NCBI GenBank assembly: GCA_029820295.1 | Contig: JALGVA010000009.1 | Span: forward strand, 1 to 58,191 | Source: Candidatus Zipacnadia bacterium | GTDB taxonomy: Bacteria > Armatimonadota > Zipacnadia > Zipacnadales > UBA5352 | Length of the DNA: 58,191 bases | Direction: 5' to 3' | Part shown: piece after piece, positions 1-58,191 of the stretch | How the letters are laid out: each line of letters begins with the position of its first letter | How positions within the stretch are numbered: the stretch's first letter is position 1 | Notes under the pieces: model-generated | The model's input: the letters and a program-made list of their open reading frames with translations, nothing else | What the model was told of the DNA's origin: nothing | Database searches by the model: none | Made by a program: the position numbers and the translations under genes

Positions 1-337
1 TGATCTGCTGAGCATCGCGCCGCGAGAGAATCGTTGTCTTCGCAGAGGCGATGAACTGCGCCAGTCTGCTAATGTCGAGTCCCAACGACGGCCGCCCCAT
101 TGCTGAGGCCTCTACCAGCGTTGTGCCCCCGCCCATGAAAGGGTCAAAGACTAAATCGCCCGGGGTGCTGAACGCATCGATGATCGCGCGGGCAAAGGCG
201 GGGCTGAACCGCGCTGGGTAGCGGTAGAAGTCGTGCGTGAGACCTGCGACCCTCGCATCGTCGTGAACGGCATGCACTACACCAGCGAGGCCGTCGGCGG
301 CCGCTCCCCCGACGCCTCGGCGTCCGTGACTCGGCAT
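1..337 (-). CDS. DNA methyltransferase (N4/N6 class), N-terminal fragment; the 3' end runs off the window
   Basis: Translating the minus strand from the ATG at 337 gives ...FYRYPARFSPAFARAIIDAFSTPGDLVFDPFMGGGTTLVEASAMGRPSLGLDIS..., with no stop before position 1. DPFMGGGTT matches the DPPY-class AdoMet-binding motif (DPFxGSGTT). It is absent from the ORF track because it is truncated at the window edge. Confidence 0.55.
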   Translation of the reverse strand, partial: MPSHGRRGVGGAAADGLAGVVHAVHDDARVAGLTHDFYRYPARFSPAFARAIIDAFSTPGDLVFDPFMGGGTTLVEASAMGRPSLGLDISRLAQFIASAKTTILSRRDAQQI

Positions 338-357
338 TCGTCACCCCCGGGCGGCAG

Positions 358-783
358 CTATCGCACCTCAGCCTGATCGCTGGGTGAGTTCGCGGTCGCG
401 GGCGAGAGACCTTCCTCCGCCGCGATGAACTCCACGCCGTCCAGCCCTTGCAGGTGCGCGTCGGCGGTGACCAGCGTGGCGGAGTGCACCTGCGCGGTCG
501 CGTAGATCAGCGCATCCGCCATGGGCAGGTCGTGGCGCAGGCTGATGTCCGCCGCCTCCACCGCGATCCGCTCGTCCAGCGGCACCACCTCATACTCGCG
601 CAGCCGCGCCACCGCCGCCAGCGCCTCGGTCTGCGGGCGCGTACGCAGCATGAACTTCGCGACCTCGTAGATCACCACCGTGGGCACCAGCGCGTCCTCG
701 CGCGCCAGCCACTCGCCAACCCGGTCTGCACGCGGACCGTCCACCAGCCAGTCAATCCAGCCCGAGGAGTCCAGGACGATCAA
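358..783 (-). CDS. vapC: VapC-type PIN-domain toxin
   Basis: 141 aa with a PIN-like N-terminus (MIVLDSSGWIDWL...) and acidic residues spaced as in VapC. It overlaps the upstream antitoxin gene by 4 nt. Confidence 0.8.
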   Translation of the reverse strand: MIVLDSSGWIDWLVDGPRADRVGEWLAREDALVPTVVIYEVAKFMLRTRPQTEALAAVARLREYEVVPLDERIAVEAADISLRHDLPMADALIYATAQVHSATLVTADAHLQGLDGVEFIAAEEGLSPATANSPSDQAEVR

Positions 784-998
784 TAGCGGTCCCTCTCATC
801 CCGGATGTCGCTGGTATCGGCGCCCTTCGCGATCCCCCGTAGCTCGTCGAGCGAGCGCACCGGCACGAAGTGCATGACGCCGCCCAGCACGATGACCTGG
901 AGCTTCTGGCCGGGCTTGATGCCGAGCTGCTCGCGGACCTCCTTGGGGATGACCACCTGATACCGGCTCGATACCGTTGTCGCCGTCATTGGCCTCAC
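780..998 (-). CDS. vapB: AbrB/SpoVT/MazE-family antitoxin VapB
   Basis: 72 aa; VVIPKEVREQLGIKPGQKL is a swapped-hairpin AbrB-type motif. Its stop overlaps the vapC start. Confidence 0.75.
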   Translation of the reverse strand: MRPMTATTVSSRYQVVIPKEVREQLGIKPGQKLQVIVLGGVMHFVPVRSLDELRGIAKGADTSDIRDERDRY

Positions 999-1057
999 CG
1001 TAAGACGGGAATACGTTCGATGGCCCTATTATCATACCAGGCGCCGTTCAAAGTCAA

Positions 1058-2353
1058 TCACGTCTGCTGCCCGAAGTACTTCGCCGCCAGCTCGCGCACC
1101 TCGGCCATCTGCGCGTCGGGGATGGCGCGCCTAAAGGGCAGGTCGCTGAAGGCGCACTGATACGCCAGGTGCGCGAGGGCGTTGGCGTGCATCGCGATCA
1201 CCTGCGACGAGATCGACTGCAGATCGTCCAGGTGCGAGTGGTGGAAGTAGCGCGTCCCCGCCTGGTTCATGCGGTGGAAGAACACCGACGGCACGCCGTG
1301 GACGTTGAACGGGAACATGTCCGAGAACGGCGACACCTCCGCCATGACCTCGCCCGAGATCACCGGCGCCGCCGGGGCCATCAGCGCGCGCACCGCCGTC
1401 AGCAACCCCTCGGGCCCCGCCACCATGAACTGGTTGCGTCCGGTGATCGCCGCCATGCTGTCGAGGTTGAGCATCACCCGCGTGCGCCCGACCTCGTCCG
1501 GGTGCATGGCGACATACTGACGCGAGCCCTCGGAAAGCTGCTCCTCGGCGCCGAAGCCGCAGAAGCGGATGGTGCGCGCGGGCGTCTCGCCCAGCCCCGC
1601 CAACATGCGCGCGGCTTCGAGCATCGCCGCCACGCCCGAGCCGTCGTCCTCCGCGCCGACGCCCACCACGACGCTGTCGATGTGCGCGCCGATGTGCACG
1701 AACTCATCGCCCGCGCCGGGCAGGTCGGCGAAGACGTTGATCGACTCGCCCGGCTCACTCCACGCATCCGAGAACATGCGCACGCGCGCCCCCGGCTCCT
1801 GCGCGAGCCGCAGCCCGTCCCAATAGGCGATGCACAGTTGCGGCCTGCGCAGCGTGTCACGCCAGTCGAAGGGCGTGCCGATGGATACCGGCCAGTCCAC
1901 CGGGAAGCGATCATCCACCCACAGCACACCGACGCAACCGCAGTCCTGGAGCCCCTGGAGGGTGGCGCGATCGCCCGCGTGCGGCCCCCACACGAGCAGG
2001 ATCTTCTCCTCGACATCGTGCATGGCCAGGTCGGCGGCGGTGCCGTGATCGACGTAGACGACTTCCGCCTCGAGCCCCTCTTCAGGCGCGGCGGGTGAGT
2101 TGGCCACCGGGATCGCTGGCAGCACGCGCGGCTCCGGGCCGGGCACCTCGACGCGCGCGACCTCGTAGCCCCACAGGTCGAAGGGGAAGCTCTCGATCGT
2201 CACGTTGCTCAGGCCCAGCGCGCGCATGACCTCGGCGACGTGCTCGGCCGCCTCACGCTCGGCCTTGGACGCCCCGAGGCGATTGCCGATGTCGCGGCAC
2301 AGCACGCGCAGGGTCTCGTCGATGTTGGCGGGCGATGCGTTGAAGGTGGGCAT
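1058..2353 (-). CDS. M28-family zinc aminopeptidase
   Basis: 431 aa with HIDSV and GAEDDGSGVAAMLEAAR zinc-ligand motifs typical of peptidase M28. Confidence 0.7.
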   Translation of the reverse strand: MPTFNASPANIDETLRVLCRDIGNRLGASKAEREAAEHVAEVMRALGLSNVTIESFPFDLWGYEVARVEVPGPEPRVLPAIPVANSPAAPEEGLEAEVVYVDHGTAADLAMHDVEEKILLVWGPHAGDRATLQGLQDCGCVGVLWVDDRFPVDWPVSIGTPFDWRDTLRRPQLCIAYWDGLRLAQEPGARVRMFSDAWSEPGESINVFADLPGAGDEFVHIGAHIDSVVVGVGAEDDGSGVAAMLEAARMLAGLGETPARTIRFCGFGAEEQLSEGSRQYVAMHPDEVGRTRVMLNLDSMAAITGRNQFMVAGPEGLLTAVRALMAPAAPVISGEVMAEVSPFSDMFPFNVHGVPSVFFHRMNQAGTRYFHHSHLDDLQSISSQVIAMHANALAHLAYQCAFSDLPFRRAIPDAQMAEVRELAAKYFGQQT

Positions 2354-2377
2354 GGGCGTCGTCTCCCCTCGGGCTCC

Positions 2378-3412
2378 TCAGAACTCGTCCTCGGTGAAGT
2401 AGTAGCCGCGGATCTGGGCCATGGGCGCATCGTCCTTGATGTAGCTCACGGCGAAGATGCGGCCGTCGGCGAGCTGCACCCAGCCGGTGTACGACGAGTC
2501 CGACTGCGCATTGCGGTCGTGGTCGAGCGGCAGCACCACGCCCGTCTGGTCCTCGCGCAGCACCGACAGCGCCGACTCGACGGTCTCGCGGTAGGCAAAC
2601 AGATTCTTCGCGAACGGGCCATGACCGGGCTGGTGGCGGTAGAGCACCATCACATGCCCCGAGGCGGTCAGCCCCGGCACCGGGCGGTGGCAGCCGTTCA
2701 TGGGCGTATCAAACGGCCCCCGCCAGTCCTCGCCTTCATCGAAGGAGATGCACTTCGGGCCCGGCACGCCGGTGCGCGAGTTGTCGCGCATGTAGCACAC
2801 CACCTCGCCGCCGGGAAGCTGCACCATGCCGCCCTCGCACGCCCAGTAGTGGTGCGTGGAGCAGACCGTGACCGGCCCGCGCCAGCTCGCGGCCCCGTCG
2901 TCGGAGATGAAGACCATCTGGCGCGACAGGTTGCTCGTCTCGGGCGCGCGCACGTGCGTGCCCAGCAGCAGCCGCCCGGACGCCAGCTCCACGATGCGGT
3001 CGGGAACGATGCCGCACACCGGCGTCTCGACCGGCTCGCCGAAGCTCACGCCGTCGTCGGTGCTCGTCCACAGCCAGACCTTCGAGTCATACTGCGAGCC
3101 CCCCTCGCCGGGGGGAACCGGATAGCCGTCGCACAGGGCGATGATGCGCCCGTCGGCAAGCTGGCTGATGCGCGGGCAGTTCCACTTGAAGAGCACGCCG
3201 TCGGTCTTCTCGGAGCGCGTCAGGTACTGCTTCTCCGACCACGTGCGCCCGCCATCGTCGCTCACGCGCCAGACGAGGTGCGAGAACTCGGCGGCTGAGT
3301 GGCTCTCGCTCTCGCGGTAGACGAGGATCAGGCGGCCGGTGACGGTCAGGCACACGTCGGGGAAGCACTCGTAGATGGCGTCGTCGCGGCTGATGGTCAA
3401 CCTCTCGATCAT
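2378..3412 (-). CDS. BNR/sialidase-like beta-propeller protein (GH33-like fold)
   Basis: Repeated S-x-D-x-G-x-T-W-like motifs (SDDGGRTWS, STDDGVSF, SDDGAASW). I placed the start at MIERLTISRDD (ATG 3412); the Cys/Arg-rich N-terminal extension of ORF 2378..3634 looks like non-coding read-through. Confidence 0.55.
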   Translation of the reverse strand: MIERLTISRDDAIYECFPDVCLTVTGRLILVYRESESHSAAEFSHLVWRVSDDGGRTWSEKQYLTRSEKTDGVLFKWNCPRISQLADGRIIALCDGYPVPPGEGGSQYDSKVWLWTSTDDGVSFGEPVETPVCGIVPDRIVELASGRLLLGTHVRAPETSNLSRQMVFISDDGAASWRGPVTVCSTHHYWACEGGMVQLPGGEVVCYMRDNSRTGVPGPKCISFDEGEDWRGPFDTPMNGCHRPVPGLTASGHVMVLYRHQPGHGPFAKNLFAYRETVESALSVLREDQTGVVLPLDHDRNAQSDSSYTGWVQLADGRIFAVSYIKDDAPMAQIRGYYFTEDEF

Positions 3413-3677
3413 CGCGCCCCGCTCCCTTGCGCAGCCGGCGTAGATGTCGAAGGGACCTTTCGCCGTGAGGGAGCGCAGGGCCTGCGCGGAGAGCGAACAG
3501 CAGCGGGAACGGCAACGGCAAAGGCAACGGCGCACGGGCGAGACCGCCCGTGCTACGAACGACGACGAGCACGACACGGCAACAGCCGACGCATGTGACC
3601 GGGCGTCGCTACGAGCGGCGGATGGCAACGGCATGGGGGCGTGGACGTCTTACCTGCCGGAGTGAGCAGGCTGGGGG

Positions 3678-4310
3678 TCACGCGCGCGCTTCGCGCTCGT
3701 CGCCCTCCGGTTCGAGTTCGAGGTCCAGCTCCAGCGGCTCCCAGCCGGCCAGGCCCAGGTCCTCGGGCAGCGCCGCGCCCCACATGCGCCAGACGCGGCC
3801 GCTGAAGGCGAGGCTGAACAGCCCGCCGCCGGCGAGGGCGATGGCGAGGTAGCCCAGGGCGAGGTGGTGCTGCACGTGTGCGAGGTAGGATGCGGGGGCG
3901 TGCCAGGCGTCGAGCATGAAGAACGAGTACGCGCGTCCGGCGAGCACGGCGGCGAGGCACAGGCCGACGATGACGGGCGAGGCGCAGGCCGCCGCCATGC
4001 GCAGGGCCTCGTCGCGGCGCAGGCGCGCGATGTGGCAGGCGACGAGCGACCCGAGCAGGGCGCCCAGGTAGACGCTCAGGCGCTGGGAGGGGTCGGCCAG
4101 TACCGACAGGTCCCACCAGTGCGCCCCCATGCGGGCGCTGATGGCCAGGTGCGTACCCGCGCCCGCGGGCGCGCCGATCATCGCCCCCCATGAGCCGATG
4201 CGGAAGAGCCGGTGCCAGCGCTCGGGAAGCAGCTCCGCATAGGACCACATGTAGAGGCAGGCCGCGCACGCGGCCACCGCCCCCGCAGTTGTCAGCCACT
4301 GGATGTGCAT
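3678..4310 (-). CDS. small polytopic membrane protein of unknown function, last gene of the flotillin operon
   Basis: 210 aa, hydrophobic segments throughout, acidic C-terminus. Co-directional with and 107 nt downstream of the flotillin gene. Confidence 0.4.
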   Translation of the reverse strand: MHIQWLTTAGAVAACAACLYMWSYAELLPERWHRLFRIGSWGAMIGAPAGAGTHLAISARMGAHWWDLSVLADPSQRLSVYLGALLGSLVACHIARLRRDEALRMAAACASPVIVGLCLAAVLAGRAYSFFMLDAWHAPASYLAHVQHHLALGYLAIALAGGGLFSLAFSGRVWRMWGAALPEDLGLAGWEPLELDLELEPEGDEREARA

Positions 4311-4347
4311 GTCGCTCGCTCATCCCCCGGGGTGCCGAGGGGAAATC

Positions 4348-4376
4348 GGGGGACGCGAGTCGCGCTCGCGTCCCCC
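4348..4376 (-). terminator. GC-rich hairpin (12-bp perfect stem, 5-nt loop) just downstream of the flotillin stop
   Basis: GGGGGACGCGAG tcgcg CTCGCGTCCCCC. There is no U-tract, which is usual in this GC range. Confidence 0.4.
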
Positions 4377-4416
4377 GGTCGTGTCCGAGCAGTCTACCCC
4401 ACCGCCCCCCGGCCTG

Positions 4417-6393
4417 TCACGCCGGTTCGCCGGCGGAGCCGTCGGTGGCGTCCTCCTTCGCCTCGACGGCCTCCACGACCTCCCCGCTCGGCGCGCGGCC
4501 GTTGGCGGTCGCGGTGAACCGGCTGATCGCCCCGGCCAGCACGTCACGCAGCTCGGGGATGGCGTTGCTCAGGGTTGCGGCGGCGGCCTCGATGGCGCCC
4601 TCGGGCATGGTGCTGGTGAAGCCGTCCACCCAGGCGCTGACGCCGGCCGCCTTGGAGAACGAGTCGAGCACGCCGCCCAGCATCTGCGGGTCGCCGTAGA
4701 GGTTCATGTCGGCGGCGCTCAGTGCGCTGCCCACCGACTGGGCGAAGGCCACGCCCACCTCCTTGCGGGCGCTGATGTCCGCGAGCACCTTCTCCAGCTC
4801 GACGGAGATCTGCTCGTACTCGGCCTTGGCCGCAAGCTCGGAGCGCAGCACCTGCACGCGGGCGGCCTCGACATCCTGGACGCGCTGGGCGTCCACCGCC
4901 ACCTGCTCGCGGTTGACGTTGACCGGCACCATCTGCCTGGCCTGCTCGCCCTCGGCGGTGAGCCGGGCGGCGTCGCGCTCGGCCTCGGCCTTGGCGCGGA
5001 TGGCCTCGGCGAGGCGGGCGGCCGCCTGCTGCTCGCCCTCGGCGACCTTGGCGTTCTTGTAGGCGGCGATGTCGGCCTCCATCTGCTGGCCAATCTTCTC
5101 CTGCTCCGCCGCCTGCTCGGCCGCGATCACCTGCACGCGCTTCTCGCGGTCGGCGGTCGCCACCTCTTCGACGGTGATGACCTCCTGCGCGGCCGCCTCA
5201 CGCTGCGCCTCCGCGGTGAGCTGCTCCTCCTCGGCCGCGGCGCGCCGCTGCTCGGCCTGAGCGATCGCCACCTGCCGCTCGCGCTGCGCCACCTCGACGG
5301 CGCGGTCGCGCTCCACGTCCGCGGTCTGGATCGCCTGGTTGCGCAGGATGTCCGCGGTCTGCTGCTCCTGCTCCTTGGCGATCAGGTCCTTCTGCGCCTG
5401 CACCTTGGCGACGTTGACCAGCAGATCGCGCTGTACACTGGCCTCCTGCACCTGCCGGTCCTTGTCGATCTCCTTGGTCTCTACCAGCCGGCGCTGCTCG
5501 ATCTCGTAGGTCTCGGCCTCCTGCCGGCGCTCCGAGCGGATCATCGCCACCTCGGACGCCTGCGTCGCCTCGGCTTCGGCCTGGTCCTTCTCGAGGTCGA
5601 GCACCTGCTTGCGGGTGTCCACGTTCTTCTGCGTGATCTCCCGCTCGGCATCGCGCTCGTACATGTTGCGCTCGACCCGCGCCTGCTGCGTGATCTCGGC
5701 GATCTTGCGCAGGCCCTGGGCGTCGAACACGTTATGCTCGTTGAGGCGCTCGGTGTCGGTCTGGTCGAGCCGGGAGATGGTCACCGACTCGAGCGTGAGG
5801 CCGTTGGACTTGAGGTCCTCGCGCACCAGGTCAGATACCGCGGTGGCGAAGTCGTCGCGCTCGGCGTGCAGTTGCGCGAGATCGCGCGTGGCCGCCACCG
5901 AACGCAGCGCGGATACGAGCTTCTCGAAGACCAGGTCCCGCACCGCCTCGGCGTTCACCGAGCGATCGCCGAGCGACCGGGACGCGTTGAGGATGTCGTC
6001 TTTGACGGCCTGCACCTTGATGTAGAACTCGGCGCGGATGTCGCAGCGCAGGTTGTCGCGGGTGATCAGGGCGTCCTCCCCGCCGCGCTCAACCTCCAGC
6101 TTCATGGTTTCGAGCACCACCGGCACGGTCTTGTGCACCACCGGGATCACGATGGCGCCGCCGTCGAGGACGACCGCACGGCCGCCCATGCCGGTGCGCA
6201 CGAAGGCCTCGTTGGCGCTGGTGCGCTGATAGAGCCGGGCGATGATGATCAGCACGCCCGACACCATCAGGATGACCGCGCCGATCACGGTCAGGATGAT
6301 CTGGCTGACCCAGGACACCTGACCGAACATGTCCGTCCACGGACCGATCACCAGCACGATGCCCAGGAGCACCATGACGATCGGAAGCAGCAT
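4417..6393 (-). CDS. flotillin / SPFH (band-7) domain protein, YqiK-like
   Basis: N-terminal TM segment, an SPFH domain, then a long Ala/Glu/Gln-rich coiled coil. Start chosen at MLLPIV (ATG 6393) because a GGAGGAG RBS sits 6 nt upstream. Confidence 0.8.
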   Translation of the reverse strand: MLLPIVMVLLGIVLVIGPWTDMFGQVSWVSQIILTVIGAVILMVSGVLIIIARLYQRTSANEAFVRTGMGGRAVVLDGGAIVIPVVHKTVPVVLETMKLEVERGGEDALITRDNLRCDIRAEFYIKVQAVKDDILNASRSLGDRSVNAEAVRDLVFEKLVSALRSVAATRDLAQLHAERDDFATAVSDLVREDLKSNGLTLESVTISRLDQTDTERLNEHNVFDAQGLRKIAEITQQARVERNMYERDAEREITQKNVDTRKQVLDLEKDQAEAEATQASEVAMIRSERRQEAETYEIEQRRLVETKEIDKDRQVQEASVQRDLLVNVAKVQAQKDLIAKEQEQQTADILRNQAIQTADVERDRAVEVAQRERQVAIAQAEQRRAAAEEEQLTAEAQREAAAQEVITVEEVATADREKRVQVIAAEQAAEQEKIGQQMEADIAAYKNAKVAEGEQQAAARLAEAIRAKAEAERDAARLTAEGEQARQMVPVNVNREQVAVDAQRVQDVEAARVQVLRSELAAKAEYEQISVELEKVLADISARKEVGVAFAQSVGSALSAADMNLYGDPQMLGGVLDSFSKAAGVSAWVDGFTSTMPEGAIEAAAATLSNAIPELRDVLAGAISRFTATANGRAPSGEVVEAVEAKEDATDGSAGEPA

Positions 6394-6433
6394 CGACCTC
6401 TCCTCCTGTCGCACGTCTTGTACGACGACCGGA

Positions 6434-7498
6434 TCACTGCTGGCTCAGGATGTCGGTGTCCCGGGCGGCGGGTGGACGTTCGCCGAACCGGCGCGTCTGG
6501 ACATCTTCAGGGCCAGCGACGCCGCCGGCACGAGCGCGCCCGTGCCCGTGCGCACCATCGTCTGACAGCGGAGATGTGGCGACATCATAGTAGTCACCCT
6601 CCGGGTGGTACCGGATCAAAATGACCTCGACTCCCTTGGGGACGCCACCGTCCATGGTGCGGCCCATGACCTGGTGCAGCGTGCCGCCCTCGTCCTTGAC
6701 GTGCACCAGCCCGCGCGCGCCCTCGTGGATGCCGTAGACGCAGGTGCCCACGTGCCCAACCAGGTCCTCCTCGGTCACCGCGTAGGTCTCGCGCGTGGGC
6801 ATGATGCGGCTCAGACCGCGCGCCACCGTACCGGTAAGCATCAGCGACGTCAGCGTGGCCAGCGCCAAGGACGGCCAGAAGTACACCGCCGGGCCCCACG
6901 AGAACGGCAGCACATGCTCGAACAGCCCGTTGGCGATCAGCCCCGAGGCGCCGAAGAGCACCATCAGGCAGGTCATCAGAATCGACACCGGCACCTTGCC
7001 GAAGCCCAGCACCGACAGCGCTCGGATCAGCAGCGACGGCTGCTGCGCGACCACCTCGTGCGCCTCGTGCTCGACGCCATGGCCGGGCCCGTGCTCACCT
7101 GCCACGTCGTGCTCGGTCGCCACGTCATGGTCGATGTCGTGGTCCATGTCCACGTCATGGTCCACGTCCAGGTCATGGTCTACGTCGAGATCGTGATCCA
7201 CGTCCAGGTCATGGTCCATGTCGATGTCGTGATCGGCGCCGATGTCCAGGTCATGATCCATGTCCAGATCATGCGCCAGGTCCACGTCGTGCGTGAGATC
7301 GACGTCGTGCGCGAGATCGACGTCGTGGTCCATGTCCACGTCGTGGGCCAGATCGAGGTCATGGGAGAGATCGACGTCGTGGTCCACGTCGGTGTCGTGC
7401 ACCTCGCTGCCGAGGCCCACGGCGCTGAGCACCAGGTAGACGCCGGAGAGGGCGACCGGCGCGACGAAGATCAGGTTGTACCACTCCAGCAGGTTCAT
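6434..7498 (-). CDS. NfeD-like (YqiJ-type) membrane protein with a long His-Asp repeat region
   Basis: N-terminal TM, then about 100 aa of (H-D-[VLI]-D-[LMV]-x) repeats, then TM segments and a C-terminal NfeD-like OB-fold region (VGHVGTCVYGIHEGARGLVHV...). An AAGGAGG RBS precedes the ATG at 7498. It lies immediately upstream of the flotillin gene, the typical nfeD-flotillin pairing. Confidence 0.7.
   Translation of the reverse strand: MNLLEWYNLIFVAPVALSGVYLVLSAVGLGSEVHDTDVDHDVDLSHDLDLAHDVDMDHDVDLAHDVDLTHDVDLAHDLDMDHDLDIGADHDIDMDHDLDVDHDLDVDHDLDVDHDVDMDHDIDHDVATEHDVAGEHGPGHGVEHEAHEVVAQQPSLLIRALSVLGFGKVPVSILMTCLMVLFGASGLIANGLFEHVLPFSWGPAVYFWPSLALATLTSLMLTGTVARGLSRIMPTRETYAVTEEDLVGHVGTCVYGIHEGARGLVHVKDEGGTLHQVMGRTMDGGVPKGVEVILIRYHPEGDYYDVATSPLSDDGAHGHGRARAGGVAGPEDVQTRRFGERPPAARDTDILSQQ
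7093..7402. repeat. 12-nt tandem coding repeat (GTCCACGTCATG-like units, about 25 copies) encoding the HDVD repeats of the NfeD-like protein
   Basis: Periodicity is visible directly in the sequence: gtccacgtcatggtccacgtccaggtcatggtctacgtcgagatcgtgatc... Confidence 0.8.
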
Positions 7499-7546
7499 CG
7501 CCCCGACCTCCTTGTGGCCGCAGAGCGGCGATTCCGGGGCAGTGCG

Positions 7547-8137
7547 TCAGTCCTGCGACAGGTGCGCCTCGCTATCGGACTCGTCCAGCAGCGCCCGCGC
7601 GCGCGCGAGCAGATCCCGCTCGGCAGGCCCCACTGGCGCCGCCGGCACCTCATCGGCGGGCGCGCCGGCGTCGAGTTGCGCCAGCACATCGAGTCTGTGC
7701 GCCTCGGCGCGCGCCTCGTCCTCCAGCCGGGCCAGCTCCTCGTCATGGCGCGCATGGCCGGCGCGCCCGATGGCCGCGCGCAGGTCGTCGCGCCGCCGGC
7801 TGATCTCGGCGCTGTGACGCACCGCGCCGAGCCGCTCCAGCCGCTCCTCCTCGGCCTCTTCGCGCTGCCGGTAGCGCTCGAGCAGTTCGTCGGCGCGCGC
7901 CCGCTCCTCCTCGAGGCGCGGCACCAGCGCGCTCAGCCGCGTCATCTCCGGCTCGGGCGCGGCCATCAGCTCGCGCAGCTCCAGCTCGGTGCGCCGCGCC
8001 TGGGCGACCGCCAGCAGCGCGAGTGTGCGCAGCTCCTCCAGCTCGGCGCGGACCTGCTCGGCCTCGCGCTCGCGCTCGTCCGTGTCGGCACGAAAAAAGT
8101 CAGCTACAATCGATCGCAGCCAACTGATGATCCGCAT
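7547..8137 (-). CDS. PspA/IM30-like coiled-coil protein (tentative)
   Basis: 196 aa, almost entirely charged coiled coil. The N-terminal amphipathic helix MRIISWLRSIVADFFRA resembles the PspA/Vipp1 N-terminus (MGIFSRFADII...). An AAGAGGG RBS is upstream. Confidence 0.4.
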   Translation of the reverse strand: MRIISWLRSIVADFFRADTDEREREAEQVRAELEELRTLALLAVAQARRTELELRELMAAPEPEMTRLSALVPRLEEERARADELLERYRQREEAEEERLERLGAVRHSAEISRRRDDLRAAIGRAGHARHDEELARLEDEARAEAHRLDVLAQLDAGAPADEVPAAPVGPAERDLLARARALLDESDSEAHLSQD

Positions 8138-8427
8138 ATTCGGCTGTACACCCTCTTAGCGGGCCTCTATGAGGAATATACCCCCCGCGCGCGGGGTCAA
8201 ACGGAAACCGGATTCCGCAGGCTTGCCGCAGCCGCCGGGCGCACGCTCCGGCCTTCCCGTGCGACGGGCGTCTCGCCCGTCGGCCGTCGCCACCGCCGTA
8301 CCGATGGGCCGCCCACGCCCCGCCGCCAGGCGCCGTCGCCGCTGCCGTAGGGAGGGGCCGCCCGGTGCCGCCCGTGGCCGGGACCGGGTGAGCCTCGCGA
8401 GCCGGAGGCGAGCGGGGGAGGGCCCCA

Positions 8428-10143
8428 TCACGGCGCGCCTTCCTCCTCCTGCGCCATGCGCCCAAGCACCTGCTTCGCGCCGGCGGCCCCGGCACCTGCC
8501 CCCGCCGCGGCCTTCTCCAGCGCCGGCCGCGCGGGCTCGCCGATCTCCATCAGCAGGTGCTGGGCGCTCTCGCGCGTGATGCTGTCCTCGGCGCCGAGTG
8601 CCTCGATGAGCGCCGGCACCGCCGTCTCGCCCATCGCGGGCAGCGCCTCCCAGGCCGCGCGCGACCGCTCATCCCGCGAGCGAGCGCCCAGGGCCTCGAT
8701 CATCACCTCGACGCCCCGCGGGTCGCCGATCGCGCCCAGGGCCTCGATCGCCGCGCCGCTGGCGCCGCGCAGGTCGGCCCGGGCGAGCGCGATCAGCGGC
8801 TCCACCGCGCGCTCGTCGCCGATCTTCCTCAGCGCCTCCGCAGTCGCCTCGACCACATCGGTATCGCCGTGCTTGAGCAGCGGCACCAGCACCTCGACCG
8901 CGCGCGCGTCCCCCAGCTCGCCCAGGGCGATCACGATCTCGTCCACGGCCCACTCGTTGCAGTCGGCCAGGGCCGCGATGAGCGGCTCGACCGCACGTGG
9001 GTCGCCGATTCGCCCCAGCGCCTGGGCGGCGCGCGCCGGCCTCGTCGGGCCGTCCTCCTCCAGCAGGCCGATCAGGTAGGGCACCGCGCGCGCATCGCCG
9101 ATCTCGCCCAGGGCGATGATCGCGTTGACGTCCGCATTGACCCGGCGCTCTTCGTCATCCAGCAGCGCCAGCAGCGGCGCCACCGCGCGCGCATCGCCCA
9201 GATCGCCCAGGGCCGAGGCGGCCGCGCTGCGCACGCTGTACGCCGGGTCGTGGAGCATCGCCACCATCTCGTCGAGCGTGGTCGGGTCGGCCAGCTCGCC
9301 CAACCCCCTGAGCGCCTCCGCGCGCACGCCCTCGCTGCTGTGCCGCAGGGCGCTGAGCAGCGTGCTCCGATCGCGGGCGGAGCGATCGGCGGGTAGCTGT
9401 GTCGGGACCGTCTCCCCGGGCGGCAGCAGCCAGGTGATGGCCTTCGCGGCGGCGCTGCTCGCCCCGGGTGCGTCGAGCGCCATGACTTCCTCGAGCACCA
9501 CCCGCGCCCGCGGGTCCTGGATGTCACCCAGCGCCTCCGCCATCGCGCCTATGGGCAGCTCGGTCGGGTTGTACTCGTGCGGCGCCATCACGATCTGGCT
9601 GTCGGCGGGCGGCTCGACGGTCGCCACCGCCTCGGGGTCATGGCGCGCGATGCGCCGGCGCAACTCGCCGACGAGCGGTTCGACCGCGCGCTGGTCGTGC
9701 ATGCGGCCCAGCGCCCGCGCCGCCCGTGCCGCCACCATGGGGTCGTCGTGACGCAGCGCCCGCAGCAGCGGCTCGAGCGCCTCCTCGCCGGCCCGGCCCA
9801 GCACCTCCTGGGCCGTGTGCGCGATCCGCCCGTCCTCGTGGCCGAGCGCCGCGATGAGCTTCCGTATGCCCGCCGGGCCGCACCCGGCGAGGCCCTCGGC
9901 GACGCTCAGGTCCCCCGCCAGGAACTCGTCGGCGATGCGCTCCGCCCGCCGGGCGTCGCTCATGCGCATGAAGCCCGGTGCGGGCGCGGCCAGCCACTCC
10001 TCCTCCGTGACCACCAGGCGATCGGCCGCGAAGTAGATGATGACCGCGAGTACGATGGCGGCGGGGATGAACCACGGGCGGAATTCGACCGACCAGAAGT
10101 GCACCCTGGGACTGCTGCTGCGCTCTTCGTGTGTGGGCGACAT
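8428..10143 (-). CDS. membrane-anchored HEAT-repeat protein (PBS-lyase HEAT-like repeats)
   Basis: One TM near the N-terminus, then at least 10 repeats of the form ...ALGxIGDxRAVEPLIxxL.... Start chosen at MSPTHEER (ATG 10143) with a GAGGGGG RBS. Confidence 0.7.
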   Translation of the reverse strand: MSPTHEERSSSPRVHFWSVEFRPWFIPAAIVLAVIIYFAADRLVVTEEEWLAAPAPGFMRMSDARRAERIADEFLAGDLSVAEGLAGCGPAGIRKLIAALGHEDGRIAHTAQEVLGRAGEEALEPLLRALRHDDPMVAARAARALGRMHDQRAVEPLVGELRRRIARHDPEAVATVEPPADSQIVMAPHEYNPTELPIGAMAEALGDIQDPRARVVLEEVMALDAPGASSAAAKAITWLLPPGETVPTQLPADRSARDRSTLLSALRHSSEGVRAEALRGLGELADPTTLDEMVAMLHDPAYSVRSAAASALGDLGDARAVAPLLALLDDEERRVNADVNAIIALGEIGDARAVPYLIGLLEEDGPTRPARAAQALGRIGDPRAVEPLIAALADCNEWAVDEIVIALGELGDARAVEVLVPLLKHGDTDVVEATAEALRKIGDERAVEPLIALARADLRGASGAAIEALGAIGDPRGVEVMIEALGARSRDERSRAAWEALPAMGETAVPALIEALGAEDSITRESAQHLLMEIGEPARPALEKAAAGAGAGAAGAKQVLGRMAQEEEGAP

Positions 10144-10195
10144 ATGCGCCCCCTCGTGAGGTGGCTCGCATGGCAGGTCCACGGCGGACCGGCGG

Positions 10196-11386
10196 CTACG
10201 CCACCGGCTCGATCTCCGCGAGACGGTCGCCGATGTAGCGCAGCCGGTCCAACGACGCGTCCGGCGGCGTGGTGTCGGCGATCGAGTAGATAATCCCCCG
10301 GTAGTCGTCGCCCGCCGCCGCGATCACGTCCTCGAGGTGATCGTCGAACTCGTCGTCGCTGAAGCTGCTCTCCAGCACGCTCGACGAGCAGATGCCGCCC
10401 CAGATGGCCGGATGCGCGCCGAAGGCCTTGCGGTAGTCGGCCAGCGACAGCCGGGTCATCGGCGCCGGGCAGACCGAGTCCGCAAGGTCGATGCCGCACT
10501 GCACATAGAGGTCGAGCAGCCCTTCGTTCTCACCGTCGGTGTGGGTCGCGACCAGCTTGCCGGCCGCGTGCAGGCGCTCGGTGGCCCAGGTCAGGAAGGG
10601 CGCGATGTGCTCGGCGAACAGCGGCGGCGGCGTGAGCATCACGTCGTAGTTGGCACCCAGCAGCACCACCTCGGCGGAGCTTTGCGCGCAGGCGTCCACC
10701 ACGGCGCGGAAGTAGCCCTCCATGCGCGCCGCCGTCGCCGCGATCAGCTCCGGGTGGTCATGCAGATTGAAGAAGAACTCATCGTAGGGCACAAGCTCCT
10801 TGAGCAGATGGTGCACGGGCGAGGCGGCAACGTTGGCGAAGGCGACGGCCACGCCGTCGTCGCCGACCTCCGCCTGGAACCGGGCGTAGCGGCCGCCGGG
10901 CTCGACCTGCAGGTCCTCGAATACGAAGGCGATGACCTCATAGTCCGCGGGCGACTTCACGGCGCGCTCGGAGCAATGCAGCAGCGTGACGCCGTCGCGG
11001 CGCATCTGCGGCGTGTGCACCAGCTTCGTGGTGAGCGTGCCGACGGGTGTGCGGTAGGTGATGCGGTAGATGCCGCCGGTGCGCTCGACGGTGCGCTCGG
11101 TCTCACGGAAGCTCAGGCGGTAGGGCTGGTTGCGCACGTGCACCAGGCCCAGCGCCTGGTCGGCGACCTCGTCGGGCTCTTCGACGTCGAGGAAGTCGGG
11201 GATGACCTCGTGGCGGCCCACGCCCAGGATACGCTGGATGCCCCACAGCGGCATGTCGGACCACGCCTGCGGCAGCGTGCCGCGGAAGCGGTTGGCCTTG
11301 TACCACAGGTCGAGCCGGGGCACCCACGGGACCTGATCCACCGGCTCGGCGCGGATGGCGGCGAGGATTCTCTCGCGATGGGTCAT
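10196..11386 (-). CDS. uroporphyrinogen decarboxylase (URO-D) family protein, MtaA-like
   Basis: 396 aa from MTHRERILAAIRAEPVDQVPWVPRLD..., which is the URO-D/methyltransferase TIM-barrel signature. The upstream Arg-rich 112 aa of the ORF were judged non-coding. Confidence 0.6.
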   Translation of the reverse strand: MTHRERILAAIRAEPVDQVPWVPRLDLWYKANRFRGTLPQAWSDMPLWGIQRILGVGRHEVIPDFLDVEEPDEVADQALGLVHVRNQPYRLSFRETERTVERTGGIYRITYRTPVGTLTTKLVHTPQMRRDGVTLLHCSERAVKSPADYEVIAFVFEDLQVEPGGRYARFQAEVGDDGVAVAFANVAASPVHHLLKELVPYDEFFFNLHDHPELIAATAARMEGYFRAVVDACAQSSAEVVLLGANYDVMLTPPPLFAEHIAPFLTWATERLHAAGKLVATHTDGENEGLLDLYVQCGIDLADSVCPAPMTRLSLADYRKAFGAHPAIWGGICSSSVLESSFSDDEFDDHLEDVIAAAGDDYRGIIYSIADTTPPDASLDRLRYIGDRLAEIEPVA

Positions 11387-11763
11387 GGCGCTCCCCTGTG
11401 ACGCGCGACGGGCGTTCAGATGAAGGTTCGGTGGAAGCGCGCCGGGACCTCCCTGTCTCCGCCCCGCCGCCGCTGCCGTCCGCCGCGGTCGCGGAGGGAC
11501 CGCACGACGGGCGATGGCGCAGCGATCGCCCGCAGGTCGGCCTAACACAGTCGTTCGCCACTCGCGCCTTCGTGACGCCGAACGGCGCACGGGTCCCGCC
11601 CTCGTGCGGGATGCCACGGAACGACTCGGGCCCTCTGCCATTGCTGTTGGCTCGTAGTTCGCAGCTCGTAGCCGGTAGCCTGAAGGTCGCCCTCCCGCCC
11701 GGGTCGAATACACACCCTCCACGCCCGCCGCGCACGCATATCATCGACCAGAGAGCGCATGTA

Positions 11764-13062
11764 ATGGCATACGGTGACGACGCCGTGACGCTCAGCCGCG
11801 ACGAGATCGACGCCCTGCAGGTGCAGGCGCTGCGCGAGACGCTGGAGCGCGCCCGCCGGGCGCCCGCGTACGCCGATCGGCTCAGCGACATCTCGCCCAA
11901 CGACATCCGCGGCCCCGAGGACGTCCGCCGGCTGCCCCTGACCGGCAAGGATGACTTGCGCGCGGGCATGCCCTGGGGCTTCCTGGCGGCGCCGCGGCGC
12001 GATGTGGTGCGCATGCACTATTCCTCGGGCACCACGGGCCTTGCGACCGCGGTCTTCCATACGCGCGGCGACCTGGAGCGCTGGGCGCAGTGCGTGGCGC
12101 GGGGGATGCTCGCCGCGGGTGTCACCGAGGACGACGTCTTCCAGAACATGATGGGCTACGGCCTGTTTACCGGCGGCCTGGGCTTCCACTACGCCGGCGA
12201 GCTGATCGGGTGCATGACCATCCCGGCCGGCTCCGGCAACACCGAGCGTCAGATCCACCTGATGCAGGGCTTCGGGTCGAGCGTGCTGCACATCATCCCC
12301 AGCTACGCCCTGCGCGTGCTGCATGTGTGCGAGGGCGAGGGCATCGATCCGCACGCCGACCTCTCGGTGCGCGTAATCTTCGTCGGCGGCGAGCCGCACA
12401 GCGAGCAGCTCCGCCGGCGCATCGAGGACGGCTTCGGCGCGAAGGTCTACAACTGCTACGGGCTGTCCGAGATGTGCGGGCCGGGCGTGGCCATGGAGTG
12501 CGCGCAGCAGCACGGCCTGCACGTCTGCGAGGACCACTACCTCGCGGAGGTGCTCGACCCGGAGACGCTCGAGCCGGTGCCGCCGGGCGAGCTGGGGGAG
12601 CTGGTGCTGACCACGCTGTGCCGCGAGGCCATGCCGCTGCTGCGCTACCGCACCCGCGACATCGTGCACGTGATCGAGGGCGAGTGCCCGTGCGGGTCGC
12701 GCCACGCGCGCATCTCGCGCATCGAGGGCCGCAGCGACGACATGCTGGTGGTCAGGGGCGTGAACGTCTACCCGCTGCAGGTGGAGCGCGCGCTGCTGGA
12801 TTTCGACGAGGTGGGCCGCAATTATGTAATCACGCTCGACCGCCCCGCCGACCTCGACCGCATGACCGTCGCGGTCGAGCTGGCGCAGGCCGGCTTCGCG
12901 GACGAGATGCGTCGGCTCAATGCGCTGCGCGAGCGTATCTGCCGGCGGCTGCGGTCGGAGCTGGACCTGGGGGTCGAGGTGGAGTTGCACGAGCCCGGCG
13001 CCCTGCCCGTCAGCGAGGGCAAGGCCGTGCGCGTGATCGACAGGCGAAACCAGGAGACCTGA
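11764..13062 (+). CDS. paaK: phenylacetate-CoA ligase family protein (PaaK-like)
   Basis: 432 aa with the YSSGTTG adenylation motif and a PaaK-type C-terminal domain. Start at MAYGDD. Confidence 0.8.
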   Translation: MAYGDDAVTLSRDEIDALQVQALRETLERARRAPAYADRLSDISPNDIRGPEDVRRLPLTGKDDLRAGMPWGFLAAPRRDVVRMHYSSGTTGLATAVFHTRGDLERWAQCVARGMLAAGVTEDDVFQNMMGYGLFTGGLGFHYAGELIGCMTIPAGSGNTERQIHLMQGFGSSVLHIIPSYALRVLHVCEGEGIDPHADLSVRVIFVGGEPHSEQLRRRIEDGFGAKVYNCYGLSEMCGPGVAMECAQQHGLHVCEDHYLAEVLDPETLEPVPPGELGELVLTTLCREAMPLLRYRTRDIVHVIEGECPCGSRHARISRIEGRSDDMLVVRGVNVYPLQVERALLDFDEVGRNYVITLDRPADLDRMTVAVELAQAGFADEMRRLNALRERICRRLRSELDLGVEVELHEPGALPVSEGKAVRVIDRRNQET

Positions 13063-13070
13063 TCGATACC

Positions 13071-14861
13071 ATGACGGACACCGCAAGGGACCTGTCGAGA
13101 ACGCTGTTGCTGTCGGGTAACGAGGCCATCGCACGCGGGGCGTGGGAGGCGGGCGTGCGCTTCGGCTCGGGCTACCCGGGCACCCCATCGTCGGAGATAC
13201 TCCCGGCGCTCAAGGAGCTGGGCGACGCCTACGTCGAGTGGTCGGTGAACGAGAAGGTGGCGCTGGAGGCAGCCGCGGGGGCCTCGATCGCCGGTGCCCG
13301 TGCGCTGGTGACCATGAAGCACGTGGGCCTGAACGTCGCCGCCGACCCGCTGTTCACCCTGTCGTACACGGGCGTGGCGGGTGGGCTGGTCATCATCTCC
13401 GCCGACGACCCGTCGATGCACTCGTCGCAGAACGAGCAGGACAACCGCAACTACGCGCGCGCGGCCAGGGTGCCGATGCTCGAGCCCGCCGACAGCCAGG
13501 AGGCGCGCGAGATGACCATGCGCGCCTTCGAGCTGAGCGAGCAGTTCGACGTGCCGGTGATCGTGCGCCCGGTCACGCGCATCTGCCACTCGGACGGCCT
13601 GGTCGAAGTCGGCGAGCGTCGGCAGGTCGAGCTGCGCGCGGAGCTGGAGCCGAACGCGCGCAAGTACGTGATGATCCCGGCGTGGGCGCGCGAGCGCCGC
13701 GTGGTCATGGCCGAGCGCACCCTCGAACTGATCGCTCTCGCCGAGGAGACCGACCTCAACCGCGAGGAGATAGGCGATACGTCGCTCGGCATCATCGCCT
13801 CCGGCGTGGCCTGGCAGCACGCGCGCGAGGCCTTCCCGGACGCGTCGTTCCTGAAGCTGGGGCTGGCCTGGCCGCTCCCGCCCGAGCGCATCCGGCGCTT
13901 CGCCGCGCAGGTCGAGCGGCTGTTCGTGGTCGAGGAGCTGGACCCGTTCCTGACCGCGCAGATCCTGGCGATGGGCGTCGCGGTCGAGCCGGTGGACGGG
14001 CGCTTCCGCCTGGGCGAGCTGACTCCGGGGCGTGTGCGCGCGATGATCACCGGCGAGCCGGTGCCGCGGGTGGCCGCGGACGAGGACCTGCCACCGCGCC
14101 CGCCGACTCTGTGCGCCGGCTGCCCGCATCGCAGCGTCTTCAGCGCGCTGCGCGAGATCAAGGCCTACGTGACCGGCGATATCGGCTGCTACACGCTGGG
14201 CACGCTGCCGCCGCTGCAGGCGCTGCACACCTGCCTGTGCATGGGCGCAGGCGTCAGCCAGGCGCACGGCATGCAGAAGGTGCGCGGTCACGAGGCCCCG
14301 GTGGTGGCGGTCATCGGCGACTCCACCTTCACGCACTCGGGCATCACCGCGCTGGTGAACATTGCCTACAATGCGGGCGTGAGCACCGTGGTGATCCTCG
14401 ACAACCGCACCACCGCCATGACCGGCGGGCAGGTGCACCCGGGCGTGGGCGAGACGCTGTCGGGGATGCCCGGCCGGGCGCTGGACTTCGAGGCGCTGGC
14501 GCGCGCGGTCGGCATCGACGACGTGCGGGTGGTCGATCCCTACGACCTGGCCGCCACCGAGCAGGCGCTGCGTGAGGCGATGGCCTCGCCCGAGCCGTCG
14601 GTGGTGATCGCGCGGCGCGAGTGCGCGCTGATGGTGCCCGACTACGGGCCCGCGCCGGTGCTCGATGAGGAGCTGTGCATCCGCTGCGGCAAGTGCATCC
14701 GCATCGGCTGCCCGGCGCTGTCGGCGTTCGACGACGGAGGGAAGCGGCCCATCCCGCGCATCGACGCGGCGCTGTGCACGGGCTGCACCATGTGCGCGCA
14801 GGTGTGCCCGGTGAACGCGCTGAAGCTACCGGCCGACGCCGAGGGCAGGGGTGATGCGTGA
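13071..14861 (+). CDS. iorA: indolepyruvate ferredoxin oxidoreductase alpha subunit
   Basis: 596 aa with a TPP-binding region (GDIGCYTLG..., GDSTFTHSG) and two C-terminal 4Fe-4S cysteine clusters ([25 protein letters not shown]). Confidence 0.85.
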
Positions 14862-15448
14862 TGGTCACCAACGTGCTGCTCACCGGAGTCGGCGGCCAGG
14901 GCATCATCACCGCGAGCACCGTGCTGTCGCAGGCGTGCCGGATCGCGGGCTGGCAGGTCAAGAAGAGCGAGGTCCACGGCATGAGCCAGCGCGGGGGGAG
15001 CGTCAACAGCTACGTGCGCTTTTCCGCGGACGCGCCGGTGGCCTCGCCGCTGATCCCCGAGGGCGCGGCCGGCATCATGCTGGCCTTCGAGCCGCTCGAG
15101 GGCCTGCGGCAGATCGGCGAATGCGCGCCCGACGCGCGCGTGCTGGTGGAGGAGCGCCGGATCGTTCCGGTCACCGTGAACCTGCCGGAGTTCAGCTACC
15201 CGGACGATGTGCTCGAGCGCCTGCAGGCGAGCGGGCGGCGGGTGACGGTGGTGCCGGCCATGGCGACCGCGGTCGACCTGGGCGAGCCGCGCGCGGCCAA
15301 CACGGTGATGCTCGGAGCGCTGGCGACGCTACTGGCGCTGCCCGACGCCGCCTGGCACGAGGCCCTGCACGGGGTACTCAAGCCGACGGCGGTGGCGATC
15401 AACCTGCAGGCGTTCGCGGTCGGGCGCGAGATGATGGTGGGAGCGTAG
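14858..15448 (+). CDS. iorB: indolepyruvate ferredoxin oxidoreductase beta subunit
   Basis: 196 aa with GVGGQGI near the N-terminus. Its ATGA start/stop overlaps iorA. Confidence 0.8.
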
Positions 15449-15531
15449 GACGGCCAACGGCGGGCAGGCCGCTCCGTCTCATGGCGGCGCTGACCGGCTT
15501 GCTGTCAGACGAACGAAGGAGGCGCGATCAG

Positions 15532-16836
15532 ATGATCTGGGACCCGTATTACGAGTGTATGGATCCCGAGGAGCGCACGAAGCTGCAGGTGCGGCGGCTG
15601 CGCGAGACCGTGGCGCGGCTGAACGTCAACGTGCCCTGGTACCGCGACCGGTTCGCCGAGAAGGGCATCGAGCCCGGCGACATCAAGTCGCTGGACGACC
15701 TGCGCCACCTGCCCTTCACCACCAAGGATGACCTGCGCGAGACCTACCCCCTCGGCCTGTTCGCCGTGCCGCCCGAGGAGTGCGTGCGCATCCACGCCTC
15801 GTCGGGCACCACCGGCAAGCCCATCATCGCCGGCTACACGCGCGACGACATCACGAACGTGTGGGCCGAGACCATCGCCCGCACCATCGCCTGCGGCGGC
15901 GGCACCAGCCACGACGTGCTGCACAACGCCTACGGCTACGGGCTGTTCACCGGCGGGCTGGGCCTGCACTACGGCGGCGAGCTGATGGGCTGTCTGGTCA
16001 TCCCCGCCTCGGGTGGCAACACCGAGCGCCAGCTCATGCTCATGGAGGACCTGGGCAGCACCATCCTGTGCTGCACGCCCTCCTACGCGCTGACCATCGC
16101 GGACGTCGCCGAGAACATCGGCTTCGACCTGAGCAGGATCAAGCTCAAGTCCGGCCTGTTCGGCGCCGAGCCGTGGAGCGACAGCGCACGGGAGTCCATC
16201 GAGGAGCGCCTGGGGCTGTCGGCCCACGACATTTACGGGCTGACCGAGGTGATCGGGCCGGGCGTGGCGGGGGAGTGCGAAGCCAAGGCGGGCCTGCACG
16301 TCTACGACGACCACTTCATCCCCGAGGTGATCGACCCCGACAGCGGCGAGCCGCTGCCACCGGGCGAAAAGGGCGAGCTGGTATTGACCTGCATCACCAA
16401 GCGCGCCTTCCCCATCATCCGCTTCCGCACGCGCGACATCACGCGGCTGGACTACGAGACCTGCGCGTGCGGGCGCACCCAGCCGCGCATGGAGCGCATC
16501 ACCGGACGCACCGACGACATGCTCATTATCCGCGGGGTCAACGTGTTCCCGTCGCAGATCGAAGAGGTGCTGCTCAGGATCGAGGAGGTCGAGCCGCACT
16601 ACCAGCTCGTGCTCACGCGTGAAGGCCATCTCGACAACCTCGAGGTGCAGGTCGAGGTGTCGCCGGCGATGTTCTCCGACGAGGTGCGCAAGCTCGAGGC
16701 GATCGAGGACAGGATCCGCGAGCGACTCAGCTCGGCGCTGGGCATCCGCGTGGGCGTGAAGCTGGTCGAGCCGCGGAGCATCGAGCGCAGCATCGGCAAA
16801 GCCAAGCGCGTAATCGACAAGCGGGAGGAGGTGTGA
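15532..16836 (+). CDS. paaK: second phenylacetate-CoA ligase family protein (PaaK-like)
   Basis: 434 aa with the SSGTTG motif. AGGAGG RBS at 15519-15524. About 50% identical by eye to the first PaaK copy. Confidence 0.8.
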
Positions 16837-16839
16837 GCC

Positions 16840-17292
16840 ATGACCGCCGGAGAGGTTCTGTGCAAGCAGGTCTCGGTCTTCCTCGAGAACAAGTCGGGTC
16901 GGCTCGCGGAGGTGTGCCAGACGCTGGGGCGGGCGGAGATCAACATCCGCGCGCTGTGCATCGCCGACACGTCGGACTTCGGCATCCTGCGGCTGATTGT
17001 GGATCAGCCCGACGAAGCCGTGGCGGTGCTGCAGGCCGAGGGGTTCTCGGTGGGCAGCACCGGGGTGCTGGCGCTGCGCATCCCCGATCGCCCGGGGGGT
17101 CTGGGGACGGTGCTGGGGCAGCTTCAGGAGGAGGACGTCAACGTCGAGTACATGTACGCGTTCTTCATCACCATCGCGGGCGACGCGGTGGTGCTCTTCA
17201 AGGTGGAAGACCCCATGGTGGACACCACGCTGGCGCTGCTCGAGCGCGCCGGCGTCAAGGTGCTCACGGCCGAGGAGGTCTACCGCCTGTAG
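16840..17292 (+). CDS. ACT-domain protein
   Basis: 150 aa; two ACT-like beta-alpha-beta-beta-alpha-beta units. This is the usual partner gene of iorAB-paaK clusters. Confidence 0.65.
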   Translation: MTAGEVLCKQVSVFLENKSGRLAEVCQTLGRAEINIRALCIADTSDFGILRLIVDQPDEAVAVLQAEGFSVGSTGVLALRIPDRPGGLGTVLGQLQEEDVNVEYMYAFFITIAGDAVVLFKVEDPMVDTTLALLERAGVKVLTAEEVYRL

Positions 17293-17320
17293 CGCCGGGC
17301 CGCATCACCTGAGAACGCAC

Positions 17321-17351
17321 ACGAGGCCGGCCCTCACCGGGCCGGCCTCGT
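17321..17351. terminator. bidirectional GC hairpin (13-bp stem) between convergent genes
   Basis: ACGAGGCCGGCCC tcacc GGGCCGGCCTCGT. Confidence 0.5.
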
Positions 17352-17372
17352 CGACTCTCTCTGGCCTGCCTC

Positions 17373-18182
17373 TCAGTCGAAGAGGCGGTCCTGGGGTTCC
17401 TTCGGCGGGGGGAATACCCCCAAGATGAGCCACACTTCCTTTGGGTAGTGCGCGGTGCCAACGTAGAAATGCGTGTCTTTGTCGGGGGCGCAGAGGTCGT
17501 CAAGGAACTTGTCCCGCACCTTCTGTAGAGCGACGCGCTCTCCGTACCTCTCGCGCATGTCCAGGAAGAGAGCGCCGACCTCCCAGTCGAGGATCATGAT
17601 GCGGTGGTTCCCCTTGCAGCGGGGATCATCGCATCGGAAGCGGTAGCGGAACTCGTAGGGCAGCTTGGTCAGGGGCGTGCGATCTCGGCCCAACAGATTG
17701 CGTTGCGTCAGCTTCGCGTGGTCTGCGTCTGACCAATCGCGACCCGCGGCGGTCCAGTCGAAGTCGAGCACCTCTGCTGGCTGGAAGAGCCCCAATGATG
17801 GTCCATTGTGCTCCTTGCGTCGCCGGTCCAGCTCCTCCAAGGATGGCGCGGCGAACGGCAACACAACGCGCTTCCTCTCCGCCCAGTGATGCGAAGTGTC
17901 TACGTGTCCCACGACCTCGATGCTGTCCTGCAGAGGTCTGAAGCTATCAGGACGCTTGTCCCTGCCGCCGTGCGGCAATACCACCAGGTCTACCCAGTCG
18001 TACTTGCTGTACCATCGCTCGTACGGGAGCTGCCGGAATTGGACAGGGAAGATGCGGATGAAGCCTTCGCCGGGGATGACCCCAGCGGTGCAGACCAGTT
18101 CGCTGTACGTCGAGGAGGGTGTCGGGTAGGTCTTGACAGTGATCAGCACGCGCAGGCGGCGCTCTCCCCCCGTTGGGGTCAC
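17373..18182 (-). CDS. hypothetical protein; no family recognised
   Basis: 269 aa with good coding periodicity. It contains C-x4-C (CDDPRCKGNH). Its start overlaps the stop of the DUF488 gene (ATGA), so the two are translationally coupled. Confidence 0.5.
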   Translation of the reverse strand: MTPTGGERRLRVLITVKTYPTPSSTYSELVCTAGVIPGEGFIRIFPVQFRQLPYERWYSKYDWVDLVVLPHGGRDKRPDSFRPLQDSIEVVGHVDTSHHWAERKRVVLPFAAPSLEELDRRRKEHNGPSLGLFQPAEVLDFDWTAAGRDWSDADHAKLTQRNLLGRDRTPLTKLPYEFRYRFRCDDPRCKGNHRIMILDWEVGALFLDMRERYGERVALQKVRDKFLDDLCAPDKDTHFYVGTAHYPKEVWLILGVFPPPKEPQDRLFD

Positions 18183-18634
18183 AGGTGACGCACCTCCAGA
18201 CCGGTCGCTTCGCCAAGCATGCCTGACAGCGCGTACCGGTGGCAGTAGCGCGGGTCGCGCTCATAGCAGACAATGGCTACATCGCCGGAACCGCAGATGA
18301 GTTCAGCCTCGGCTAGAGCCGCCGCAGCTTGCTCACGGACACGGCTGCAGTAGGACTGCCGGGCGCTGTGTACGGTCCCCAGAGAGTGGAAGTCGTCCCG
18401 CTGATCGGGCGGGACGCCCAGACTGGGCAGGTGGTGATAGCCGATACCGATCCGGCTGGCGAGGCGAGCCAGCATACCGGAGGAGAATCCGAGCTTCCGG
18501 GATGAGGCCGAGTCCCGCACGTCCAGTATGGTGCGCACCCGCAGCGCCAGCAAGGTGGCGAGGAAGTCGCCAATACGACGCCCTTCGTAGCCGATGGTGT
18601 AGAGGACCGGCCCCCGGGGGCTCTCCTCTGGCAT
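18179..18634 (-). CDS. DUF488-family protein
   Basis: LYTIGYEGRRIGDFLATL...ILDVRDSASSRK...CYERDPRYCHRYALS matches DUF488 hallmarks (TIGY..., CxE...CHR). Start placed at MPEESPRGPV (ATG 18634). Confidence 0.6.
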   Translation of the reverse strand: MPEESPRGPVLYTIGYEGRRIGDFLATLLALRVRTILDVRDSASSRKLGFSSGMLARLASRIGIGYHHLPSLGVPPDQRDDFHSLGTVHSARQSYCSRVREQAAAALAEAELICGSGDVAIVCYERDPRYCHRYALSGMLGEATGLEVRHL

Positions 18635-18819
18635 CTGGTCTGTCTCCCCGAGCACGTCAAGCGTGCTGACAATCTCTCCCTCGCATAGGCCGCAGCGCGA
18701 AAGCGCCCGGAAGAAGCCCGCGGGCCGCACCGACATGGTGCTTGCGGCTATGGCATGGAGGAGTCTTCTCCTCCTCCGAGTCGCATCCTGCTTCACTGAG
18801 CTGCGCCTCAGCATCGCCG

Positions 18820-19932
18820 TCACCCCAACGCCTCGCGCACGACCTCGCACACCCGGTCGATCTGCGCGTCGGTCAGCTCCGGGTACATCGGCAGCGACAG
18901 CACCTCGCTGGCCGCGCGTTCGGTCTCGGGGAGCGAGCCCTTGCCGTAGCCCAGGTCCGCCAGCGCCGCCTGCAGGTGGCAGGGCACCGCGTAGTGGATG
19001 GCGTGGCCGATTCCCGCCGCCGCGAGCGCCGCCGCCAGCTCATCGCGCCGCTTCGAGCGCACCGTGTAGAGGTGGTAGACCGACTCCGCCCAGTCCGCCA
19101 CCACGGGTAGCGTCAGGTCGTCGATGCCCGCCAGCGCCGCGTCATAGCGTGCCGCATGCTCGCGCCGCGCCTGGTTCCATGCGTCGAGGCGGCGCAGCTT
19201 GATGCGCAGCACCGCTGCCTGCAGCTCATCGAGGCGGCTGTTGTAGCCGATCATCTCGTGGACGTACTTCTCCAGACTCCCGTGCACGCGCAGCGAGCGC
19301 ACCCGCTGCGCGAGCGCCTCGTCGCCTGCGGTGACCACGCCGCCCTCGCCGTAGGCCGCGAGGTTCTTGCTCAGGTAGAAGCTGAAGGCGGCACCGTCGC
19401 CCAGTCCGCCCACGCGCCTGCCACAGTAGCGTGCGCCGTGGGCCTGCGCGGCGTCCTCGAGCAGGAGGATATCGCGGCCGGCGATCGCCTCGGCCAGCGC
19501 GCCCATGTCGGCGGGGTGGCCGTAAAGATGCACGGCCATGATGGCACGCGTCGCGGGCGTGATCGCCTCGGCGGCGAGTTGCGGGGAGATGCAGTAGGTA
19601 TGCGGGTCGATGTCCACCAGCACCGGCGTGGCGCCCGTCTGCACGATGGCCTCAATGGTGGCGATGAAGGTGAACGAGGTGGTGATGACCTCATCGCCGG
19701 GCCCAACATCGTGGGCGCGCAGCAGCAGGTGGAGCGCCTCGGTGCCGTTGCCCACCCCCACGGCGTGCGCGACCTCGGAGTACTGCGCCCACTCGCGCTC
19801 GAAGGCCTGCACGTTGGGCCCGAGGTTGAGCTGCATGCCGGTGAGCGTCTCGTCGAAGGCCGTCAGCACCTCGTCGCGGATGTCGAGATACTGCGACTTC
19901 AAATCAACCATGGGGATGTCCAAGAGTGGCAC
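18820..19932 (-). CDS. DegT/DnrJ/EryC1/StrS-family PLP-dependent sugar aminotransferase
   Basis: 370 aa with the family motifs, including SFYLSKNLAAYGEGG carrying the Lys-PLP site. Confidence 0.8.
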   Translation of the reverse strand: MPLLDIPMVDLKSQYLDIRDEVLTAFDETLTGMQLNLGPNVQAFEREWAQYSEVAHAVGVGNGTEALHLLLRAHDVGPGDEVITTSFTFIATIEAIVQTGATPVLVDIDPHTYCISPQLAAEAITPATRAIMAVHLYGHPADMGALAEAIAGRDILLLEDAAQAHGARYCGRRVGGLGDGAAFSFYLSKNLAAYGEGGVVTAGDEALAQRVRSLRVHGSLEKYVHEMIGYNSRLDELQAAVLRIKLRRLDAWNQARREHAARYDAALAGIDDLTLPVVADWAESVYHLYTVRSKRRDELAAALAAAGIGHAIHYAVPCHLQAALADLGYGKGSLPETERAASEVLSLPMYPELTDAQIDRVCEVVREALG

Positions 19933-20019
19933 ACCTCACATCGCAGGCGCGCGCGACGCGCGCCCGGCGGTTTGTGAGTTAGAGGTGCGCCCTGCGAAAA
20001 GGTTGCGCGAGTGTGGGAA

Positions 20020-22209
20020 TCAGCGCGTCAGCGACAGGTGCCGCACGCTGATGACGTCGATGAGCGAGCGCAGGCGTTCGAGGACGTGGTCGAGGTCCTG
20101 GCGGCGGCGGATGTCAAGCTGCAGCTCCAGCCGTGCCAGCCCGGCGTCGGTGGTGGTGGCGTTGGCGGAGGTGATGTTGATGCCGCACTCGGCGATAACC
20201 GCCGCGATATGCGAGAACAGGCCGACGCGATCCACGGCCACGATCTCGATGTCGTGGCGGAAGACCGAGGCCTGCTCGCCGGTCTTCCAGTTGAGCGGCA
20301 CCACGCGGTCGGGTTCGTTGAGGGCGTGGTAGCGCAGGTTCTTGCAGTTGCTGCGGTGGATGGTCAGGCCCCTGCCGCGGGTAATGTAGCCCGTGATGTC
20401 GTCGCCGGGCAGCGGCGAGCAGCACTTGCTCAGCCGGCACTGGAAGCCGTCGTCGCCATCGACGGTGATGGCCGGCGCGTCGGCGCGCGCGCGGCCGACC
20501 GCCGGGGTGTCTCCGAGAACCCGCCGGACCTCCTCGGCGAGGCTCGCGGGCTGCTCGTGGTCCTCCATCAACTCGCGCAGCACCGTGGCTGCCTCGATGT
20601 CGCCGAAGCCCACCGCGGCCAGCAGGTCATCGGTCTCCTTGAAGCCGAAGCGCTCCAGCACCTCGCTCAGGTCATCGAGGTCCACCAGCTCGCGCAGCGC
20701 CTGCGGGTAGTGCCCCAGCGCCTGGCGCAGCGCATCCCGGCCCGCAGCCACGTTCTCGGCGTGGACCTTCTCGCGCAGGTGCCGGCGGATCTTGGCCTTG
20801 GCGCGTGAACTCTTCACCAGCTCCAGCCAGTCGCGGCTGGGCTCCGCCGAGGGCGAGGTGATGATCTCGGCGATGTCGCCGTTGCGGAAGGTGTAGCTCA
20901 GCGGCACCTGGCGGCCGTTGACGCGCGCGCCGGTGATGTGGTGGCCGATCTCGGTGTGGATGCGGTAGGCGAAGTCGATGGGGCCGGCGCCCGCGGGCAG
21001 GTCGATGACGTCGCCGTCGGGGGTGAACACGAACACCTGATCGTTGAACAGGTCCATCTGGAGCAGCTCGAGGAACTCGTGGCTCTCGGTCAGGTCGGTC
21101 TCCAGCTCCAGCACCTGGCGCAGCACCGAGATCTGCTCATCGGCGCCGCGCGCGTCGCCGCCCTCCTTGTAGCGCCAGTGCGCGGCCACGCCGTACTCGG
21201 CGATGCGGTGCATCTCCCAGGTGCGGATCTGCACCTCCAGCGGCTGCTTGTCCGGCCCGATCACCTTGGTGTGCAGCGACTGGTAGCGGTTCGCCTTGGC
21301 CTTGGCGATGTAGTCGGTGAACATGCCCTGGATGGGCATCCACAGCTCGTGCACCAGGCCCAGCGCAGCGTAGCAGTCGGCGACCGAGTCGGTGATGATG
21401 CGGATGGCCGCCAGGTCGGCGATCTCGTCGAAGCTGATGTCCTGGTTGTCCATCTTCTGCGCGATCGAGTAGATGTGCTTGGCCCGCCCCTGGACGGTCG
21501 CGCTCACGCCCTCGGCCGCCAGCCGTCCCTGCACCGCCTGGCGCACCGCCTCGATCTTCTGCTCGCGTTCCTCGCGGCCCTGGCCCAGCTCGCGCGCAAT
21601 CCGGTAGTAGCGCTCGGGTTCAAGGTAGCGGAACGACAGGTCCTCCAGCTCCCACTTGAAGCGCCAGATGCCCAAGCGGTGGGCCAGCGGGGCGAAGATG
21701 TGCAGCGTCTCCTGCGCGGTCGCCACCTGCTTGTCCTCGTCGAGGGCGTAGAGCGTGCGCATGTTGTGCAGGCGGTCGGCGAACTTGATGAGGATGACGC
21801 GGATGTCCTCGGTCATCGCCAGGAACATCTTGCGCAGGTTGCCGGCCTGGCGCTCCTGGCGCGTATGGAACTTCAACCGGGTCAGCTTGGTCACGCCATC
21901 GACCAGCATTGCCACCTCGGAGCCGAACTCCTCCTCGATCTCCTCGAGCGTGGCGTGCGTGTCCTCGACGGTATCGTGCAGCAGCCCGGCGATGACGGTG
22001 GCGGGGTCGGCCTCGATCTCGGTGAGGATCTCGGCAACGGCGAGCGGGTGGGTGATGAAGGGGTGTCCGGTCTTGCGCGGCGGGTCATCGGCATGGGCGA
22101 CGGTGGCGAAGCGCCAGGCGGCCTCAAGCCGCGCGATCTCGGGCTCCGACCAGTAGCCCTCGACGCGGCTGAGGATGGCCTGCAGGCTCTCGGAGTGTGT
22201 GGTTGCCAT
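20020..22209 (-). CDS. relA: bifunctional (p)ppGpp synthetase/hydrolase RelA/SpoT
   Basis: 729 aa with an HD domain (HPLAVAEIL...HDTVED), a synthetase domain, and TGS and ACT C-terminal domains. Confidence 0.9.
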   Translation of the reverse strand: MATTHSESLQAILSRVEGYWSEPEIARLEAAWRFATVAHADDPPRKTGHPFITHPLAVAEILTEIEADPATVIAGLLHDTVEDTHATLEEIEEEFGSEVAMLVDGVTKLTRLKFHTRQERQAGNLRKMFLAMTEDIRVILIKFADRLHNMRTLYALDEDKQVATAQETLHIFAPLAHRLGIWRFKWELEDLSFRYLEPERYYRIARELGQGREEREQKIEAVRQAVQGRLAAEGVSATVQGRAKHIYSIAQKMDNQDISFDEIADLAAIRIITDSVADCYAALGLVHELWMPIQGMFTDYIAKAKANRYQSLHTKVIGPDKQPLEVQIRTWEMHRIAEYGVAAHWRYKEGGDARGADEQISVLRQVLELETDLTESHEFLELLQMDLFNDQVFVFTPDGDVIDLPAGAGPIDFAYRIHTEIGHHITGARVNGRQVPLSYTFRNGDIAEIITSPSAEPSRDWLELVKSSRAKAKIRRHLREKVHAENVAAGRDALRQALGHYPQALRELVDLDDLSEVLERFGFKETDDLLAAVGFGDIEAATVLRELMEDHEQPASLAEEVRRVLGDTPAVGRARADAPAITVDGDDGFQCRLSKCCSPLPGDDITGYITRGRGLTIHRSNCKNLRYHALNEPDRVVPLNWKTGEQASVFRHDIEIVAVDRVGLFSHIAAVIAECGINITSANATTTDAGLARLELQLDIRRRQDLDHVLERLRSLIDVISVRHLSLTR

Positions 22210-22429
22210 GGCCGGCGCGCGCCTCTCCGCCTCAACTTAGCCTCAACTAAGTATACCACGCCCGTGCCCTGATGCGCAACGGCTCCGGCCCTCGTGTTCT
22301 CTGCTGCTGTCTGCCGCTGTCTCCTGCTATCTGCCGTTCGCTGTCGTTCTTTGTGGTTCGCCGCCGTCCGGGTGCGTCCTGAGATTGTCGGCAGACAGCG
22401 CGGCGGTGCGGTGGGACGACCTCCTCACC

Positions 22430-22720
22430 TCCGGCCCGATCCCGGGCGACCGCGTCGTGTGCGGTCGCCCGGGATCGGGGCCCACGCATTACCCACATCT
22501 CGTGCGCGGTCGGGACTCCGGGCCATACGTCGTTTCCGGACGGAGGGTGAGGCGCGCCGGCGCCTCAGCTTCCATGCCGGCCCGGCCGTTGCGTCGTGGG
22601 CCGTTGGCGCTGCCGTCGTGCGCGAGCCGGCATGGAGTTCGCGCAGCGAACTCCCAACAGAAGCCCCGGGGGCTTCTGCATGGAACCTGACGCCTGCGCA
22701 ACACAGCCGCGCAGGCGTCA
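22430..22720. other. cluster of at least five perfect inverted repeats in the roughly 725-bp relA/rmlD intergenic region
   Basis: Stems: 19 bp at 22435-22479; 8 bp at 22548-22567; 9 bp GGAGTTCGC gca GCGAACTCC at 22634-22654; 10 bp at 22658-22678; 12 bp at 22688-22720. No plausible ORF is present. Confidence 0.5.
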
Positions 22721-22895
22721 CTCCCCCGTGCCACAAGGCGGCGCATCGCCTGTCCATCGCGCGGCCTCGCCGCAGCCGTGCCGACTTGTGGGTAATGCAT
22801 AGGGTCGGGACGGGGGAGGAGGCTGTTGCCGTCCGCCCCGCGTCACCCCTCGCTCATACCGACATTCCGGAGTCGCGCCCTGCCGTTCCCCTGCG

Positions 22896-22924
22896 TTGAC
22901 ATCGCCCCGGCAACCTGCTACGCT
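22896..22924 (+). promoter_or_regulatory. putative sigma70-type promoter giving a leaderless rmlD transcript
   Basis: TTGACA - 17 nt - TACGCT ends 9 nt before the rmlD ATG. There is no SD sequence. Confidence 0.3.
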
Positions 22925-22933
22925 GTCGGCGAC

Positions 22934-23839
22934 ATGAGGATCGGGGGACCGGCAACGGTGGCCGTCACCGGCGCGGCGGGCATGCTCGGCCAGGAGGTGG
23001 TCGCCACCGCGCCCGGATGGGCCACCGTGGTGCCGCTGACCCGCGTTGACGGCGATCTGAGCAGCGCCGACCAGGCGCACGCGGCCCTGCTTGGCGCCGC
23101 GCCCGGTGTCATCGTGCACTGCGCGGCATACACCGACGTTGACGGTGCGACCCGCGACCCCGAGCAGGCCTGGCTGGGCAACGCGCTGGCCACCCGACAT
23201 GTGGCCGAGGTGGCTGCGCTGGTGCACGCGCGCCTGGTCTACGTCAGCACCGACTACGTCTTCGACGGTACCGCCGCCACGCCCTACACCGAGCGCTCGG
23301 CGCCCCATCCGCTCAACCCCTACGGTGAGAGCAAGCTGGCGGGCGAGCGGGAGGCGAGTCGCGCGCCCGGGAGTGTGATCGTGCGTACCCAGTGGCTGTT
23401 CGGGCCGGGCGGGCACAGCTTCGTGCGCGCCATCCTGGAGGCCGCGCGGGCGGGCAAGCCGCTGCGCATCGTGGAGGACGAGCGCGGCTGCCCCACCTAC
23501 GCGCCCGATCTCGCCCGCGGCATCTGGCGGCTGCTCGAGACGCCCGCGACCGGCGTGGTGCATTTGACCAACGCGGGCGCCTGCAACCGCCTCGAGCTGG
23601 CCGCCGCGGCGCTCGAGCAGGCCGGGCTGACCGGCGTCGAGATGACCGGCATCCCGGGCAGTGAGTGGCCCGGCCCGACGGTACGCCCGCGCAACGCCGT
23701 GCTCGCCAGCGAGCGCCTGGAGGAGCTGGGCCTGCAGCCGCTGCGCCCCTGGCGGGAGGCGCTGCGTGAGTACGTGGCCGGGCTGTGCGACCGATGGGAA
23801 CGCGAGCCAGGAGTGGACGAGGCCGATGACCGACCGTGA
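22934..23839 (+). CDS. rmlD: dTDP-4-dehydrorhamnose reductase
   Basis: 301 aa with a Rossmann GAAGMLG motif and the YxxxK active site (PYGESKLAGE). Confidence 0.75.
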   Translation: MRIGGPATVAVTGAAGMLGQEVVATAPGWATVVPLTRVDGDLSSADQAHAALLGAAPGVIVHCAAYTDVDGATRDPEQAWLGNALATRHVAEVAALVHARLVYVSTDYVFDGTAATPYTERSAPHPLNPYGESKLAGEREASRAPGSVIVRTQWLFGPGGHSFVRAILEAARAGKPLRIVEDERGCPTYAPDLARGIWRLLETPATGVVHLTNAGACNRLELAAAALEQAGLTGVEMTGIPGSEWPGPTVRPRNAVLASERLEELGLQPLRPWREALREYVAGLCDRWEREPGVDEADDRP

Positions 23840-24866
23840 CGGACGGCCGTGGCGGGCGCGGGCGCCCGTACGGATCGATCTGGCCGGTGGCTGGAGCGAC
23901 GTTCCGCCCTTCAGCGCGGAAGTTGGAGGCGCGGTCGTCAATGTCGCCATCTCGCGCCACTCCTACGCCACGCTGTTGGCCGGGGAGCCGGGCGAGTTCA
24001 TTCTCGAGTCGGCCGACTACGACGAGTACATTCAGGCCCGCGACATCCGCCAACTGGAGTACGACGGCTCGCTGGACCTGCTCAAGGCCGCGGTGCGGCG
24101 CATGGGGCTGGACATGGGCGGGCACCTGATCACGCGCGTCGAGGCGCCGCCCGGCTCGGGTACCGGGTCGAGCGCCTCGCTGGGCGTCGCACTGGTGGGG
24201 CTGCTCGATGCCATCAAGGGCGGGACCATGTCGCGCTGTGAGATCGCCGCGCTGGCCAACCTGTTGGAGACCGAGGAGTTGGGCATCGAGGGCGGCACGC
24301 AGGACCAGTACGCGGCCGCCTGTGGTGGCCTCGCCTACATGACCTGTGGCGATCGGGAAGTCACGGTTGAGCAGCTCAGGCCCTCGGCCGACTTCCTGCT
24401 GGAGTTCGAGAAGTCGCTGCTGCTGGTCTACACCGGCAAGTCGCGGCTCTCCGGCGACATCATCAGCTCGGTCATGGGCGCCTACCGCCGCGACGAGGCG
24501 GCGATGTCGGAGCCGCTGATGAATCTGCGCGCGGCCGGCTCGCTCATGCGTGAGGCTGTGGTCGCCGAGGATCTGGGGCGGGTGGGTGAGGTGCTGTGCT
24601 TTAACTGGGAGAACCAGAAGCGGCTCCACGCGGAGATGACCACACCCAAGATCGAGGCGCTGATGGGAGCCGCGCGCCGGGCCGGGCTGCTGGGGGGCAA
24701 GGCCTGCGGGGCAGGTGGCGGCGGCTGCATTGTGCTGTTGTGCGAGCCCGACCGGGAGCACATCGTGCGTCGCGAGGTGGAGGACCTGGGCGGGCGCTGC
24801 ATCGAGTTTACCTTCGACTTCGACGGGCTGCGCGTCTGGCAGCCGGTCACCCCCACGGGCAGGTGA
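23826..24866 (+). CDS. GHMP-family sugar kinase (heptose-7-P kinase / fucokinase-like)
   Basis: 346 aa with GHMP motif [13 protein letters not shown]. It overlaps the rmlD stop. Confidence 0.7.
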
Positions 24867-26128
24867 AGCCCTTGTACTTCGACATCGCCGACATGTCTCT
24901 GGCCGGGCAGGGCAAGCTGCGCATCGAGTGGGCCGAGATGCAGATGCCGGTGCTCCGGCAGATCCGCGAGCGCTTCGCGCAGGAGCGGCCACTGGAGGGG
25001 CAGCGCCTGGCGGCCTGTCTGCACGTGACCACCGAGACGGCCAACCTGATGCGCACCCTCAAGGCCGGCGGGGCCGAGGTGGCGCTGTGCGCCAGCAACC
25101 CGCTGTCCACTCAGGACGACACCGCCGCATCGCTGGTCGAGGACTACGAGGTGCCTGTCTTCGCCATCCGCGGCGAGGACCGCGACACCTACTACCAGCA
25201 CCTGAACTCCGCGCTCGACATTGAGCCCACCATCACCATGGATGACGGCGCCGACCTGGTCTCCACCATCCATCAGGAGCGCACCGACCTCGCTCCCGCG
25301 ATACTCGGGGGAACCGAAGAGACCACCACGGGTGTCATAAGACTCAGGAGCATGGCCGCGACCAACGAGCTGCGCTACCCGATCATCGCGGTTAATGACG
25401 CGATGACCAAGCACCTCTTCGACAACCGCTTCGGCACCGGCCAGAGTACTATCGACGGCATCATCCGCGCCACGAACGTCCTGCTGGCGGGCAAGGCGGT
25501 CGTGGTGTGCGGCTTCGGCATGTGCGGCCGTGGCGTGGCCATGCGCGCCCGCGGGATGGGCGCGCGCGTGATTATCTGCGAGGTTGACGCCCTGCGCGCG
25601 CTCGAGGCGGCCATGGAGGGCTACCGCGTGCTGCCGGTGGCCGAGGCCGCGCAGGTGGGCGACATCTTCGTGACCGTCACCGGCGACACATCGGTGATCC
25701 GCGGCGAGCACATGGCCGCCATGAAGGACGGCGCGATTATGTGCAACGCCGGGCACTTCGACGTTGAGATCGACCTCGAAGACCTGCGCACCGCAGCCGA
25801 GGACACACGCACCGTGCGCCCGTCGCTGGAGGAGTACCGCATGGCCGACGGCCGGCGCCTCTACTTGCTGGGCGAGGGCCGGCTGGTGAACCTGGCCGCG
25901 GCCGAGGGACACCCGGCCTCGGTCATGGACATGAGCTTCGCCAACCAGGCGCTGTGCTCGGAGTTCATCGCCGCGCAGACCACCAGGCTCGCGCGCGACG
26001 TGCACACCGTGCCCGAGCACATCGACCGTGAGGTCGCGGAGCTGAAGCTGGCGTCGATGGGCGTGAGCATCGACGAGCTGACGGACGAGCAGAAGGAGTA
26101 CCTGAGCGGCTGGAGGCAGGGCACGTAA
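24863..26128 (+). CDS. ahcY: adenosylhomocysteinase
   Basis: Motifs [28 protein letters not shown] and [30 protein letters not shown] (NAD binding). The GTG start at 24863 overlaps the preceding stop; ATG 24892 is an alternative. Confidence 0.85.
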
Positions 26129-26142
26129 GGACGCGCTGACCG

Positions 26143-27939
26143 ATGGGCACGACAGACCTGCTGTTGCTCGGCACGACCTTCGCGGGCACGCTGGGGTTCG
26201 CGAGCATCCTGCGCGCGGCGCTGGCCGGGCGACAGGAGCACGAGCCTCCGCGCCTCGACGCCCGTGGGCTGCTGCTGTTCGTGCCGCTGGTGGCGCTGTT
26301 CGCGATGCGCGCGGGCGAGGGCCTGCTGGTGCCCATGCTGGGGGCGCTCGCAGTCTACCAGCTCGCCATGCTCAGCAAGGTGCTGCACACCCCGCGCAGC
26401 CTGCGCATCGTGCTGGTGCTCGGGGCCGCGGCCGTGCTGCACCACTACGGCGTCAGCATCGACAGCTTCCGCGTGCCCTTCACCACCATCACCATGCCCC
26501 TGGGCTGGGCCTCGCTGCCGATCACCGCCGGCTGGCTGTTGCTGTGCGCGGTGCTCTTCGGCCGCGCGGCCACCATCCCCAGCGTCTGCTACGGCGTTGC
26601 GGCGCTCTCGGGCGTCACCTTCTATCTGGTCGCGCTCATGGTGCCCTGGGCGGTGGGCGAGCCGGCGCGCCTGCTCGCCCTGATCGTCGCCGGTGTGTCG
26701 CTCGCCCAGCTCCCCGCCGCCGGCCAGATATCGCAGCTCCCCTCCCAGCCCAGCGGCTACGCCATCGGCTTCCTCATCGGCGCCCTGGCGGTCGTGGGCG
26801 CGCTCAAGCACACCGCCGCGCTGGCCGCCGTGCTGCCCATGCTGGTCATCAGCGTGCCCCTCTTCGGTGCCACCTACACCTACGTCTCCGCCCTGCGTGG
26901 TATGCGCATCGGCCAGCGTCGCCAGCATCTGCATGAGCTGCTGCTCGACCAGGGCTACTCGGCGCGCCAGGTCTTCGGCGTGCTCATGGGCCTGTCCGCC
27001 TACCTGTGCCTGCTGGGGCTGCTCATGGTCAGCCTGATCGCCCAGCCCGTCTGGCTCAAGGCGCTGGTGCTGGTGGGCGGGCTGATGTTCGGGCCGCTGG
27101 TGTTCTTCGTGATCCTGCGCTGCCTGCGCCGCCCGGATATGGCGTTCGCCGAGGGCGAGCCCCTCGAGGTCGAGATGTTCAACGTGCGCCTGCACCCGCT
27201 GTCGATGGAGGCGGCGCTGGAGCGTGCCGAGGGCTTCATCCGCGAGGGCGGCCCGCATATGATCGTCACCTCCGACACCTCCGCCATCGTGCGCGCGCAG
27301 GAGGACGAGGAGCTGCGCACCATCATCAACGAGGCCGACCTGGCCACCATGGACGGCCAGGGCGTGGTCCTGTGCGCCCGCCTGCTCAACTTTCCGGTCA
27401 GCAACCGCGTCCCCGGCGTGGACATGATGGAGCAACTGTGCGAGATCTGTGCGCGCCTGGGCCGACCGGTCGCCCTGCTGGGTGCCGCGCCCGGCGTGGC
27501 CGACGAGGCGGCACGCGTGCTCGAGGCGCGCTACCCCGGCCTGCGCGTCACCTACCGCCATCACGGCTACTTCGCCCCGGAGGATGAGCCGCAGATCGTC
27601 GCCGAGATCCAGCGCGCCGAGCCGGCGGCGCTCTTCGTGGCCATGGGCATCCCCAAGCAGGAGAAATGGATCCGCGCCCACATCGACGAGCTGCAGGTCC
27701 CGGTGTGCATGGGCGTGGGCGGCAGCCTCGATGTGGTCGCGGGCAAGGTCAAGCGCGCCCCTGCCTGGATGCAGCGCTGGGGCCTGGAGTGGCTCTACCG
27801 CACCATGCTCGAGCCGCGCCGCCTGCCGCGTCTGGCGGCACTGCCGCGCCTGTTCATGATGACCCTGCGCAAGGCCGTCTTCTCGCCGGGCTCACACGAC
27901 GTGGGTGTCGGCCCGGCGGACGCACCTGAGAGCAAGTAG
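26143..27939 (+). CDS. fusion protein: N-terminal polytopic WecA/MraY-family-like membrane domain plus C-terminal WecB/TagA/CpsF-family glycosyltransferase domain
   Basis: C-terminal 250 aa: GMGIPKQEKWI...MGVGGSLDVVAG...WMQRWGLEWLYR, which is the TagA/WecG signature. N-terminal 330 aa: 8-10 TM segments ending in RGMRIGQRRQHLHELLLDQGYSARQVF, resembling the WecA C-terminal block (DRxHxHHxL...G...RQ). I did not see the DD and NxxNxxDGxDG catalytic motifs. Confidence 0.6.
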   Translation: MGTTDLLLLGTTFAGTLGFASILRAALAGRQEHEPPRLDARGLLLFVPLVALFAMRAGEGLLVPMLGALAVYQLAMLSKVLHTPRSLRIVLVLGAAAVLHHYGVSIDSFRVPFTTITMPLGWASLPITAGWLLLCAVLFGRAATIPSVCYGVAALSGVTFYLVALMVPWAVGEPARLLALIVAGVSLAQLPAAGQISQLPSQPSGYAIGFLIGALAVVGALKHTAALAAVLPMLVISVPLFGATYTYVSALRGMRIGQRRQHLHELLLDQGYSARQVFGVLMGLSAYLCLLGLLMVSLIAQPVWLKALVLVGGLMFGPLVFFVILRCLRRPDMAFAEGEPLEVEMFNVRLHPLSMEAALERAEGFIREGGPHMIVTSDTSAIVRAQEDEELRTIINEADLATMDGQGVVLCARLLNFPVSNRVPGVDMMEQLCEICARLGRPVALLGAAPGVADEAARVLEARYPGLRVTYRHHGYFAPEDEPQIVAEIQRAEPAALFVAMGIPKQEKWIRAHIDELQVPVCMGVGGSLDVVAGKVKRAPAWMQRWGLEWLYRTMLEPRRLPRLAALPRLFMMTLRKAVFSPGSHDVGVGPADAPESK

Positions 27940-27991
27940 CCCCTGCCCGCCACCGCACGCGTTGCCCCGAGGAGGGCCGCCCGTGGCCGAG

Positions 27992-28918
27992 ATGGTCATT
28001 GTCGGATCGATGGCGCTCGACAGCGTGAAGACGCCGTTCGGCGAGGTGGAGCGCGTCGTGGGCGGCGCGGCCGTCTACGCCGCCGCCGCCGCGAGCCTGC
28101 TGGCGCCGCCGCGTGTGGTCGGCGTGGTGGGCGGCGACTTCCCCGAGGAGGCGCTGGAGTTCCTGGCCGCCCGCGGCGCCGACCTCGAGGGCGTGGAGAG
28201 CGTGCCTGACGGCAAGTCGTTCTACTGGCGCGGCGTCTACGACTACGCGCTGTCGGACCGTGAGACCCTCGCGACCGAGCTGAACGTCTTCGCCGACTTC
28301 AATCCGACGCTGCCCGGGAGCTGGCGCGACAGCCGCTACTGCTTCCTGGCGAACATCCAGCCGCAGGTGCAGCTCGCGGTGCTCGATCAGCTCCACGATA
28401 CCTGCTTCGTGATGTGCGACACCATGAACCTGTGGATCGAGCATGAGCGCGATGCGCTGGCCGAGGTGCTCGCGCGCGTGGACCTGGCGCTGCTCAACGA
28501 CGCCGAGGCGCGCCAGCTCGCCGACACGCCCAACCTCGCCGAGGCGGCCGATCGGGTGCTCGACATGGGCCCGCGCCTGCTGGTGATCAAGAAGGGCGAG
28601 TACGGGGCCACGCTGGTCTCACGCGACGATTACTTCAGCATCCCCTCCTACCCGCTGCCCAACGTGGTCGATCCCACCGGCGCGGGCGACAGCTTCGCGG
28701 GCGGCATGATCGGGCTGCTGGCCCGCCGGGACGACTGCTGCAGCACCGAACTGCGCCGCGCGGTGGCCTTCGGCACAGTGATCGCCTCGGCATGCTGCGA
28801 GGGCTTCAGCCTCGACGGCCTCAAGCGTCTCGACCAGGCCGAGCTGGCGCGCCGCTATGACGTGCTGCGCGACATCGTGCGCTTCGACGCCATGGAGTGG
28901 GAGGAGTTCGGGGCGTAG
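27992..28918 (+). CDS. PfkB-family carbohydrate kinase
   Basis: 309 aa with a ribokinase-fold C-terminal DPTGAGDSFAGG motif. A GGAGGG RBS is upstream. Confidence 0.75.
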   Translation: MVIVGSMALDSVKTPFGEVERVVGGAAVYAAAAASLLAPPRVVGVVGGDFPEEALEFLAARGADLEGVESVPDGKSFYWRGVYDYALSDRETLATELNVFADFNPTLPGSWRDSRYCFLANIQPQVQLAVLDQLHDTCFVMCDTMNLWIEHERDALAEVLARVDLALLNDAEARQLADTPNLAEAADRVLDMGPRLLVIKKGEYGATLVSRDDYFSIPSYPLPNVVDPTGAGDSFAGGMIGLLARRDDCCSTELRRAVAFGTVIASACCEGFSLDGLKRLDQAELARRYDVLRDIVRFDAMEWEEFGA

Positions 28919-29068
28919 CGCCCGCCGCGCCTCCCGCGCGCCGTTGCCGGCGCCGCGGCCGCGGGGTGAGGAGGTCGTTTCGCCAGGGAGGACTACCCCC
29001 TACGCCCGGGGAAACTGGAATCTTGTGACCCATGCGTTCAGGGCCAGGTGGCGTGGGAGGTCTGTGCG

Positions 29069-30142
29069 ATGACGATCGATCAGATGGCGGAGATGCTCGG
29101 CGACGACCGCGGCCTGCTCGACTACGAGTGCACGGGCGTGAGCCGCGACCGGCTGTACCTGCCGGGGCCGGACTTCGTCGAGCGCGTGCTCATTGACACC
29201 GACCGCTCGACGCGCGTGCTCACCAGCATGCGCCGCGTGTTCAACCACGGGCGGCTGGCCGGGACGGGCTATCTGTCCATCCTGCCGGTGGACCAGGGCA
29301 TCGAGCACAGCGCGGCCTCGGCGTTCGCGCCCAACGTGGACTACTTCGACCCCGTGCGCATCGTGGAGCTGGCCATCGAGGGTGGCTGCAACGCGGTGGC
29401 GTCCACGCTGGGCGTGCTGGGGGCGGTGAGCCGGCGCTACGCCCACCGCATCCCGTTCATCGTCAAGCTCAACCACAGCGAGCTGCTGCAGTTCCCCAAC
29501 ACCGCCGATCAGGTGTTCTACGGCTCGGTCGAGCAGGCGTGGGAGCTGGGCGCGGCCGCCATCGGCGCCACCATCTACTACGGTTCGCCCGAGAGCGACC
29601 GCCAGATGCAGGAGGTCACGGCCGCCTTCGAGCTGGCCCATGACCTGGGCATGTTCACCGTGCTGTGGACCTACCTGCGCAACAGCGAGTTCAGGCGCGA
29701 GCAAGACTACCACCTGTCCGCCGACCTCACCGGCCAGGCCAACTACCTGGGCGTGACCATCGAGGCGGACATCGTCAAGCAGAAGCAGCCCGAGAACAAC
29801 GGCGGCTACCCGGCGATGGCGGCCGCCGCGGGTGGCAAGTACGGGCGCACCGACGATCGGCTCTACAACGGTGAGCTGATCCCCGACAACCCCATCGAGT
29901 GGACCCGCTGGCAGGTGGTCAACTGCTACATGGGCCGCGTGGGGCTGATCAACTCGGGCGGAGCGTCCGCCGGCGAGAGCGATCTGGCGCAGGCGGTGCG
30001 CACCGCGGTGATCAACAAGCGCGCGGGCGGCACCGGCCTCATCTCGGGTCGCAAGGCCTTCCAGCGGCCCATGAGCGAGGGCGTCAAGCTGCTCAACGCC
30101 ATCCAGGACGTGTTCCTGTGCGAGGATGTGACCGTGGCCTGA
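29069..30142 (+). CDS. class I fructose-bisphosphate aldolase, DhnA/FbaB type
   Basis: 358 aa; the ...FIVKLNHSE... Schiff-base lysine region and overall length match FbaB-type aldolases. Confidence 0.65.
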
Positions 30143-30309
30143 GGCCGCCGTGCGCCCGGGCGCGGGTCGATAGAGCGATAGAGCGATCGTGACAGCGGGC
30201 CGGGCCGCGCGGCCATCAGGCCGTCGGCAACCCGCACCTGTACGCGTGCCTCATGGCTTCCTGACCGAAGGCCCGGAGCACGAGACAACCCCTGGAGGGT
30301 GGATCAACG

Positions 30310-31542
30310 ATGGGAGCACTACTGACCGGACGTGAGCTGCGCACGATCTTCGACGCCCTGTGTCCGTTCGACGATGGCCTGGCGCTCAAGTCCGAGGGCG
30401 AGCGCATCACGCTGCTGGCCGCCAACTCCAACAACTGGTGGCAGACGCGCGCCTTCGTGATGCTGTCGGCGCTGGGTGACCAGTCGCCGATCATCGTCCA
30501 GTTCTCGCACAACTCCAACACCAAGATCGGCGGGCTGCCCGGCAAGATCTTCGCCCCCGAGGGCCTGGGCTACCGCGGCAACCCCGCGCTCTACGGCGCG
30601 CAGGCCAACATCGACTGGATCGCCGGCGAGGCGCGCGTCTTCGGCGCCGACCTGGTCGCGGTCTCGCTCGACCACTTCGCCGTGCCCAAGTTCGATCCCG
30701 ACAGGGAGTACCGGCAGCGCGCCTGCCCCACCGGCACGCGCGACAAGGTCGATGCCGCCTGGAGCTACCTGCAGGACGCCGGGCTGACCGACCAGGTGGA
30801 GGAACTCACCCCCGAGCTGGCGGGCAAGTACGAGGCCTACCTGTCCAGCGATGACTACAAGGCCTTCGTCTCCGACTTCATGGGCACCGTGGACATCATG
30901 CGGCCTGCCTGGGGCATGATCGACACCGAGGGTATCCCGCCGGTGCTCGACTTCGCCATCACGCGCGACATCGCCGAGGCGGTACGCGATGGCCTGGGCA
31001 ACATGGACATGATGCTCGAGGCCGAGCTGGGCGAGACCGGCCAGAGCGGCGATGAGGTCGAGTACGAGCAGCTCAGCGACGCCGAGCTGGATGCCTTCGC
31101 CGAGTTGGCCGCCGCCTTCATCAGCTACACCGGCGCCGAGGGCCTGGCCTACGACATCGGCATGAAGCACGCCGCGGTCGCGGGTGAGAAGCACGAGATC
31201 GACATGCGCAAGCTCGAGACCGTGCAGCGCCGCATCATCGAGCGCACCGGCATCTACGCGCCGTTCGCGCAGCACGGCGGCACCGGCTCGGCGGGCGTGG
31301 CGCGCGGCCTGGTCGGCAAGACCAACATCAACACCGCCTTCCTGGTGGCCGGCTCGCAGGGCCGCTACGAGTTCTTCGACGCGGCCGCCGACAAGGTGCG
31401 TGGCGGCGACAAGAAGGTCTGCGGCACCGACGTCGAGACCAACGTCTACCTCGAGGCCGTCTACAATGAGGCCGTGGCGCGCATGGAGCCCACCGGAAGC
31501 ATGGGCATCGGCCCCATGTGCTTCGACGCGCTCGGCTGGTAG
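30310..31542 (+). CDS. divergent class II aldolase-family protein (F_bP_aldolase-like)
   Basis: 410 aa. IIVQFSHNS, LVAVSLDHFAVP (cf. VALHTDHC) and FAQHGGTGSAG (cf. HGGSG) align with class II FBA metal-ligand blocks, but with substitutions and about 60 extra residues. GGAGGG RBS. Confidence 0.45.
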   Translation: MGALLTGRELRTIFDALCPFDDGLALKSEGERITLLAANSNNWWQTRAFVMLSALGDQSPIIVQFSHNSNTKIGGLPGKIFAPEGLGYRGNPALYGAQANIDWIAGEARVFGADLVAVSLDHFAVPKFDPDREYRQRACPTGTRDKVDAAWSYLQDAGLTDQVEELTPELAGKYEAYLSSDDYKAFVSDFMGTVDIMRPAWGMIDTEGIPPVLDFAITRDIAEAVRDGLGNMDMMLEAELGETGQSGDEVEYEQLSDAELDAFAELAAAFISYTGAEGLAYDIGMKHAAVAGEKHEIDMRKLETVQRRIIERTGIYAPFAQHGGTGSAGVARGLVGKTNINTAFLVAGSQGRYEFFDAAADKVRGGDKKVCGTDVETNVYLEAVYNEAVARMEPTGSMGIGPMCFDALGW

Positions 31543-31629
31543 ACGCGGCGGGCCGTACGCGATCCGGAGCAGCCGGGCCTCGGCCATGGGGCCCGGCTGC
31601 CTGTGCACCTGACGACAGGAGGACACGCG

Positions 31630-33363
31630 ATGCGCATGCACGAGTGTGATGTGCTGGTGGTGGGCGCGGGCGGAGCCGGCCTGCGGGCGGCGCTGGAGGC
31701 GGCGCGCGCGGGCGCGAAGGTCATCGTCTCGAACAAGGGCATACCGGGCGCGTCGGGCACCACCTATACCGCCGCCTCCGACTGGATGGCCTTCGGCGCG
31801 GCCTTCGGGCACGCCGATCCGCGCGACGCCCCGCGCGAGCACTGGATTGACATCATGGTCAAGGGCGGGCTGCTGTGCACGCCCGAGTTGGCGCGCGCCA
31901 TCGCCTTCGAGGCCCCCGAGCGCTTCCAGGAGCTGGATGACTGGGGTGGCAACTTCGACCGCGATGAGAACGGCGGCTTCCGGCAGATCCTCAGCGACGG
32001 TGCCCGTTACCCCCGCGCCTGCGGCCGCGGCGCCGACACCGGCCCGATCATCGTCCGGGTACTCATGGACCAGTGCCGCGAACTCAACCAGACCGGCCCG
32101 GGCTCGGTCGAGTTCCTGCCCCGGACCATGATCGTCGACCTCGCGGTCGATGGCGGCCAGGTGCACGGCGCGTGGGGCGTCGGGATGGCCAACGACGAGC
32201 CCTTCGGCGTGGTCGCCCCCGCGGTCGTGCTGGCCGCGGGCGGTGCGGGCGAGCTGTTCGCCATCAACGTCTTCCCCGGAGGCGCCACCGGCGACGGCTA
32301 CGCCATGGCCCTGCGCGCGGGCGTACCGCTGGTGAACTTCGAGTTCATCCAGATCGGGCCCAGCATCGTGCACCCCATCAACTTCGCGCTCTCGGGCGTC
32401 TTCTGGCGCCTGCACCCGAAGATCACCAATGTGCTGGGCGAGGAGTTCATCCCGCGTTACGTCCCCGAGGGCGCGGACATCGAGCAGGCCATCTACCTCA
32501 AGGGCGTCTCCTATCCGTTTACGGTGCGCAACGCCAGCAAGTGGGTGGACGTGGGCGTGTTCACCGAGATCAGCGAGGGGCGCGGCACCGAGCACCGCGG
32601 CGTCTTCATGACGCTGGCACACCACTCGCATGAGGTCATCGAGACCGACGCCCGCGTGCCCTTCGAGCACCTGCTCAAGCACGGGCTCGACCTGCGCAAG
32701 GAGGCCGTCGAGTTCGCGCCGGCCATCCAGCACTTCAACGGCGGCGTGCGTATGGACGAGCACGGGCGCACGATCATCCCCGGCCTGTGCGCGTGCGGCG
32801 AGAACGGCGGCGGGCAGCATGGCGCGGATCGGCCGGGCGGCAACGCGCTGGCCGACTCGCAGGTGTTCGGGCGGCGCGCCGGGGCTTCGGCCGCGGCGGT
32901 CGGCCATGTCGCCGACGCGGACGTCGTGCGCGACGCGGCGCAGCGCGGCCTCGACCAGCTCGGCGGCGAGGGCGACGGCGCCGACGCCGACGAGGTGCTC
33001 GCCGACCTGTCGTGGCAGATGTGGAAGGGTGCCTCCGTGGTGCGCACCGCCGAAAGCCTGGGTGCGGCGCACACCGCCGCACGCGAGGCCCGGGAGCGCA
33101 TCGCCAGCGCGCGCGGATCGCTGCGCCGCCGCGCCGAGGTACGCAATCTGGCGCTGCTGGGCCAGTGCGTGGCCGTCCCGGCGCGCATGCGCACCGAGTC
33201 GCGCGGCACCCACTACCGCGCGGACGTGGACGCCGTGAATGACCCGCAGTGGCAGCGGCAGATCGAGGTGCGCCTGACCGACGGCGACGTGGAGGCGCAG
33301 GCCCTCGAGCCGATCGCCCTTCCCGCCGACCTCGGCGACCTCGGGGAGATGCTGGAGGGCTAG
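31630..33363 (+). CDS. FAD-dependent oxidoreductase of the fumarate reductase / succinate dehydrogenase / L-aspartate oxidase flavoprotein family
   Basis: Dinucleotide fold DVLVVGAGGAGLRAALEAARAGAKVIV and a C-terminal ...ESRGTHYRAD block. No Fe-S partner subunit is adjacent. Confidence 0.65.
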   Translation: MRMHECDVLVVGAGGAGLRAALEAARAGAKVIVSNKGIPGASGTTYTAASDWMAFGAAFGHADPRDAPREHWIDIMVKGGLLCTPELARAIAFEAPERFQELDDWGGNFDRDENGGFRQILSDGARYPRACGRGADTGPIIVRVLMDQCRELNQTGPGSVEFLPRTMIVDLAVDGGQVHGAWGVGMANDEPFGVVAPAVVLAAGGAGELFAINVFPGGATGDGYAMALRAGVPLVNFEFIQIGPSIVHPINFALSGVFWRLHPKITNVLGEEFIPRYVPEGADIEQAIYLKGVSYPFTVRNASKWVDVGVFTEISEGRGTEHRGVFMTLAHHSHEVIETDARVPFEHLLKHGLDLRKEAVEFAPAIQHFNGGVRMDEHGRTIIPGLCACGENGGGQHGADRPGGNALADSQVFGRRAGASAAAVGHVADADVVRDAAQRGLDQLGGEGDGADADEVLADLSWQMWKGASVVRTAESLGAAHTAAREARERIASARGSLRRRAEVRNLALLGQCVAVPARMRTESRGTHYRADVDAVNDPQWQRQIEVRLTDGDVEAQALEPIALPADLGDLGEMLEG

Positions 33364-33503
33364 CGTCTGCCGTTGCCGTGCCGCCCTGGCGGGCGGGGAC
33401 CGGCGCCTCGCCTGACGTTGCCATAGGCGCGCGTCGTTCGCAGCGACGTGTGTTCACACGCGTCGGCCGTTGCCGTGCGCACACACCGAAAGGGGCGCTC
33501 ACG

Positions 33504-34124
33504 ATGGCGTGCGTCAACCATCCGGATCGCGAGGCCGCGGCGCTATGCGTGACCTGCGGCGATGAGTTGTGCGAGGAGTGCCGCCAGGTCGGCCCGGACG
33601 GCAAGTCATACTGCGCGGAGCACCTCCCGCAGGCCGTGGGCGACAGCGAAATGCCGCCGCGGGCCGCACCCGCCGCGGGGCCGGCGCCGGCGGAGAGCGC
33701 GCCGGGTGTGGAGCTGCCGCCGCGCGGCGAGCAGGAGGCGGCGACCGGCATTCCGGGCGAGAGCACCGGCCTGGCCGCGGCGGGCTACTTCGCCGGGATG
33801 CTCCCGCCCATCAGCTTCATCCTGCCCATCATCCCGCTCATCAGCGCCGACATGAAGCGCTCGGCGTTCATGCGCTACCACGCCTTCAACGGCCTGTTCT
33901 GGGGCCTCGCGGTCGTGGTCGGGCTGCTGGTGCTGCAGTTCGTGCTGGCCATCTCGGGCCTGCTGGGCATTCCCGGCATCCTGATCTGGCCGCTGCGCCT
34001 GCTGCGAGCGGTGTGGTGGGTGGTCGCGCTGGTCATGTCCATCGTCTTCGCGGTGAAGGCCAGCACGAAACAGCCGGTGCGCATCCCGCTGATATCGGAC
34101 CTGGCGGACAGCCAGGCCAGGTAG
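33504..34124 (+). CDS. zinc-ribbon plus DUF4870-like membrane protein
   Basis: N-terminal C-x-N-H...C-x2-C...C-x2-C...C-x2-H zinc ribbon (MACVNHPDREAAALCVTCGDELCEECRQ...CAEH), then two or three TM helices. Confidence 0.5.
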   Translation: MACVNHPDREAAALCVTCGDELCEECRQVGPDGKSYCAEHLPQAVGDSEMPPRAAPAAGPAPAESAPGVELPPRGEQEAATGIPGESTGLAAAGYFAGMLPPISFILPIIPLISADMKRSAFMRYHAFNGLFWGLAVVVGLLVLQFVLAISGLLGIPGILIWPLRLLRAVWWVVALVMSIVFAVKASTKQPVRIPLISDLADSQAR

Positions 34125-34195
34125 CGCCAGCGATGGCGCCGACGTCGCGCCCGGCCGGCCCGCGGGGTCGGCCGGTGCAATTGCAGGGAGCGGCC

Positions 34196-34714
34196 ATGAG
34201 CGACCCGCATGGGGCGGAGACGCCGACAACCGATGATGATGGGGAGGCCAGCGAGGTGGCGGGCGGCGACGACCGCCACGCGCTGGTGCGCGTGCATCCG
34301 CCCCGCCGGTGGGATGACCCCGGCGTGCGCATGGTCCTCGGCGCGTGCTACTTCGCGTGGCTGGGCTATCTGACCGCGCTGCTGCCGCTGCTGCTGCTGA
34401 ACCTCCACGCCGTGCGCCGGCGGGAGGAGCTGGCCTACAACGCCTACGCGTCGGTGGGTTGGAGCCTGGTCGTGGCGGCGGTCAACGCCGTGCTGCTGGG
34501 GGCGTCGGTGTGGGCCGGCACCTGCGAGGGTCCGACCGCCGAGGCGGTGTGCAATGCGGCGAGCCTGATCAAGCTCGTGCTGGTGCTGGCCTTCGCCCTG
34601 CTGATGTCGCTGATCTACGGCACCGAGGTGCTGATCGGGCGGCGGCCGGGCATCCCCTGGATATCCGCATGGGCGCACGCGAAGGCGCAGAGCCTGACCG
34701 GCGGCGCGGAGTAA
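34196..34714 (+). CDS. membrane protein, DUF4870-like (hypothetical)
   Basis: 172 aa, three or four TM helices. GGGAG RBS 5 nt before the ATG. It lies in a different frame from the previous CDS. Confidence 0.4.
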   Translation: MSDPHGAETPTTDDDGEASEVAGGDDRHALVRVHPPRRWDDPGVRMVLGACYFAWLGYLTALLPLLLLNLHAVRRREELAYNAYASVGWSLVVAAVNAVLLGASVWAGTCEGPTAEAVCNAASLIKLVLVLAFALLMSLIYGTEVLIGRRPGIPWISAWAHAKAQSLTGGAE

Positions 34715-34750
34715 GGGGATGGCAGACAGGCCAGGCGCCGTTGCCCCCCG

Positions 34751-36343
34751 CTACCCGTTGAAGGGCACACGCCCGTAGACCTCCAGGAAGTCGGCGACCT
34801 GGGTCGCCGCCGTCGCGCCGATGATCGCCAGGTAGTCGGGCGTGAGGAAGTCCGCGGGCACCTGCGACTCCCACACCAGGTCGAAGTCCCCGTCAAGGCT
34901 CAGGCGCCCGAACGGGTCCGCCCAGTTGCGCTTGAGCAGCGCGATGGCGATCTGCCCCTGCTCGGCCTCGTCCGCCCCCGGCATGCCGCCGGTGTAGGCG
35001 TAGGTGTAGACCACGCCCTTGTAGATCTGCGTGTAGACATCGACCCCGTTGTCGTAGGGCAGCTTGAAGTAGCTCTCGCCCTCCTCGTAGTGCAGGTCGG
35101 CGGCCTCGATCTGCTGCTTGAGCCGCGCCAGCAGCGTCGCCTCATCGCCGCCGGGGTACAGCTCGCTGGGCTCCCCGGGCATCTGGCCGGCGAGCACCTG
35201 ATCCCAGCGCGCGACCTGGTTGGCCCCCACCAGGGCGATGGTCGCCAGGTAGTCGCCGGTGGCGCTGGACATGGGCACCTGGCACTCCCAATAGAGCCAC
35301 CGCCCCTCCTCGCCGCGGTCCCACAGGCTGATGCGTCCGACCGGGTCGGTGTAGTTGAAGCGCAGCGCCTCGAGCGCGAGTCGGCCCTGCTCCGCCGCGT
35401 CGCCCCGCGGCAGCTCGCCCAGCTCGCCGTAAAGGCGCAGGAAGTCCTCGTACTGGTGCGCGTGGATGGTGACGCCGTTGTCATAGGGGATGCCGAAGCT
35501 GCCGTCGCCCTCATCGTTGTAGATCAGGTTCGTGGCCGCCAGCAGCTCGCGGATGGCCCCGCCCGGGATGGGGATGTCCGGGTCCTCAGACGGTGGCGTT
35601 GCCAGCCAGGCGCTCACCACGTTCGACGGGATGGCGAATTTGGTGAGCATCCCCGAGCTGACCAGCGTGAGCGTGTGCACGCCGATGACCTGGCCCTGGT
35701 CGGTAACCACCGGTCCGCCGGAGTTGCCTTCCTCGGCGGAGGCGTCGTGCTCGATGTAGGGCCGGCCCTCCCAGGTGCGATGGGCGGTGACGGTGCCGGT
35801 GCGGATGGAGATCTCGCGCAATCCCAGGGGATGGCCGCAGGCGTAGACGCGCGAGGTCTCGACCACCGCGTCCGAGTCGCCCAGCTCGAGGAAGGCGGGC
35901 GTGGCCAGGTTGATCTTGAGCAGCGCCAGGTCAAGGTCGTGGTTCTCGCGCAGCACCTGCGCGGGACAGGCCGCCTCGTCGGGGGTTCCCGGGTGGAAGA
36001 TCACCTGCACTACGCGGCTCTCGGCGACTGTGGTGCCCCCCAGCTCGTCCTCGATCATCGTGGACACCACGTGCGCGTTGGTGATGATCTGGCCGTCGGG
36101 CGAGATGACGAAGCCGCTGCCGGTGGCGCCCGTCTCCATGCCCGGCGCGGTGAGGGTAACGTCGATCAGCACGACCGCGTCCTTGATCCTCGTCACCAGG
36201 TCGGGCGCCAGCGCCTGCGCCTCCGCCGGGGCCAGCGTCTGCGGGAAGAGCTGGACCAGCGCGCACATGACCATGGCCGCGACCAGTGGCTGAAGCAGGT
36301 GGCGCTTGGCCGCCGGGTGCGTCGAGCGTGCGATTGCGGTCAC
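34751..36343 (-). CDS. secreted trypsin-like serine protease (S1/HtrA-like) with two C-terminal YbjN-like domains
   Basis: GTG start with a strong AGGAGGAGG RBS, a signal peptide (...AAMVMCALVQLFPQTLAPAEA), and the catalytic Ser motif GNSGGPV. Two repeats of about 120 aa (IYNDEGDGSFGIPYDNGV... / YEEGESYFKLPYDNGV...) are YbjN-like. Confidence 0.6.
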   Translation of the reverse strand: MTAIARSTHPAAKRHLLQPLVAAMVMCALVQLFPQTLAPAEAQALAPDLVTRIKDAVVLIDVTLTAPGMETGATGSGFVISPDGQIITNAHVVSTMIEDELGGTTVAESRVVQVIFHPGTPDEAACPAQVLRENHDLDLALLKINLATPAFLELGDSDAVVETSRVYACGHPLGLREISIRTGTVTAHRTWEGRPYIEHDASAEEGNSGGPVVTDQGQVIGVHTLTLVSSGMLTKFAIPSNVVSAWLATPPSEDPDIPIPGGAIRELLAATNLIYNDEGDGSFGIPYDNGVTIHAHQYEDFLRLYGELGELPRGDAAEQGRLALEALRFNYTDPVGRISLWDRGEEGRWLYWECQVPMSSATGDYLATIALVGANQVARWDQVLAGQMPGEPSELYPGGDEATLLARLKQQIEAADLHYEEGESYFKLPYDNGVDVYTQIYKGVVYTYAYTGGMPGADEAEQGQIAIALLKRNWADPFGRLSLDGDFDLVWESQVPADFLTPDYLAIIGATAATQVADFLEVYGRVPFNG

Positions 36344-36603
36344 GGTGGACCTCCTCCTTGCGGTCGGCAGTGGACGATCCCCCGCGCAGCCGTGGCTGCC
36401 GCAGAGCAATTCGACGCGCTCGCCGGGCAGGCCTCCTGCCGCGTGCGCCCGATGATTCTGGTATGTCGGCCATTCGCCCGGACCAATGGAGGGATTACCG
36501 GTTCACCGGCGAAGAACGACCCTCGGGTGGGACGCGGCAGCCGTAACCAGCGCCGCATCCCCTGCGGCGTTTCGTCACTCATATGAATCGAGGAGCGTTG
36601 AGG

Positions 36604-38025
36604 ATGACCAACGAGCAGACAGCCATTCTGCAGGACCTGATGTTCCATACGGTTCCCGGCGACCTGAGCGACAGGCTGGACGACTTCCGGGCCGAGGTGA
36701 AGAAGGACTACGCCGCCGCCAGCGAGGCGGGCAAGGCCGAGATCGCGGAGACGATCGCCGAGAGCGCCATCGACCTGAAGTCGCTGCTGCCGGCATGGAA
36801 CCTTCAGAACGCCGAGCGCCACGGGGCCTCCGTGGTGACCGACGCGCAGCTCGATGAGCAGTTCCAGGCCAACCTGGCGCTGCTGGACGAGCTGGGCGCC
36901 GGGGCCGAGATGCAGCGCGCACAGGATGAGGCCGCCGCGCTGGCCACCAGCAACCTGGTGAAGCTCACGCGCATGACCCTCGCGGGCGAGCTGAACACCT
37001 ACTGGGGCAACGACTACGCCTCCGGCCTGCGCAAGGCCATGCAGCGCGGCGCCATCCTGGTCACCACCAACCCGGTGCTGGTGGACATCGCGCGCAAGGA
37101 GGACCCCGAGTACTGGACACCGGTGCGCGACGCCCTGCGGGCCAAGCTGGGCGCGCAGGCCACCCCGGTGACGCTGGCCTATGCCATGACCATCCAGGTC
37201 GTCGTGCACAACGCCAGGCTGCTGCGTCCCATCTGGGAGATCACCGAGGGCCGGCTGGGCTACGTGAGTCTGCAGCTCAACCCCAAGGAGGCCAGCAACG
37301 CCGACACGATGGTCGAAGAGGCGAGCTGGGTCTATGCGCAGCTCGAGGACGAGCTGGGTGGGGTGCCCAACACGGTCTTCAAGATTCCCGCGACCGAGGC
37401 GGGCATCCCCGCCGGCGAGCGCATGACCGCCAGGGGCATGGGCGTCAACGTCACCGTCAACTACTCCCTGCCCCAGCAGATCGCCTTCGCGGGCGCCATC
37501 GAGGCCAACAGCACCGCTCCGGTGAGCTTCCGCACCCAGATGGACGGGCGCCTCGACGATCCCGTGGGCGAGGAGCTGGAGGAGGCCGGGGTCTCCGACT
37601 GGGAAGAGGTCAAGAAGTGGGCGACCACCGCCATCCGCCAACGCGACGTCGGCATCCTGTGCGAGCCGCCGGCGCGGGGCGGGCTGGGCTTCAAGAAGAG
37701 CTTCCCGCTGGGCGCCTCGGGGCGCGGGCCGTGGAACATCGAGCGGGGCACCAACAACGGCGACCTGCCGCTGTTCATCACCATCTTCCCGGACAAGGTC
37801 GACGACTATGAGTCCGAGCCGCGAGAGATCGACCCCGACGGCATCTGGACCGAGCTGCCCGACGGCTACCTCGACAAGCTGATGAAGTCGAAGATCTTCC
37901 GCCAGGCCTACGAGCCTGATGGGATGAAGCCGTCGGAGTTCATCGACTTCGTCCCGTCTGCGCGCACGCTCAAGCAGTTCGGCGAGGCCTACGACGAGTT
38001 CCTCGAGTGGGTCTGCGGCAGCTAG
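36604..38025 (+). CDS. transaldolase-family protein, unusually long (473 aa)
   Basis: GAILVTTNPVLV is the transaldolase hallmark (TTNP). RBS AGGAG 8 nt before ATG 36604. The N-terminal region of about 130 aa has no obvious assignment. Confidence 0.55.
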   Translation: MTNEQTAILQDLMFHTVPGDLSDRLDDFRAEVKKDYAAASEAGKAEIAETIAESAIDLKSLLPAWNLQNAERHGASVVTDAQLDEQFQANLALLDELGAGAEMQRAQDEAAALATSNLVKLTRMTLAGELNTYWGNDYASGLRKAMQRGAILVTTNPVLVDIARKEDPEYWTPVRDALRAKLGAQATPVTLAYAMTIQVVVHNARLLRPIWEITEGRLGYVSLQLNPKEASNADTMVEEASWVYAQLEDELGGVPNTVFKIPATEAGIPAGERMTARGMGVNVTVNYSLPQQIAFAGAIEANSTAPVSFRTQMDGRLDDPVGEELEEAGVSDWEEVKKWATTAIRQRDVGILCEPPARGGLGFKKSFPLGASGRGPWNIERGTNNGDLPLFITIFPDKVDDYESEPREIDPDGIWTELPDGYLDKLMKSKIFRQAYEPDGMKPSEFIDFVPSARTLKQFGEAYDEFLEWVCGS

Positions 38026-38049
38026 CCTGACCGGACGAACGAAGCTCTC

Positions 38050-38077
38050 GTGCGGCCCCGCTCCGGCGGGGCCGCAC
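38050..38077 (+). terminator. GC hairpin (12-bp perfect stem) downstream of the transaldolase-like gene
   Basis: GTGCGGCCCCGC tccg GCGGGGCCGCAC. Confidence 0.5.
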
Positions 38078-38089
38078 GCGTCCGGGGGA

Positions 38090-38168
38090 CGAACCCGCCC
38101 GTCGGCCGCGGCGTCATGGAAACGGTGGGGCGGCAGGTGGCCACCGTTGGAGCCGGATGGCCTTGACG
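38090..38168. repeat. left copy of an imperfect direct repeat of about 80 bp; the right copy at 39047-39122 carries the uvrA promoter
   Basis: Shared collinear blocks with similar spacing: CGAACCCG, CGGCC, GGCGTCATGGA, CCTTGACG. The two copies bracket the low-GC NYN gene. Confidence 0.5.
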
Positions 38169-38193
38169 CTAGCCTGTGGATCCCGGGTAGTCC

Positions 38194-38223
38194 TTGACTC
38201 AGGCGCTCAACGAAGTCTATAAT
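38194..38223 (+). promoter_or_regulatory. near-consensus sigma70 promoter for the NYN gene
   Basis: TTGACT - 18 nt - TATAAT, conspicuous in a roughly 70% GC background. It lies about 95 nt upstream of the ATG. Confidence 0.5.
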
Positions 38224-38246
38224 AGACCCCGACACACATGAACCCG

Positions 38247-38293
38247 CCCACGTCTTCACGTGGGCTGGAGGCCACTTCTCTCGAAGTGGCCTC
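38247..38293 (+). promoter_or_regulatory. two stable stem-loops in the 5' UTR of the NYN gene
   Basis: CCCACGT cttc ACGTGGG at 38247-38264 and GAGGCCACTTC tctc GAAGTGGCCTC at 38268-38293. These account for the spurious N-terminal extension of ORF 38238. Confidence 0.35.
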
Positions 38294-38318
38294 TGCCGTT
38301 TGTGGGGGGCGCTGCCCA

Positions 38319-38999
38319 ATGCGCTGCTGGGTCTATGTCGACGGGTTCAACCTGTACCATGGGGCCGCGAAGCCGGCGGGCTGCAAGTGGTTGGACCTCC
38401 TTCAACTGAGTCAGCGGATACGAAGGAACGATACCATAGACCGCATCAAGTACTTCACAGCCCTTGTGGAGAACAGGCCTGACGACCCCGATCAGCAGAG
38501 AAGGCAGCGGCTCTACTGGCGTGCACTTGACACGATCCCCTGCCTGCAGCGCATTGAGGGCCAGTTCACGAGCCACCCACGGACGATGCCACTGCACGAG
38601 TCCGTTGAGACCTTGCGGGAGCTGGATAGGCGGGGCTGCAGCGTCACTGGCGTCAGGCCGGTCATGATGAAGGTCCTGCGGTGCGAGGAGAAGGGCACTG
38701 ACGTCAATCTCGCAGTCCACCTCGTGAATGATGCACACCAGTCAGACCCTGGTAGGACATTCGACTTGGCAGTGGTTCTGTCTGCGGACTCGGATCTCTA
38801 CGAGGCCATTCGCATCGTCACACAGGAGATAGGCAAGCCGGTCTTCGTATACACCCCGAACAGGAAAGTGCAGACGGCCAAGCTCAGGAGGGCCGCGACC
38901 AACGTCTTCAGCCTCACGAAGTCGAAACTCCGCGCATCTGCCTTCCCCAGCACCCTCACTGACGCCCGAGGCAGCTTCTCGAAGCCATCGGGCTGGTAG
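38319..38999 (+). CDS. NYN-domain (LabA-like) putative ribonuclease
   Basis: VYVDGFNLYHGA...EKGTDVNLAVHLVNDA...VVLSADSDL matches the conserved acidic NYN motifs. Local GC is about 50-55%, against about 70% in the flanks. Confidence 0.7.
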   Translation: MRCWVYVDGFNLYHGAAKPAGCKWLDLLQLSQRIRRNDTIDRIKYFTALVENRPDDPDQQRRQRLYWRALDTIPCLQRIEGQFTSHPRTMPLHESVETLRELDRRGCSVTGVRPVMMKVLRCEEKGTDVNLAVHLVNDAHQSDPGRTFDLAVVLSADSDLYEAIRIVTQEIGKPVFVYTPNRKVQTAKLRRAATNVFSLTKSKLRASAFPSTLTDARGSFSKPSGW

Positions 39000-39046
39000 C
39001 CACTTGCTCGAAGATCGCTCGCACGCAATCGCACGCGTCTGCGGCG

Positions 39047-39122
39047 CGAACCCGAGCGGCCACCGGGGCGTCATGGAGCGAGGCGCGCGCCGTTGCCCGC
39101 GCCATCCATGAACGCCTTGACG
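39047..39122. repeat. right copy of the imperfect direct repeat; it overlaps the uvrA -35 element
   Basis: See the left copy at 38090-38168. Confidence 0.5.
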
Positions 39123-39145
39123 TCGAACATATGTTCCGATAGAAT
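39117..39145 (+). promoter_or_regulatory. uvrA promoter with a LexA (Cheo-type) SOS box in the spacer
   Basis: TTGACG - 17 nt - TAGAAT. The spacer is TCGAACATATGTTCCGA, matching the Gram-positive LexA consensus GAAC-N4-GTTC (perfect 12-bp palindrome GAACATATGTTC, 39125-39136). Confidence 0.55.
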
Positions 39146-39224
39146 CCCGGCAACGCACGGACGGCGCGCGGGCTCCGCGACCTGCGCTGCCGGCCCGTGA
39201 TACGACCATCGGAGTGACCCCTGC

Positions 39225-45484
<6,260 letters not shown>

Positions 45485-45488
<4 letters not shown>

Positions 45489-46150
45489 GCGAAGACTGGG
45501 AGTTCCCGCCCGCCGCGTTGTTCACGACCGTTGCAGTCGCGCCATGGCGTAAGCGCTCGGCGCGCATCGACGGCAAACTCGGCGACTGGGACGACGGCCA
45601 GCTCATGGCGCCGTTGGGCGAGCTGGCGGGCGGCGAGGAGTTCGCGCGGGTCTACCTGGCCTGGAACGAGGGCGGGCTCTACGTCGCGGTCGATGTCCCC
45701 AGGGACGAGCCGGTGGTGACCAACCGGCAGAACCCCCGCGCGGGCGATGCGCTGGAGCTGCTCATCGACACTCGCGGCGGGCGCACCAGCCACCGCGCCA
45801 CGCAGTTCTGCTACCACCTGTTCGTCCTGCCCGCCCGGCCGGGCAGGTCCCGCGGCGACCCGATGATCTGGCAGGCGCGCATGCGGCGGGCGTTGCAGCG
45901 CTCGCCCGAGCCGGACTTCGGGGCGATCCGCCTGGCGGCCGGCCTGCGCGATGACGGCTATGCGGTCGAGCTGGCCTTCCCGCCCGAGTCGCTGCACGGC
46001 TACGAGCCTGCGGAGGGGCTGCGCATCGGCATGGCGGTCGTCGTGCACGACATCCGGCGCGGCACGCAGTACTGGGGCACCTCGCGCGACTTCCCCTGGG
46101 ATCGCGACCCGAGCACCTGGGGCCTCGTCGAGCACGGCCCAACCGCATGA
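45485..46150 (+). CDS. cytoplasmic CBM9-like / DOMON-like beta-sandwich protein (hypothetical)
   Basis: 221 aa; ARIDGKLGDWDDG...LYVAVDVPRDEP...DALELLID...GYAVELAFP resembles the CBM9_1 domain. No signal peptide. Its ATGA start overlaps the uvrA-like stop. Confidence 0.45.
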
Positions 46151-46197
46151 CGGCGGCAGGACGATGGCCGTCGCGCTTCGTCGTCCTGGAAACGACT

Positions 46198-46219
46198 CGG
46201 CCGGGCTGAAGCCCGGCCG
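46198..46219. terminator. GC hairpin between convergent genes
   Basis: CGGCCGGGC tgaa GCCCGGCCG. Confidence 0.4.
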
Positions 46220-46343
46220 CTCCATGACGGCGACGACCGGCGCGCCGCCGTCGCTTGCGGCCTGCGGCTCGCCGTTGCCCCGAACGACAACGGCGGCGCC
46301 TTCCGGCGCCGCCGCGTCCGCCGCTGATATCAGCCCAGCGGCG

Positions 46344-47879
46344 TTACTCCCAGCCCCCGCCTTCCTCCTCCTGCGTGCCGAAGCGGCGCTCGCCGATGCC
46401 CATGCGCTGCAGCGCGCGCTCGGCCGCGTTGGCCACCATCGGGCTCGGGTCGCGCATCGCCTCGGTCAGCGCGGGCGCGGCCTCCCGGTTGCGCATGTTG
46501 CCCACCGACAGCACCGCCGCCCAGCGCACATCCTCGTTCGGGTCCTTGAAGAGCTGGATCAGCGCCTCGCTCGCGGCCGGCTGGATGAAATGCCCCAGCT
46601 CCGTTGCCGCCGCCTGGCGCACGGCCGACGACCTGTCTGCGGTCGCGCGCACCAGTGGCAGCAGCGCCCCCTCGTCGTGGATCCAGCCCAGCGCGCGCAC
46701 CGCCGCCTCGCGCACGCGGTCGGACTCGTCCTTCGTCGCCGCGTAGGACAGGTCATCCAGCGCCGCCAGCCCCGGCACTCCCGCCAGCGCCAGCGCCGCC
46801 CACCAGCGCACCTCCTCCTCCGGGTCGTGCAGCGCCTCACCCAGGATCGGCGCCGAACTCGCCTGCCCCAGGTAGCCCAGGCCCTGCGCCGCGCTTGCGC
46901 GCACCAGGTAGTCGGGATCGTTCTGCAGCGCGTGTTCCAGCGGCGCCACGCCTTCGAGGATCGCCGGGTGCGACTCCGGGATGCTCTGCTTCTTGATGTC
47001 CAGGGCCAGCCGCGCGAACTCCTGCTGCTGCTCGCTGGTGCCCGCGCAGATCAGGCCGACGGTGCACGCCGCCGCCGCGCGCGCCACCGGGTCCTCAGCG
47101 GTCTCCAGCACCTCGATGACCACCGGCAGCACCTTCTGCCCGATGGGCACGAGCTGCATCTGCAGTTGCGCCGTCGCGTCATCGCGCCGCCGCGCCAGCA
47201 CCCGCGCCACCCACTCGGCGGTGAGCATCGTCTCCCGGTTCTCCTTCGCCAGGCGCACCGTCATCTCCGCCCCCAGCGCCGCCGAGCGCACCGCCGCGTC
47301 CCCGGAGTCCTGCAGCCGCGCCAGCAGCGCGATCAGCTTCTCCGACAGCGGCGCGCGCGCCAGACTAGAGATCGCCATCTCGCGCACACCCGACTCCGGG
47401 TCGGTCTCCGCGGCCTGCGCGAGCGCATCCTCGGCCCCGGCCGGCATGGTGCCCAGCACCGCCGCCGCCTGCTGGCGCACCTGCGCCACCCTCGAGTTCA
47501 GCAGCAGGTCCTTGAGGATCGCCTGCGCCTGCCGCTTCTGCTCATCAGTGCCCACCATCAGCACGCCGCGCAGCCGATCCAGCTCCATGGTCGCGTACGA
47601 GCGATCGTAGTCGATCTCCATCTGCAGGCCCTGCAGCGCATCTCCAGGCACCGCGGCCGTCTCGGGCGTCATCTCGGCCGCTGCGTCGGGCGGCACCTCG
47701 CCCTCGTGCTCGTGGTCGGCCTCGCCCTCATGCTCGTGGTCGGCACGCCCCTCCTCGGGCGGCCGTTCGGTGACAATCTCGGTCGGCTGCTTCTGCTCCC
47801 GGCAGCCGCCCAGCGCGAGGATGCCTGTCCACGCCAGCAGCGCCATCAGCAGGAGGATCGGTCGCCATCTCATCCACAA
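46344..47879 (-). CDS. HEAT-repeat lipoprotein (PBS-lyase HEAT-like repeats)
   Basis: Signal peptide with lipobox LALGGC, then EGRADHEHEGEADHEHEGE, then at least 8 HEAT-like repeats (DPxxxVRxxAAxALG). Confidence 0.65.
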   Translation of the reverse strand: MWMRWRPILLLMALLAWTGILALGGCREQKQPTEIVTERPPEEGRADHEHEGEADHEHEGEVPPDAAAEMTPETAAVPGDALQGLQMEIDYDRSYATMELDRLRGVLMVGTDEQKRQAQAILKDLLLNSRVAQVRQQAAAVLGTMPAGAEDALAQAAETDPESGVREMAISSLARAPLSEKLIALLARLQDSGDAAVRSAALGAEMTVRLAKENRETMLTAEWVARVLARRRDDATAQLQMQLVPIGQKVLPVVIEVLETAEDPVARAAAACTVGLICAGTSEQQQEFARLALDIKKQSIPESHPAILEGVAPLEHALQNDPDYLVRASAAQGLGYLGQASSAPILGEALHDPEEEVRWWAALALAGVPGLAALDDLSYAATKDESDRVREAAVRALGWIHDEGALLPLVRATADRSSAVRQAAATELGHFIQPAASEALIQLFKDPNEDVRWAAVLSVGNMRNREAAPALTEAMRDPSPMVANAAERALQRMGIGERRFGTQEEEGGGWE

Positions 47880-48065
47880 GTCGCCCTCTCATCGTGAGTA
47901 CATCGCCCGGACACGCCCGCAGCCTGCGCGGCAACGCCCGCTGCGGACCCGCACAGGCTTCAACACCCGGCCGCCGGTGGCAAGTTCCCGGCGGAGGGCG
48001 CTTCTGTCGCCTCCCCGGCGGCCCGCGGCAGGTTCGGGCCCGGCCCGCCGCGAACATTCCTCCCG

Positions 48066-49094
<1,029 letters not shown>

Positions 49095-49109
49095 GGGAGC
49101 GACCGCCAC

Positions 49110-50225
49110 ATGCGCTTCACCATCGACGAGCAGTTGGCCGACGGCCGCGGGCGCACCGGCACGCTGGAGCTGGCGCACGGGGTCGTGCGTACGCCCGCGT
49201 ACATGCCGTGTGCCAGCCGCGCCGCGGTGCGCGCCTGCCCGCCCGGTGAGATCGCCGCCGCGGGCGTGCAGATCGTCGTCGCCAACGCCTACCACCTGCA
49301 CCTGCGCCCGGGCGAGGACGTCGTGGGGGACTGCGGTGGCCTGCACCGCTTCATGCGCTGGGACCGCCCCATCCTCACCGACAGCGGCGGCTTCCAGGTG
49401 TTCTCGCTCGCCGACCGCAACTGCATCACCGAGGAAGGCGTGACCTTCCGCTCGCCGGTCGATGGCCACGAGATCCTGCTCACCCCCGAGCTGTCGGTGC
49501 AGATTCAGATGACGCTCGGCGGCGACATCGCCATGCCGCTCGACGAGTGCTGCCCGTGCCCGGCCGAGCGCGACTACGTCGAGCGCTCGATCGAACGCAC
49601 GCTGCGCTGGGCGGAGCGCTCGCTGGCCGCCCATCGTCACGACGCACAGCGGCTCTTCGGCATCGTGCAGGGCGGCGTCTACCCGCAGTTGCGCGCCCGC
49701 AGTGCGCGCGCGACCGCCGAGCTGGGCTTCCCGGGCTTCGGCATCGGCGGGCTGTCGGTCGGCGAAAGGCGCGACGAGATGCTGGTGGCGCTGCGCGCGG
49801 CGATGGCGGCGCTGCCCGCCGATCGCCCGGTGCACCTCATGGGCGTGGGCACGCCGCTGGACATCGTCGACTGCGCCGCCGAGGGCGTGGACCTGTTCGA
49901 CTGCGTGCTGCCCACGCGCAACGCCCGCCACGGGGGCGTGATGACCTGGGAGGGCGTGCTGCGCATCGCGGCGGCCGAGCACGAGCGCGACACGCGGACA
50001 CTCTCTGAGGAGTGTGACTGCCCGGCCTGCGCGCAGGGCTTCTCCCGCGCCTACCTGCGCCACCTCTTCCGCATCAAGGAGCCGCTGGGCTGGCAGCTCC
50101 TGAGCCTGCACAACGTGCGGTTCTACACGCAACTGCTGGAGCGCGTGCGCGCGGCCATCGCCGCCGACGCGCTGGGCGAGCTGCGCGCGCAACTCTCGGC
50201 GTGGAGCGAGAGGGATCGGGCGTGA
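49110..50225 (+). CDS. tgt: queuine tRNA-ribosyltransferase (tRNA-guanine transglycosylase)
   Basis: 371 aa with DSGGFQ and a zinc site (CDCPAC...H). Confidence 0.85.
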   Translation: MRFTIDEQLADGRGRTGTLELAHGVVRTPAYMPCASRAAVRACPPGEIAAAGVQIVVANAYHLHLRPGEDVVGDCGGLHRFMRWDRPILTDSGGFQVFSLADRNCITEEGVTFRSPVDGHEILLTPELSVQIQMTLGGDIAMPLDECCPCPAERDYVERSIERTLRWAERSLAAHRHDAQRLFGIVQGGVYPQLRARSARATAELGFPGFGIGGLSVGERRDEMLVALRAAMAALPADRPVHLMGVGTPLDIVDCAAEGVDLFDCVLPTRNARHGGVMTWEGVLRIAAAEHERDTRTLSEECDCPACAQGFSRAYLRHLFRIKEPLGWQLLSLHNVRFYTQLLERVRAAIAADALGELRAQLSAWSERDRA

Positions 50226-51508
50226 GCTTCGTCGAGAAGCCGCCGCTGAGCATCGAGCCGCCGGATGACATACCGGTGTACTTCGCCACGCTCATTGCCG
50301 GTCTGGAGCTGATCGTGGCCGACGAGGTCGAGCAGCGCCTGCCCGCGGCGCAGGTGCTGGGGGCGCTGCGCGGCAAGCTGGTGTTCGCCTCGCCCGAGCC
50401 ACCCGGGGCGGCGCTTGAGCTGGGGACGATCGAGCATCTCTTCGCCTGGGCGGGGCAGATTGAGGCGCTACCCACCTCGCGCGAGGGGCTGGAGGTCATC
50501 GAGCGCGAGCTGGAGGCGCTCGACCTGGGCCCGGCGCTGTCGCTCTTCCACCGCCTGCACGGTGAGCCCGAGCAGCCCGGCTTCCGCATCACCGCCCAGC
50601 GCGCCGGGAACCACGAGTACAACTCGGTGGAGATCGCGGCGGCGGCGGGCGCGGGCGTCAACCGGCGTTACGGCTGGGCGGTCGATCTCACGCAGTACGA
50701 CTACGACGTACGCGTCTACGTGACCGATGACAGCGCCCTCGTGGGCCTGCGGTTGTCCGAGGAGGCGCTGCACCGGCGCGCGCGCGTACGCCACGCGGCG
50801 GCCTCACTGAATCCCACGGTGGCGCATGCCATGTGCCGGCTGGCCGCGCACGCGCTCGGGCGGGCGTCGGCCGAGCGGGCGACTCCCGCCGGCCGCCCCT
50901 CCGGCCCGGACGGACCGCCCCACCTGGCCGAGGAGGCGTCGGCCTTCCCCGCCGCCGTGGTCGGGCAGGTGTTCGTGGACCCGATGTGCGGCGCCGGGAC
51001 GATCCTGATCGAGCGCGCGTCCCTGGGCGAGGTCGGCCTGCTGGTAGGTGGCGAGCTGCACGAGCAGCCGCTGGCGGCTGCGCGCGAGAACCTGGCGGCG
51101 GCGTCACTGAGCCGGCCTGCGGGGCGCGAGAACCTGGCGGCGGCCTGCGGGAGCCCGGCCGCGTCGGCCGAGGGGCCGGCGGACCCGGGGCTCAGCGCCG
51201 CGCTGGTGCGTTGGGATGCGCGCCGGCTGCCCCTGCGGCGCGGCAGCGTGGACGCGGTCGCATGCAACCTGCCGTGGGGTCGGCGCGTGGGCTCCCACCG
51301 CGCCAACCGGCACCTCTACCCGGGCTTCATGCGGGAGCTGGGGCGCGTGCTGCGCCCCGGCGGGGTCGCGGTGCTGCTGACGCAGGAGAAGCGCCTGATC
51401 GCCCGCCTGATGGCGAAGAGTCGCAAGCTGACGCTCGTCGAGCAGTACCCCCTGAGCCTGTCGGGGATGTACCCGACGATCTACGTCCTCACCCGCACCG
51501 CCGACTGA
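50222..51508 (+). CDS. THUMP-domain plus class I SAM-dependent methyltransferase (RNA m2G-type, RlmL/Trm14-like)
   Basis: Methyltransferase motif I VFVDPMCGAGTILIE and NLPWG motif IV (N6/N2 amino-methyltransferase DPPY-like). The GTG start overlaps the tgt stop (GTGA); ATG 50201 is an alternative. An internal duplication of about 20 bp (REN LAAA) lies at 51073 and 51125. Confidence 0.6.
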   Translation: MSFVEKPPLSIEPPDDIPVYFATLIAGLELIVADEVEQRLPAAQVLGALRGKLVFASPEPPGAALELGTIEHLFAWAGQIEALPTSREGLEVIERELEALDLGPALSLFHRLHGEPEQPGFRITAQRAGNHEYNSVEIAAAAGAGVNRRYGWAVDLTQYDYDVRVYVTDDSALVGLRLSEEALHRRARVRHAAASLNPTVAHAMCRLAAHALGRASAERATPAGRPSGPDGPPHLAEEASAFPAAVVGQVFVDPMCGAGTILIERASLGEVGLLVGGELHEQPLAAARENLAAASLSRPAGRENLAAACGSPAASAEGPADPGLSAALVRWDARRLPLRRGSVDAVACNLPWGRRVGSHRANRHLYPGFMRELGRVLRPGGVAVLLTQEKRLIARLMAKSRKLTLVEQYPLSLSGMYPTIYVLTRTAD

Positions 51509-51617
51509 CGGCCGTTGCCGTTGGTCGTCGTCCGTGGCATCCCGCCCACCGGCGGGACCCGTGGGCCGTTGCCGTCTCCCTCCGCCGTTGCCGACGACCG
51601 GCGACAGCCAGAACCGC

Positions 51618-51649
51618 GACCGGCCCGCGGTCTCACCGGCGGGCCGGTC
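51618..51649. terminator. GC hairpin (11-bp stem) between convergent genes
   Basis: GACCGGCCCGC ggtctcaccg GCGGGCCGGTC. Confidence 0.4.
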
Positions 51650-51673
51650 CGATGCGTCACGATGCCTGCGGCG

Positions 51674-52429
51674 TTACTCGTTGAGCTGGAACTTGTAGCC
51701 CACGCCCCAGACGGTCGCGATGCTCCACGGCACCGCGCGCCCCTCCTCGATTTTGCGGCGCAGGCGCTTGATGTGCGTGTCCACGGTGCGCAGGTCGCCG
51801 CCACCATCGCTGCGCCCCCAGATGTCCCGGATGATCTCCTCGCGCTCGAACACGACGTTGGGCTTGGACGCGAGGTAGACCAGCAGCCCGAACTCCTTGG
51901 GCGTCAGGTGCTCGACCTGCCCCTGCACGGTTACGCTGCGCTTGGGGATGTCGATCTCAAGGTCCGGGAAGCTCAGGTGTTCCAGCGGCTCGGTATGCTC
52001 ACGGTTGATCTTCACCCGCCGCAGCATGGCCCGCACGCGGGCCACCAGCTCGCGCGTCCCGAACGGCTTGGTGATGTAGTCGTCCGCCCCTACCTCCAGC
52101 CCGATCACCGCATCGATCTCGTCGTCCTTGGCCGTGAGCATGATGATCGGGAGATCGTACTTGCGGCGGATGCGGCGGCACACCTCGAGCCCGTCGATGC
52201 CGGGCAGGATCAGGTCCAGCAGGAGGAGGTCCGGCATGTCGCTCTCGATGAGTTCGAGTCCGTCCTCCCCGGTATCCGCGACCTGCACGTCGAAGCCCTC
52301 GGCCTCGAGCTTGGTCGCGACCAGCTTGCTGCACTGCGGATCGTCTTCAATGATGACAACTCGCCTGGGTTCCAGATACGCCACCTCCAGAGACTCGGGA
52401 TCCTCCCCCACTGTGGGCAGCTCGAGCAC
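51674..52429 (-). CDS. OmpR-family response regulator (REC plus winged-helix), no adjacent kinase
   Basis: RVVIIEDD...LLLLDLILPGIDGLEV...MLTAKDDE plus a C-terminal wHTH (LTPKEFGLLVYLA...VWGVGYKF). The exact start (GTG or TTG) is uncertain. Confidence 0.75.
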   Translation of the reverse strand: MLELPTVGEDPESLEVAYLEPRRVVIIEDDPQCSKLVATKLEAEGFDVQVADTGEDGLELIESDMPDLLLLDLILPGIDGLEVCRRIRRKYDLPIIMLTAKDDEIDAVIGLEVGADDYITKPFGTRELVARVRAMLRRVKINREHTEPLEHLSFPDLEIDIPKRSVTVQGQVEHLTPKEFGLLVYLASKPNVVFEREEIIRDIWGRSDGGGDLRTVDTHIKRLRRKIEEGRAVPWSIATVWGVGYKFQLNE

Positions 52430-52737
52430 GTGCGAAAGTGATGGCCCCCGCCACTACGATTTGTGAAAGTTATCATACCACGAGTTGTCGCGCGAGGCAA
52501 CAGCATTTCGAGCTTCCGTGACAGTAACGGCTCTCCCGCCGGTCAGGTTCCATGGATGGCCGCATCTCGCAGGCCGCCGGCTCCATCAGTTGTGTCGATG
52601 CCGGCGAGAGTGGAAAAATCCTGAGGACAGATCAACGCGCATGCTGACGTGATGGCGATATCATGCTCAGGTACACAGGCGGGCGGACGCGGCCACACCG
52701 AGCCGTCCGCGAGTCTGTCACAACAGGCATACGTGCC

Positions 52738-53697
52738 TCAGCAGGGACGTTCGGCGAGCGCGGCGACTTCGGCGAAGTCGGGGCCGGGCTGAGAGACGTC
52801 GCGGCTGATGCGCAGGGCGGCGGCGTCGGACGCGAAGCGAGCGGCGCGCTGGGGAGACATCCCGGCCAGGTGAGCGGCGACGAAGCCGGCGTGGAAGGTG
52901 TCGCCGGCGCCGATATCATAGACCACCGGCACGCGACGCGCCGGCACATCGTGTATCCGACCGCCGGCGAGCACGACAGCGCCATCCTCGCCGCCGGTGA
53001 TGACCACGATTCGGGCGCCGAGGTTGGGCGCAGCCGCGATCACTTCGCGCGTGCTGCTCTTCCCCGTGACGAGTTGGGCCTCGTCTGAGTTCATGAGCAC
53101 GATGTCGGCGGCGGCGCAGGCGCGACGCTGTACCGCCACGATCTCCTCGGTGCTCTGCCCGCGCCAGGCGCCCGGGCGGTAGTTGACCGCGTAGCAGACC
53201 TCACGCCCGGCCTCCCTGGCCATGCGCGCGGCGGCGAGCGCGGCCGAGCGCAGCGGCTCGTTGCGCACGGTGGCCTCGGTGAAGTCGAACAGCCGGCCGG
53301 CGGTCACTTGAGCGCGGTCAAGCGCCTCCACGGTCAGCTCGCCCAGGGGGTCACACCAGCCGGGGAAGCGGTAGAAGAAGAAGGTCTTGGCGCCATCCTG
53401 ATCCATCCACGCGAAGGAGACCGGAGTGAGCTGGCCGGGGACGGGGGCGACGAACTCGGTGCCGATGCCCCGCGCGGCCAGCGCTGCGACCAGCCACCGG
53501 CCCAGCTCATCATCGCCCACGCGCGTGAGCAGGCGCACCGACGTCCCGAGCGCCGCGAGCGAGCCGGCGAAGTTCGCCGCTGAGCCCGAGGGGAGCGGCA
53601 CCATTGTCTCGACGTGCGCCAGCGGCCGTCCCATCTCGGCCGGGACGATCTCGACCATGGCGGAGCCGATGACCACGACGTCGCACGCGGGATTCAT
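52738..53697 (-). CDS. PfkB-family sugar kinase (KdgK/fructokinase-like)
   Basis: 319 aa with a C-terminal DIGAGDTFHAGF motif. Confidence 0.7.
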   Translation of the reverse strand: MNPACDVVVIGSAMVEIVPAEMGRPLAHVETMVPLPSGSAANFAGSLAALGTSVRLLTRVGDDELGRWLVAALAARGIGTEFVAPVPGQLTPVSFAWMDQDGAKTFFFYRFPGWCDPLGELTVEALDRAQVTAGRLFDFTEATVRNEPLRSAALAAARMAREAGREVCYAVNYRPGAWRGQSTEEIVAVQRRACAAADIVLMNSDEAQLVTGKSSTREVIAAAPNLGARIVVITGGEDGAVVLAGGRIHDVPARRVPVVYDIGAGDTFHAGFVAAHLAGMSPQRAARFASDAAALRISRDVSQPGPDFAEVAALAERPC

Positions 53698-53703
53698 CGG
53701 GCC

Positions 53704-54402
53704 TCACGCCTCGGCCATGCGTTCGGGGGCCGCGAGCAGTTCCGCCAGCGCGGCCAGGAAGACTGCGCCCTCAGCACCGTCGATGGCGCGGTGATCCACG
53801 ACCAGGGTCAGCCAGGTGGCGCTGCACACGACCACCTGGCCGTCCACGACCATCGGCTGCGGCCGCATTGAGCCGATGCCGAGGATGCCCACCTGCGGCG
53901 GGCTGATGATGGGCGCGAATGAGTCGATGCCGATCGGCCCCAGGTTGGAGATGGTGAAGCCCGCCCCCATCTGCAGCGACGCCCGCAACTTGCCCTCACG
54001 CGCCAGCGCGATCATCTCGCCGGTCTCCGCCGCGATCTCCGCCAGCGGCTTGACGTCGGCCTCGCGCACCGTGGGCAGCAGCACACCCTGGTCGGTGCTC
54101 ACCGCGAAACCAACATTGACGCTGTCGAGGATCATCAACTTCTCATCATCGCACCAGGCATTGAGCCGCGGATGCTCCCGCAACGTCAGGGCGACCGCCT
54201 TGATGAACAGGTCATTGTGGCTGGGCGTGGTCCCACTCGCCTGCTTCAGCTTGCTGCGGAACTCCACCAGCGGCCCCATGTCCACCAGCGTGCGCAGATG
54301 GAACTGTGGGATCTCGTTGACGCTCCTGAGTGTGTGCTCGCCGATCGCCCTGCGCACACGCGTGTGCTCCTCGACCGTGTAGCTCTCTTCGCGACGTGCC
54401 AC
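53704..54402 (-). CDS. standalone 2-oxoacid dehydrogenase E2 acyltransferase catalytic domain (no lipoyl or E3-binding domains)
   Basis: 233 aa from a GTG start with a GGGAGG RBS. Catalytic motif DHRAIDGAEGAVFL near the C-terminus. Confidence 0.6.
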   Translation of the reverse strand: MARREESYTVEEHTRVRRAIGEHTLRSVNEIPQFHLRTLVDMGPLVEFRSKLKQASGTTPSHNDLFIKAVALTLREHPRLNAWCDDEKLMILDSVNVGFAVSTDQGVLLPTVREADVKPLAEIAAETGEMIALAREGKLRASLQMGAGFTISNLGPIGIDSFAPIISPPQVGILGIGSMRPQPMVVDGQVVVCSATWLTLVVDHRAIDGAEGAVFLAALAELLAAPERMAEA

Positions 54403-54550
54403 TGGGGATGCCTCCCTGCATCGTCCGTCGTGTCTGCGGAGGTATTCGCCCTCGTGCCTCGCGTGCCCTGCGCGGGCGAGGGTAACGGCACACGGCAGAG
54501 ACGGCATGCAGGGGAGGGCTTCTTCTTGGAAGAAGCCGCTCGCAGATCAC

Positions 54551-54613
54551 TCGCTACGCTCACGATCACCCGGGAGTTCGCTACGCTCACGATCACCCGG
54601 GAGTTCGCTACGC
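54551..54613. repeat. 27-bp direct tandem repeat (2.3 copies) in the divergent promoter region between the E2-like and TIM-barrel genes
   Basis: TCGCTACGCTCACGATCACCCGGGAGT occurs twice, then TCGCTACGC once. The last unit merges into the palindrome GGAGTTCGC tac GCGAACTCC (54599-54619). Confidence 0.7.
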
Positions 54614-54929
54614 GAACTCCGTCCCCCACGCTCGCTTCGCCTGCGCCGCTGCGCACTTCGTGCGCCCGCGGGCGGGGCGTGCCCGGGGGCGACGGTGCCC
54701 CGGGGGAGTGCTGCGCCGTGGCGTCGGCTCAGGCCTCGCGCCCGGGCGGGGACGTCCGGGCCACGGACGCGACGGGCGCCCTTGGGCGAGGTACGACGGC
54801 TGAGCGAGGAGGTCGCGCGGCTCCGGTGGCGAAGGCACGGAGCGCGGTGGTGAGGCGCGTGGGTAGGTGGAGGCCGCTCTCGCCCCGCGGCAACAGCGCA
54901 CGCGAGATCACTTCGACAGGGTGATTTTC

Positions 54930-56066
54930 ATGCCGATTCAGGATCTGTCCGGACAGAAGGTGCGGCGCACGGGCGAGGAGCTGGTCAGGCACCTCGAGAG
55001 CTTCGAGCTGGACCTCAGATTCACCGCGGGCGTGTGGTTCTTCGCGCCCGGCGGCGGCCGCTTCCATGACCGCTACGTGCCCGAGATGCCCATGGAGCAG
55101 CGGCTCGAGATCGCGGTGGGCCTGATGGACCAGGGGCTGGTGGCGCTCGAGGCGCACTACCCCAACGAGGTGAACGAGGACAACCTCGACCTGTTCAAGG
55201 ACCTGCGCAGGGACACCGGCCTGCGCCTGGTGACGCTGGTGCCTAACCTGTTCTACGGCGCGGAGTTCGAGTTCGGCTCGCTGTCGTCGCCGATTGAGTC
55301 GGCGCGGCGGCTGGCGATCGAGCGCACCATCACGACGCTGCAGCTCAACCTTGAGCTGGAGACCGACTTCGCCATCGTCTGGCCCGGCATCGACGGCTTC
55401 GACAACACCTTCGGCCAGAACCACGTGGCGGCGCGCGACCGCTTCGCTGAGGGGCTGGCGGAGGCGATGGACGCGGTGCCGGGCGTGCGCGTCGTCATCG
55501 AGCCCAAGCCCTACGAGCCGCGGCCGACGATCATGTACGGGACCACCGCCGAGGCACTGCTGCTGTGCGCCAAGGTGGAGAGCCTGATGAGCAACAAGGA
55601 GAACACCGACCGGCTGGCGGCGGGGACGGCGCTGCTGGGCCTGAACCCCGAGGTCGGGCATATGCTCATGGCCTACGAGGACCTGGCGTACGCCTTCAGT
55701 CTGGTCTGTGAGTACGGGCGGCTGGGGCACACGCACTGGAACTCACAGCCGATGGGCAACTACGATCAGGACCTGAACGTGGGCGTGGTCTACCCCGAGC
55801 AGACCGAGGCGGCGCTGTATGCGCTGAAGATGTGCGGCTACGATCAGCACTTCGGCATCGACATCAACCCCGAGCGTATGCCGGTCGAGCGCGCGCTGAC
55901 GAACTGCATGGACATGCTCAAGGCGATGAACGAGCGCATCAACGGCCTCGATCACGCGCGCATCGTCGAGTGCGTCGAGAACCCGGCGGAGAACCGCGGC
56001 GTGCTGGAGGCCCTGCTGATCCGGGCGCGCTATCCCGGCGCCACCGGGCTCACGGAAATGCCGTGA
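54930..56066 (+). CDS. xylose-isomerase-like TIM-barrel protein (sugar isomerase/epimerase family)
   Basis: 378 aa. Its length and the metal-ligand pattern (E/D/H spacing, ...HMLMAYEDLAY...GHTHWNS...) are typical of XylA-fold isomerases such as rhamnose or xylose isomerase. Confidence 0.6.
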   Translation: MPIQDLSGQKVRRTGEELVRHLESFELDLRFTAGVWFFAPGGGRFHDRYVPEMPMEQRLEIAVGLMDQGLVALEAHYPNEVNEDNLDLFKDLRRDTGLRLVTLVPNLFYGAEFEFGSLSSPIESARRLAIERTITTLQLNLELETDFAIVWPGIDGFDNTFGQNHVAARDRFAEGLAEAMDAVPGVRVVIEPKPYEPRPTIMYGTTAEALLLCAKVESLMSNKENTDRLAAGTALLGLNPEVGHMLMAYEDLAYAFSLVCEYGRLGHTHWNSQPMGNYDQDLNVGVVYPEQTEAALYALKMCGYDQHFGIDINPERMPVERALTNCMDMLKAMNERINGLDHARIVECVENPAENRGVLEALLIRARYPGATGLTEMP

Positions 56067-56072
56067 GCGGCC

Positions 56073-56870
56073 ATGCCACCCTACGATCCCACGGGACACA
56101 CGCGCGTGACGCGTGCCGACATCGTCGCCGGGCTGCGGGAGGTGGGGCTGCAGCTCGGCGACCTCGTGCAGGTGCACAGCTCGCTGTCGAGCTTCGGCCA
56201 TGTCGAGGGTGGGGCCGAGGCGGTGGTCGATGCGCTGCTGGAGGCGGTGGGGCCCGAGGGCACGCTGATGGTGCCGACCTTCAATCACATGGCGCGCGAG
56301 GCCTTCGACGGCTCCGACGATATCTTCGACCTGCGCACCACCCGCTCGGTCAACGGCGCGATCACCGAGGCGGTGCGCCTGCGCCCCGAGGCGCATCGGT
56401 CGATGCACCCCACGCACCCCTACGCCGCCATCGGCCCGCGCGCGCGGTGGCTGACCTCCGAGCACCTGCACCTGAAGACCTTCGACGAGTGCAGTCCGCT
56501 GGGGAAGCTGGTGGCCGGGGGCGGCAAGATCGTGCTGCTGGGTGTGGGGATGAACTCGAACACCGCGGCGCATGTCGCCGAGACGCGGGCGGGCGTGCGG
56601 TGCATGGGCTACCGGCAGAACCGGCGGCTGGTGCGGCTTGAGGACGGCAGCGTGATTGAGGCATGGGGCGTGCTGTGGCGCGGACCCGGGAAGTGCAAGG
56701 TCGAGTGGCAGGCGATCGAGGGTGAGCTGCGGCGCCGGGGGCTCATCCGCGACACCCGCATCGGCGAGGCCCACGTGATGCTCATGCTCGGGCGCGACAT
56801 GGTGGACGTCACCTACGAACTGTGCCTGCAGATGTGCCCGACGTGCACGATCAGACCCCGACACGAGTGA
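56073..56870 (+). CDS. aminoglycoside N3-acetyltransferase AAC(3) family protein
   Basis: 265 aa; VHSSLSSFG...GTLMVPTF and the Antibiotic_NAT fold blocks. Confidence 0.7.
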   Translation: MPPYDPTGHTRVTRADIVAGLREVGLQLGDLVQVHSSLSSFGHVEGGAEAVVDALLEAVGPEGTLMVPTFNHMAREAFDGSDDIFDLRTTRSVNGAITEAVRLRPEAHRSMHPTHPYAAIGPRARWLTSEHLHLKTFDECSPLGKLVAGGGKIVLLGVGMNSNTAAHVAETRAGVRCMGYRQNRRLVRLEDGSVIEAWGVLWRGPGKCKVEWQAIEGELRRRGLIRDTRIGEAHVMLMLGRDMVDVTYELCLQMCPTCTIRPRHE

Positions 56871-56905
56871 GTGAGGCAGCGCCGCCGCACGGCGCGCCAC
56901 CGACC

Positions 56906-58117
56906 ATGCTGCACGTGTGCGATCTGCATGTCCACATCGGCCGGTCGGCCTCGGGACGGCCGGTGAAGATCACCGCCGCGCGCGATCTGACCTTCGAGAA
57001 CATCGCGGTCGAGTGCGCGCGGCGCAAGGGCATTGCCGTGGTGGGGGTGGTGGACTGCGCCTCGCCGCCGGTGCTCGAGGACATCGTGGCGCTGGTCGAG
57101 GCGGGGGAGATGGTCGAGCAGCCCGGCGGCGGCCTGCGCTACCGCGACGAGGTGACGGTGCTCCCGGCCGCCGAGTTCGAGAGCCACGAGCCGGGCGGCG
57201 GGCGGTCGCACCACGTGAGCTACTTCCCCACGGTCGCGGCGTTGCAGGGCTTCTCGGCGGAGATCGCCCGGCATGTCACCAACCTGGAGCTGAGTTCGCA
57301 GGCCTGCAGGCTGCCTGCGGTGGATCTGCTGGCGATGGCGGAGGAGTTCGGCGCGCTGTTCGTGCCCGCGCACTGCTTCACGCCGCACCGCAGCCCCTAC
57401 GGATCATGCGTCGAGCGCATGGCGGAGATGTTCGGCGACGCATGGGAACGCGTGCCGGCGATCGAGTTGGGCCTGTCGGCCGACAGCGACCTGGCGGACC
57501 GCATCGATGAGCTGGCGGGCAAGAGTTTCCTGTCGAACTCCGATGCGCACTCGCTGCCCAAGATCGGACGCGAGTACAACATCATCGAGATGGAGGCGCC
57601 GACCTTCGCGGAGCTGCGCATGGCGCTGCTGCGCGAGGGCGGGCGGGGCATCGTGGCGAACTTCGGCCTTGATCCGCGCCTGGGGAAGTACCACCGAACG
57701 TTCTGCGAGGACTGCGAGCGCATCGCGCGCGGGGCGCCGCCGGTGCTGACCTGCGAAGCCTGCGGCTCGGAGAACGTGACCCGTGGGGTGCTTGACCGGA
57801 TCGTGCAGATCGCCGACCATGACGGGCCGCAGCCGCCCGCGCACCGGCCGCCCTACCGCTATCAGGTGCCGCTGGAGTTCGTCCCGGGCGTGGGCACGGT
57901 GACGCTCAACCGGCTGATCAACCGCTTCGGCTCGGAGATGGCCGTGCTGCATGAGGCGACGCCGGTGGAGCTGGGGCAGACGGTGGGGCAGAAGATCGCG
58001 GCGCTGATCGTGCTCGCGCGCGAGGGCACGCTGCCCCTGCAGGCGGGCGGAGGCGGACGCTACGGTCGGGCCGCGCCCGACGATGCGGGGCAGCTCGACC
58101 TGCCAGGGCTGGGGTGA
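56906..58117 (+). CDS. PHP-domain plus zinc-finger protein of the EndoQ / TIGR00375 family (tentative)
   Basis: N-terminus HVCDLHVHIGRSASGRPVKITAARDLTFENIAVECARRKGIAVVGVVDC, cf. archaeal EndoQ DLHIHS...; a C-x2-C...C-x2-C finger (CEDCERIARGAPPVLTCEACG); and a C-terminal HhH-like VPGVGTVTLNRLI. Confidence 0.5.
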   Translation: MLHVCDLHVHIGRSASGRPVKITAARDLTFENIAVECARRKGIAVVGVVDCASPPVLEDIVALVEAGEMVEQPGGGLRYRDEVTVLPAAEFESHEPGGGRSHHVSYFPTVAALQGFSAEIARHVTNLELSSQACRLPAVDLLAMAEEFGALFVPAHCFTPHRSPYGSCVERMAEMFGDAWERVPAIELGLSADSDLADRIDELAGKSFLSNSDAHSLPKIGREYNIIEMEAPTFAELRMALLREGGRGIVANFGLDPRLGKYHRTFCEDCERIARGAPPVLTCEACGSENVTRGVLDRIVQIADHDGPQPPAHRPPYRYQVPLEFVPGVGTVTLNRLINRFGSEMAVLHEATPVELGQTVGQKIAALIVLAREGTLPLQAGGGGRYGRAAPDDAGQLDLPGLG

Positions 58118-58191
58118 CGGCGGGGCATGGGGCATGGGGGATGGGGCATGGGGGATGGGGGATGGGGGGGGGGGCATGGGGGATGGGGCAT
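58118..58191. repeat. G-tract heptamer microsatellite (GGGGCAT / GGGGGAT units, at least 10 G-tracts), truncated by the window end
   Basis: ggggcatggggcatgggggatggggcatgggggatgggggatgggggggggggcatgggggatggggcat. Confidence 0.6.

Follow-up and report, generated by a model that had tools for sequence, protein, structure and literature searches.

An over-represented intergenic 9-mer in a Zipacnadia contig as the candidate core of a REP/BIME-like repeat family

What kind of element is the 9-nucleotide sequence GCCGTTGCC, which recurs between the genes of an uncultured member of the Armatimonadota (WS1/Zipacnadia)? All window counts come from 58 kb of this genome, the window being the whole stretch of DNA analyzed (58,191 nt). 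It contains 16 exact copies of GCCGTTGCC on both strands, compared with 1.17 +/- 1.06 expected from 100 dinucleotide shuffles (maximum 4). By the gene map built here, which is concordant with the JGI gene calls on identical contigs, intergenic DNA amounts to 5.3 kb (9% of the window) and holds 12 of the 16 copies, with 0.158 expected under a first-order Markov model of the spacers. The over-representation between genes, about 75-fold, is real in this contig and makes GCCGTTGCC the top k-mer signal of the spacers, above the ribosome-binding site. The 12 intergenic copies are those of the preliminary description of this DNA, the nine plus-strand ones exactly as given there and the three minus-strand ones with starts that were one off. 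Near-variants were confirmed close to the places reported (22585, 22600, 22822, 33414 and 47930(-), plus CGTTGCC at 27960), and additional variants were detected at 3505, 3517, 3578(-), 46286(-) and 52496(-).

Coding DNA contains four exact copies, with 1.02 expected, and the density outside the spacers is at background; of these, only the two within uvrA had been counted before. All four lie in frame on common codons: GGC-AAC-GGC in uvrA (41043-41051(-) and 43077-43085(-)) and antisense to a DegT-family gene (19744-19752(+)), and GCC-GTT-GCC in relA/spoT (22033-22041(-)). They are attributed to codon usage and do not belong to the element. This distribution bears on a possible role in DNA uptake, like that of the Neisseria DUS or the Pasteurellaceae USS, species-specific 9-12-mers that a competence system favors and that commonly occur in terminators. 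Although its length, lineage specificity and enrichment near terminators match, and one inverted pair is present (46271/46286), the excess is restricted to spacers, and the copies are strongly biased in how they face transcription, a bias that uptake does not need, making this explanation very improbable.

All 12 intergenic copies are located in spacers that include a gene 3' end, either same-direction or convergent, and no exact copy was found in the five divergent spacers of the window (2.0 kb). Distances from the preceding stop codon to GCCGTTGCC are 2, 5, 21, 22, 45, 89 and 120 nt. The motif runs with the direction of transcription, and this is real in same-direction spacers: it is in the sense orientation in all seven that carry it (4/4 in the window, 1/1 in the related locus L206 and 2/2 in L024), and the sense-to-antisense ratio in such spacers is 13:2 for GYCGTT and 9:1 for CGTTGCC. 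In three convergent spacers (window, 46271/46286; L204; L004), every plus copy is to the left of the minus copies. The earlier statement that every copy is oriented with the upstream gene is literally true, but its argument from convergent pairs carries no information, because either orientation there is sense to one of the flanking genes. A promoter element or transcription-factor operator could be suspected from the resemblance of the TTGCC segment to a -35 element and from one copy located 19 nt upstream of a sigma-70-like uvrA promoter, with a partial inverted CGTTGCC (39149-39155(-)) just past the -10. The absence of the motif from all five divergent spacers, its presence in three convergent ones (one only 36 nt long), the lack of a -10-like or -24/-12-like partner at constant spacing, and the use of canonical TTGAC-N17-TAnAAT promoters elsewhere by this organism render such a function hardly credible.

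A canonical terminator was also rejected: there is no U-tract at the motif, the tail of which has two U residues only; no fixed spacing to a stop codon or hairpin was found (stop gaps of 2-120 nt); and, in what appears to be an operon, one copy is found 29 nt ahead of the next start codon. Of the proposed 3'-UTR or terminator-associated element, what stands is the link to gene 3' regions and the orientation with transcription; the element is neither a canonical terminator nor an isolated site. Canonical hairpin-plus-T-run terminators number 0 in 20 kb of the window versus 3.9 in shuffles, a lack that would suit two other types of 3'-end signal. In one, the motif together with (GYCGTT)n would form Rho-utilization-type tracts, pyrimidine-rich, A-poor RNA with YC every 6 nt that loads Rho downstream of genes. 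Motif-rich segments indeed contain 7-13% A, with T>A on the sense strand (for example, GCCGTTGCCTTTGCCGTTGCCGTTCCCGCTGCTGTT), but the C>G skew is inconsistent (-0.18 to +0.13), one third of the motif is G, very stable stem-loops interleave with these segments, whereas rut sites are unstructured, an exact 9-mer is not expected of rut sites, and the presence of the motif in relatives is patchy. We therefore consider Rho loading very improbable. The other, a stand-alone cis signal, depends mostly on the comparison with relatives and is weighed below.

Inspection of the spacers revealed modular repeats in which GYCGTT(GCC)-type linkers and GC-rich stem-loops take turns, head-to-tail; the stems measure 6-9 bp, the loop is often TTCA, and the 5' tag is GTAG, GCAG or (CAT)GGAG. 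Nine hand-picked units have different stems with perfect pairing kept, 8 of 9 pairs being changed on both sides, and the two wobble pairs seen are both G-T on the tag-to-tail strand. A covariance model built from these nine units detected additional units in the window, L204 and L024 alone. Within the 58 kb, no stem-loop type was found more than twice. The arrays follow a stop codon and precede an older, conserved terminator hairpin, except for one between operon genes.

In the same-direction spacer 3413-3677, the first minus-strand copy (3624-3632) lies 45 nt past the stop of the upstream gene 3678-4310(-). Also on this strand are a unit GTAG-CGACGC-ccggtcacat-GCGTCG-GCTGTTGCC-GTG (3575-3616, with a one-mismatch motif at 3578-3586) and a 9-bp stem-loop GCACGGGCG-gtct-CGCCCGTGC (3532-3553) with a 5' GTAG tag at 3553-3556; the copy directly 3' of this stem-loop (3523-3531) and the one at 3511-3519 form the tandem pair GCCGTTGCC-TTT-GCCGTTGCC-GTTCCC, and the covariance model matches 3520-3561 (E=9e-6). 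On the plus strand, copies lie 21 nt past the stop of a pfkB-family gene (28940-28948) and 5 nt past that of a FAD-binding gene (33369-33377), and a one-mismatch copy GACGTTGCC (33414-33422) adjoins the preceding stem-loop. The plus-strand unit GCAG-CGACGTGTG-ttca-CACGCGTCG-GCCGTTGCC-GTG (33436-33477; exact motif 33466-33474; E=8e-7) includes one G-T stem pair, which forms on the plus strand only, and ends 26 nt before the ATG of the next gene. The copy at 34737-34745(+) occupies a 36-nt convergent spacer (34715-34750), 22 nt past the plus-strand stop, and the copy upstream of uvrA (39089-39097(+)) lies within the loop of a stem-loop (GGCGCG/CGCGCC) that has a CATGGAG tag.

A minus-strand unit CATGGAG-CGGCCGGGC-ttca-GCCCGGCCG-AGTCGTT (46186-46227; E=5e-8) is found near the copy at 46271-46279(+), which is paired in inverted orientation with GCCGTTGTC (46286-46294(-)) and lies 11 nt upstream of the conserved terminator hairpin; this older, bidirectional terminator-like hairpin, CGGCGGCGCC-ttcc-GGCGCCGCCG (46291-46314), is kept by L003 and L008 in their orthologous spacers, and the repeat material is placed between it and the stop codon. 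The cluster of three plus-strand copies after the THUMP methyltransferase gene, reported previously, spans 82 bp: 51511-51519, 2 nt past the stop codon; 51565-51573, at the end of the unit TCCGTGGCA-TCCCGCC-cacc-GGCGGGA-CCCGTGG-GCCGTTGCC (51531-51573); and 51584-51592, 10 nt past the preceding copy and 25 nt upstream of a conserved terminator hairpin. The terminator-like hairpin GACCGGCCCGC...GCGGGCCGGTC (51618-51649) is conserved in the closest relative, L002, where the spacer is otherwise free of the motif. A second TCCCGC(C) stem-loop unit (11581-11620(-)), ending in GCCGTT and then CGG, lies in a divergent spacer, so units are not strictly barred from such spacers. In the 748-nt divergent spacer 22210-22957, one-mismatch variants number six and face both ways, and there are five strong stem-loops, of which three bear a CATGGA(G/A) tag. 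Of the 12 exact copies, only 4 have a stem-loop with 6 or more base pairs that ends 0-8 nt upstream, compared with 16% of random spacer positions; thus, stem-loop adjacency is not general.

Pairs of copies have common contexts of 11-40 nt: 3575-3598 and 33454-33477 share 24 nt at 92% identity; 28935-28954 and 39084-39103, 20 nt at 95% (CGCGCGCCGTTGCCsGCGCC); 51531-51570 and 11581-11620(-), 40 nt at 87.5%; and 33464-33476 and 51509-51521, 13 nt exactly (CGGCCGTTGCCGT). Such contexts also connect related genomes. The sequence GGGATGGCAGACAGG, which precedes the copy at 34737, recurs in L024 (2384-2398), as does the stem-loop of the 51531-51573 unit (10931-10954). At non-orthologous sites, 46191-46231 matches L204 4614-4654 (41 nt, 97.6%), the CATGGAG unit at 46186-46227 matches L024 15141-15167 (27 nt, 100%), and 3526-3552 (stem-loop plus GCCGTT tail) recurs at L204 4568-4594. 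A separate origin of every site fails to explain the common contexts, and the recurrence of units at non-orthologous places points toward a repeat family like REP/BIME. Slippage of a hexamer microsatellite (GCCGTT)n, of which GCCGTTGCC would represent 1.5 units, is consistent with the hexamer period at 3505-3531 (GCCGTT GCCTTT GCCGTT GCCGTT) and 51511 (GCCGTT GCCGTT) and with (GTCGTT)n runs in L204. It leaves unexplained the identical 9-mer in seven separate spacers, the non-repetitive common flanks and the orientation rule, and the majority of window copies are isolated single 1.5-unit occurrences rather than hexamer runs; we accordingly give slippage little weight.

The motif has a patchy distribution in related genomes. 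Four lineages carry it or its GTCGTTGCC variant (the window, L204/L206, L004 and L024). It is missing from the nearest relative in GTDB (L002/L205) and from at least eight others, among them L207, a second species of the same sample, as well as L003 and L005-L013. The orthologous spacers of L003, L008 and L002 retain only the terminal hairpin, and the window has about 100 nt of extra repeat material between the stop codon and the hairpin. In L204, the orthologous spacer has expanded beyond 400 nt and holds at least seven motif-like units. The number of copies in a spacer turns over rapidly from lineage to lineage, being 3 in the window, at least 7 in L204 and 0 in L002. No gene for a Y1 transposase, RAYT or other transposase was found in the window or related loci.

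These comparisons also bear on the possibility that the 9-mer serves by itself as a sequence-specific cis signal at the 3' ends of genes, acting as RNA (GCCGUUGCC) or polar on DNA. It would be read by a lineage-specific factor, such as a termination or roadblock protein, an RNA-binding protein for 3'-end processing or stabilization, or a small RNA, and the stem-loops would be ordinary terminators nearby by chance. The orientation in same-direction spacers of three genomes and in the convergent ones argues for such a signal, as do the several tandem copies per spacer, which would fit cooperative binding, and the terminator deficit. In L206 (5650), an exact motif follows the orthologous FAD-gene stop by 1 nt, the rest of the spacer being unalignable to the window, where the distance is 5 nt, and the THUMP gene is followed by the motif in three lineages; exact motifs after orthologous stops in two or three lineages, with unalignable flanks, could equally result from selection on a functional site. 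Against this, the closest relative and the sister species from the same sample lack the motif with the same genes in the same order, so it is not part of core gene expression. The variable distances to stop codons and hairpins, the copy within the apparent operon, the 20-40 nt contexts, which indicate duplication rather than independent origin, and the fast turnover of copy number leave the cis signal a serious but less likely alternative.

With moderate confidence, we interpret GCCGTTGCC as the best-conserved, non-palindromic core (tag or linker) of short extragenic repeats that are dispersed and make up a lineage-specific family. The family is most likely a REP/BIME-like mosaic that is transcribed with the upstream gene, without being assigned to REP proper; the preliminary description had left this kind of element unconsidered. 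Counting against a repeat family are the conserved unit, a non-palindromic 9-mer and not a palindrome, the limited adjacency to stem-loops, the head-to-tail arrays, the lack of a transposase gene in the window and related loci, and the exact motifs after orthologous stops. Units would have been copied into permissive transcribed sites, after which decay of all but the core would yield the observed excess. Copying might involve a REP-like mechanism, with a putative single-strand-specific Y1 enzyme (RAYT or IS200/IS605-type) recognizing the stem-loop and a short flanking tag, and local tandem duplication may add copies. The arrays would be transcribed as 3' UTR or intercistronic RNA and, by analogy with REPs, could stabilize or attenuate the upstream message.

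Among known systems, intrinsic terminators are similar in that some copies come right after a strong GC-rich stem-loop on the 3' side of a gene, but most copies have no preceding hairpin, the tail has two U residues, and one unit lies 26 nt before a start codon. Like DUS and USS, the motif is a lineage-specific, highly over-represented sequence in the 9-12-mer range that is frequent around terminators; uptake sequences, however, are also abundant within genes and lack a transcription-linked orientation, whereas the excess here is spacer-confined and oriented. In IS200/IS605 elements and their miniature derivatives, the functional unit is a sub-terminal stem-loop plus a short specific flank (cleavage or target site), and insertion is strand-specific, without target duplication, with an orientation bias that tracks replication. 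Strand-specific insertion of this type would explain both a constant short motif beside variable hairpins and the orientation bias. Unlike in IS200/IS605, no TnpA/TnpB gene or left and right ends were found in the window or related loci, and both motif orientations occur within 300 nt of one convergent spacer in L204 and in L004, so that orientation tracks transcription.

The closest system is REP/BIME, especially the GTAG-tagged super-family (Di Nocera et al. 2013, PMC3733652; Nunvar et al. 2010, PMC2817692; Ton-Hoang et al. 2012, PMC3333891). REP families are located near stop codons between same-direction or convergent ORFs, show species-specific presence, G-T stem pairs, complementary changes between stem sub-families and short end tags, and form dimers that are mostly head-to-head or tail-to-tail, head-to-tail ones being rare (PMC3733652). 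The family described here differs in its one-orientation head-to-tail arrays, in a most conserved module that is the non-palindromic 9-mer linker or tail rather than the palindrome, in the (CAT)GGAG instead of GTAG tag of many units, in stem-loop types that occur once or twice each in 58 kb, and in that no RAYT gene was seen in the window or related loci. It resembles REPs in being composed of small extragenic repeats near stop codons between same-direction or convergent genes; in its GC-rich stem-loops with 6-9 bp stems, short loops and an unpaired 5'-foot tag (here GTAG/GCAG); in stem sub-families with complementary changes and G-T pairs that suggest folding of one strand; and in mosaic clusters with linker motifs, the presence of which varies between related species.

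The window is an entire metagenomic contig of 58,191 bp (70% G+C), and its nearest relatives by the tRNA-guanine transglycosylase gene are MAGs labelled candidate division WS1, 'Candidatus Zipacnadia' or Armatimonadota (70-88% amino-acid identity). A gene map built from codon statistics agrees with the JGI gene calls for identical short contigs; by Pfam, the genes have ordinary housekeeping functions, and spacers (intergenic DNA) total 5.3 kb, or 9% of the window. The 9-mer GCCGTTGCC is a real, strongly non-random and oriented feature of this DNA. It occurs 16 times in the window, against 1.17 expected from dinucleotide shuffles (shuffle maximum, 4). No other k-mer in the spacers, the ribosome-binding site included, gives as strong a signal as the motif and its sub-words. 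The 12 intergenic copies counted in the preliminary description were all confirmed, position by position, against 0.158 predicted by a Markov model of the spacers.

The four copies in coding sequence (1.0 expected) all consist of in-frame common codons, GGC-AAC-GGC in three cases and GCC-GTT-GCC in one. This is not the genome-wide distribution of a DNA uptake sequence (DUS/USS), a weaker alternative that is also at odds with the way the orientation of the motif follows transcription. Hidden coding in the spacers (Ala-Val-Ala signal-peptide codons, short ORFs or stop-codon read-through) was rejected, ribosome-binding sites being absent; a long ORF (2378-3634) would read the motif as Arg-Cys repeats, whereas JGI and our own gene caller both place the gene start at 3412. 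Searching the literature with the 9-mer and with its complement brought up nothing but primers and unrelated sequences. Rfam gave no match at gathering thresholds, and the sole match below E=0.5, M23 (E=0.41), is at chance level. None of the matches listed in a metagenome scan for GCCGTTGCC-N0-30-GCCGTTGCC pairs came from this organism; most of those listed have a spacing divisible by three, as coding repeats would (GGC-AAC-GGC on the opposite strand).

Seven spacers harbour the 12 copies; four of these spacers separate same-direction genes and three separate convergent ones, and the gap from the upstream stop codon to GCCGTTGCC is 2-120 nt. The five divergent spacers, which comprise 2.0 kb or 38% of the spacer DNA, contain no exact copy. 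In the four same-direction spacers, GCCGTTGCC is in the sense orientation in all seven copies, and sense-to-antisense counts of the sub-motifs GYCGTT and CGTTGCC there are 13:2 and 9:1, respectively. The earlier proposal that every copy reads in the sense of the upstream gene stands for the same-direction spacers, but convergent pairs carry no information on it. Related genomes supply independent cases. Sense copies were found in same-direction spacers of two motif-bearing related contigs, L206 (one spacer) and L024 (two spacers). In the convergent spacers of two further motif-bearing relatives, L204 and L004, plus copies lie toward the plus gene and minus copies toward the minus gene, and the window pair 46271/46286 has the same plus/minus order.

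Motif strand and gene strand switch together in the window, so that replication and transcription are inseparable within it. In L204 and L004, both orientations occur no more than 300 nt apart within one convergent spacer, which identifies the direction of transcription, not that of replication, as the correlate. These convergent spacers exclude a replication-linked orientation (Chi, KOPS or AIMS-like, or tied to an origin near 11.5 kb, as the skew minimum would suggest); the window contains neither a dnaA gene nor an AT-rich region. Promoter readings (sigma-70 -35, sigma-54 -12 and ECF -10) were rejected because the motif has no partner at fixed spacing and is missing from divergent spacers, and the latter point also speaks against the weaker, more general possibility of a promoter or operator.

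The intrinsic terminator was rejected as an identity for GCCGTTGCC, which holds two T residues. Hairpins with a T-run at 0-2 nt number zero in the window interval 28000-47999, against 3.9 in shuffles, and this bacterial group appears to do without U-tract terminators. Genes end instead with GC-rich hairpins whose tails are weak and poor in T, as at 17321-17351, 38049-38078 and 4347-4377. Hexamer slippage and a Rho utilisation (rut) site are weaker alternatives; as for the latter, the motif segments lack a C>G skew (C-G skew from -0.18 to +0.13) and are interleaved with stable stem-loops, rather than unstructured.

Apart from the GT that often follows it, GCCGTTGCC has no surrounding consensus shared by every copy. 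Contexts are shared between 3575-3598 and 33454-33477 (24 nt, 92%), 28935-28954 and 39084-39103 (20 nt, 95%), 51531-51570 and 11581-11620 (40 nt, 87.5%), and 33464-33476 and 51509-51521 (13 nt, 100%). The spacers are rich in GC-rich stem-loops with recognisable feet, which form units including GTAG-GCACGGGCG-gtct-CGCCCGTGC-GCCGTTGCC (the last G of the GTAG tag is also in the stem); GTAG-CGACGC-...-GCGTCG-GCTGTTGCC; GCAG-CGACGTGTG-ttca-CACGCGTCG-GCCGTTGCC; and CATGGAG-CGGCCGGGC-ttca-GCCCGGCCG-AGTCGTT. The tag is GTAG at two window units (3553-3556 and 3609-3612, minus strand), GCAG at one (33440-33443), and GGAG or CATGGAG at others (46220-46226, 39072, and in L204 and L024). Several hairpins of L024, GTAG-GTCGGGCT-ttcc-AGCCCGAC, are classic GTAG-tagged REP-like units.

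The spacer layout is a mosaic in which linkers alternate with stem-loops, and the arrays run head-to-tail on one strand, 46271/46286 being the sole inverted pair. A hairpin followed by a motif tail was rejected as a general rule: a stem-loop of at least 6 bp ends no more than 8 nt upstream of 4 of the 12 exact copies, which does not differ significantly from the 16% of random spacer positions. In a set of nine units that differ in their stems, pairing is perfect throughout and eight of nine pairs are changed on both sides, a descriptive result given that the units were hand-selected as stem-loops. Both wobble pairs in these units are G-T on the tag-to-tail strand, and a covariance model built from the nine picked up additional units in the window, L204 and L024 and nowhere else.

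Another motif of the spacers, sCATGGA(G/A), is found directly 5' of a stem-loop in all eight intergenic occurrences examined (18754, 22570(-), 22631, 22679, 38115, 39072, 46220(-) and 52548(-)). It is found 8 times in 5.3 kb of spacer versus 14 times in 52 kb of coding sequence, and CATGGA-type tags also occur 5' of stem-loops in L204, L024 and L205, the last a contig of the closest GTDB relative. The divergent spacer from relA/spoT to rmlD (22210-22957) is unusually long, at 748 nt, and contains a perfect hairpin with a 19-bp stem (22435-22479), four more strong stem-loops and an A-free T/C-rich tract (about 22300-22360); it has no Rfam match. The stem-loop GGAGTTCGC-nnn-GCGAACTCC is present in two unrelated spacers (22634-22654 and 54600-54620), and the stem-loop at 54.5 kb is within a tandem duplication of ~30 nt (cgctcacgatcacccgggagttcgctacg x2, 54540-54620).

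In L204, which comes from a different metagenome and encodes a THUMP methyltransferase 78% identical to that of the window, the spacer after the THUMP gene has expanded to more than 400 nt. In this array, stem-loops with GGAG tags and TTCA loops alternate with GCCGTTGCC, GTCGTTGCC and TGCCGTTCGCCGTTGG, and the orientation is plus at the left and minus at the right. L024 contains the tandem array GGAG-CGGCCGGGC-ttca-GCCCGGCCG-ATGTCGTTGC(C)GTA. Whole units recur between genomes at non-orthologous positions: window 46191-46231 has a 41-nt match in L204 (97.6%) and a 27-nt match in L024 (100%), window 3526-3552 matches L204 4568-4594, and the TCCCGCC stem-loop has two copies in the window and one in L024.

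The orthologous convergent spacers of the related loci L002, L003 and L008 conserve only the terminal hairpin (window 51618-51649 and 46291-46314); the motif-bearing DNA, located between the stop codon and this hairpin, is unalignable or missing there. GCCGTTGCC is absent from the 24 kb sampled of L002/L205, the closest GTDB relative, from 22 kb of L207, a second related species from the same sample, and from the sampled loci L003 and L005-L013; in the relatives without it, no convincing equivalent species-specific motif was found. A single GGAG-tagged stem-loop remains in L205, where its linker is GCTGTTGCTGTT and its tail CGTCGTT. An exact GCCGTTGCC is located 1-5 nt past the stop codon of the orthologous FAD-binding gene in the window and L206, with unalignable flanks, and the motif follows the THUMP gene in the window, L204 and L004. 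Single sites can therefore be retained, or arise again, even as arrays grow and collapse. The gene neighbourhood of the richest spacer (3413-3677) differs in the related contigs L209 and L210, which therefore offer no orthologous spacer.

Other repeats were noted in these genomes. In L024 (12360-12864, 10810-11216 and 13573-13858), besides the GTAG-tagged hairpins, there is a ~95-nt tandem repeat of 3-4 copies, each with the stem-loops GCGCAGACG-aggg-CGTCTGCGC and CGGCAGGT-cccctc-ACCTGCCG. L005, without GCCGTTGCC, has a different dispersed repeat of ~70 nt (2998(-), 6138(-) and 6307(+)), in which a CCAGGCG-ccct-CGCCTGG stem-loop is followed by AGAGTCGTTACCC...ACCGTTGATAC; it has only CCGTTG in common with the window motif.

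The promoter of uvrA (39117-39145) is sigma-70-like (TTGACG-17-TAGAAT), conserved in L205 and present with changes in L207; the Cheo-box-like palindrome CGAACATATGTTCC within this promoter spacer (39124-39137) is likely a LexA operator. The gene (39225-45488) is a single 2087-aa ORF of two complete tandem UvrA units (two sets of UvrA_inter and UvrA_DNA-bind), and its length is kept in L205 (2087 aa) and L207 (2090 aa). The TAL-uvrA interval of the window (38026-39224) contains an NYN-domain gene (38319-38999), which has a strong promoter of its own (38194-38223) and two leader stem-loops; the gene is missing from the orthologous spacer of L205 (7723-7975) and L207 (16363-16660). With the direct repeat GGCGTCATGGA (about 38112 and 39069) on either side of it, the gene looks like a lineage-specific insertion. 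JGI contig L001, otherwise 99.9% identical to the window, lacks 98 bp of it (18870-18967), and the gene calls there join the DegT aminotransferase and DUF488 ORFs into a single 544-aa fusion; either strain variation or an assembly difference could account for this. L202, a JGI contig from a sister sample (99.6% identity overall), has 18 extra bases in a YqiJ-like gene (window about 7284-7294), an in-frame, strain-level indel. At the contig end (358-956), a PIN-domain toxin gene (358-783) overlaps a MazE/AbrB-type antitoxin gene (780-956).

The main rival to a repeat family is a stand-alone signal at gene 3' ends that a lineage-specific factor recognises, a minority possibility that would explain the exact conservation of the motif beside orthologous stop codons, its orientation and the missing canonical terminators, but not readily its absence from the nearest relatives, its varying distances, the common flanks between copies or the one copy 29 nt before a start codon. 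In its full form, which we consider improbable, GCCGUUGCC (dialect GUCGUUGCC in related lineages) would be a dedicated orientation-dependent signal at which such a sequence-reading factor terminates or stabilises transcripts, with repeat-like spread a consequence of function, not its cause. Helical-repeat (HEAT/PUF/mTERF-like) RNA- or DNA-binding proteins, a class abundant in these genomes, are candidates for the factor. Were this reading right, it would reveal a new kind of bacterial 3'-end signal.

The best explanation of the observed enrichment, location, orientation, modularity and sharing of the motif and its units is that GCCGTTGCC serves as a conserved tag or linker within a family of REP/BIME-like mosaic repeats, in a phylum that is poorly known. 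The motif would have been amplified by copying, through either a Y1/RAYT-like enzyme or tandem duplication, and would be carried in transcribed 3' regions, where the arrays might have an RNA-level role. No Y1_Tnp or other transposase domain was detected in any ORF of the 58,191-bp contig, and no RAYT gene is visible in it. If the repeat-family reading is correct, this is the first REP/BIME-like mosaic repeat system described in the uncultured WS1/Zipacnadia branch of Armatimonadota, and its design would be unusual, a constant, non-palindromic, transcription-oriented 9-mer joining tagged stem-loops of differing types into head-to-tail arrays. Close relatives with the same gene order differ in whether they have the motif, which provides a clean phylogenetic-profiling handle for the responsible enzyme or binding protein. 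For annotation, the arrays lengthen 3' spacers, produce spurious long ORFs (such as 2378-3634) and mark operon ends where standard terminator finders find nothing.

Membership of the motif family in REP proper is not established. Unlike a REP, which is an imperfect palindrome of 20-40 bp, the conserved module here is a non-palindromic 9-mer, although the associated stem-loop units fit that description; the arrays are head-to-tail and do not form the inverted unit pairs (head-to-head or tail-to-tail dimers) of BIMEs and REPINs, and many tags are (CAT)GGAG, not the GTAG (GYAG/GTRG) that REPs of the GTAG-tagged super-family conserve at one stem foot. A genome with such REPs typically contains about 100 or more near-identical units and a cognate RAYT (Y1 transposase) gene that REPs usually flank; the counts here refer to one 58,191-bp contig. 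As in REPs, the copies are extragenic and close to the 3' ends of same-direction or convergent ORFs (12 of 12, versus none in 2.0 kb of divergent spacers). The family further resembles the REP/BIME-type elements catalogued by Di Nocera et al. (PMC3733652) in its dispersed copies with decaying common flanks, its modular arrays with tagged stem-loops, the whole units common to genomes at unrelated sites, the insertion between stop codon and terminator, the exclusion from promoter-containing spacers and the patchy presence in relatives, and these six features are our grounds for regarding GCCGTTGCC as a conserved tag or linker in a family of this type.

Follow-up and report, generated by a model that had tools for sequence, protein, structure and literature searches.

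The window, the whole stretch of 58,191 nt that was analysed, carries on its minus strand a cassette of three genes. The first is an ORF of 196 aa (7547..8137) coding for a charged, coiled-coil-like protein; a PspA-like identity was considered for it and rejected, since no Pfam, NCBIfam or PDB match was found. The second (6434..7498) encodes a YqiJ/YuaF-type NfeD-like protein of 354 aa, stop included, as judged from the ORF, its homologues and AF2/Foldseek, and a Shine-Dalgarno-like AAGGAGG (7507..7513, minus strand; cctcctt on the plus strand) is placed 8 nt upstream of its ATG at 7498. The third gene, beginning 20 nt downstream of the nfeD-like gene on the same strand, is a flotillin-type SPFH/Band_7 gene of 665 aa (4417..6414; Pfam Band_7, E=3.9e-18), whose product is presumed to be the partner of the NfeD-like protein. 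A previous reading of the DNA, made from the sequence only, had reported a tandem His/Asp array in an NfeD-like protein beside a flotillin, between the first transmembrane (TM) helix and the remainder of the protein. The array was indeed located there, at 7094..7399 of the window on the minus strand (residues 34-135 of ORF 6434..7498), and its gene lies directly upstream of the Band_7/flotillin gene.

The host of the array is a YqiJ/YuaF-type NfeD protein with three TM helices and a C-terminal OB fold like the solved NfeD domains. Its short N tail (MNLLEWYN) is acidic, without Lys or Arg, and precedes TM1 (residues 6-27; 7418..7483, minus strand), which is an AF2 helix with pLDDT >85 and has a hydropathy peak at residues 6-31. 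The array is followed by a His/Glu/Gly-rich linker tail, GPGHGVEHEAHE (residues 136-148; 7055..7093, minus strand), in which GVEHEVH is the end motif conserved in orthologues, and by a short AF2 helix, apparently amphipathic (residues 156-166, SLLIRALSVLG; 7001..7033, minus strand), that bears the sole positive charges near the linker and runs into the conserved LGFGKVP motif. The G, G, K, V and P columns of this motif are invariant or nearly so in the alignment. TM2 (residues 171-196; 6911..6988, minus strand) was called by AF2 and hydropathy, and TM3 (residues 203-232; 6803..6892, minus strand) is an AF2 helix followed by ARGLSRIMPTRE with three Arg; TM1 and TM2 were clear by hydropathy while TM3 stayed under the 1.6 threshold, the count of three helices being that of AF2. 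The C-terminal five-stranded OB fold (residues 250-308; 6575..6751, minus strand) was modelled with pLDDT >90, and the top three Foldseek matches of the AF2 model were all NfeD OB domains (2K14 YuaF, E=1.5e-4; 3WWV PH1510-C, 5.9e-4; 3CP0, 8e-4). YuaF 2K14 was also retrieved from the PDB by hmmsearch with profile A1 (E=0.001). The window protein has 38 homologues, many with Pfam YqiJ_N (PF21001), which is carried by many orthologues and distant relatives alike; in the window protein the array interrupts the domain, so that only profile positions 42-115 were matched and the score was 20 bits, against 23 for the Pfam cut-off (E=8e-4). [quoted passage not shown] The assignment of the host as NfeD-like and flotillin-linked is therefore upheld by the YuaF profile match, the OB fold and the gene order.

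The array is genuine and coding. Its 17 units measure about 6 aa each (HDxDxx), for a period of 18 nt, as revealed by TRF and the sequence itself, and TRF further detected super-periods of 36 and 54 nt, of which that of 54 nt (18 aa) scored best; the scores, 101-167 against a threshold of 50, are far from chance. The sequence-only reading had described about 25 perfectly alternating repeats of a 12-nt unit. The count was 17 HD dipeptides and 15 HDxD motifs, and TRF gave a 12-nt period for two stretches only, with 2.6-2.8 copies each. The pattern beneath the units is a binary alternation, in which Asp occupies 38 of 45 alternate positions and the opposite phase reads H-[VLI]-[LMVI]; the spacing of successive HD dipeptides is 6 (eight times), 8, 6 (five times), 4 and 6. 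The alternation with all Asp in one phase runs for ~90 residues. Residues 31-150 comprise, in 120 positions, 41 Asp, 6 Glu, 21 His and neither Lys nor Arg, with a net charge of the loop near -47; this amounts to about 34% Asp and 18% His, with a third of the positions aliphatic. A six-frame scan of all 58 kb revealed no other real coding segment as dense in His-acid pairs. In the AF2 model, residues 34-152 presented pLDDT <50 and no secondary structure, and the array is thus predicted to be disordered, a call that is silent on any metal-bound state since AF2 works without metal ions.

Several resemblances of the array were rejected. The NCBIfam matches to SdrC/D, ClfA/B and RNase E were compositional (24-28 bits against MSCRAMM cut-offs of 999-2500), as was that to Pfam LED_rpt (17.9 against 59 bits). 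The staphylococcal Clf/Sdr Ser-Asp repeats, which are extracellular cell-wall stalks, show the same (x-Asp)n alternation over about 100+ residues, which explains these NCBIfam matches, but their x is Ser, and that of the window array His or an aliphatic residue. An RTX/beta-roll (nonapeptide GGxGxDxUx) was discarded given the period of 6 aa, the near absence of Gly and the lack of predicted strands, and a hexapeptide left-handed beta-helix ([LIV]-[GAED]-x2-[STAV]-x) given the lack of a Pfam hexapeptide match, the pLDDT <50 and the presence of His at the array position where this fold needs a small residue. Similarly, an RNA or DNA structural explanation was ruled out by the mRNA folding z-score of -1.7, with 6 of 100 shuffles folding as well, and by the finding of a single, weak palindrome. 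A search of a 5.8-billion-protein set with the repeat alone returned three matches, all YqiJ_N, under a HMMER composition correction that drops most low-complexity matches, and in the PDB the repeat retrieved nothing but the Arg-Asp repeats of NELF-E, which match it in composition. A literature search for His-Asp repeats or His-Asp-rich regions found no papers, and the linker is not discussed in papers mentioning YqiJ, DUF1449 or YuaF.

The comparison of orthologues revealed that the array is present in every one of them at varying length, and once differs by 25 aa between near-identical proteins. Since most family representatives also have a shorter, His/Asp-rich linker in this position, the array is an expanded family trait, and the concern that it might be an assembly artefact lacking in orthologues proved unfounded. 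Among orthologues the linker spans ~50-170 aa before the conserved block and its unit measures 6 or 8 aa according to lineage, with an even HD-to-HD spacing in 201 of 203 cases (212 of 232 in the family representatives). In 131 family representatives the TM1-TM2 linker had a median of 43 aa, against about 125 aa in the window protein, and contained 29% D+E, 15% H and 0% K+R; 79 of these linkers were mixed His/acid, 15 were Asp-rich almost without His and 6 were His-rich with little acid, the residues between Asp positions being mainly H, V, L and A. At this position, after TM1, E. coli YqiJ has a short His/Asp-containing segment, LDAHLDHYD, compared with the regular 17-unit array of the window protein, and nothing similar occurs in YbbJ, the other E. 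coli NfeD. The array is therefore the low-complexity linker typical of YqiJ/YuaF-type NfeD proteins in a much enlarged and exceptionally regular form and, as far as its sequence tells, a compositional feature within a known family.

The genetic context is also preserved. A flotillin gene is adjacent in 16 of 16 orthologous loci and a match to the coiled-coil gene immediately precedes the nfeD-like gene in 15, the sixteenth contig ending first, so that no Armatimonadota locus of sufficient length lacks the cassette of coiled-coil, nfeD-like and flotillin genes; the contig scan used patterns from close relatives, and the loci reached were accordingly from Armatimonadota only. Among distant members of the family on sufficiently long contigs, a flotillin gene was also found downstream of those with His-only, Asp-only or mixed linkers.

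The topology, which the sequence-only reading had proposed to settle between periplasm and cytoplasm, was assessed by the charge pattern, the N tails and natural fusions, and all point to the cytoplasm. Arg and Lys are found next to the N-terminal end of TM2 and the C-terminal end of TM3, and the N tails of 140 family proteins contain 9 K+R against 138 D+E and are Lys/Arg-free in 132. In the fusion P0142, a Ser/Thr kinase domain comes after the OB domain without another TM segment, which indicates that the C-terminal side is cytoplasmic, and in the fusion P0103 a zf-HC2 domain and an extra TM segment precede TM1, which indicates that its N terminus is outside. The charge pattern and these two fusions suggest that the array is probably on the cytoplasmic face, on the same side as the OB domain, which argues against the capture of metals in the periplasm. 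It is unusual for so acidic a loop to be kept on the inner side. The NfeD OB domain was found to be cytosolic and to bind FloA in S. aureus (PMC11222466), and PMC13086221, citing Tan 2024, likewise describes cytosolic OB domains in characterised NfeD proteins. A physical NfeD/SPFH complex has been demonstrated for other pairs (PMC11222466; Tan 2024, as cited in PMC13086221).

Metal or proton binding by the array is plausible from its composition, which is that of known metal-binding low-complexity regions, dominated by His and Asp/Glu and devoid of basic residues. His/Asp-rich low-complexity regions of prokaryotic proteins have been associated with Ni/Co binding, and those related to Ni, Co or cobalamin have a mean of 36 residues, with 53% His, 23% Asp and 9% Glu (PMC6821194). 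The window array resembles them as a bacterial low-complexity segment mainly of His, Asp and Glu, but its proportions of His and Asp are reversed, a third of it is aliphatic, it is ~3x longer and its membrane host has no known metal-enzyme link; for those regions, the metal link was drawn from the annotation of the host proteins. The regulatory loop of IRT1/ZIP transporters is likewise a disordered inter-TM loop with His and acidic residues, proposed to sense or bind metals (PMC12203963). In metal transporters the host of such a loop transports metal, whereas the window protein has no transporter domain, and the loops have fewer residues, a higher share of His and no strict periodicity. Further His-rich cytoplasmic loops of metal transporters are those of CDF proteins and RcnA. 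In Shewanella, the deletion of the YqiK-type flotillin SO1377 decreased EPR-detectable free iron threefold, and the authors speculated that its DUF1449 neighbour was a metallochaperone (PMC1468410).

On these grounds, the reading towards which we lean, at somewhat less than even confidence, is that the array is a low-affinity, high-capacity cation- or proton-binding loop tied to the NfeD-flotillin complex and derived by expansion of the family linker. The loop is, by prediction, anchored in the membrane at both ends, by TM1 and by the short helix with TM2, on the same predicted side as the OB domain, which docks on flotillin in characterised homologues. Its carboxylates and imidazoles would bind divalent cations and protons. 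Once neutralised in this way, the polyanion, extended when free of ligand, would become compact, so that the geometry or assembly of the NfeD-flotillin complex would respond to metal or pH conditions close to the membrane; alternatively, the loop might simply buffer cations at the membrane. The invariant even spacing, with Asp in one phase and His in the other, suggests an extended, all-carboxylate face in the ligand-bound state, and the maintenance of the linker while His-rich, Asp-rich and mixed versions replace each other speaks for a role in ligand binding more than for one that is electrostatic only. As a counterpoint, a His every 6 residues is not a classical high-affinity HxH or HxxxH arrangement, and His cannot be essential to the family-wide role, since about a tenth of the family linkers are almost without it. 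Moreover, hardly any free Zn, Ni or Cu is available in the cytoplasm, which makes Mg2+, Fe2+ or Mn2+ the realistic ligands, and the binding of these ions by Asp only is weak.

A possible but doubtful alternative is that the loop has no specific ligand and acts as a passive polyanionic spacer or 'entropic bristle', kept extended by charge and disorder and repelled from the anionic membrane, which would set the distance from TM1 to TM2-TM3-OB, fill the volume under the flotillin or exclude macromolecules. The predicted disorder, the strong negative charge without Lys or Arg, the large variation in length among orthologues and in the family and the occurrence of Asp-only linkers all agree with it, and the wide length tolerance (~50-170 aa) fits a passive spacer as well as it fits a binding loop; in addition, a single nucleotide change turns GAC into common codons for H, V or A, so that these residues could have drifted from an Asp-rich ancestor. 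However, such a spacer does not need a strict register, yet the spacing is even in 99% of the orthologue cases, His is kept at ~15% family-wide, and the few His-rich members with little acid are not polyanionic. The peptide units have also been retained despite synonymous divergence: where two units encode the same peptide, 1-5 of their 18 nt differ, at synonymous sites, which indicates that selection has acted on the peptide and not on the DNA. The strict register has a counterpart in (Asp-X)n biomineralisation matrix proteins, which are eukaryotic and secreted, with Gly or Ser as X, and whose alternate Asp residues form a proposed cation-binding carboxylate face; Asp occurs at every second residue in them as in the window array. 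By analogy with these proteins or with RTX beta-rolls, the cation-bound (x-Asp)n strand might fold as a beta-sheet or solenoid whose carboxylate face orders a layer of ions, and beneath the flotillin assembly it could seed or hold a cluster of ions or mineral. The perfect binary alternation with Asp in a single phase, the survival of even spacing through insertions and deletions and the best TRF score of the 18-aa super-period are in its favour, but we consider such a fold quite unlikely, considering that AF2 predicts no strands, that the Gly-rich turn motif of the RTX consensus is missing, that the PDB offers no solved structure with the repeat beyond the NELF-E match and that units of 6 or 8 aa according to lineage are unsuited to one fixed fold.

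An extracytoplasmic location, with the topology reversed and the array scavenging or sensing Zn, Ni or Cu at the periplasm or surface, is highly unlikely. The membrane potential can push acidic TM-adjacent segments outward, and a predicted lipoprotein encoded elsewhere in this genome contains a Glu/His motif, but the Arg and Lys by TM2 and TM3 lie on the side of the loop and OB domain, and the acidic N tails, the two fusions and the cytosolic OB domains of characterised NfeD proteins (PMC11222466; PMC13086221, citing Tan 2024) all oppose it. The least probable reading is that the array matters mainly as a slippage-prone contingency repeat, with rapid and reversible changes in copy number. Its length differs among all orthologues, an in-frame gap within the array accounts for the 25 aa between P0189 and the near-identical P0009, and L002, the closest public relative, has an N run and a frame change in its array; the window protein itself gave no exact match on look-up in the protein collection. 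Nevertheless, the near-identical DNA units expected of a contingency locus were not found in the window array: its DNA copies are only 61-78% identical, with a mean difference between units of 5.8 of 18 nt and a longest exact repeat of 21 nt, which indicates that slippage is not a current property of this copy. On/off switching is impossible with a unit length that is a multiple of three, and the collapse of repeats by metagenome assemblers could explain both the 25-aa difference and the L002 gap. Thus, of the earlier suggestion that copy number varies by slippage, the variation holds among orthologues and the slippage is weak for the diverged window copy.

Returning to the cation- or proton-binding loop, its presence in an oligomeric assembly would have further consequences. 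The cage reported for QmcA-YbbJ contains 26 heterodimers, and a cytoplasmic cage of ~1:1 stoichiometry would concentrate at one patch dozens of loops, each with ~47 carboxylates and 21 imidazoles. By analogy, the NfeD-flotillin complex might be a membrane-attached polyanionic compartment that stores or buffers Fe2+, Mn2+ or Mg2+, or else a sensor in which the compartment collapses when protons enter, reporting pH or membrane leaks, an extension that we regard as unlikely. If true, bacterial flotillin microdomains would acquire a defined biochemical role, and the lowered free iron of the Shewanella SO1377 mutant could be accounted for.

In bacteria, flotillins and the NfeD proteins that partner them are widespread, and what they do biochemically is still poorly defined. 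The YqiJ/YuaF class of NfeD usually has a (x-Asp)n/His linker predicted to face the cytoplasm, as in most of the 131 representatives, with a strictly kept register and an expansion to >100 residues in an Armatimonadota lineage, and cation or proton binding at the flotillin platform is a concrete hypothesis for it that ties in with the old, unexplained iron phenotype of a flotillin mutant. As to the phenotypes reported for yqiJ itself, a Salmonella frameshift had no egg-white phenotype, and a silver screen merely listed the gene. In public MAGs, the array disrupts assemblies and gene calls.

A related theme had also been proposed for the HEAT lipoprotein of the window (46344-47879, minus strand). 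The segment EGRADHEHEGEADHEHEGE does exist in this protein, directly after the lipobox-like LALGGC, and consists of two copies of a 9-aa Glu/His unit, a motif unrelated to the His/Asp array both in its unit and in its predicted location.

The His/Asp array of the NfeD-like protein is real and coding, and it lies where the sequence-only reading had placed it. It spans 7094-7399 on the minus strand, inside an ORF of 354 aa (6434..7498, minus strand) with an AAGGAGG box 8 nt upstream of its ATG, and corresponds to residues 34-135 (HDTDVD HDVDLS HDLDLA HDVDMD HDVDLA HDVDLT HDVDLA HDLDMD HDLDIGAD HDIDMD HDLDVD HDLDVD HDLDVD HDVDMD HDID HDVATE HDVAGE), directly followed by a His/Glu/Gly-rich tail. 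The 17 HD dipeptides succeed one another at spacings of 6 (eight times), 8, 6 (five times), 4 and 6 residues, and Tandem Repeats Finder assigned scores of 101-167 to periods of 18, 36 and 54 nt, with 12 nt coming up as a period only in two stretches of less than three copies each. These coordinates, the ORF, the repeat periods and the HD counts therefore establish a coding array with a unit of 6 aa (18 nt) in about 17 copies; the tandem repeat described earlier stands, but its 12-nt unit and about 25 copies do not. In register, one phase carries Asp at 38 of 45 positions, and the other reads His-aliphatic-aliphatic. Residues 31-150 contain 41 Asp, 6 Glu and 21 His with neither Lys nor Arg, and across all six frames of the window there is no second genuine coding segment as dense in His-acid pairs.

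The host protein belongs to the YqiJ/YuaF NfeD proteins, combining an OB fold, three TM helices and a flotillin neighbour (a 665-aa Band_7/flotillin gene, next downstream), in agreement with the NfeD-like identity, the array after TM1 and the adjoining flotillin proposed beforehand. Its single-sequence Pfam score was marginal, reaching 20 bits for YqiJ_N (PF21001) against a cut-off of 23, with only the part after the array aligned to the profile. A search with this part recovered 38 homologues, the named ones all from Armatimonadota and many with PF21001. Moreover, profile A1, built on the same region, matched the solved structure of the B. subtilis YuaF soluble domain (2K14, E=0.001) and, searched exhaustively with a limit of E<=0.001, retrieved 1509 cluster representatives. 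The AlphaFold2 model, computed from a 50-sequence alignment, placed on this minus-strand product TM1 at residues 6-27, an unstructured stretch at 34-152 (pLDDT below 50), a short helix at 156-166, TM2 at 171-196, TM3 at 203-232 and a confident beta-barrel at 250-308, and the best three Foldseek matches in the PDB were the NfeD OB domains YuaF 2K14, PH1510-C 3WWV and 3CP0. Published accounts of flotillin operons describe the same architecture for their 3-TM YqiJ/YuaF protein (PMC11237479; PMC2636767). A variable, predicted disordered C-terminal tail follows the conserved SPL motif (6434-6565, minus strand; residues 312-354), and it is missing from many orthologues, whose proteins stop at SPL.

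The array is a trait shared across the family and is expanded in the window protein. The comparison of orthologues proposed in the sequence-only reading showed that in every one of them a His/Asp array separates TM1 from the conserved block, with a unit of 6 or 8 aa according to lineage and a region of about 80 to 170 residues ahead of that block. Among 131 family representatives, the TM1-TM2 linker had a median length of 43 aa (interquartile range 33-53) and median contents of 29% D+E, 15% His and 0% K+R; 79 of them had mixed His/acid linkers (H >=10%, D+E >=20%), 15 had Asp-rich linkers with almost no His, and six had His-rich linkers with little acid. Only one of these linkers reached 100 aa, so that of the window protein, at about 125 aa, lies at the extreme. 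The register is strikingly well kept: 201 of the 203 HD-to-HD spacings in the orthologues were even, as were 212 of the 232 in the family representatives, the commonest Asp-to-Asp spacing being 2. E. coli YqiJ carries a short LDAHLDHYD at this position; nothing comparable is present in YbbJ, the second NfeD of that species. The family is known; a literature search found no published description of the linker. The array resembles both His/Asp-rich metal-binding low-complexity regions and transporter loops, from which it differs by an excess of Asp over His, one third aliphatic positions, strict periodicity and a length of about 100 residues. It does not qualify as an RTX repeat, a hexapeptide beta-helix, a Ser-Asp adhesin repeat or a slippage-prone locus.

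The slippage in copy number considered likely at the outset is poorly supported by the DNA of this array: copies of the unit are 61-78% identical, those that share a hexapeptide are separated by 1-5 synonymous differences in 18 nt, and the longest exact repeat is 21 nt. The repeat is therefore old and kept at the protein level, that is, maintained by selection on the protein and not by recent slippage. Array length does change over evolutionary time. Two homologues, P0009 (353 aa) and P0189 (328 aa), are identical apart from a 25-aa in-frame gap within the array and one substitution, and P0190, of the same cluster (the protein of orthologous locus L012), has a full-length array; the gap reflects either true copy-number polymorphism or assembly repeat collapse. 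In the closest public relative, L002 (contig CAZTZN010000118.1, 4647-5000; 88% identity in the conserved part), the array contains a stretch of N and a change of frame, and the deposited protein (P0001, 206 aa) starts past it; thus the repeat breaks MAG assembly and gene calling.

As to the side of the membrane, which had been left between periplasm and cytoplasm, charges, N tails and fusions all point to the cytoplasm. The charges of the window protein fit the positive-inside rule for three TM helices with N-out and C-in, there being no Lys or Arg before TM1, Arg and Lys just ahead of TM2 and three Arg past TM3. The N tails of 140 family proteins average 6.5 residues and total 9 K+R versus 138 D+E. 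In P0142 (JGI 3300047160) the OB domain is followed by a Ser/Thr protein kinase domain without another TM segment, and P0103 has a zf-HC2 domain (match just below the Pfam cut-off) and one extra TM segment ahead of TM1. The S. aureus NfeD OB domain is cytosolic and contacts the flotillin coiled coil (PMC11222466), and the QmcA-YbbJ cage projects into the cytoplasm according to PMC13086221, citing Tan 2024. Necessarily on the same side as the N end of TM2, the linker is very probably cytoplasmic. The N-terminal zf-HC2-like domain with an extra TM segment occurs in both P0103 and P0166, and fusions of the YqiJ module hint at signalling roles.

The loop is conserved and apparently disordered, contains 21 His and has a computed charge of about -47; by prediction it is membrane-anchored at its two ends, and it probably lies on the same face as the flotillin-docking OB domain. 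The favoured reading, about as likely as not, is a ligand-binding loop for divalent cations and protons. Its carboxylates and imidazoles would bind these ions, and binding would compact the loop, which could serve the flotillin platform as an ion buffer or tie its assembly to metal/pH status. In favour of ligand binding, His-rich, Asp-rich and mixed linkers interchange in the family, metal-ligating residues being kept and basic ones excluded, and the register holds all Asp in one phase. In addition, metal binding has been associated with prokaryotic His/Asp low-complexity regions (PMC6821194), transporters sense metals through disordered His-rich loops (PMC12203963), and free iron fell threefold on loss of the YqiK-type flotillin SO1377, whose DUF1449 neighbour has been put forward, speculatively, as a metallochaperone (PMC1468410).

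Against ligand binding, classical high-affinity motifs do not have His spaced six residues apart, His is missing from some family members, and the constraint on linker length is loose. The chief rival reading, a passive polyanionic spacer, seems rather unlikely. Less likely still are a metal-ordered beta structure of the array, a reversed topology, at odds with the charge distribution, and a contingency repeat, favoured by the changes in length and disfavoured by the diverged copies. In a further, quite improbable reading, many such loops gathered by a flotillin cage would make a membrane-attached compartment acting as cation buffer or proton sensor.

The gene upstream of the nfeD-like gene (7547-8137, minus strand) encodes a charged, coiled-coil-like protein of 196 aa with a hydrophobic N terminus (MRIISWLRSIVADFF) and no Pfam, NCBIfam or PDB match. 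By analogy with the PspA-flotillin-YqiJ operons described in PMC11237479, it could be PspA-like or another membrane-remodelling partner. The order of this gene, the nfeD-like gene and the flotillin gene was found at 15 of 16 orthologous loci in Armatimonadota MAGs, the contig of the sixteenth stopping short of the upstream gene. A flotillin gene also follows variants of the family, namely the His/Gly-rich P0068, the Asp-only P0143 and the His-rich kinase fusion P0142. The adjoining gene for a 584-aa HEAT-repeat protein (8428-10182, minus strand) was matched only at L012, one of the 16 loci, and is therefore probably not part of the conserved unit. Long plus-strand ORFs of 581 aa (6605-8350) and 773 aa (4303-6624) lie opposite the NfeD-like and flotillin genes and are probably shadow ORFs devoid of a coding role; since GAC/GTC and CAC/GTG are mutually reverse-complementary codon pairs, the frame opposite the array reads HVMVDVVVHVHV. 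Finally, the predicted HEAT-repeat lipoprotein (46344-47879, minus strand), earlier taken to share a related theme, carries a Glu/His motif, ADHEHEGE, unrelated to the 6-aa His/Asp unit; it occurs twice (EGRADHEHEGEADHEHEGE), about 17 residues past the lipobox-like LALGGC, probably in an extracytoplasmic tether.

Follow-up and report, generated by a model that had tools for sequence, protein, structure and literature searches.

A hairpin-rich relA-rmlD spacer in a Candidatus Zipacnadia bacterium very probably holds a Tn5/IS50-like MITE nested in a palindromic repeat

Introduction

Transposable elements of the IS50/Tn5 type have 19-bp inverted ends that start with 5'-CT and finish with ACA-AGT or ACA-TCT, produce a 9-bp target duplication and prefer symmetric targets. 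The two variants of the finish are those of the Tn5 outside end (...ACAAGT) and mosaic end (...ACATCT), and the sequences of both ends have been published (PMC3347997, PMC2566895). Target duplications of about 10 bp are described for IS4-family elements, in which the IS10, IS50 and ISPepr1 subgroups have 5'-CT ends (PMC2266710). Bacterial MITEs such as Correia/NEMIS, Nezha, Chunjie and MITEAba12 are short, non-coding, intergenic sequences with terminal inverted repeats, target duplications and foldback structure, whose copies are dispersed, sometimes in tandem, and are mobilised in trans by a related IS. REP and BIME sequences are likewise extragenic palindromes, but REPs have neither terminal inverted repeats nor target duplications and are moved by RAYT enzymes. 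Palindromic repeats of this kind can themselves be targets, as for the REP-targeting ISs ISKpn1 and IS1397 (the latter of the IS3 family), which enter the loop of a pre-existing repeat. Insertion into the loop of a palindrome makes the flanks of an element seem both direct and inverted.

Here we describe the spacer between relA and rmlD in a stretch of 58,191 nucleotides with a G+C content of 70%, the whole of which is called the window. We conclude that this spacer is very probably a nested mosaic, in which a decayed MITE with Tn5/IS50-like ends lies inside a palindromic repeat denoted as repeat X. The MITE and its family share with IS50/Tn5 the 19-bp inverted ends, both variants of the inner finish, the 9-bp duplication and the preference for symmetric targets. 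Unlike IS50/Tn5, the element in the window is only 321 bp long and has no transposase gene, the conserved core of the ends is TTACCCACA instead of the Tn5 core TTATACACA, and the hosts include Armatimonadota and many uncultured lineages rather than Proteobacteria. With bacterial MITEs the element shares the small, non-coding, intergenic form, the terminal inverted repeats, the target duplication and the foldback structure, with dispersed, sometimes tandem, copies in other hosts and a presumed mobilisation in trans by a related IS, but the ends come from a different parental IS group. The REP-like part is the landing site only (repeat X here, other hairpins in other genomes), and in this respect the locus resembles those of the REP-targeting ISs.

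Results

The relA-rmlD spacer is expanded and non-coding

RelA-based comparison with loci of GTDB genomes grouped the window with MAGs of Armatimonadota, candidate division WS1 and 'Ca. Zipacnadia', in which rmlD and relA are also divergent neighbours. The flanking genes named in the initial annotation were both recovered, and the divergent intergenic region between them (22210-22933) measured 724 bp, against the 725 bp given there. The genes and the features of the spacer that lie outside the MITE are as follows.

20020-22209, minus strand: RelA/SpoT gene (Pfam)
22210-22281, minus strand: conserved leader and promoter region next to relA, with TATACT on the minus strand; aligns with L015
22300-22358, plus strand: imperfect 10-nt tandem repeats with a CTGTC core; lineage-specific, absent from L015
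22896-22924, plus strand: conserved promoter-like element of rmlD, TTGACA-17-TACGCT; the block is invariant when aligned with L015 and L002
22934-23839, plus strand: RmlD gene (Pfam)

The orthologous spacer is 234 bp long in L015, whose RelA is 91% identical, and 167 bp in L002. The initial suspicion that the region holds repetitive, palindrome-rich extragenic DNA instead of promoter spacing was thus well founded (724 bp vs 167-234 bp). Alignment with the two relatives showed conservation over ~70 nt next to relA and over the TTGACA-17-TACGCT element, which directly precedes the rmlD ATG, so that the conserved promoter-proximal sequences of both genes fall outside the insertion described below and are untouched by it. 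A scan for promoter and terminator consensus sequences returned nothing.

The region had been called free of ORFs. Taken literally this does not hold, since the spacer is crossed by mechanical ORFs, the longest of 201 aa. However, these ORFs showed no third-position GC signal, and none of the five had a Pfam match; by these two measures the spacer is non-coding, and a coding or pseudogene reading was rejected. The 10-nt direct repeat block was found as described: TRF reported period 10, 3.7 copies and 77% matches at 22300-22336, and a repeat finder stretched the block to 22358.

It should be noted that the source is a metagenome assembly and that the window differs by 98 bp from a sister contig elsewhere, which would suit the idea that an assembly or chimera artefact created the inverted repeats. 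However, L001, an independent JGI contig that occurs in two samples, matches the window at 99.94% over the 6.6-kb block 18968-25572 and carries the same intergenic sequence; the spacer is therefore not an assembly artefact. Homologues of the element also occur in many unrelated assemblies and in finished plasmids, and we regard an artefactual origin as exceedingly improbable.

A cluster of perfect hairpins

The dense cluster of perfect hairpins reported for this spacer was confirmed in full, with all five found within 290 bp. All are palindromic and are listed without a strand.

22435-22479: stem 19 bp, loop 7 nt; in the target repeat X, outside the MITE
22548-22567: stem 8 bp, loop 4 nt; inside the MITE
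22634-22654: GGAGTTCGC-gca-GCGAACTCC, stem 9 bp, loop 3 nt; inside the MITE, palindrome common to 54600-54620
22658-22678: CAGAAGCCC-cgg-GGGCTTCTG, stem 9 bp with loop 3 nt or stem 10 bp with loop 1 nt; inside the MITE
22688-22720: stem 12 bp, loop 9 nt; inside the MITE

With a minimum stem of 8 bp, the whole 58-kb window contained 43 perfect hairpins (about 0.74 per kb), so that about 0.21 would be expected in 290 bp (Poisson P about 3e-6 for five). The density in the cluster was about 23 times the window average.

Four of the five hairpins lie in a discrete 321-bp element

BLAST of the spacer against the relatives gave a match in L003 (Armatimonadota MAG056, 13444-13773). The spacer that holds this match is convergent and lies 1.3 kb downstream of the relA gene of L003. 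The alignment defined a shared block of 311-330 nt that opens with CATTACCC(A/G)CATCT and closes with TGTGGGTAATG. Since this block occupies different loci in the two genomes, four of the five hairpins belong to a discrete unit, and the fifth, with the 19-bp stem, lies in the landing-site repeat. The 12-bp-stem hairpin is kept in L003 with one compensatory change (A-T to G-C). The GGAGTTCGC hairpin has a weaker counterpart there (CGTTC-tgc-GAACG, with GTTCG...CGAAC in common), and the CAGAAGCCC-cgg-GGGCTTCTG hairpin is missing. The element is absent from the orthologous rmlD-relA spacer of both L015 and L002, and the window minus the element aligns with L015 across the junction. The element, its ends and its landing site are listed below.

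22482-22802, unstranded: MITE, 321 bp, non-autonomous, IS50-like (IS4 family); inverted ends and target duplication, homologue in L003, absent in L015 and L002
22482-22500, plus strand: left terminal inverted repeat, CCACG-CATTACCCACA-TCT; matches the family consensus and autonomous ISs with the same architecture
22784-22802, minus strand: right terminal inverted repeat, CTATG-CATTACCCACA-AGT when read inward
22473-22481, unstranded: left copy of the 9-bp target-site duplication, GATCGGGGC; 7/9 match to the right copy
22803-22811, unstranded: right copy of the duplication, GGTCGGGAC; empty site in L202
22402-22481, unstranded: left part of the palindromic repeat X, including the 19-bp-stem hairpin; from the alignment with L202:7235-7341
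22812-22842, unstranded: right part of repeat X, beyond the MITE; from the same alignment

The 11-nt core is identical in both ends, and 15 of 19 positions match over their full length. The left terminal 5 nt (CCACG) have degenerated from CTATG, the form preserved at the right terminus, where the sequence up to 22802 is CATAG. The two duplication copies agree at seven of nine positions in exactly the register predicted from the family, each being one base off GATCGGGAC.

An empty site was found in L202, which belongs to the same species (its TIM-barrel protein is 99% identical to that of the window). At L202:7235-7341, a paralogous site just past the right end of the window, GATCGGGAC occurs once and uninterrupted as ...GCGGTCGCCAGA-GATCGGGAC-AGGGGAGGAGG..., and this second copy of the landing site (...GCGACCGCGTCGTGTGCGGTCGCCAGA-GATCGGGAC-AGGGGAGGAGGCCGTTG...) aligns unbroken to window positions 22402-22481 joined to 22812-22842. 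Because the L202 copy aligns across the MITE junction, the 19-bp hairpin can be assigned to the ~110-nt palindromic repeat X, of which two copies were seen in this genome and species; in the L202 copy the stem of this hairpin is only 8 bp. The spacer element thus has the terminal inverted repeats, the target duplication with an empty site, and the small size without a transposase gene that are expected of a MITE.

Only one copy of the MITE is present in the 58 kb of the window. No further copies were found in 15 kb of strain L202 or, besides that in L003, in 13 other relA loci of relatives, and an nhmmer profile search of the window and relatives likewise added none (one weak match in L008, E = 0.09). 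Since the left terminus and the duplication have decayed, the copy in the window is probably immobile.

The ends of the element are those of Tn5-type insertion sequences

The 19-bp end CTTGTCATTACCCACATCT has 12 of 19 positions in common with the Tn5 mosaic end CTGTCTCTTATACACATCT, and the annotated IS50R starts with CTGACTCTTATACACAAGT. The 5'-CT terminus of the IS50 subgroup is present in the family consensus (CTNNN) and at the right end of the window element (CTATG), and the duplication falls in the range of about 9-10 bp. A tblastn search of plasmids with the IS50R transposase retrieved distant 'IS4 family transposase' genes, three of which are flanked by ends of the same architecture.

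L193, Sphingopyxis plasmid IS: 1536 bp, ends CTTTC-AATTACCCACA-ACT, perfect 9-bp duplication AGGGTCGCC
L192, Burkholderia plasmid IS: 1517 bp, ends CTCAG-GATTACCCACA, 10-bp duplication inside a hairpin loop
L194, Pseudosulfitobacter plasmid IS: 1531 bp, ends CTTGC-AGTTACCCACA-AGT, no duplication seen

The three ISs share the end architecture CTNNN-(N)(N)TTACCCACA, and the inverted repeat of L194 reaches 37 nt. Their transposases are 24-27% identical to that of IS50R. The Tn5-type DNA-binding domain (PF14706) was detected in all three, the Tn5 dimerisation domain (PF02281) in L192 and L194, and the DDE domain (PF01609) in L193 and L194. Because these plasmid-borne Tn5-type ISs have ends nearly identical to those of the window element, and two of the three have 9-10-bp duplications, we assigned the element as a MITE of the IS50 subgroup of the IS4 family. 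Autonomous relatives therefore exist, but they come from other phyla (Proteobacteria plasmids). A tblastn search with the Tn5 transposase gave no match in the window and 190 loci, and no transposase with these ends was found in the available sequence of this organism or in its phylum.

A widespread family that inserts at stem-loop tips

An exact-pattern scan of JGI metagenomes with the two 11-nt boxes (CATTACCCRCA-N275-305-TGTGGGTAATG) returned 88 loci in hosts with G+C contents from 35 to 73%. The interiors of these copies could not be aligned with that of the window copy and were rich in inverted repeats. Several copies occur on single contigs of other hosts (L087, L094, L110, L114, L144), and shorter forms of 36 to 150 nt exist. 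The family is thus widespread in environmental and uncultured bacteria. Its consensus end is CTNNN-CATTACCCACA-WSW (19 bp), with inner variants CT-NNN-CATTACCCACA-(ATCT/AAGT), and CTNNNCATTACCCACA is the end motif. An 11-nt core that stays identical in hosts from 35 to 73% G+C, combined with unrelated interiors, suggests that MITEs arose from related ISs several times independently, or that their interiors are often replaced.

The stretches that directly flank the boxes seemed complementary and covarying (cttgt/acaag, ctttc/gaaag, ctatg/catag), from which an RNA with a closing helix was considered. This candidate was rejected, as the flanks turned out to be target sites with dyad symmetry, duplicated as direct repeats of 9 bp. 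A perfect 9/9 direct repeat was found exactly 5 nt outside each box in 15 of 75 non-redundant copies, and a few more copies had repeats of 10-11 nt or slightly decayed ones. Matches of at least 8/9 occurred in 18 real copies, against about 0.25 in shuffled left/right pairings. An artefact of palindromic flanks was excluded because the duplications AGCAGGCTG and TCTTTTTAG have no inverted symmetry at all. Since direct repeats flank the boxes, the element can be written as 5'-CT NNN CATTACCCACA WSW ... WSW TGTGGGTAATG NNN AG-3' with a 9-bp target duplication.

Positions 1-9, 2-8 and 3-7 of the duplicated sites were complementary in 15/18, 13/18 and 14/18 copies, respectively, and positions 4-6 in only 4/18. 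Because the duplicated sites are dyad-symmetric and the DNA past the duplication is often complementary too, the insertions sit at the tips of stem-loops, where most of the perfect 9-bp duplications of the family are located. The same contigs hold uninterrupted versions of the target hairpins. A strong preference for stem-loop tips is not known as a textbook property of Tn5.

Several searches for other associations gave negative results. Among 129 ORFs neighbouring family members, no Pfam family was enriched and none encoded a transposase; the neighbours were housekeeping genes unrelated to one another, their orientation was random (about 13 convergent, 12 divergent and 26 tandem), and an association of the family with particular genes was rejected. 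Lone ends in the loci, considered as the starts of transposase genes, were truncated copies. A literature search for the core sequence returned unrelated primer sequences only. A scan of viral contigs for CTTGTCATTACCCACA gave 18 matches, almost all due to chance or in coding sequence, and an apparent 2160-nt spacing shared by some of them was traced to a single phage region present in either orientation (L177, L186), together with a match in L176 that has one mismatch. Short-query BLAST against plasmids found solo ends only, in Meiothermus and Nostoc plasmids; ISMesi2, which lies near such matches, has different ends.

The hairpins are very probably not those of a conserved structured RNA

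A large structured non-coding RNA had also been proposed for this region; we considered it together with a long, structured 5' leader of either relA or rmlD, the hairpins being RNA helices in both cases. The predicted folding is indeed strong (z = -5.95 for the window element and -8.3 for the L003 copy), and the compensatory change in the 12-bp stem between these two copies is of the kind expected of an RNA helix. However, no Rfam 15 family matched anywhere in the window at gathering score, and a search of the region with E-values up to 10 gave best values of 0.15-0.3, attributable to hairpin noise. Covariation amounted to one compensatory pair between the only two homologous copies. The element is missing from the orthologous spacer of the closest relatives (L015, L002), its homologue in L003 sits in an unrelated, convergent spacer, and the interiors of the family cannot be aligned. 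Furthermore, the stems are perfect Watson-Crick palindromes, the G-U vs A-C evidence for the choice of strand is contradictory between the window and L003, and neither gene has its conserved promoter-proximal sequence inside the element. The RNA proposal was therefore not borne out, and we consider it highly improbable.

Across 39 family loci, the sole real Rfam match was Acido-Lenti-1 (RF01687), and it lay in the flanks. In L089, both outward flanks of the MITE matched this family (38.2 bits, against a gathering score of 37, and 29.6 bits), and weaker matches occurred near or inside other copies. Rather than the element itself, Acido-Lenti-1 appears to be a hairpin repeat which in some hosts is a landing site or a passenger.

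Four of the five hairpins in the relA-rmlD spacer are instead the foldback-rich interior of a MITE, and nothing indicates that they serve relA or rmlD. It should be noted that with four perfect local hairpins the window copy has more than almost any other family member: the mean in the family is 1.4 per kb, and 58 of 78 other copies have none. MITE identity alone is thus not enough to explain the richness of the window copy in perfect palindromes.

A palindrome shared with a second expanded spacer

The recurrence of the palindrome GGAGTTCGC-N3-GCGAACTCC with a different loop was verified, one base from the coordinates first given, and the 27-bp tandem repeat that it terminates was found as well.

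54600-54620, unstranded: second palindrome copy, GGAGTTCGC-tac-GCGAACTCC, in another expanded divergent spacer
54551-54613, plus strand: 27-bp tandem repeat, perfect, 2.3 copies, closed by the palindrome (TRF)

Compared on opposite strands, 22634-22655 and 54599-54620 form a 22-nt match with one mismatch, and none of 100 shuffles gave even one palindrome match. The 22-nt identity is thus statistically real, and transposition of the MITE does not account for it. No extended similarity was found around the two copies, as the local alignment score lay within the shuffled range. The second spacer is 527 nt long in the window, 500 nt in L202, 422 nt in L197, 187 nt in L198 and 206 nt in L200. L202 keeps the palindrome and has one 27-bp unit fewer than the window, L197 has hairpins at the same positions with different stems, and the palindrome block is absent from L198 and L200. 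In 372 kb of clade DNA, the core GTTCGC-N3-GCGAAC was present at 3 loci against 0.13 expected, one of them a tandem array (100 nt x 3) in L200.

A perfect 21-bp dyad in two divergent spacers could suggest the operator of a dimeric transcription factor that controls a small regulon through two divergent promoters, and the hairpin of L197 at the same position of the second locus would agree with this. However, the stem in L197 differs (GACCGC-TGC-GCGGTC), so that the shape is kept and the sequence that a protein would recognise is not. The whole block is missing in more distant relatives, the mobile element that holds the first copy is missing from this locus in relatives, and no regulator gene adjoins either site. 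An operator is therefore very unlikely.

The hairpins had further been attributed to a REP/BIME-like family. Short palindromes of this kind would be maintained by the host, spread by a RAYT-type enzyme or by recombination, and would act on mRNA stability or termination. Part of this attribution stood. The DNA is indeed repetitive, extragenic and rich in palindromes: two copies of the 22-nt palindrome are present in the window where none is expected, the excess of its core in the clade gives limited support to a small repeat, the landing-site repeat X with the 19-bp hairpin has at least two copies in the species, and several spacers of the clade are expanded and rich in hairpins. However, the GGAGTTCGC palindrome is not the unit that defines the family. 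The bounded, duplicated unit common to other genomes is a MITE with 19-bp terminal inverted repeats and a 9-bp duplication, neither of which REPs possess. REP/BIME families consist of many short units without inverted ends or duplication, whereas the palindrome has two copies in 58 kb, and two or three loci in all rather than tens or hundreds, with no similarity extending beyond it in the window. We therefore consider a REP/BIME origin of the cluster rather unlikely.

Apart from the MITE, a separate layer of small palindromic repeats, or short-patch copying between hairpins, has limited support. The small perfect palindromes of this clade (GTTCGC-N3-GCGAAC and repeat X) may form a mobile or conversion-prone layer that expands intergenic regions. 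If so, the 22-nt identity between the MITE interior and the distant spacer would be the result of short-patch copying between hairpins.

Discussion

The nested-mosaic reading of the relA-rmlD spacer implies a probable order of events. An ancestral spacer of about 230 bp would first have gained extra lineage-specific DNA, including the ~110-nt palindromic repeat X that bears the 19-bp hairpin, and a MITE with IS50-like ends would then have landed in this repeat. Judging from the ends and the duplications, we infer mobilisation in trans: a Tn5-type DDE transposase would bind both ends, excise the element and reinsert it with cuts staggered by 9 bp, presumably with a preference for dyad-symmetric targets at the tips of stem-loops.

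With an invariant core in hosts of 35 to 73% G+C, the family may represent an unrecognised, cross-phylum superfamily of Tn5-like MITEs that target stem-loop tips. Were this the case, REP-like hairpins and terminators would be landing pads, and Acido-Lenti-1 would be a landing pad or passenger and not an RNA gene. Taken jointly, such a superfamily and a separate small-palindrome layer in this clade are a tentative proposal, which we hold to be possible but somewhat doubtful.

For this window, a nested transposon insertion takes the place of what had been a candidate structured RNA or regulatory region, and the conserved sequences close to the relA and rmlD promoters are not disrupted by it. The MITE itself is an ordinary kind of selfish DNA, and what is notable is its widespread family and the targeting of hairpin tips. 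The signature CTNNN-CATTACCCACA ... TGTGGGTAATG-NNNAG with a 9-bp duplication flags Tn5-like MITEs in uncultured bacteria. Elements of this kind can interrupt assemblies, pass for structured RNAs in comparative screens and give rise to spurious ORFs. Their preference for the tips of hairpins provides a natural example of structure- or symmetry-directed targeting by a Tn5-type transposase.

Flanks of the MITE in the relA-rmlD spacer

Outside the MITE, the relA-rmlD spacer contains a promoter-like element next to rmlD and a block of short direct repeats nearer to relA:

Window 22896-22936: rmlD promoter-like element (TTGACA-17-TACGCT) and start region
Window 22300-22358: five or six imperfect direct repeats, 10 nt each, sharing the core CTGTC

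The promoter-like element ends 9 nt upstream of the ATG of rmlD and is near-invariant across the two closest relatives (L015 and L002), suggesting from sequence that the rmlD mRNA may be leaderless or near-leaderless. The CTGTC-core repeats are spaced one helical turn, and an inverted copy lies at window 22389-22399. No such block was found in L015. The block could consist of slippage products or could represent a putative direct-repeat protein-binding array.

Other expanded, hairpin-rich and repetitive regions

The spacer that holds the second copy of the palindrome was compared with the corresponding spacers of relatives:

Window 54403-54929; L202:3270-3769; L197:5138-5559; also L198 and L200: spacer between an acyltransferase-like gene and a TIM-barrel gene

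Like the relA-rmlD spacer, this one is lengthened, here by ~300 nt and only in the lineage of the window. Its 27-bp repeat is one unit shorter in L202, a strain of the same species, than in the window. The L197 spacer has two hairpins whose positions are kept while the stem sequences are different.

Four perfect hairpins also crowd together within 150 bp at window 46198-46343, the second such cluster, in a convergent spacer whose flanking genes end at 46150 and 46344; these hairpins are probably terminators. At another relA locus (L008), a hairpin-rich spacer of >900 nt lies upstream of relA. Segments of it (L008:9040-9700) weakly resemble the core hairpin of the MITEs in the window and in the Armatimonadota MAG L003 (TTCCAYSCCGGCCC ... 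GGGCCGG...TGGAA; nhmmer E = 0.09), and no recognisable terminal boxes were found in this stretch.

The L200 contig and the window stem from one metagenome sample, and L200 represents a different lineage, its TIM-barrel protein being 84% identical. On L200, a DegT-like gene has a ~940-nt spacer upstream that carries a tandem repeat of 100 nt x 3 (L200:20226-20530, 96% matches); every unit holds GGCGTTCGC-GTA-GCGAACCCC together with another hairpin. The right end of the window (58122-58191) consists of ~10 tandem heptamers, GGGGCAT or GGGGGAT, also present at L202:6960-7020 with a different pattern of copies. Furthermore, 98 bp of the window (18870-18967) are missing from the JGI contig L001, the two sequences being 99.9% identical elsewhere. 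The discrepancy is an indel between strains or else stems from the assembly. It falls within the coding sequence of the DegT-like gene downstream of relA, a gene called in L001 as a DegT+DUF488 fusion of 544 aa.

Acido-Lenti-1 motifs and MITE ends in other hosts

Rfam Acido-Lenti-1 (RF01687) matches occur on both outward flanks of the MITE copy in the family locus L089:

L089:980-1025 (-): Acido-Lenti-1 match
L089:1330-1375 (+): Acido-Lenti-1 match

These matches begin exactly at the terminal 5 nt of the MITE, and Acido-Lenti-1 matches also lie near or within the MITE copies of L099 and L100. Instead of an RNA gene, Acido-Lenti-1 may be a hairpin repeat that serves as a landing site.

Short forms and solo ends were found at further loci:

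L087:6737-6910 and L087:9040-9530: MITE short form, 150 nt
L188:3496-3520: solo MITE-type end, CCTTGTCATTACCCACAT(C/T)T, Allomeiothermus silvanus pMESIL01
L189:3496-3524: solo MITE-type end, CCTTGTCATTACCCACAT(C/T)T, Nostoc carneum plasmid3

The L087 short form has 48% GC, compared with 35% GC for its host, and occurs as one lone copy and three head-to-tail copies with a common junction sequence. No partner end lies within 3.5 kb of either plasmid solo end. These solo ends show that the ends of the family are also present in replicons of Deinococcota and Cyanobacteria.

Follow-up and report, generated by a model that had tools for sequence, protein, structure and literature searches.

The window analysed here is the whole 58,191-nucleotide stretch of contig JALGVA010000009.1 from a Candidatus Zipacnadia bacterium, and the related loci and genomes compared with it (W) are referred to by L numbers where they need to be told apart. 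In the window, a short cassette comprising a promoter, a structured RNA and a gene encoding a NYN-domain nuclease lies between a transaldolase-family gene (tal) and a gene encoding a double-length UvrA (Table 1). The tal gene, which has orthologues in 37 Armatimonadota genomes, forms the upstream flank of the insertion site, and its terminator hairpin is kept at the same position in all relatives in which the site is empty. The downstream flank is uvrA. Its promoter carries a perfect Cheo-type LexA box, the only such box in the window, and the box and both promoter hexamers are conserved in 14 related genomes. A previous note on this DNA, made from the letters alone, had described two direct repeats around the NYN gene and had assigned the right one to the -35 region of a LexA-controlled uvrA promoter, an assignment that agrees with the TTGACG-17-TAGAAT hexamers and the CGAACATATGTTCC box identified here. 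No integrase, transposase or other mobility gene accompanying the cassette was found among the window ORFs, as had been observed before. The cargo consists of the NYN gene and the RNA only, with no methyltransferase or restriction endonuclease. The cassette has no terminal inverted repeats, and TRF found no tandem repeats in 37900-39400. The lack of a transposase ORF and of terminal inverted repeats, together with a duplication of about 96 bp rather than a short one, sets the cassette apart from insertion sequences and transposons.

Table 1. Features of the tal-uvrA region, in coordinates of the window.
Feature	Position	Strand	Evidence or remark
Transaldolase-family gene (tal, 473 aa)	36604..38025	+	Pfam TAL_FSA E 1.5e-19; gene call in L001
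tal terminator hairpin GCGGCCCCGC-TCCG-GCGGGGCCGC	38052..38075	+	Read from sequence
Left repeat (96 bp of duplicated target), terminating in CCTTGACG, an orphaned uvrA -35	38073..38168	.	
Inserted cassette, 861 bp: promoter, structured RNA and NYN gene	38169..39029	+	Boundaries by alignment with L011
Sigma-70-type promoter TTGACT-N18-TATAAT of the RNA/NYN transcript	38194..38223	+	11/12 consensus positions
NYN-associated structured RNA	38235..38310	+	CM R1 match 52.5 bits, E 2e-14
NYN-domain nuclease gene, 226 aa, PADLOC HEC-09 family	38319..38999	+	Pfam NYN; PADLOC HEC-09; PHROG 7929
Right repeat (93 bp of duplicated target), terminating in CCTTGACG, the functional uvrA -35	39030..39122	.	
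uvrA promoter TTGACG-N17-TAGAAT	39117..39145	+	LexA (Cheo) box CGAACATATGTTCC at 39124-39137
Double-length UvrA, 2087 aa	39225..45488	+	NCBIfam PRK00349 UvrA, two full matches; Pfam UvrA_inter x2, UvrA_DNA-bind x2

The NYN gene was confirmed at its previously given position by the ORF and by a match to Pfam NYN (PF01936; 41.5 bits against a cut-off of 24.2), and public assemblies carry the same gene call. An HMM search against defence-system profiles returned a PADLOC HEC-09 match across the full length of the protein (E 6e-39), and the protein also matched PHROG 7929 (E 2e-38). A profile search over PDB sequences found no relative. When its AF2 model (pLDDT 93.8) was submitted to Foldseek, the LabA-like VPA0982 (PDB 2qip, E 3e-8) and the NYN domain of MARF1 (5yaa, 6fdl) were retrieved. 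The window protein resembles these NYN RNases in its fold and acidic active-site residues, but shares only 9-15% sequence identity with them and is prokaryotic and mobile. It additionally contains a beta-hairpin and helix insertion, and its C-terminal extension ends in a conserved KPxxW. Residues D8, D128, D157 and D159 are invariant or nearly so among 37 homologues, and dN/dS is 0.10-0.13. As judged from these comparisons, the protein is under purifying selection and its catalytic NYN signature is intact. The gene is lower in GC than its surroundings, as had been claimed, although the dip is shallower than the 50-55% proposed: we measured 60.4% (GC3 0.79), against 67-72% in the neighbouring genes (GC3 0.94-0.95) and 70.2% in the window. 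In all three lineages that carry the cassette, the GC3 of the NYN gene is 0.75-0.79 versus about 0.95 in the flanking genes. A scan of the whole window for Cheo-type boxes found none in the NYN gene's own promoter, and the left repeat copy keeps only the uvrA -35, not the LexA box. As no LexA box serves the NYN gene, there is no evidence for SOS coupling.

The promoter of the RNA/NYN transcript deserves the description "near-perfect" that it had been given, and it is conserved in L004, L005, L008 and L009. The RNA that follows consists of a C-rich 5' tail, two hairpins (P1, 38246-38265; P2, 38267-38294), a U-containing tail and a G-rich Shine-Dalgarno sequence. The leader folds with a minimum free energy of -47 kcal/mol (z = -4.8), a stability reached by none of 200 shuffled sequences, which bears out the two strong stem-loops described before. 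Searches of Rfam 15 gave no relevant match to the leader RNA, with thresholds of E <= 10 for the window region and E <= 1 for 18 homologous loci. Downstream of P2, the window lineage has GUUUGUG as its tail, with no canonical U tract, and a terminator scan detected nothing; attenuation in this lineage may be weak. The leader was also considered as a peptide-coding region (an ORF extension from 38238), a reading that was rejected because its start codons are not conserved, L004 has an interrupted frame and the hairpins show covariation.

The imperfect direct repeats bracketing the cassette are real, but begin 17 bp further left than had been reported, where the tal terminator hairpin has its 3' edge. 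Their core (38073-38120 versus 39030-39077) is identical at 38 of 48 positions (79%) and the full segments are about 70-74% identical. The local alignment score of 46 compares with 19.7 +/- 2.7 for shuffled sequences and was not reached in any of 500 shuffles. Without a NYN gene, tal and uvrA are adjacent in 15 related Armatimonadota genomes (L011 and 14 more distant ones), and the cassette is absent from L011-L026. In L011, the closest empty-site genome (92% amino-acid identity in tal and uvrA), the repeated segment is present once (L011:7463-7565 region). Because the site is empty in 15 relatives and the segment is single in the closest of them, the locus arose by an 861-bp insertion with a target duplication of about 96 bp in the tal-uvrA spacer. 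The earlier proposal of an insertion that duplicated sequence upstream of the uvrA promoter is therefore upheld, but the insertion is not recent. The order tal-NYN-uvrA is found in three diverged lineages. The same junction sequences are present in W, L004 and L005, and are shared by lineages whose flanking genes have diverged by about 10% at the nucleotide level. Between lineages, the right repeat copies are 87-90% identical (W versus L005) and the left copies 65%. The trees of tal and uvrA, built to decide between gain and loss in L011, disagree.

The RNA is not confined to this locus. It adjoins nearly every NYN homologue of more than about 34% identity, as a single copy per NYN locus and with none elsewhere in the 1.2 Mb searched; the one exception is L152, with two tandem copies. 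A CM search of ColE1-type plasmids carrying NYN relatives of 28-30% identity revealed no convincing RNA, so the link is limited to subfamily members with more than about 34% identity. Among 98 copies, the RNA lies upstream of the NYN gene on the same strand in 76, is divergent in 13 and convergent in nine, and 72 of the 98 are preceded by a promoter of their own, compared with 15 of 294 random sites (5%). In the alignment of the 98 copies, 94.2% of cells were paired, versus 72.2% after shuffling and 34-52% after sliding, and all 17 base pairs covary. Compensatory changes were present in 16 of 17 RNAalifold pairs, and an alignment not fitted to the structure still gave 90.8% paired cells versus 73.8%. 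The NYN gene had been called solitary, which it is not: what had been taken for UTR hairpins is a conserved, structured RNA partner, tightly linked to the NYN gene and found in three orientations across the family. A GC-rich P2 followed by at least five U in nine nucleotides is present in about 55% of the same-strand copies. G-rich Shine-Dalgarno sequences are common in the family but not universal, and pairing of the RNA with them was for this reason rejected as a general mechanism; for the window lineage alone, it is retained as a potential cis effect. In the searchable literature, we found nothing specific that pairs a non-coding RNA or an antitoxin with a NYN protein.

The duplication of host sequence also recurs at other loci. 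Eight of 60 other chromosomal copies of the module lie between duplicated stretches (40-130 bp) of host sequence specific to the locus, such as the last 91 bp of recO or the last 41 bp of dnaK, compared with one of 252 control positions (Fisher p = 1e-5), which corresponds to a roughly 30-fold enrichment around the module. The repeat-flanked inserts measure 804-1195 bp, and no shared termini, conserved ends or terminal inverted repeats were found among the nine of them. No flanking duplication was detectable at 52 of the 60 chromosomal copies or at any of 33 viral and prophage loci. A 3.46-kb plasmid of E. coli and Serratia carries the module, RNA included, and complete E. coli genomes yielded no chromosomal copies, only four copies of this one plasmid. 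In the E. coli plasmid pKMi006_5 (NZ_CP091696.1), a carrier from a cultivable host, the RNA occupies 3054-3122 and the NYN gene 2395-3048. In the Mycobacterium prophage prophiGD43A-1 (M. abscessus), where the module includes gene 6, it is located with its RNA between the integrase and the immunity repressor, and IMG/VR contigs gave 109 matches. The foreign origin suspected before is plausible in view of the lower GC3 in three lineages and of homologues whose surroundings are unrelated and which also reside on plasmids and within prophages. That the RNA-nuclease pair recurs across plasmids, prophages and many bacteria suggests that the module is selfish and of a toxin-antitoxin-like or defence type.

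The protein family has been encountered before as HEC-09, Hma-embedded candidate 09, which was defined by its embedding in Hma defence systems (Payne et al., bioRxiv 10.1101/2024.01.29.577857). The HEC-09 representative, like the window protein, is a single NYN-domain protein of about 200 aa with the MARF1 NYN domain among its structural relatives and the same conserved aspartates, and it gave no protection against any phage assayed (bioRxiv 10.1101/2024.01.29.577857). Unlike HEC-09, the window copy sits between tal and uvrA and is not embedded in an Hma or other defence system, and other NYN copies are also found amid housekeeping genes. A further difference is the RNA partner, of which the available part of the preprint makes no mention for HEC-09 (bioRxiv 10.1101/2024.01.29.577857).

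Taken together, we favour, with moderate confidence, a reading of the cassette as a horizontally acquired RNA-nuclease pair that works like a toxin-antitoxin or abortive-infection module with an RNA antitoxin. The sigma-70 promoter would drive a structured RNA of about 70 nt and, directly behind it, the gene of the NYN-fold nuclease. In the ancestry of a small clade of Armatimonadota (Zipacnadia/WS1-like), the module would have arrived in the spacer that separates the LexA-controlled uvrA promoter from the tal terminator, probably by insertion with long target duplication, so that about 96 bp present once in empty sites came to be present twice. The right repeat copy would still serve uvrA, and the left, as an orphan, would decay faster. 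RNA and nuclease would form a functional pair, with the RNA holding the nuclease in check; this model predicts RNase activity, toxicity, an antagonistic RNA and a role in defence or addiction. In cis at the window, P2 and the U-containing tail of the leader may limit read-through, and the C-rich 5' end of the RNA could mask the G-rich Shine-Dalgarno sequence; at other loci, the RNA may act as a separately transcribed small RNA. An RNase tied to a hairpin RNA in the same transcript has a parallel in Regnase-1, which cleaves a stem-loop of its own mRNA. The type III-like logic of such a pair would explain its selfish, patchy spread. The module resembles type III toxin-antitoxin systems (ToxIN, CptIN, TenpIN) in combining a promoter, a structured RNA, a terminator-like hairpin and a nuclease gene in a short unit, in its carriage on plasmids and prophages, and, at L152, in the tandem arrangement of two RNA copies. 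In contrast to those systems, the NYN-associated RNA is single-copy rather than a tandem repeat array, the protein has a NYN/PIN-like fold rather than that of ToxN/AbiQ/CptN/TenpN, and 22 of the 98 RNAs are on the opposite strand. More tentatively, and as a possibility short of probable, the family may represent an undescribed class of RNA-protein toxin-antitoxin or abortive-infection systems, with a non-repeat RNA antitoxin in three orientations, distributed across phyla, plasmids and prophages as a unit of about 0.8-1.2 kb that spreads by long target duplication, possibly with the aid of the nuclease.

The RNA could instead be only a cis-acting leader that serves as a transcription attenuator or translational switch for a LabA-like RNase that is non-toxic and of a housekeeping type, with the cassette being accessory cargo that has no addiction or defence role. 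The 76 same-strand RNAs located directly upstream of the NYN gene, a few nucleotides before the start codon as in the window, are consistent with such a leader, as are the attenuator-like P2 and U-rich tail in about half of the copies, the many copies that stand alone amid housekeeping genes outside defence islands, and the negative phage assay of HEC-09 (bioRxiv 10.1101/2024.01.29.577857). However, the 22 RNAs on the opposite strand, which cannot be part of the NYN mRNA there, keep their sequence, structure and own promoter, and the patchy distribution, the carriage on plasmids and prophages and the empty sites in 15 relatives speak against a housekeeping role; we consider a pure leader rather unlikely.

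With regard to the mode of entry, insertion with long target duplication was reportedly described for restriction-modification gene complexes by Nobusato et al. in 2000. It was also documented for such complexes by Furuta, Abe and Kobayashi (2010, PMC2853133), and DNA breakage by restriction-modification systems has been proposed by Kobayashi's group as its basis (PMC2853133). The earlier note knew of no mechanism producing the present architecture; an architecture of this type had in fact been described already. [quoted passage not shown] By the measures used there, the empty site aligns on both sides of the window insert, which is shorter than 20 kb (PMC2853133). The window differs in its cargo, an RNA and a NYN nuclease rather than restriction and modification genes, and the repeats around NYN modules are older (70-91% identical).

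The same repeats might, alternatively, be att-like sites of an integrase-less islet that was placed by a recombinase acting in trans and brought its own copy of the target. That repeats often span the 3' ends of genes (recO, dnaK) is reminiscent of phage att sites, their imperfection (76-91% identity) is expected if one copy arrived with the element, and in L009 the module lies beside a tRNA gene and the C-terminal remnant of an integrase. The repeat sequences are, however, unrelated between loci and 40 to 130 bp long, the inserts have no conserved ends, and the window insert has no recombinase within it or next to it. Moreover, the divergence between the window repeats (about 23-30%) is similar to that between L011 and either copy, which fits duplication at insertion and subsequent decay, and we regard att-like sites as improbable. 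We are equally doubtful that insertion is promoted by the NYN nuclease itself, perhaps in concert with its RNA, through an action on DNA, e.g., staggered breaks tens of bases apart, which would make the cassette a new kind of autonomous mobile element instead of a toxin-antitoxin module. PIN-like and NYN folds do include DNA nucleases. The roughly 30-fold enrichment of long flanking duplications, inserts that hold nothing else and the DNA breakage proposed for restriction-modification insertions (PMC2853133) would agree with such an activity, but the nearest structural neighbours (MARF1 NYN, 2qip) are RNases or proteins of unknown function, most copies have no duplication, and every duplication seen is diverged, so that no recent mobility is observed. 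That the repeat is a chance similarity, of the kind that GC-rich intergenic DNA yields, or an unrelated duplication in a duplication-prone spacer (in L017 the same spacer holds three tandem copies of a unit of about 62 bp) between whose copies the cassette landed is very improbable, given a repeat score about 10 standard deviations above shuffles, the presence of the segment twice in none of the 15 empty-site genomes and the same pattern at unrelated loci far above the control rate.

With these results, an uncharacterised, widespread nuclease family (HEC-09, PHROG 7929) gains a conserved RNA partner that is absent from Rfam 15 and that we did not find in the searchable literature. The partner may explain the negative defence screen of the HEC-09 protein and provides a testable hypothesis, namely that the RNA is an antitoxin or a regulator. 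The mode of insertion with long target duplication, on record until now for restriction-modification genes, is extended to a tiny RNA-nuclease unit (804-1195 bp), which offers a tractable system for studying this unexplained route of gene mobility. At the window itself, the cassette is located directly upstream of the uvrA promoter with no terminator detected, and read-through from its strong, constitutive-looking promoter could alter the SOS control of uvrA.

The NYN gene, which the earlier note had called solitary, was found to adjoin a conserved structured RNA across its homologues, and between lineages the leader was better conserved than the NYN coding sequence. The promoter of its own and the two leader stem-loops attributed to the gene were both recovered: scanning of 37950-39300 returned no promoter sites beyond the two listed in the table, and hairpins P1 (38246-38265) and P2 (38267-38294) gave a fold of −47 kcal/mol (z = −4.8). 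The same promoter and two-hairpin unit was present 5' of the 75%- and 64%-identity homologues, in unrelated contexts, as well as before 38-45%-identity NYN homologues from many metagenomes. RNAalifold analysis of a MAFFT alignment of 35 RNA copies yielded 17 pairs, with compensatory changes in 16; among 98 copies all 17 pairs covaried, and 94.2% of cells were paired in comparison to 72.2% for shuffled and 34-52% for slid partners. A structure-independent alignment gave consistent values (90.8% paired versus 73.8%). The covariance model produced exactly one strong match (23-80 bits) beside NYN in nearly every locus, and no strong matches away from NYN in the approximately 1.2 Mb searched. The RNA was located upstream on the same strand in 76 copies (including the window), upstream on the opposite strand in 13, and immediately downstream in convergent orientation in 9, and a sigma-70-type promoter ended 3-12 nt 5' of it in 72 of the 98 copies versus 5% of random sites. 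The RNA is thus a separate gene in tight linkage with the nuclease gene. P2 with a U-rich tail was terminator-like in about half of the copies. No match to the RNA was obtained among Rfam 15 families, and full-text literature searches yielded no account of an RNA associated with NYN. Two head-to-tail RNA copies, resembling type III antitoxin arrays, were present upstream of NYN on an IMG/VR contig (L152, 3249-3385), the first without and the second with a U tail. A homologue-bearing sequence (L053) contained a near-threshold match to Rfam Acido-Lenti-1 (33.7 bits, gathering score 37) at 2278-2313 on the minus strand, approximately 1 kb from the NYN module.

Features of the tal-uvrA region in the window
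Feature	Position	Strand	Description
Left repeat, full segment	38073-38168		ends in CCTTGACG
NYN/RNA promoter	38194-38223		TTGACT-N18-TATAAT
NYN-associated RNA	38235-38310		covariance model, 52.5 bits
NYN gene	38319-38999	+	226-aa product, Pfam NYN domain
Right repeat, full segment	39030-39122		ends in CCTTGACG
uvrA promoter	39117-39145		TTGACG-N17-TAGAAT
LexA box	39124-39137		perfect Cheo-type, enclosed by uvrA promoter; sole one within the window
uvrA	39225-45488		2087 aa, two complete UvrA modules in tandem fusion

The NYN gene was called identically in public assemblies of the same organism. Its lowered GC content was genuine, although less pronounced than the 50-55% claimed previously: 60.4% (GC3 0.79), in comparison to 70.2% for the window and 67-72% (GC3 0.94-0.95) for the two flanking genes. 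The protein matched the PADLOC candidate HEC-09 (E 6e-39) and PHROG 7929, a family without assigned function. The confident AlphaFold model (pLDDT 93.8) had a LabA-like protein (2qip) and the MARF1 NYN domain as its top structural matches, and comparison with homologues indicated that the acidic residues expected for an active NYN nuclease were kept. According to passages of the HEC-09 preprint (bioRxiv 10.1101/2024.01.29.577857), HEC-09 belongs to the NYN proteins, has aspartates like those of MARF1 and did not protect against the phages assayed; an RNA partner goes unmentioned in those passages. The dN/dS of 0.10-0.13 indicated purifying selection on the gene, and the RNA structure is, like the NYN protein, under selection. 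Despite common cassette junctions, the NYN dS between the window and the related sequences L004 and L005 was 0.87-1.53, three to five times the 0.24-0.32 of the tal and uvrA flanks. This was tentatively attributed to extreme GC3 constraint on the host genes and amelioration of NYN; possible explanations are that codon bias constrains the host genes, that NYN has ameliorated, or that alleles were exchanged.

The imperfect direct repeats reported around the gene were borne out by alignment, the 48-nt core (38073-38120 versus 39030-39077; 79% identity) scoring approximately 10 sd above shuffles. The tal-NYN-uvrA order was also present in two more lineages, L003/L004 and L005-L007, with NYN amino-acid identities to the window of 87% and 82%, respectively, and flanking genes 86-94% identical. 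The cassette was absent from 15 genomes: in the equally close L011 (92% amino-acid identity for tal and uvrA) the two genes were adjacent with a 262-bp spacer, and 14 further, more distant genomes also lacked NYN. The empty spacer consisted of the tal terminator, a variable stretch with a conserved GAAC...CGTCA, the TTGAC −35, the LexA box and the −10. Since the repeated segment was single in L011 and lay on both sides of the cassette in the window and L005, the insert corresponds to 38169-39029 (861 bp) with a duplication of approximately 96 bp, spanning the terminator's 3' edge to the uvrA −35. The suggested insertion with target duplication was thereby confirmed, and the earlier observation was mostly right. 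To it are added here the RNA that accompanies the gene, evidence that the insertion is old, the finding that long target duplications recur around this module, and a precedent among restriction-modification genes. The junction sequences were common to the window, L004 and L005, so the insertion was one old event. The right copies of the window and L005 were 87-90% identical, the left copies only 65%, consistent with a functional right copy and an orphan left copy; in L004 the right copy has disappeared. Because the trees of tal and uvrA were discordant, L011 may either have lost the cassette or never have had it.

Upstream of the uvrA −35, roughly TGAACA...N...CGTCAAnA was conserved in distant Zipacnadia-like genomes (L012-L024), unlike the remaining spacer; in the window this piece (38090-38120 and 39047-39077) forms the core of the duplicated segment and may be a regulatory site. 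The spacer of the related L017 contained, at about 7480-7670, a ~62-bp unit, CCGCCCCCCCGCGCGCAGGGCGGTGCCGCAAAACCAGCGCAAGGACGAGCGGCAGGAAGTT, repeated three times in tandem, which marks the tal-uvrA spacer as duplication-prone. The interval from the left repeat to the module promoter was ~190 bp longer in the L005 lineage than in the window (L005 5330-5420), the additional sequence including a perfect 17-bp hairpin, GGCTACTGCGTCCGTGC-TCAA-GCACGGACGCAGTAGCC. The UvrA equivalog gave two full matches in the uvrA product, and the long reading frame also appeared in the gene call of the related L001 and in partial calls of L003-L006. The whole-window scan identified no LexA box for NYN itself. No terminator was detected 3' of NYN, so transcripts may extend to the uvrA promoter region.

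Long target duplications recurred at other loci. When the 300-bp flanks on the two sides of the module were aligned at 64 loci, flanking direct repeats at z >= 10 were found at nine, namely the window and 8 of 60 metagenome loci, versus 1 of 252 control positions on the same contigs (Fisher p = 1e-5). The repeats (40-130 bp, 76-91% identity) differed at each locus and derived from local host sequence, e.g., the final 91 bp of recO or the final 41 bp of dnaK, and enclosed 804-1195 bp containing the module alone. No conserved ends were found among the repeat-flanked inserts, and no flanking repeats around prophage-borne copies. These insertions fit the criteria set for 'insertion with long target duplication' in restriction-modification systems, namely repeats >30 bp, no mobility genes and a single-copy empty site (PMC2853133).

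The RNA and the nuclease gene constitute a mobile unit. RNA-bearing relatives were present on a 3.46-kb E. coli/Serratia plasmid, in the Mycobacterium prophage prophiGD43A-1 (flanked there by integrase and immunity repressor), on many IMG/VR contigs, and as lone islets amid housekeeping genes. Distant NYN relatives (28-30% identity) were cargo of many 4-7-kb enterobacterial plasmids, with no clear RNA beside them. The module of a 64%-identity relative (L009, 5225-5835) adjoined a tRNA gene and the residual C-terminal part of a tyrosine recombinase (...HSSLEMSRRYAAV...), a setting that reads as a decayed integrative-island context.

As to function, we hypothesise, by analogy with RNA-antitoxin systems, that the RNA restrains the nuclease. 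In the window it could act in cis, with P2 controlling read-through into NYN; its C-rich 5' end, which pairs over the GGGGGG Shine-Dalgarno of NYN in the minimum-energy fold, could possibly mask that site. If the RNA, or transcription, were lost, the nuclease would be released, resulting in addiction or abortive infection. Type III toxin-antitoxin systems are defined by tandem RNA repeats and the ToxN fold; the module lacks the former and its protein the latter, and it is thus described as working like type III rather than as a member. A handy experimental system is the small E. coli/Serratia plasmid named above (L207; NZ_CP091696.1, 3461 bp), whose three annotated genes encode an HTH protein, a VbhA-family antitoxin and NYN, with the RNA upstream of NYN.
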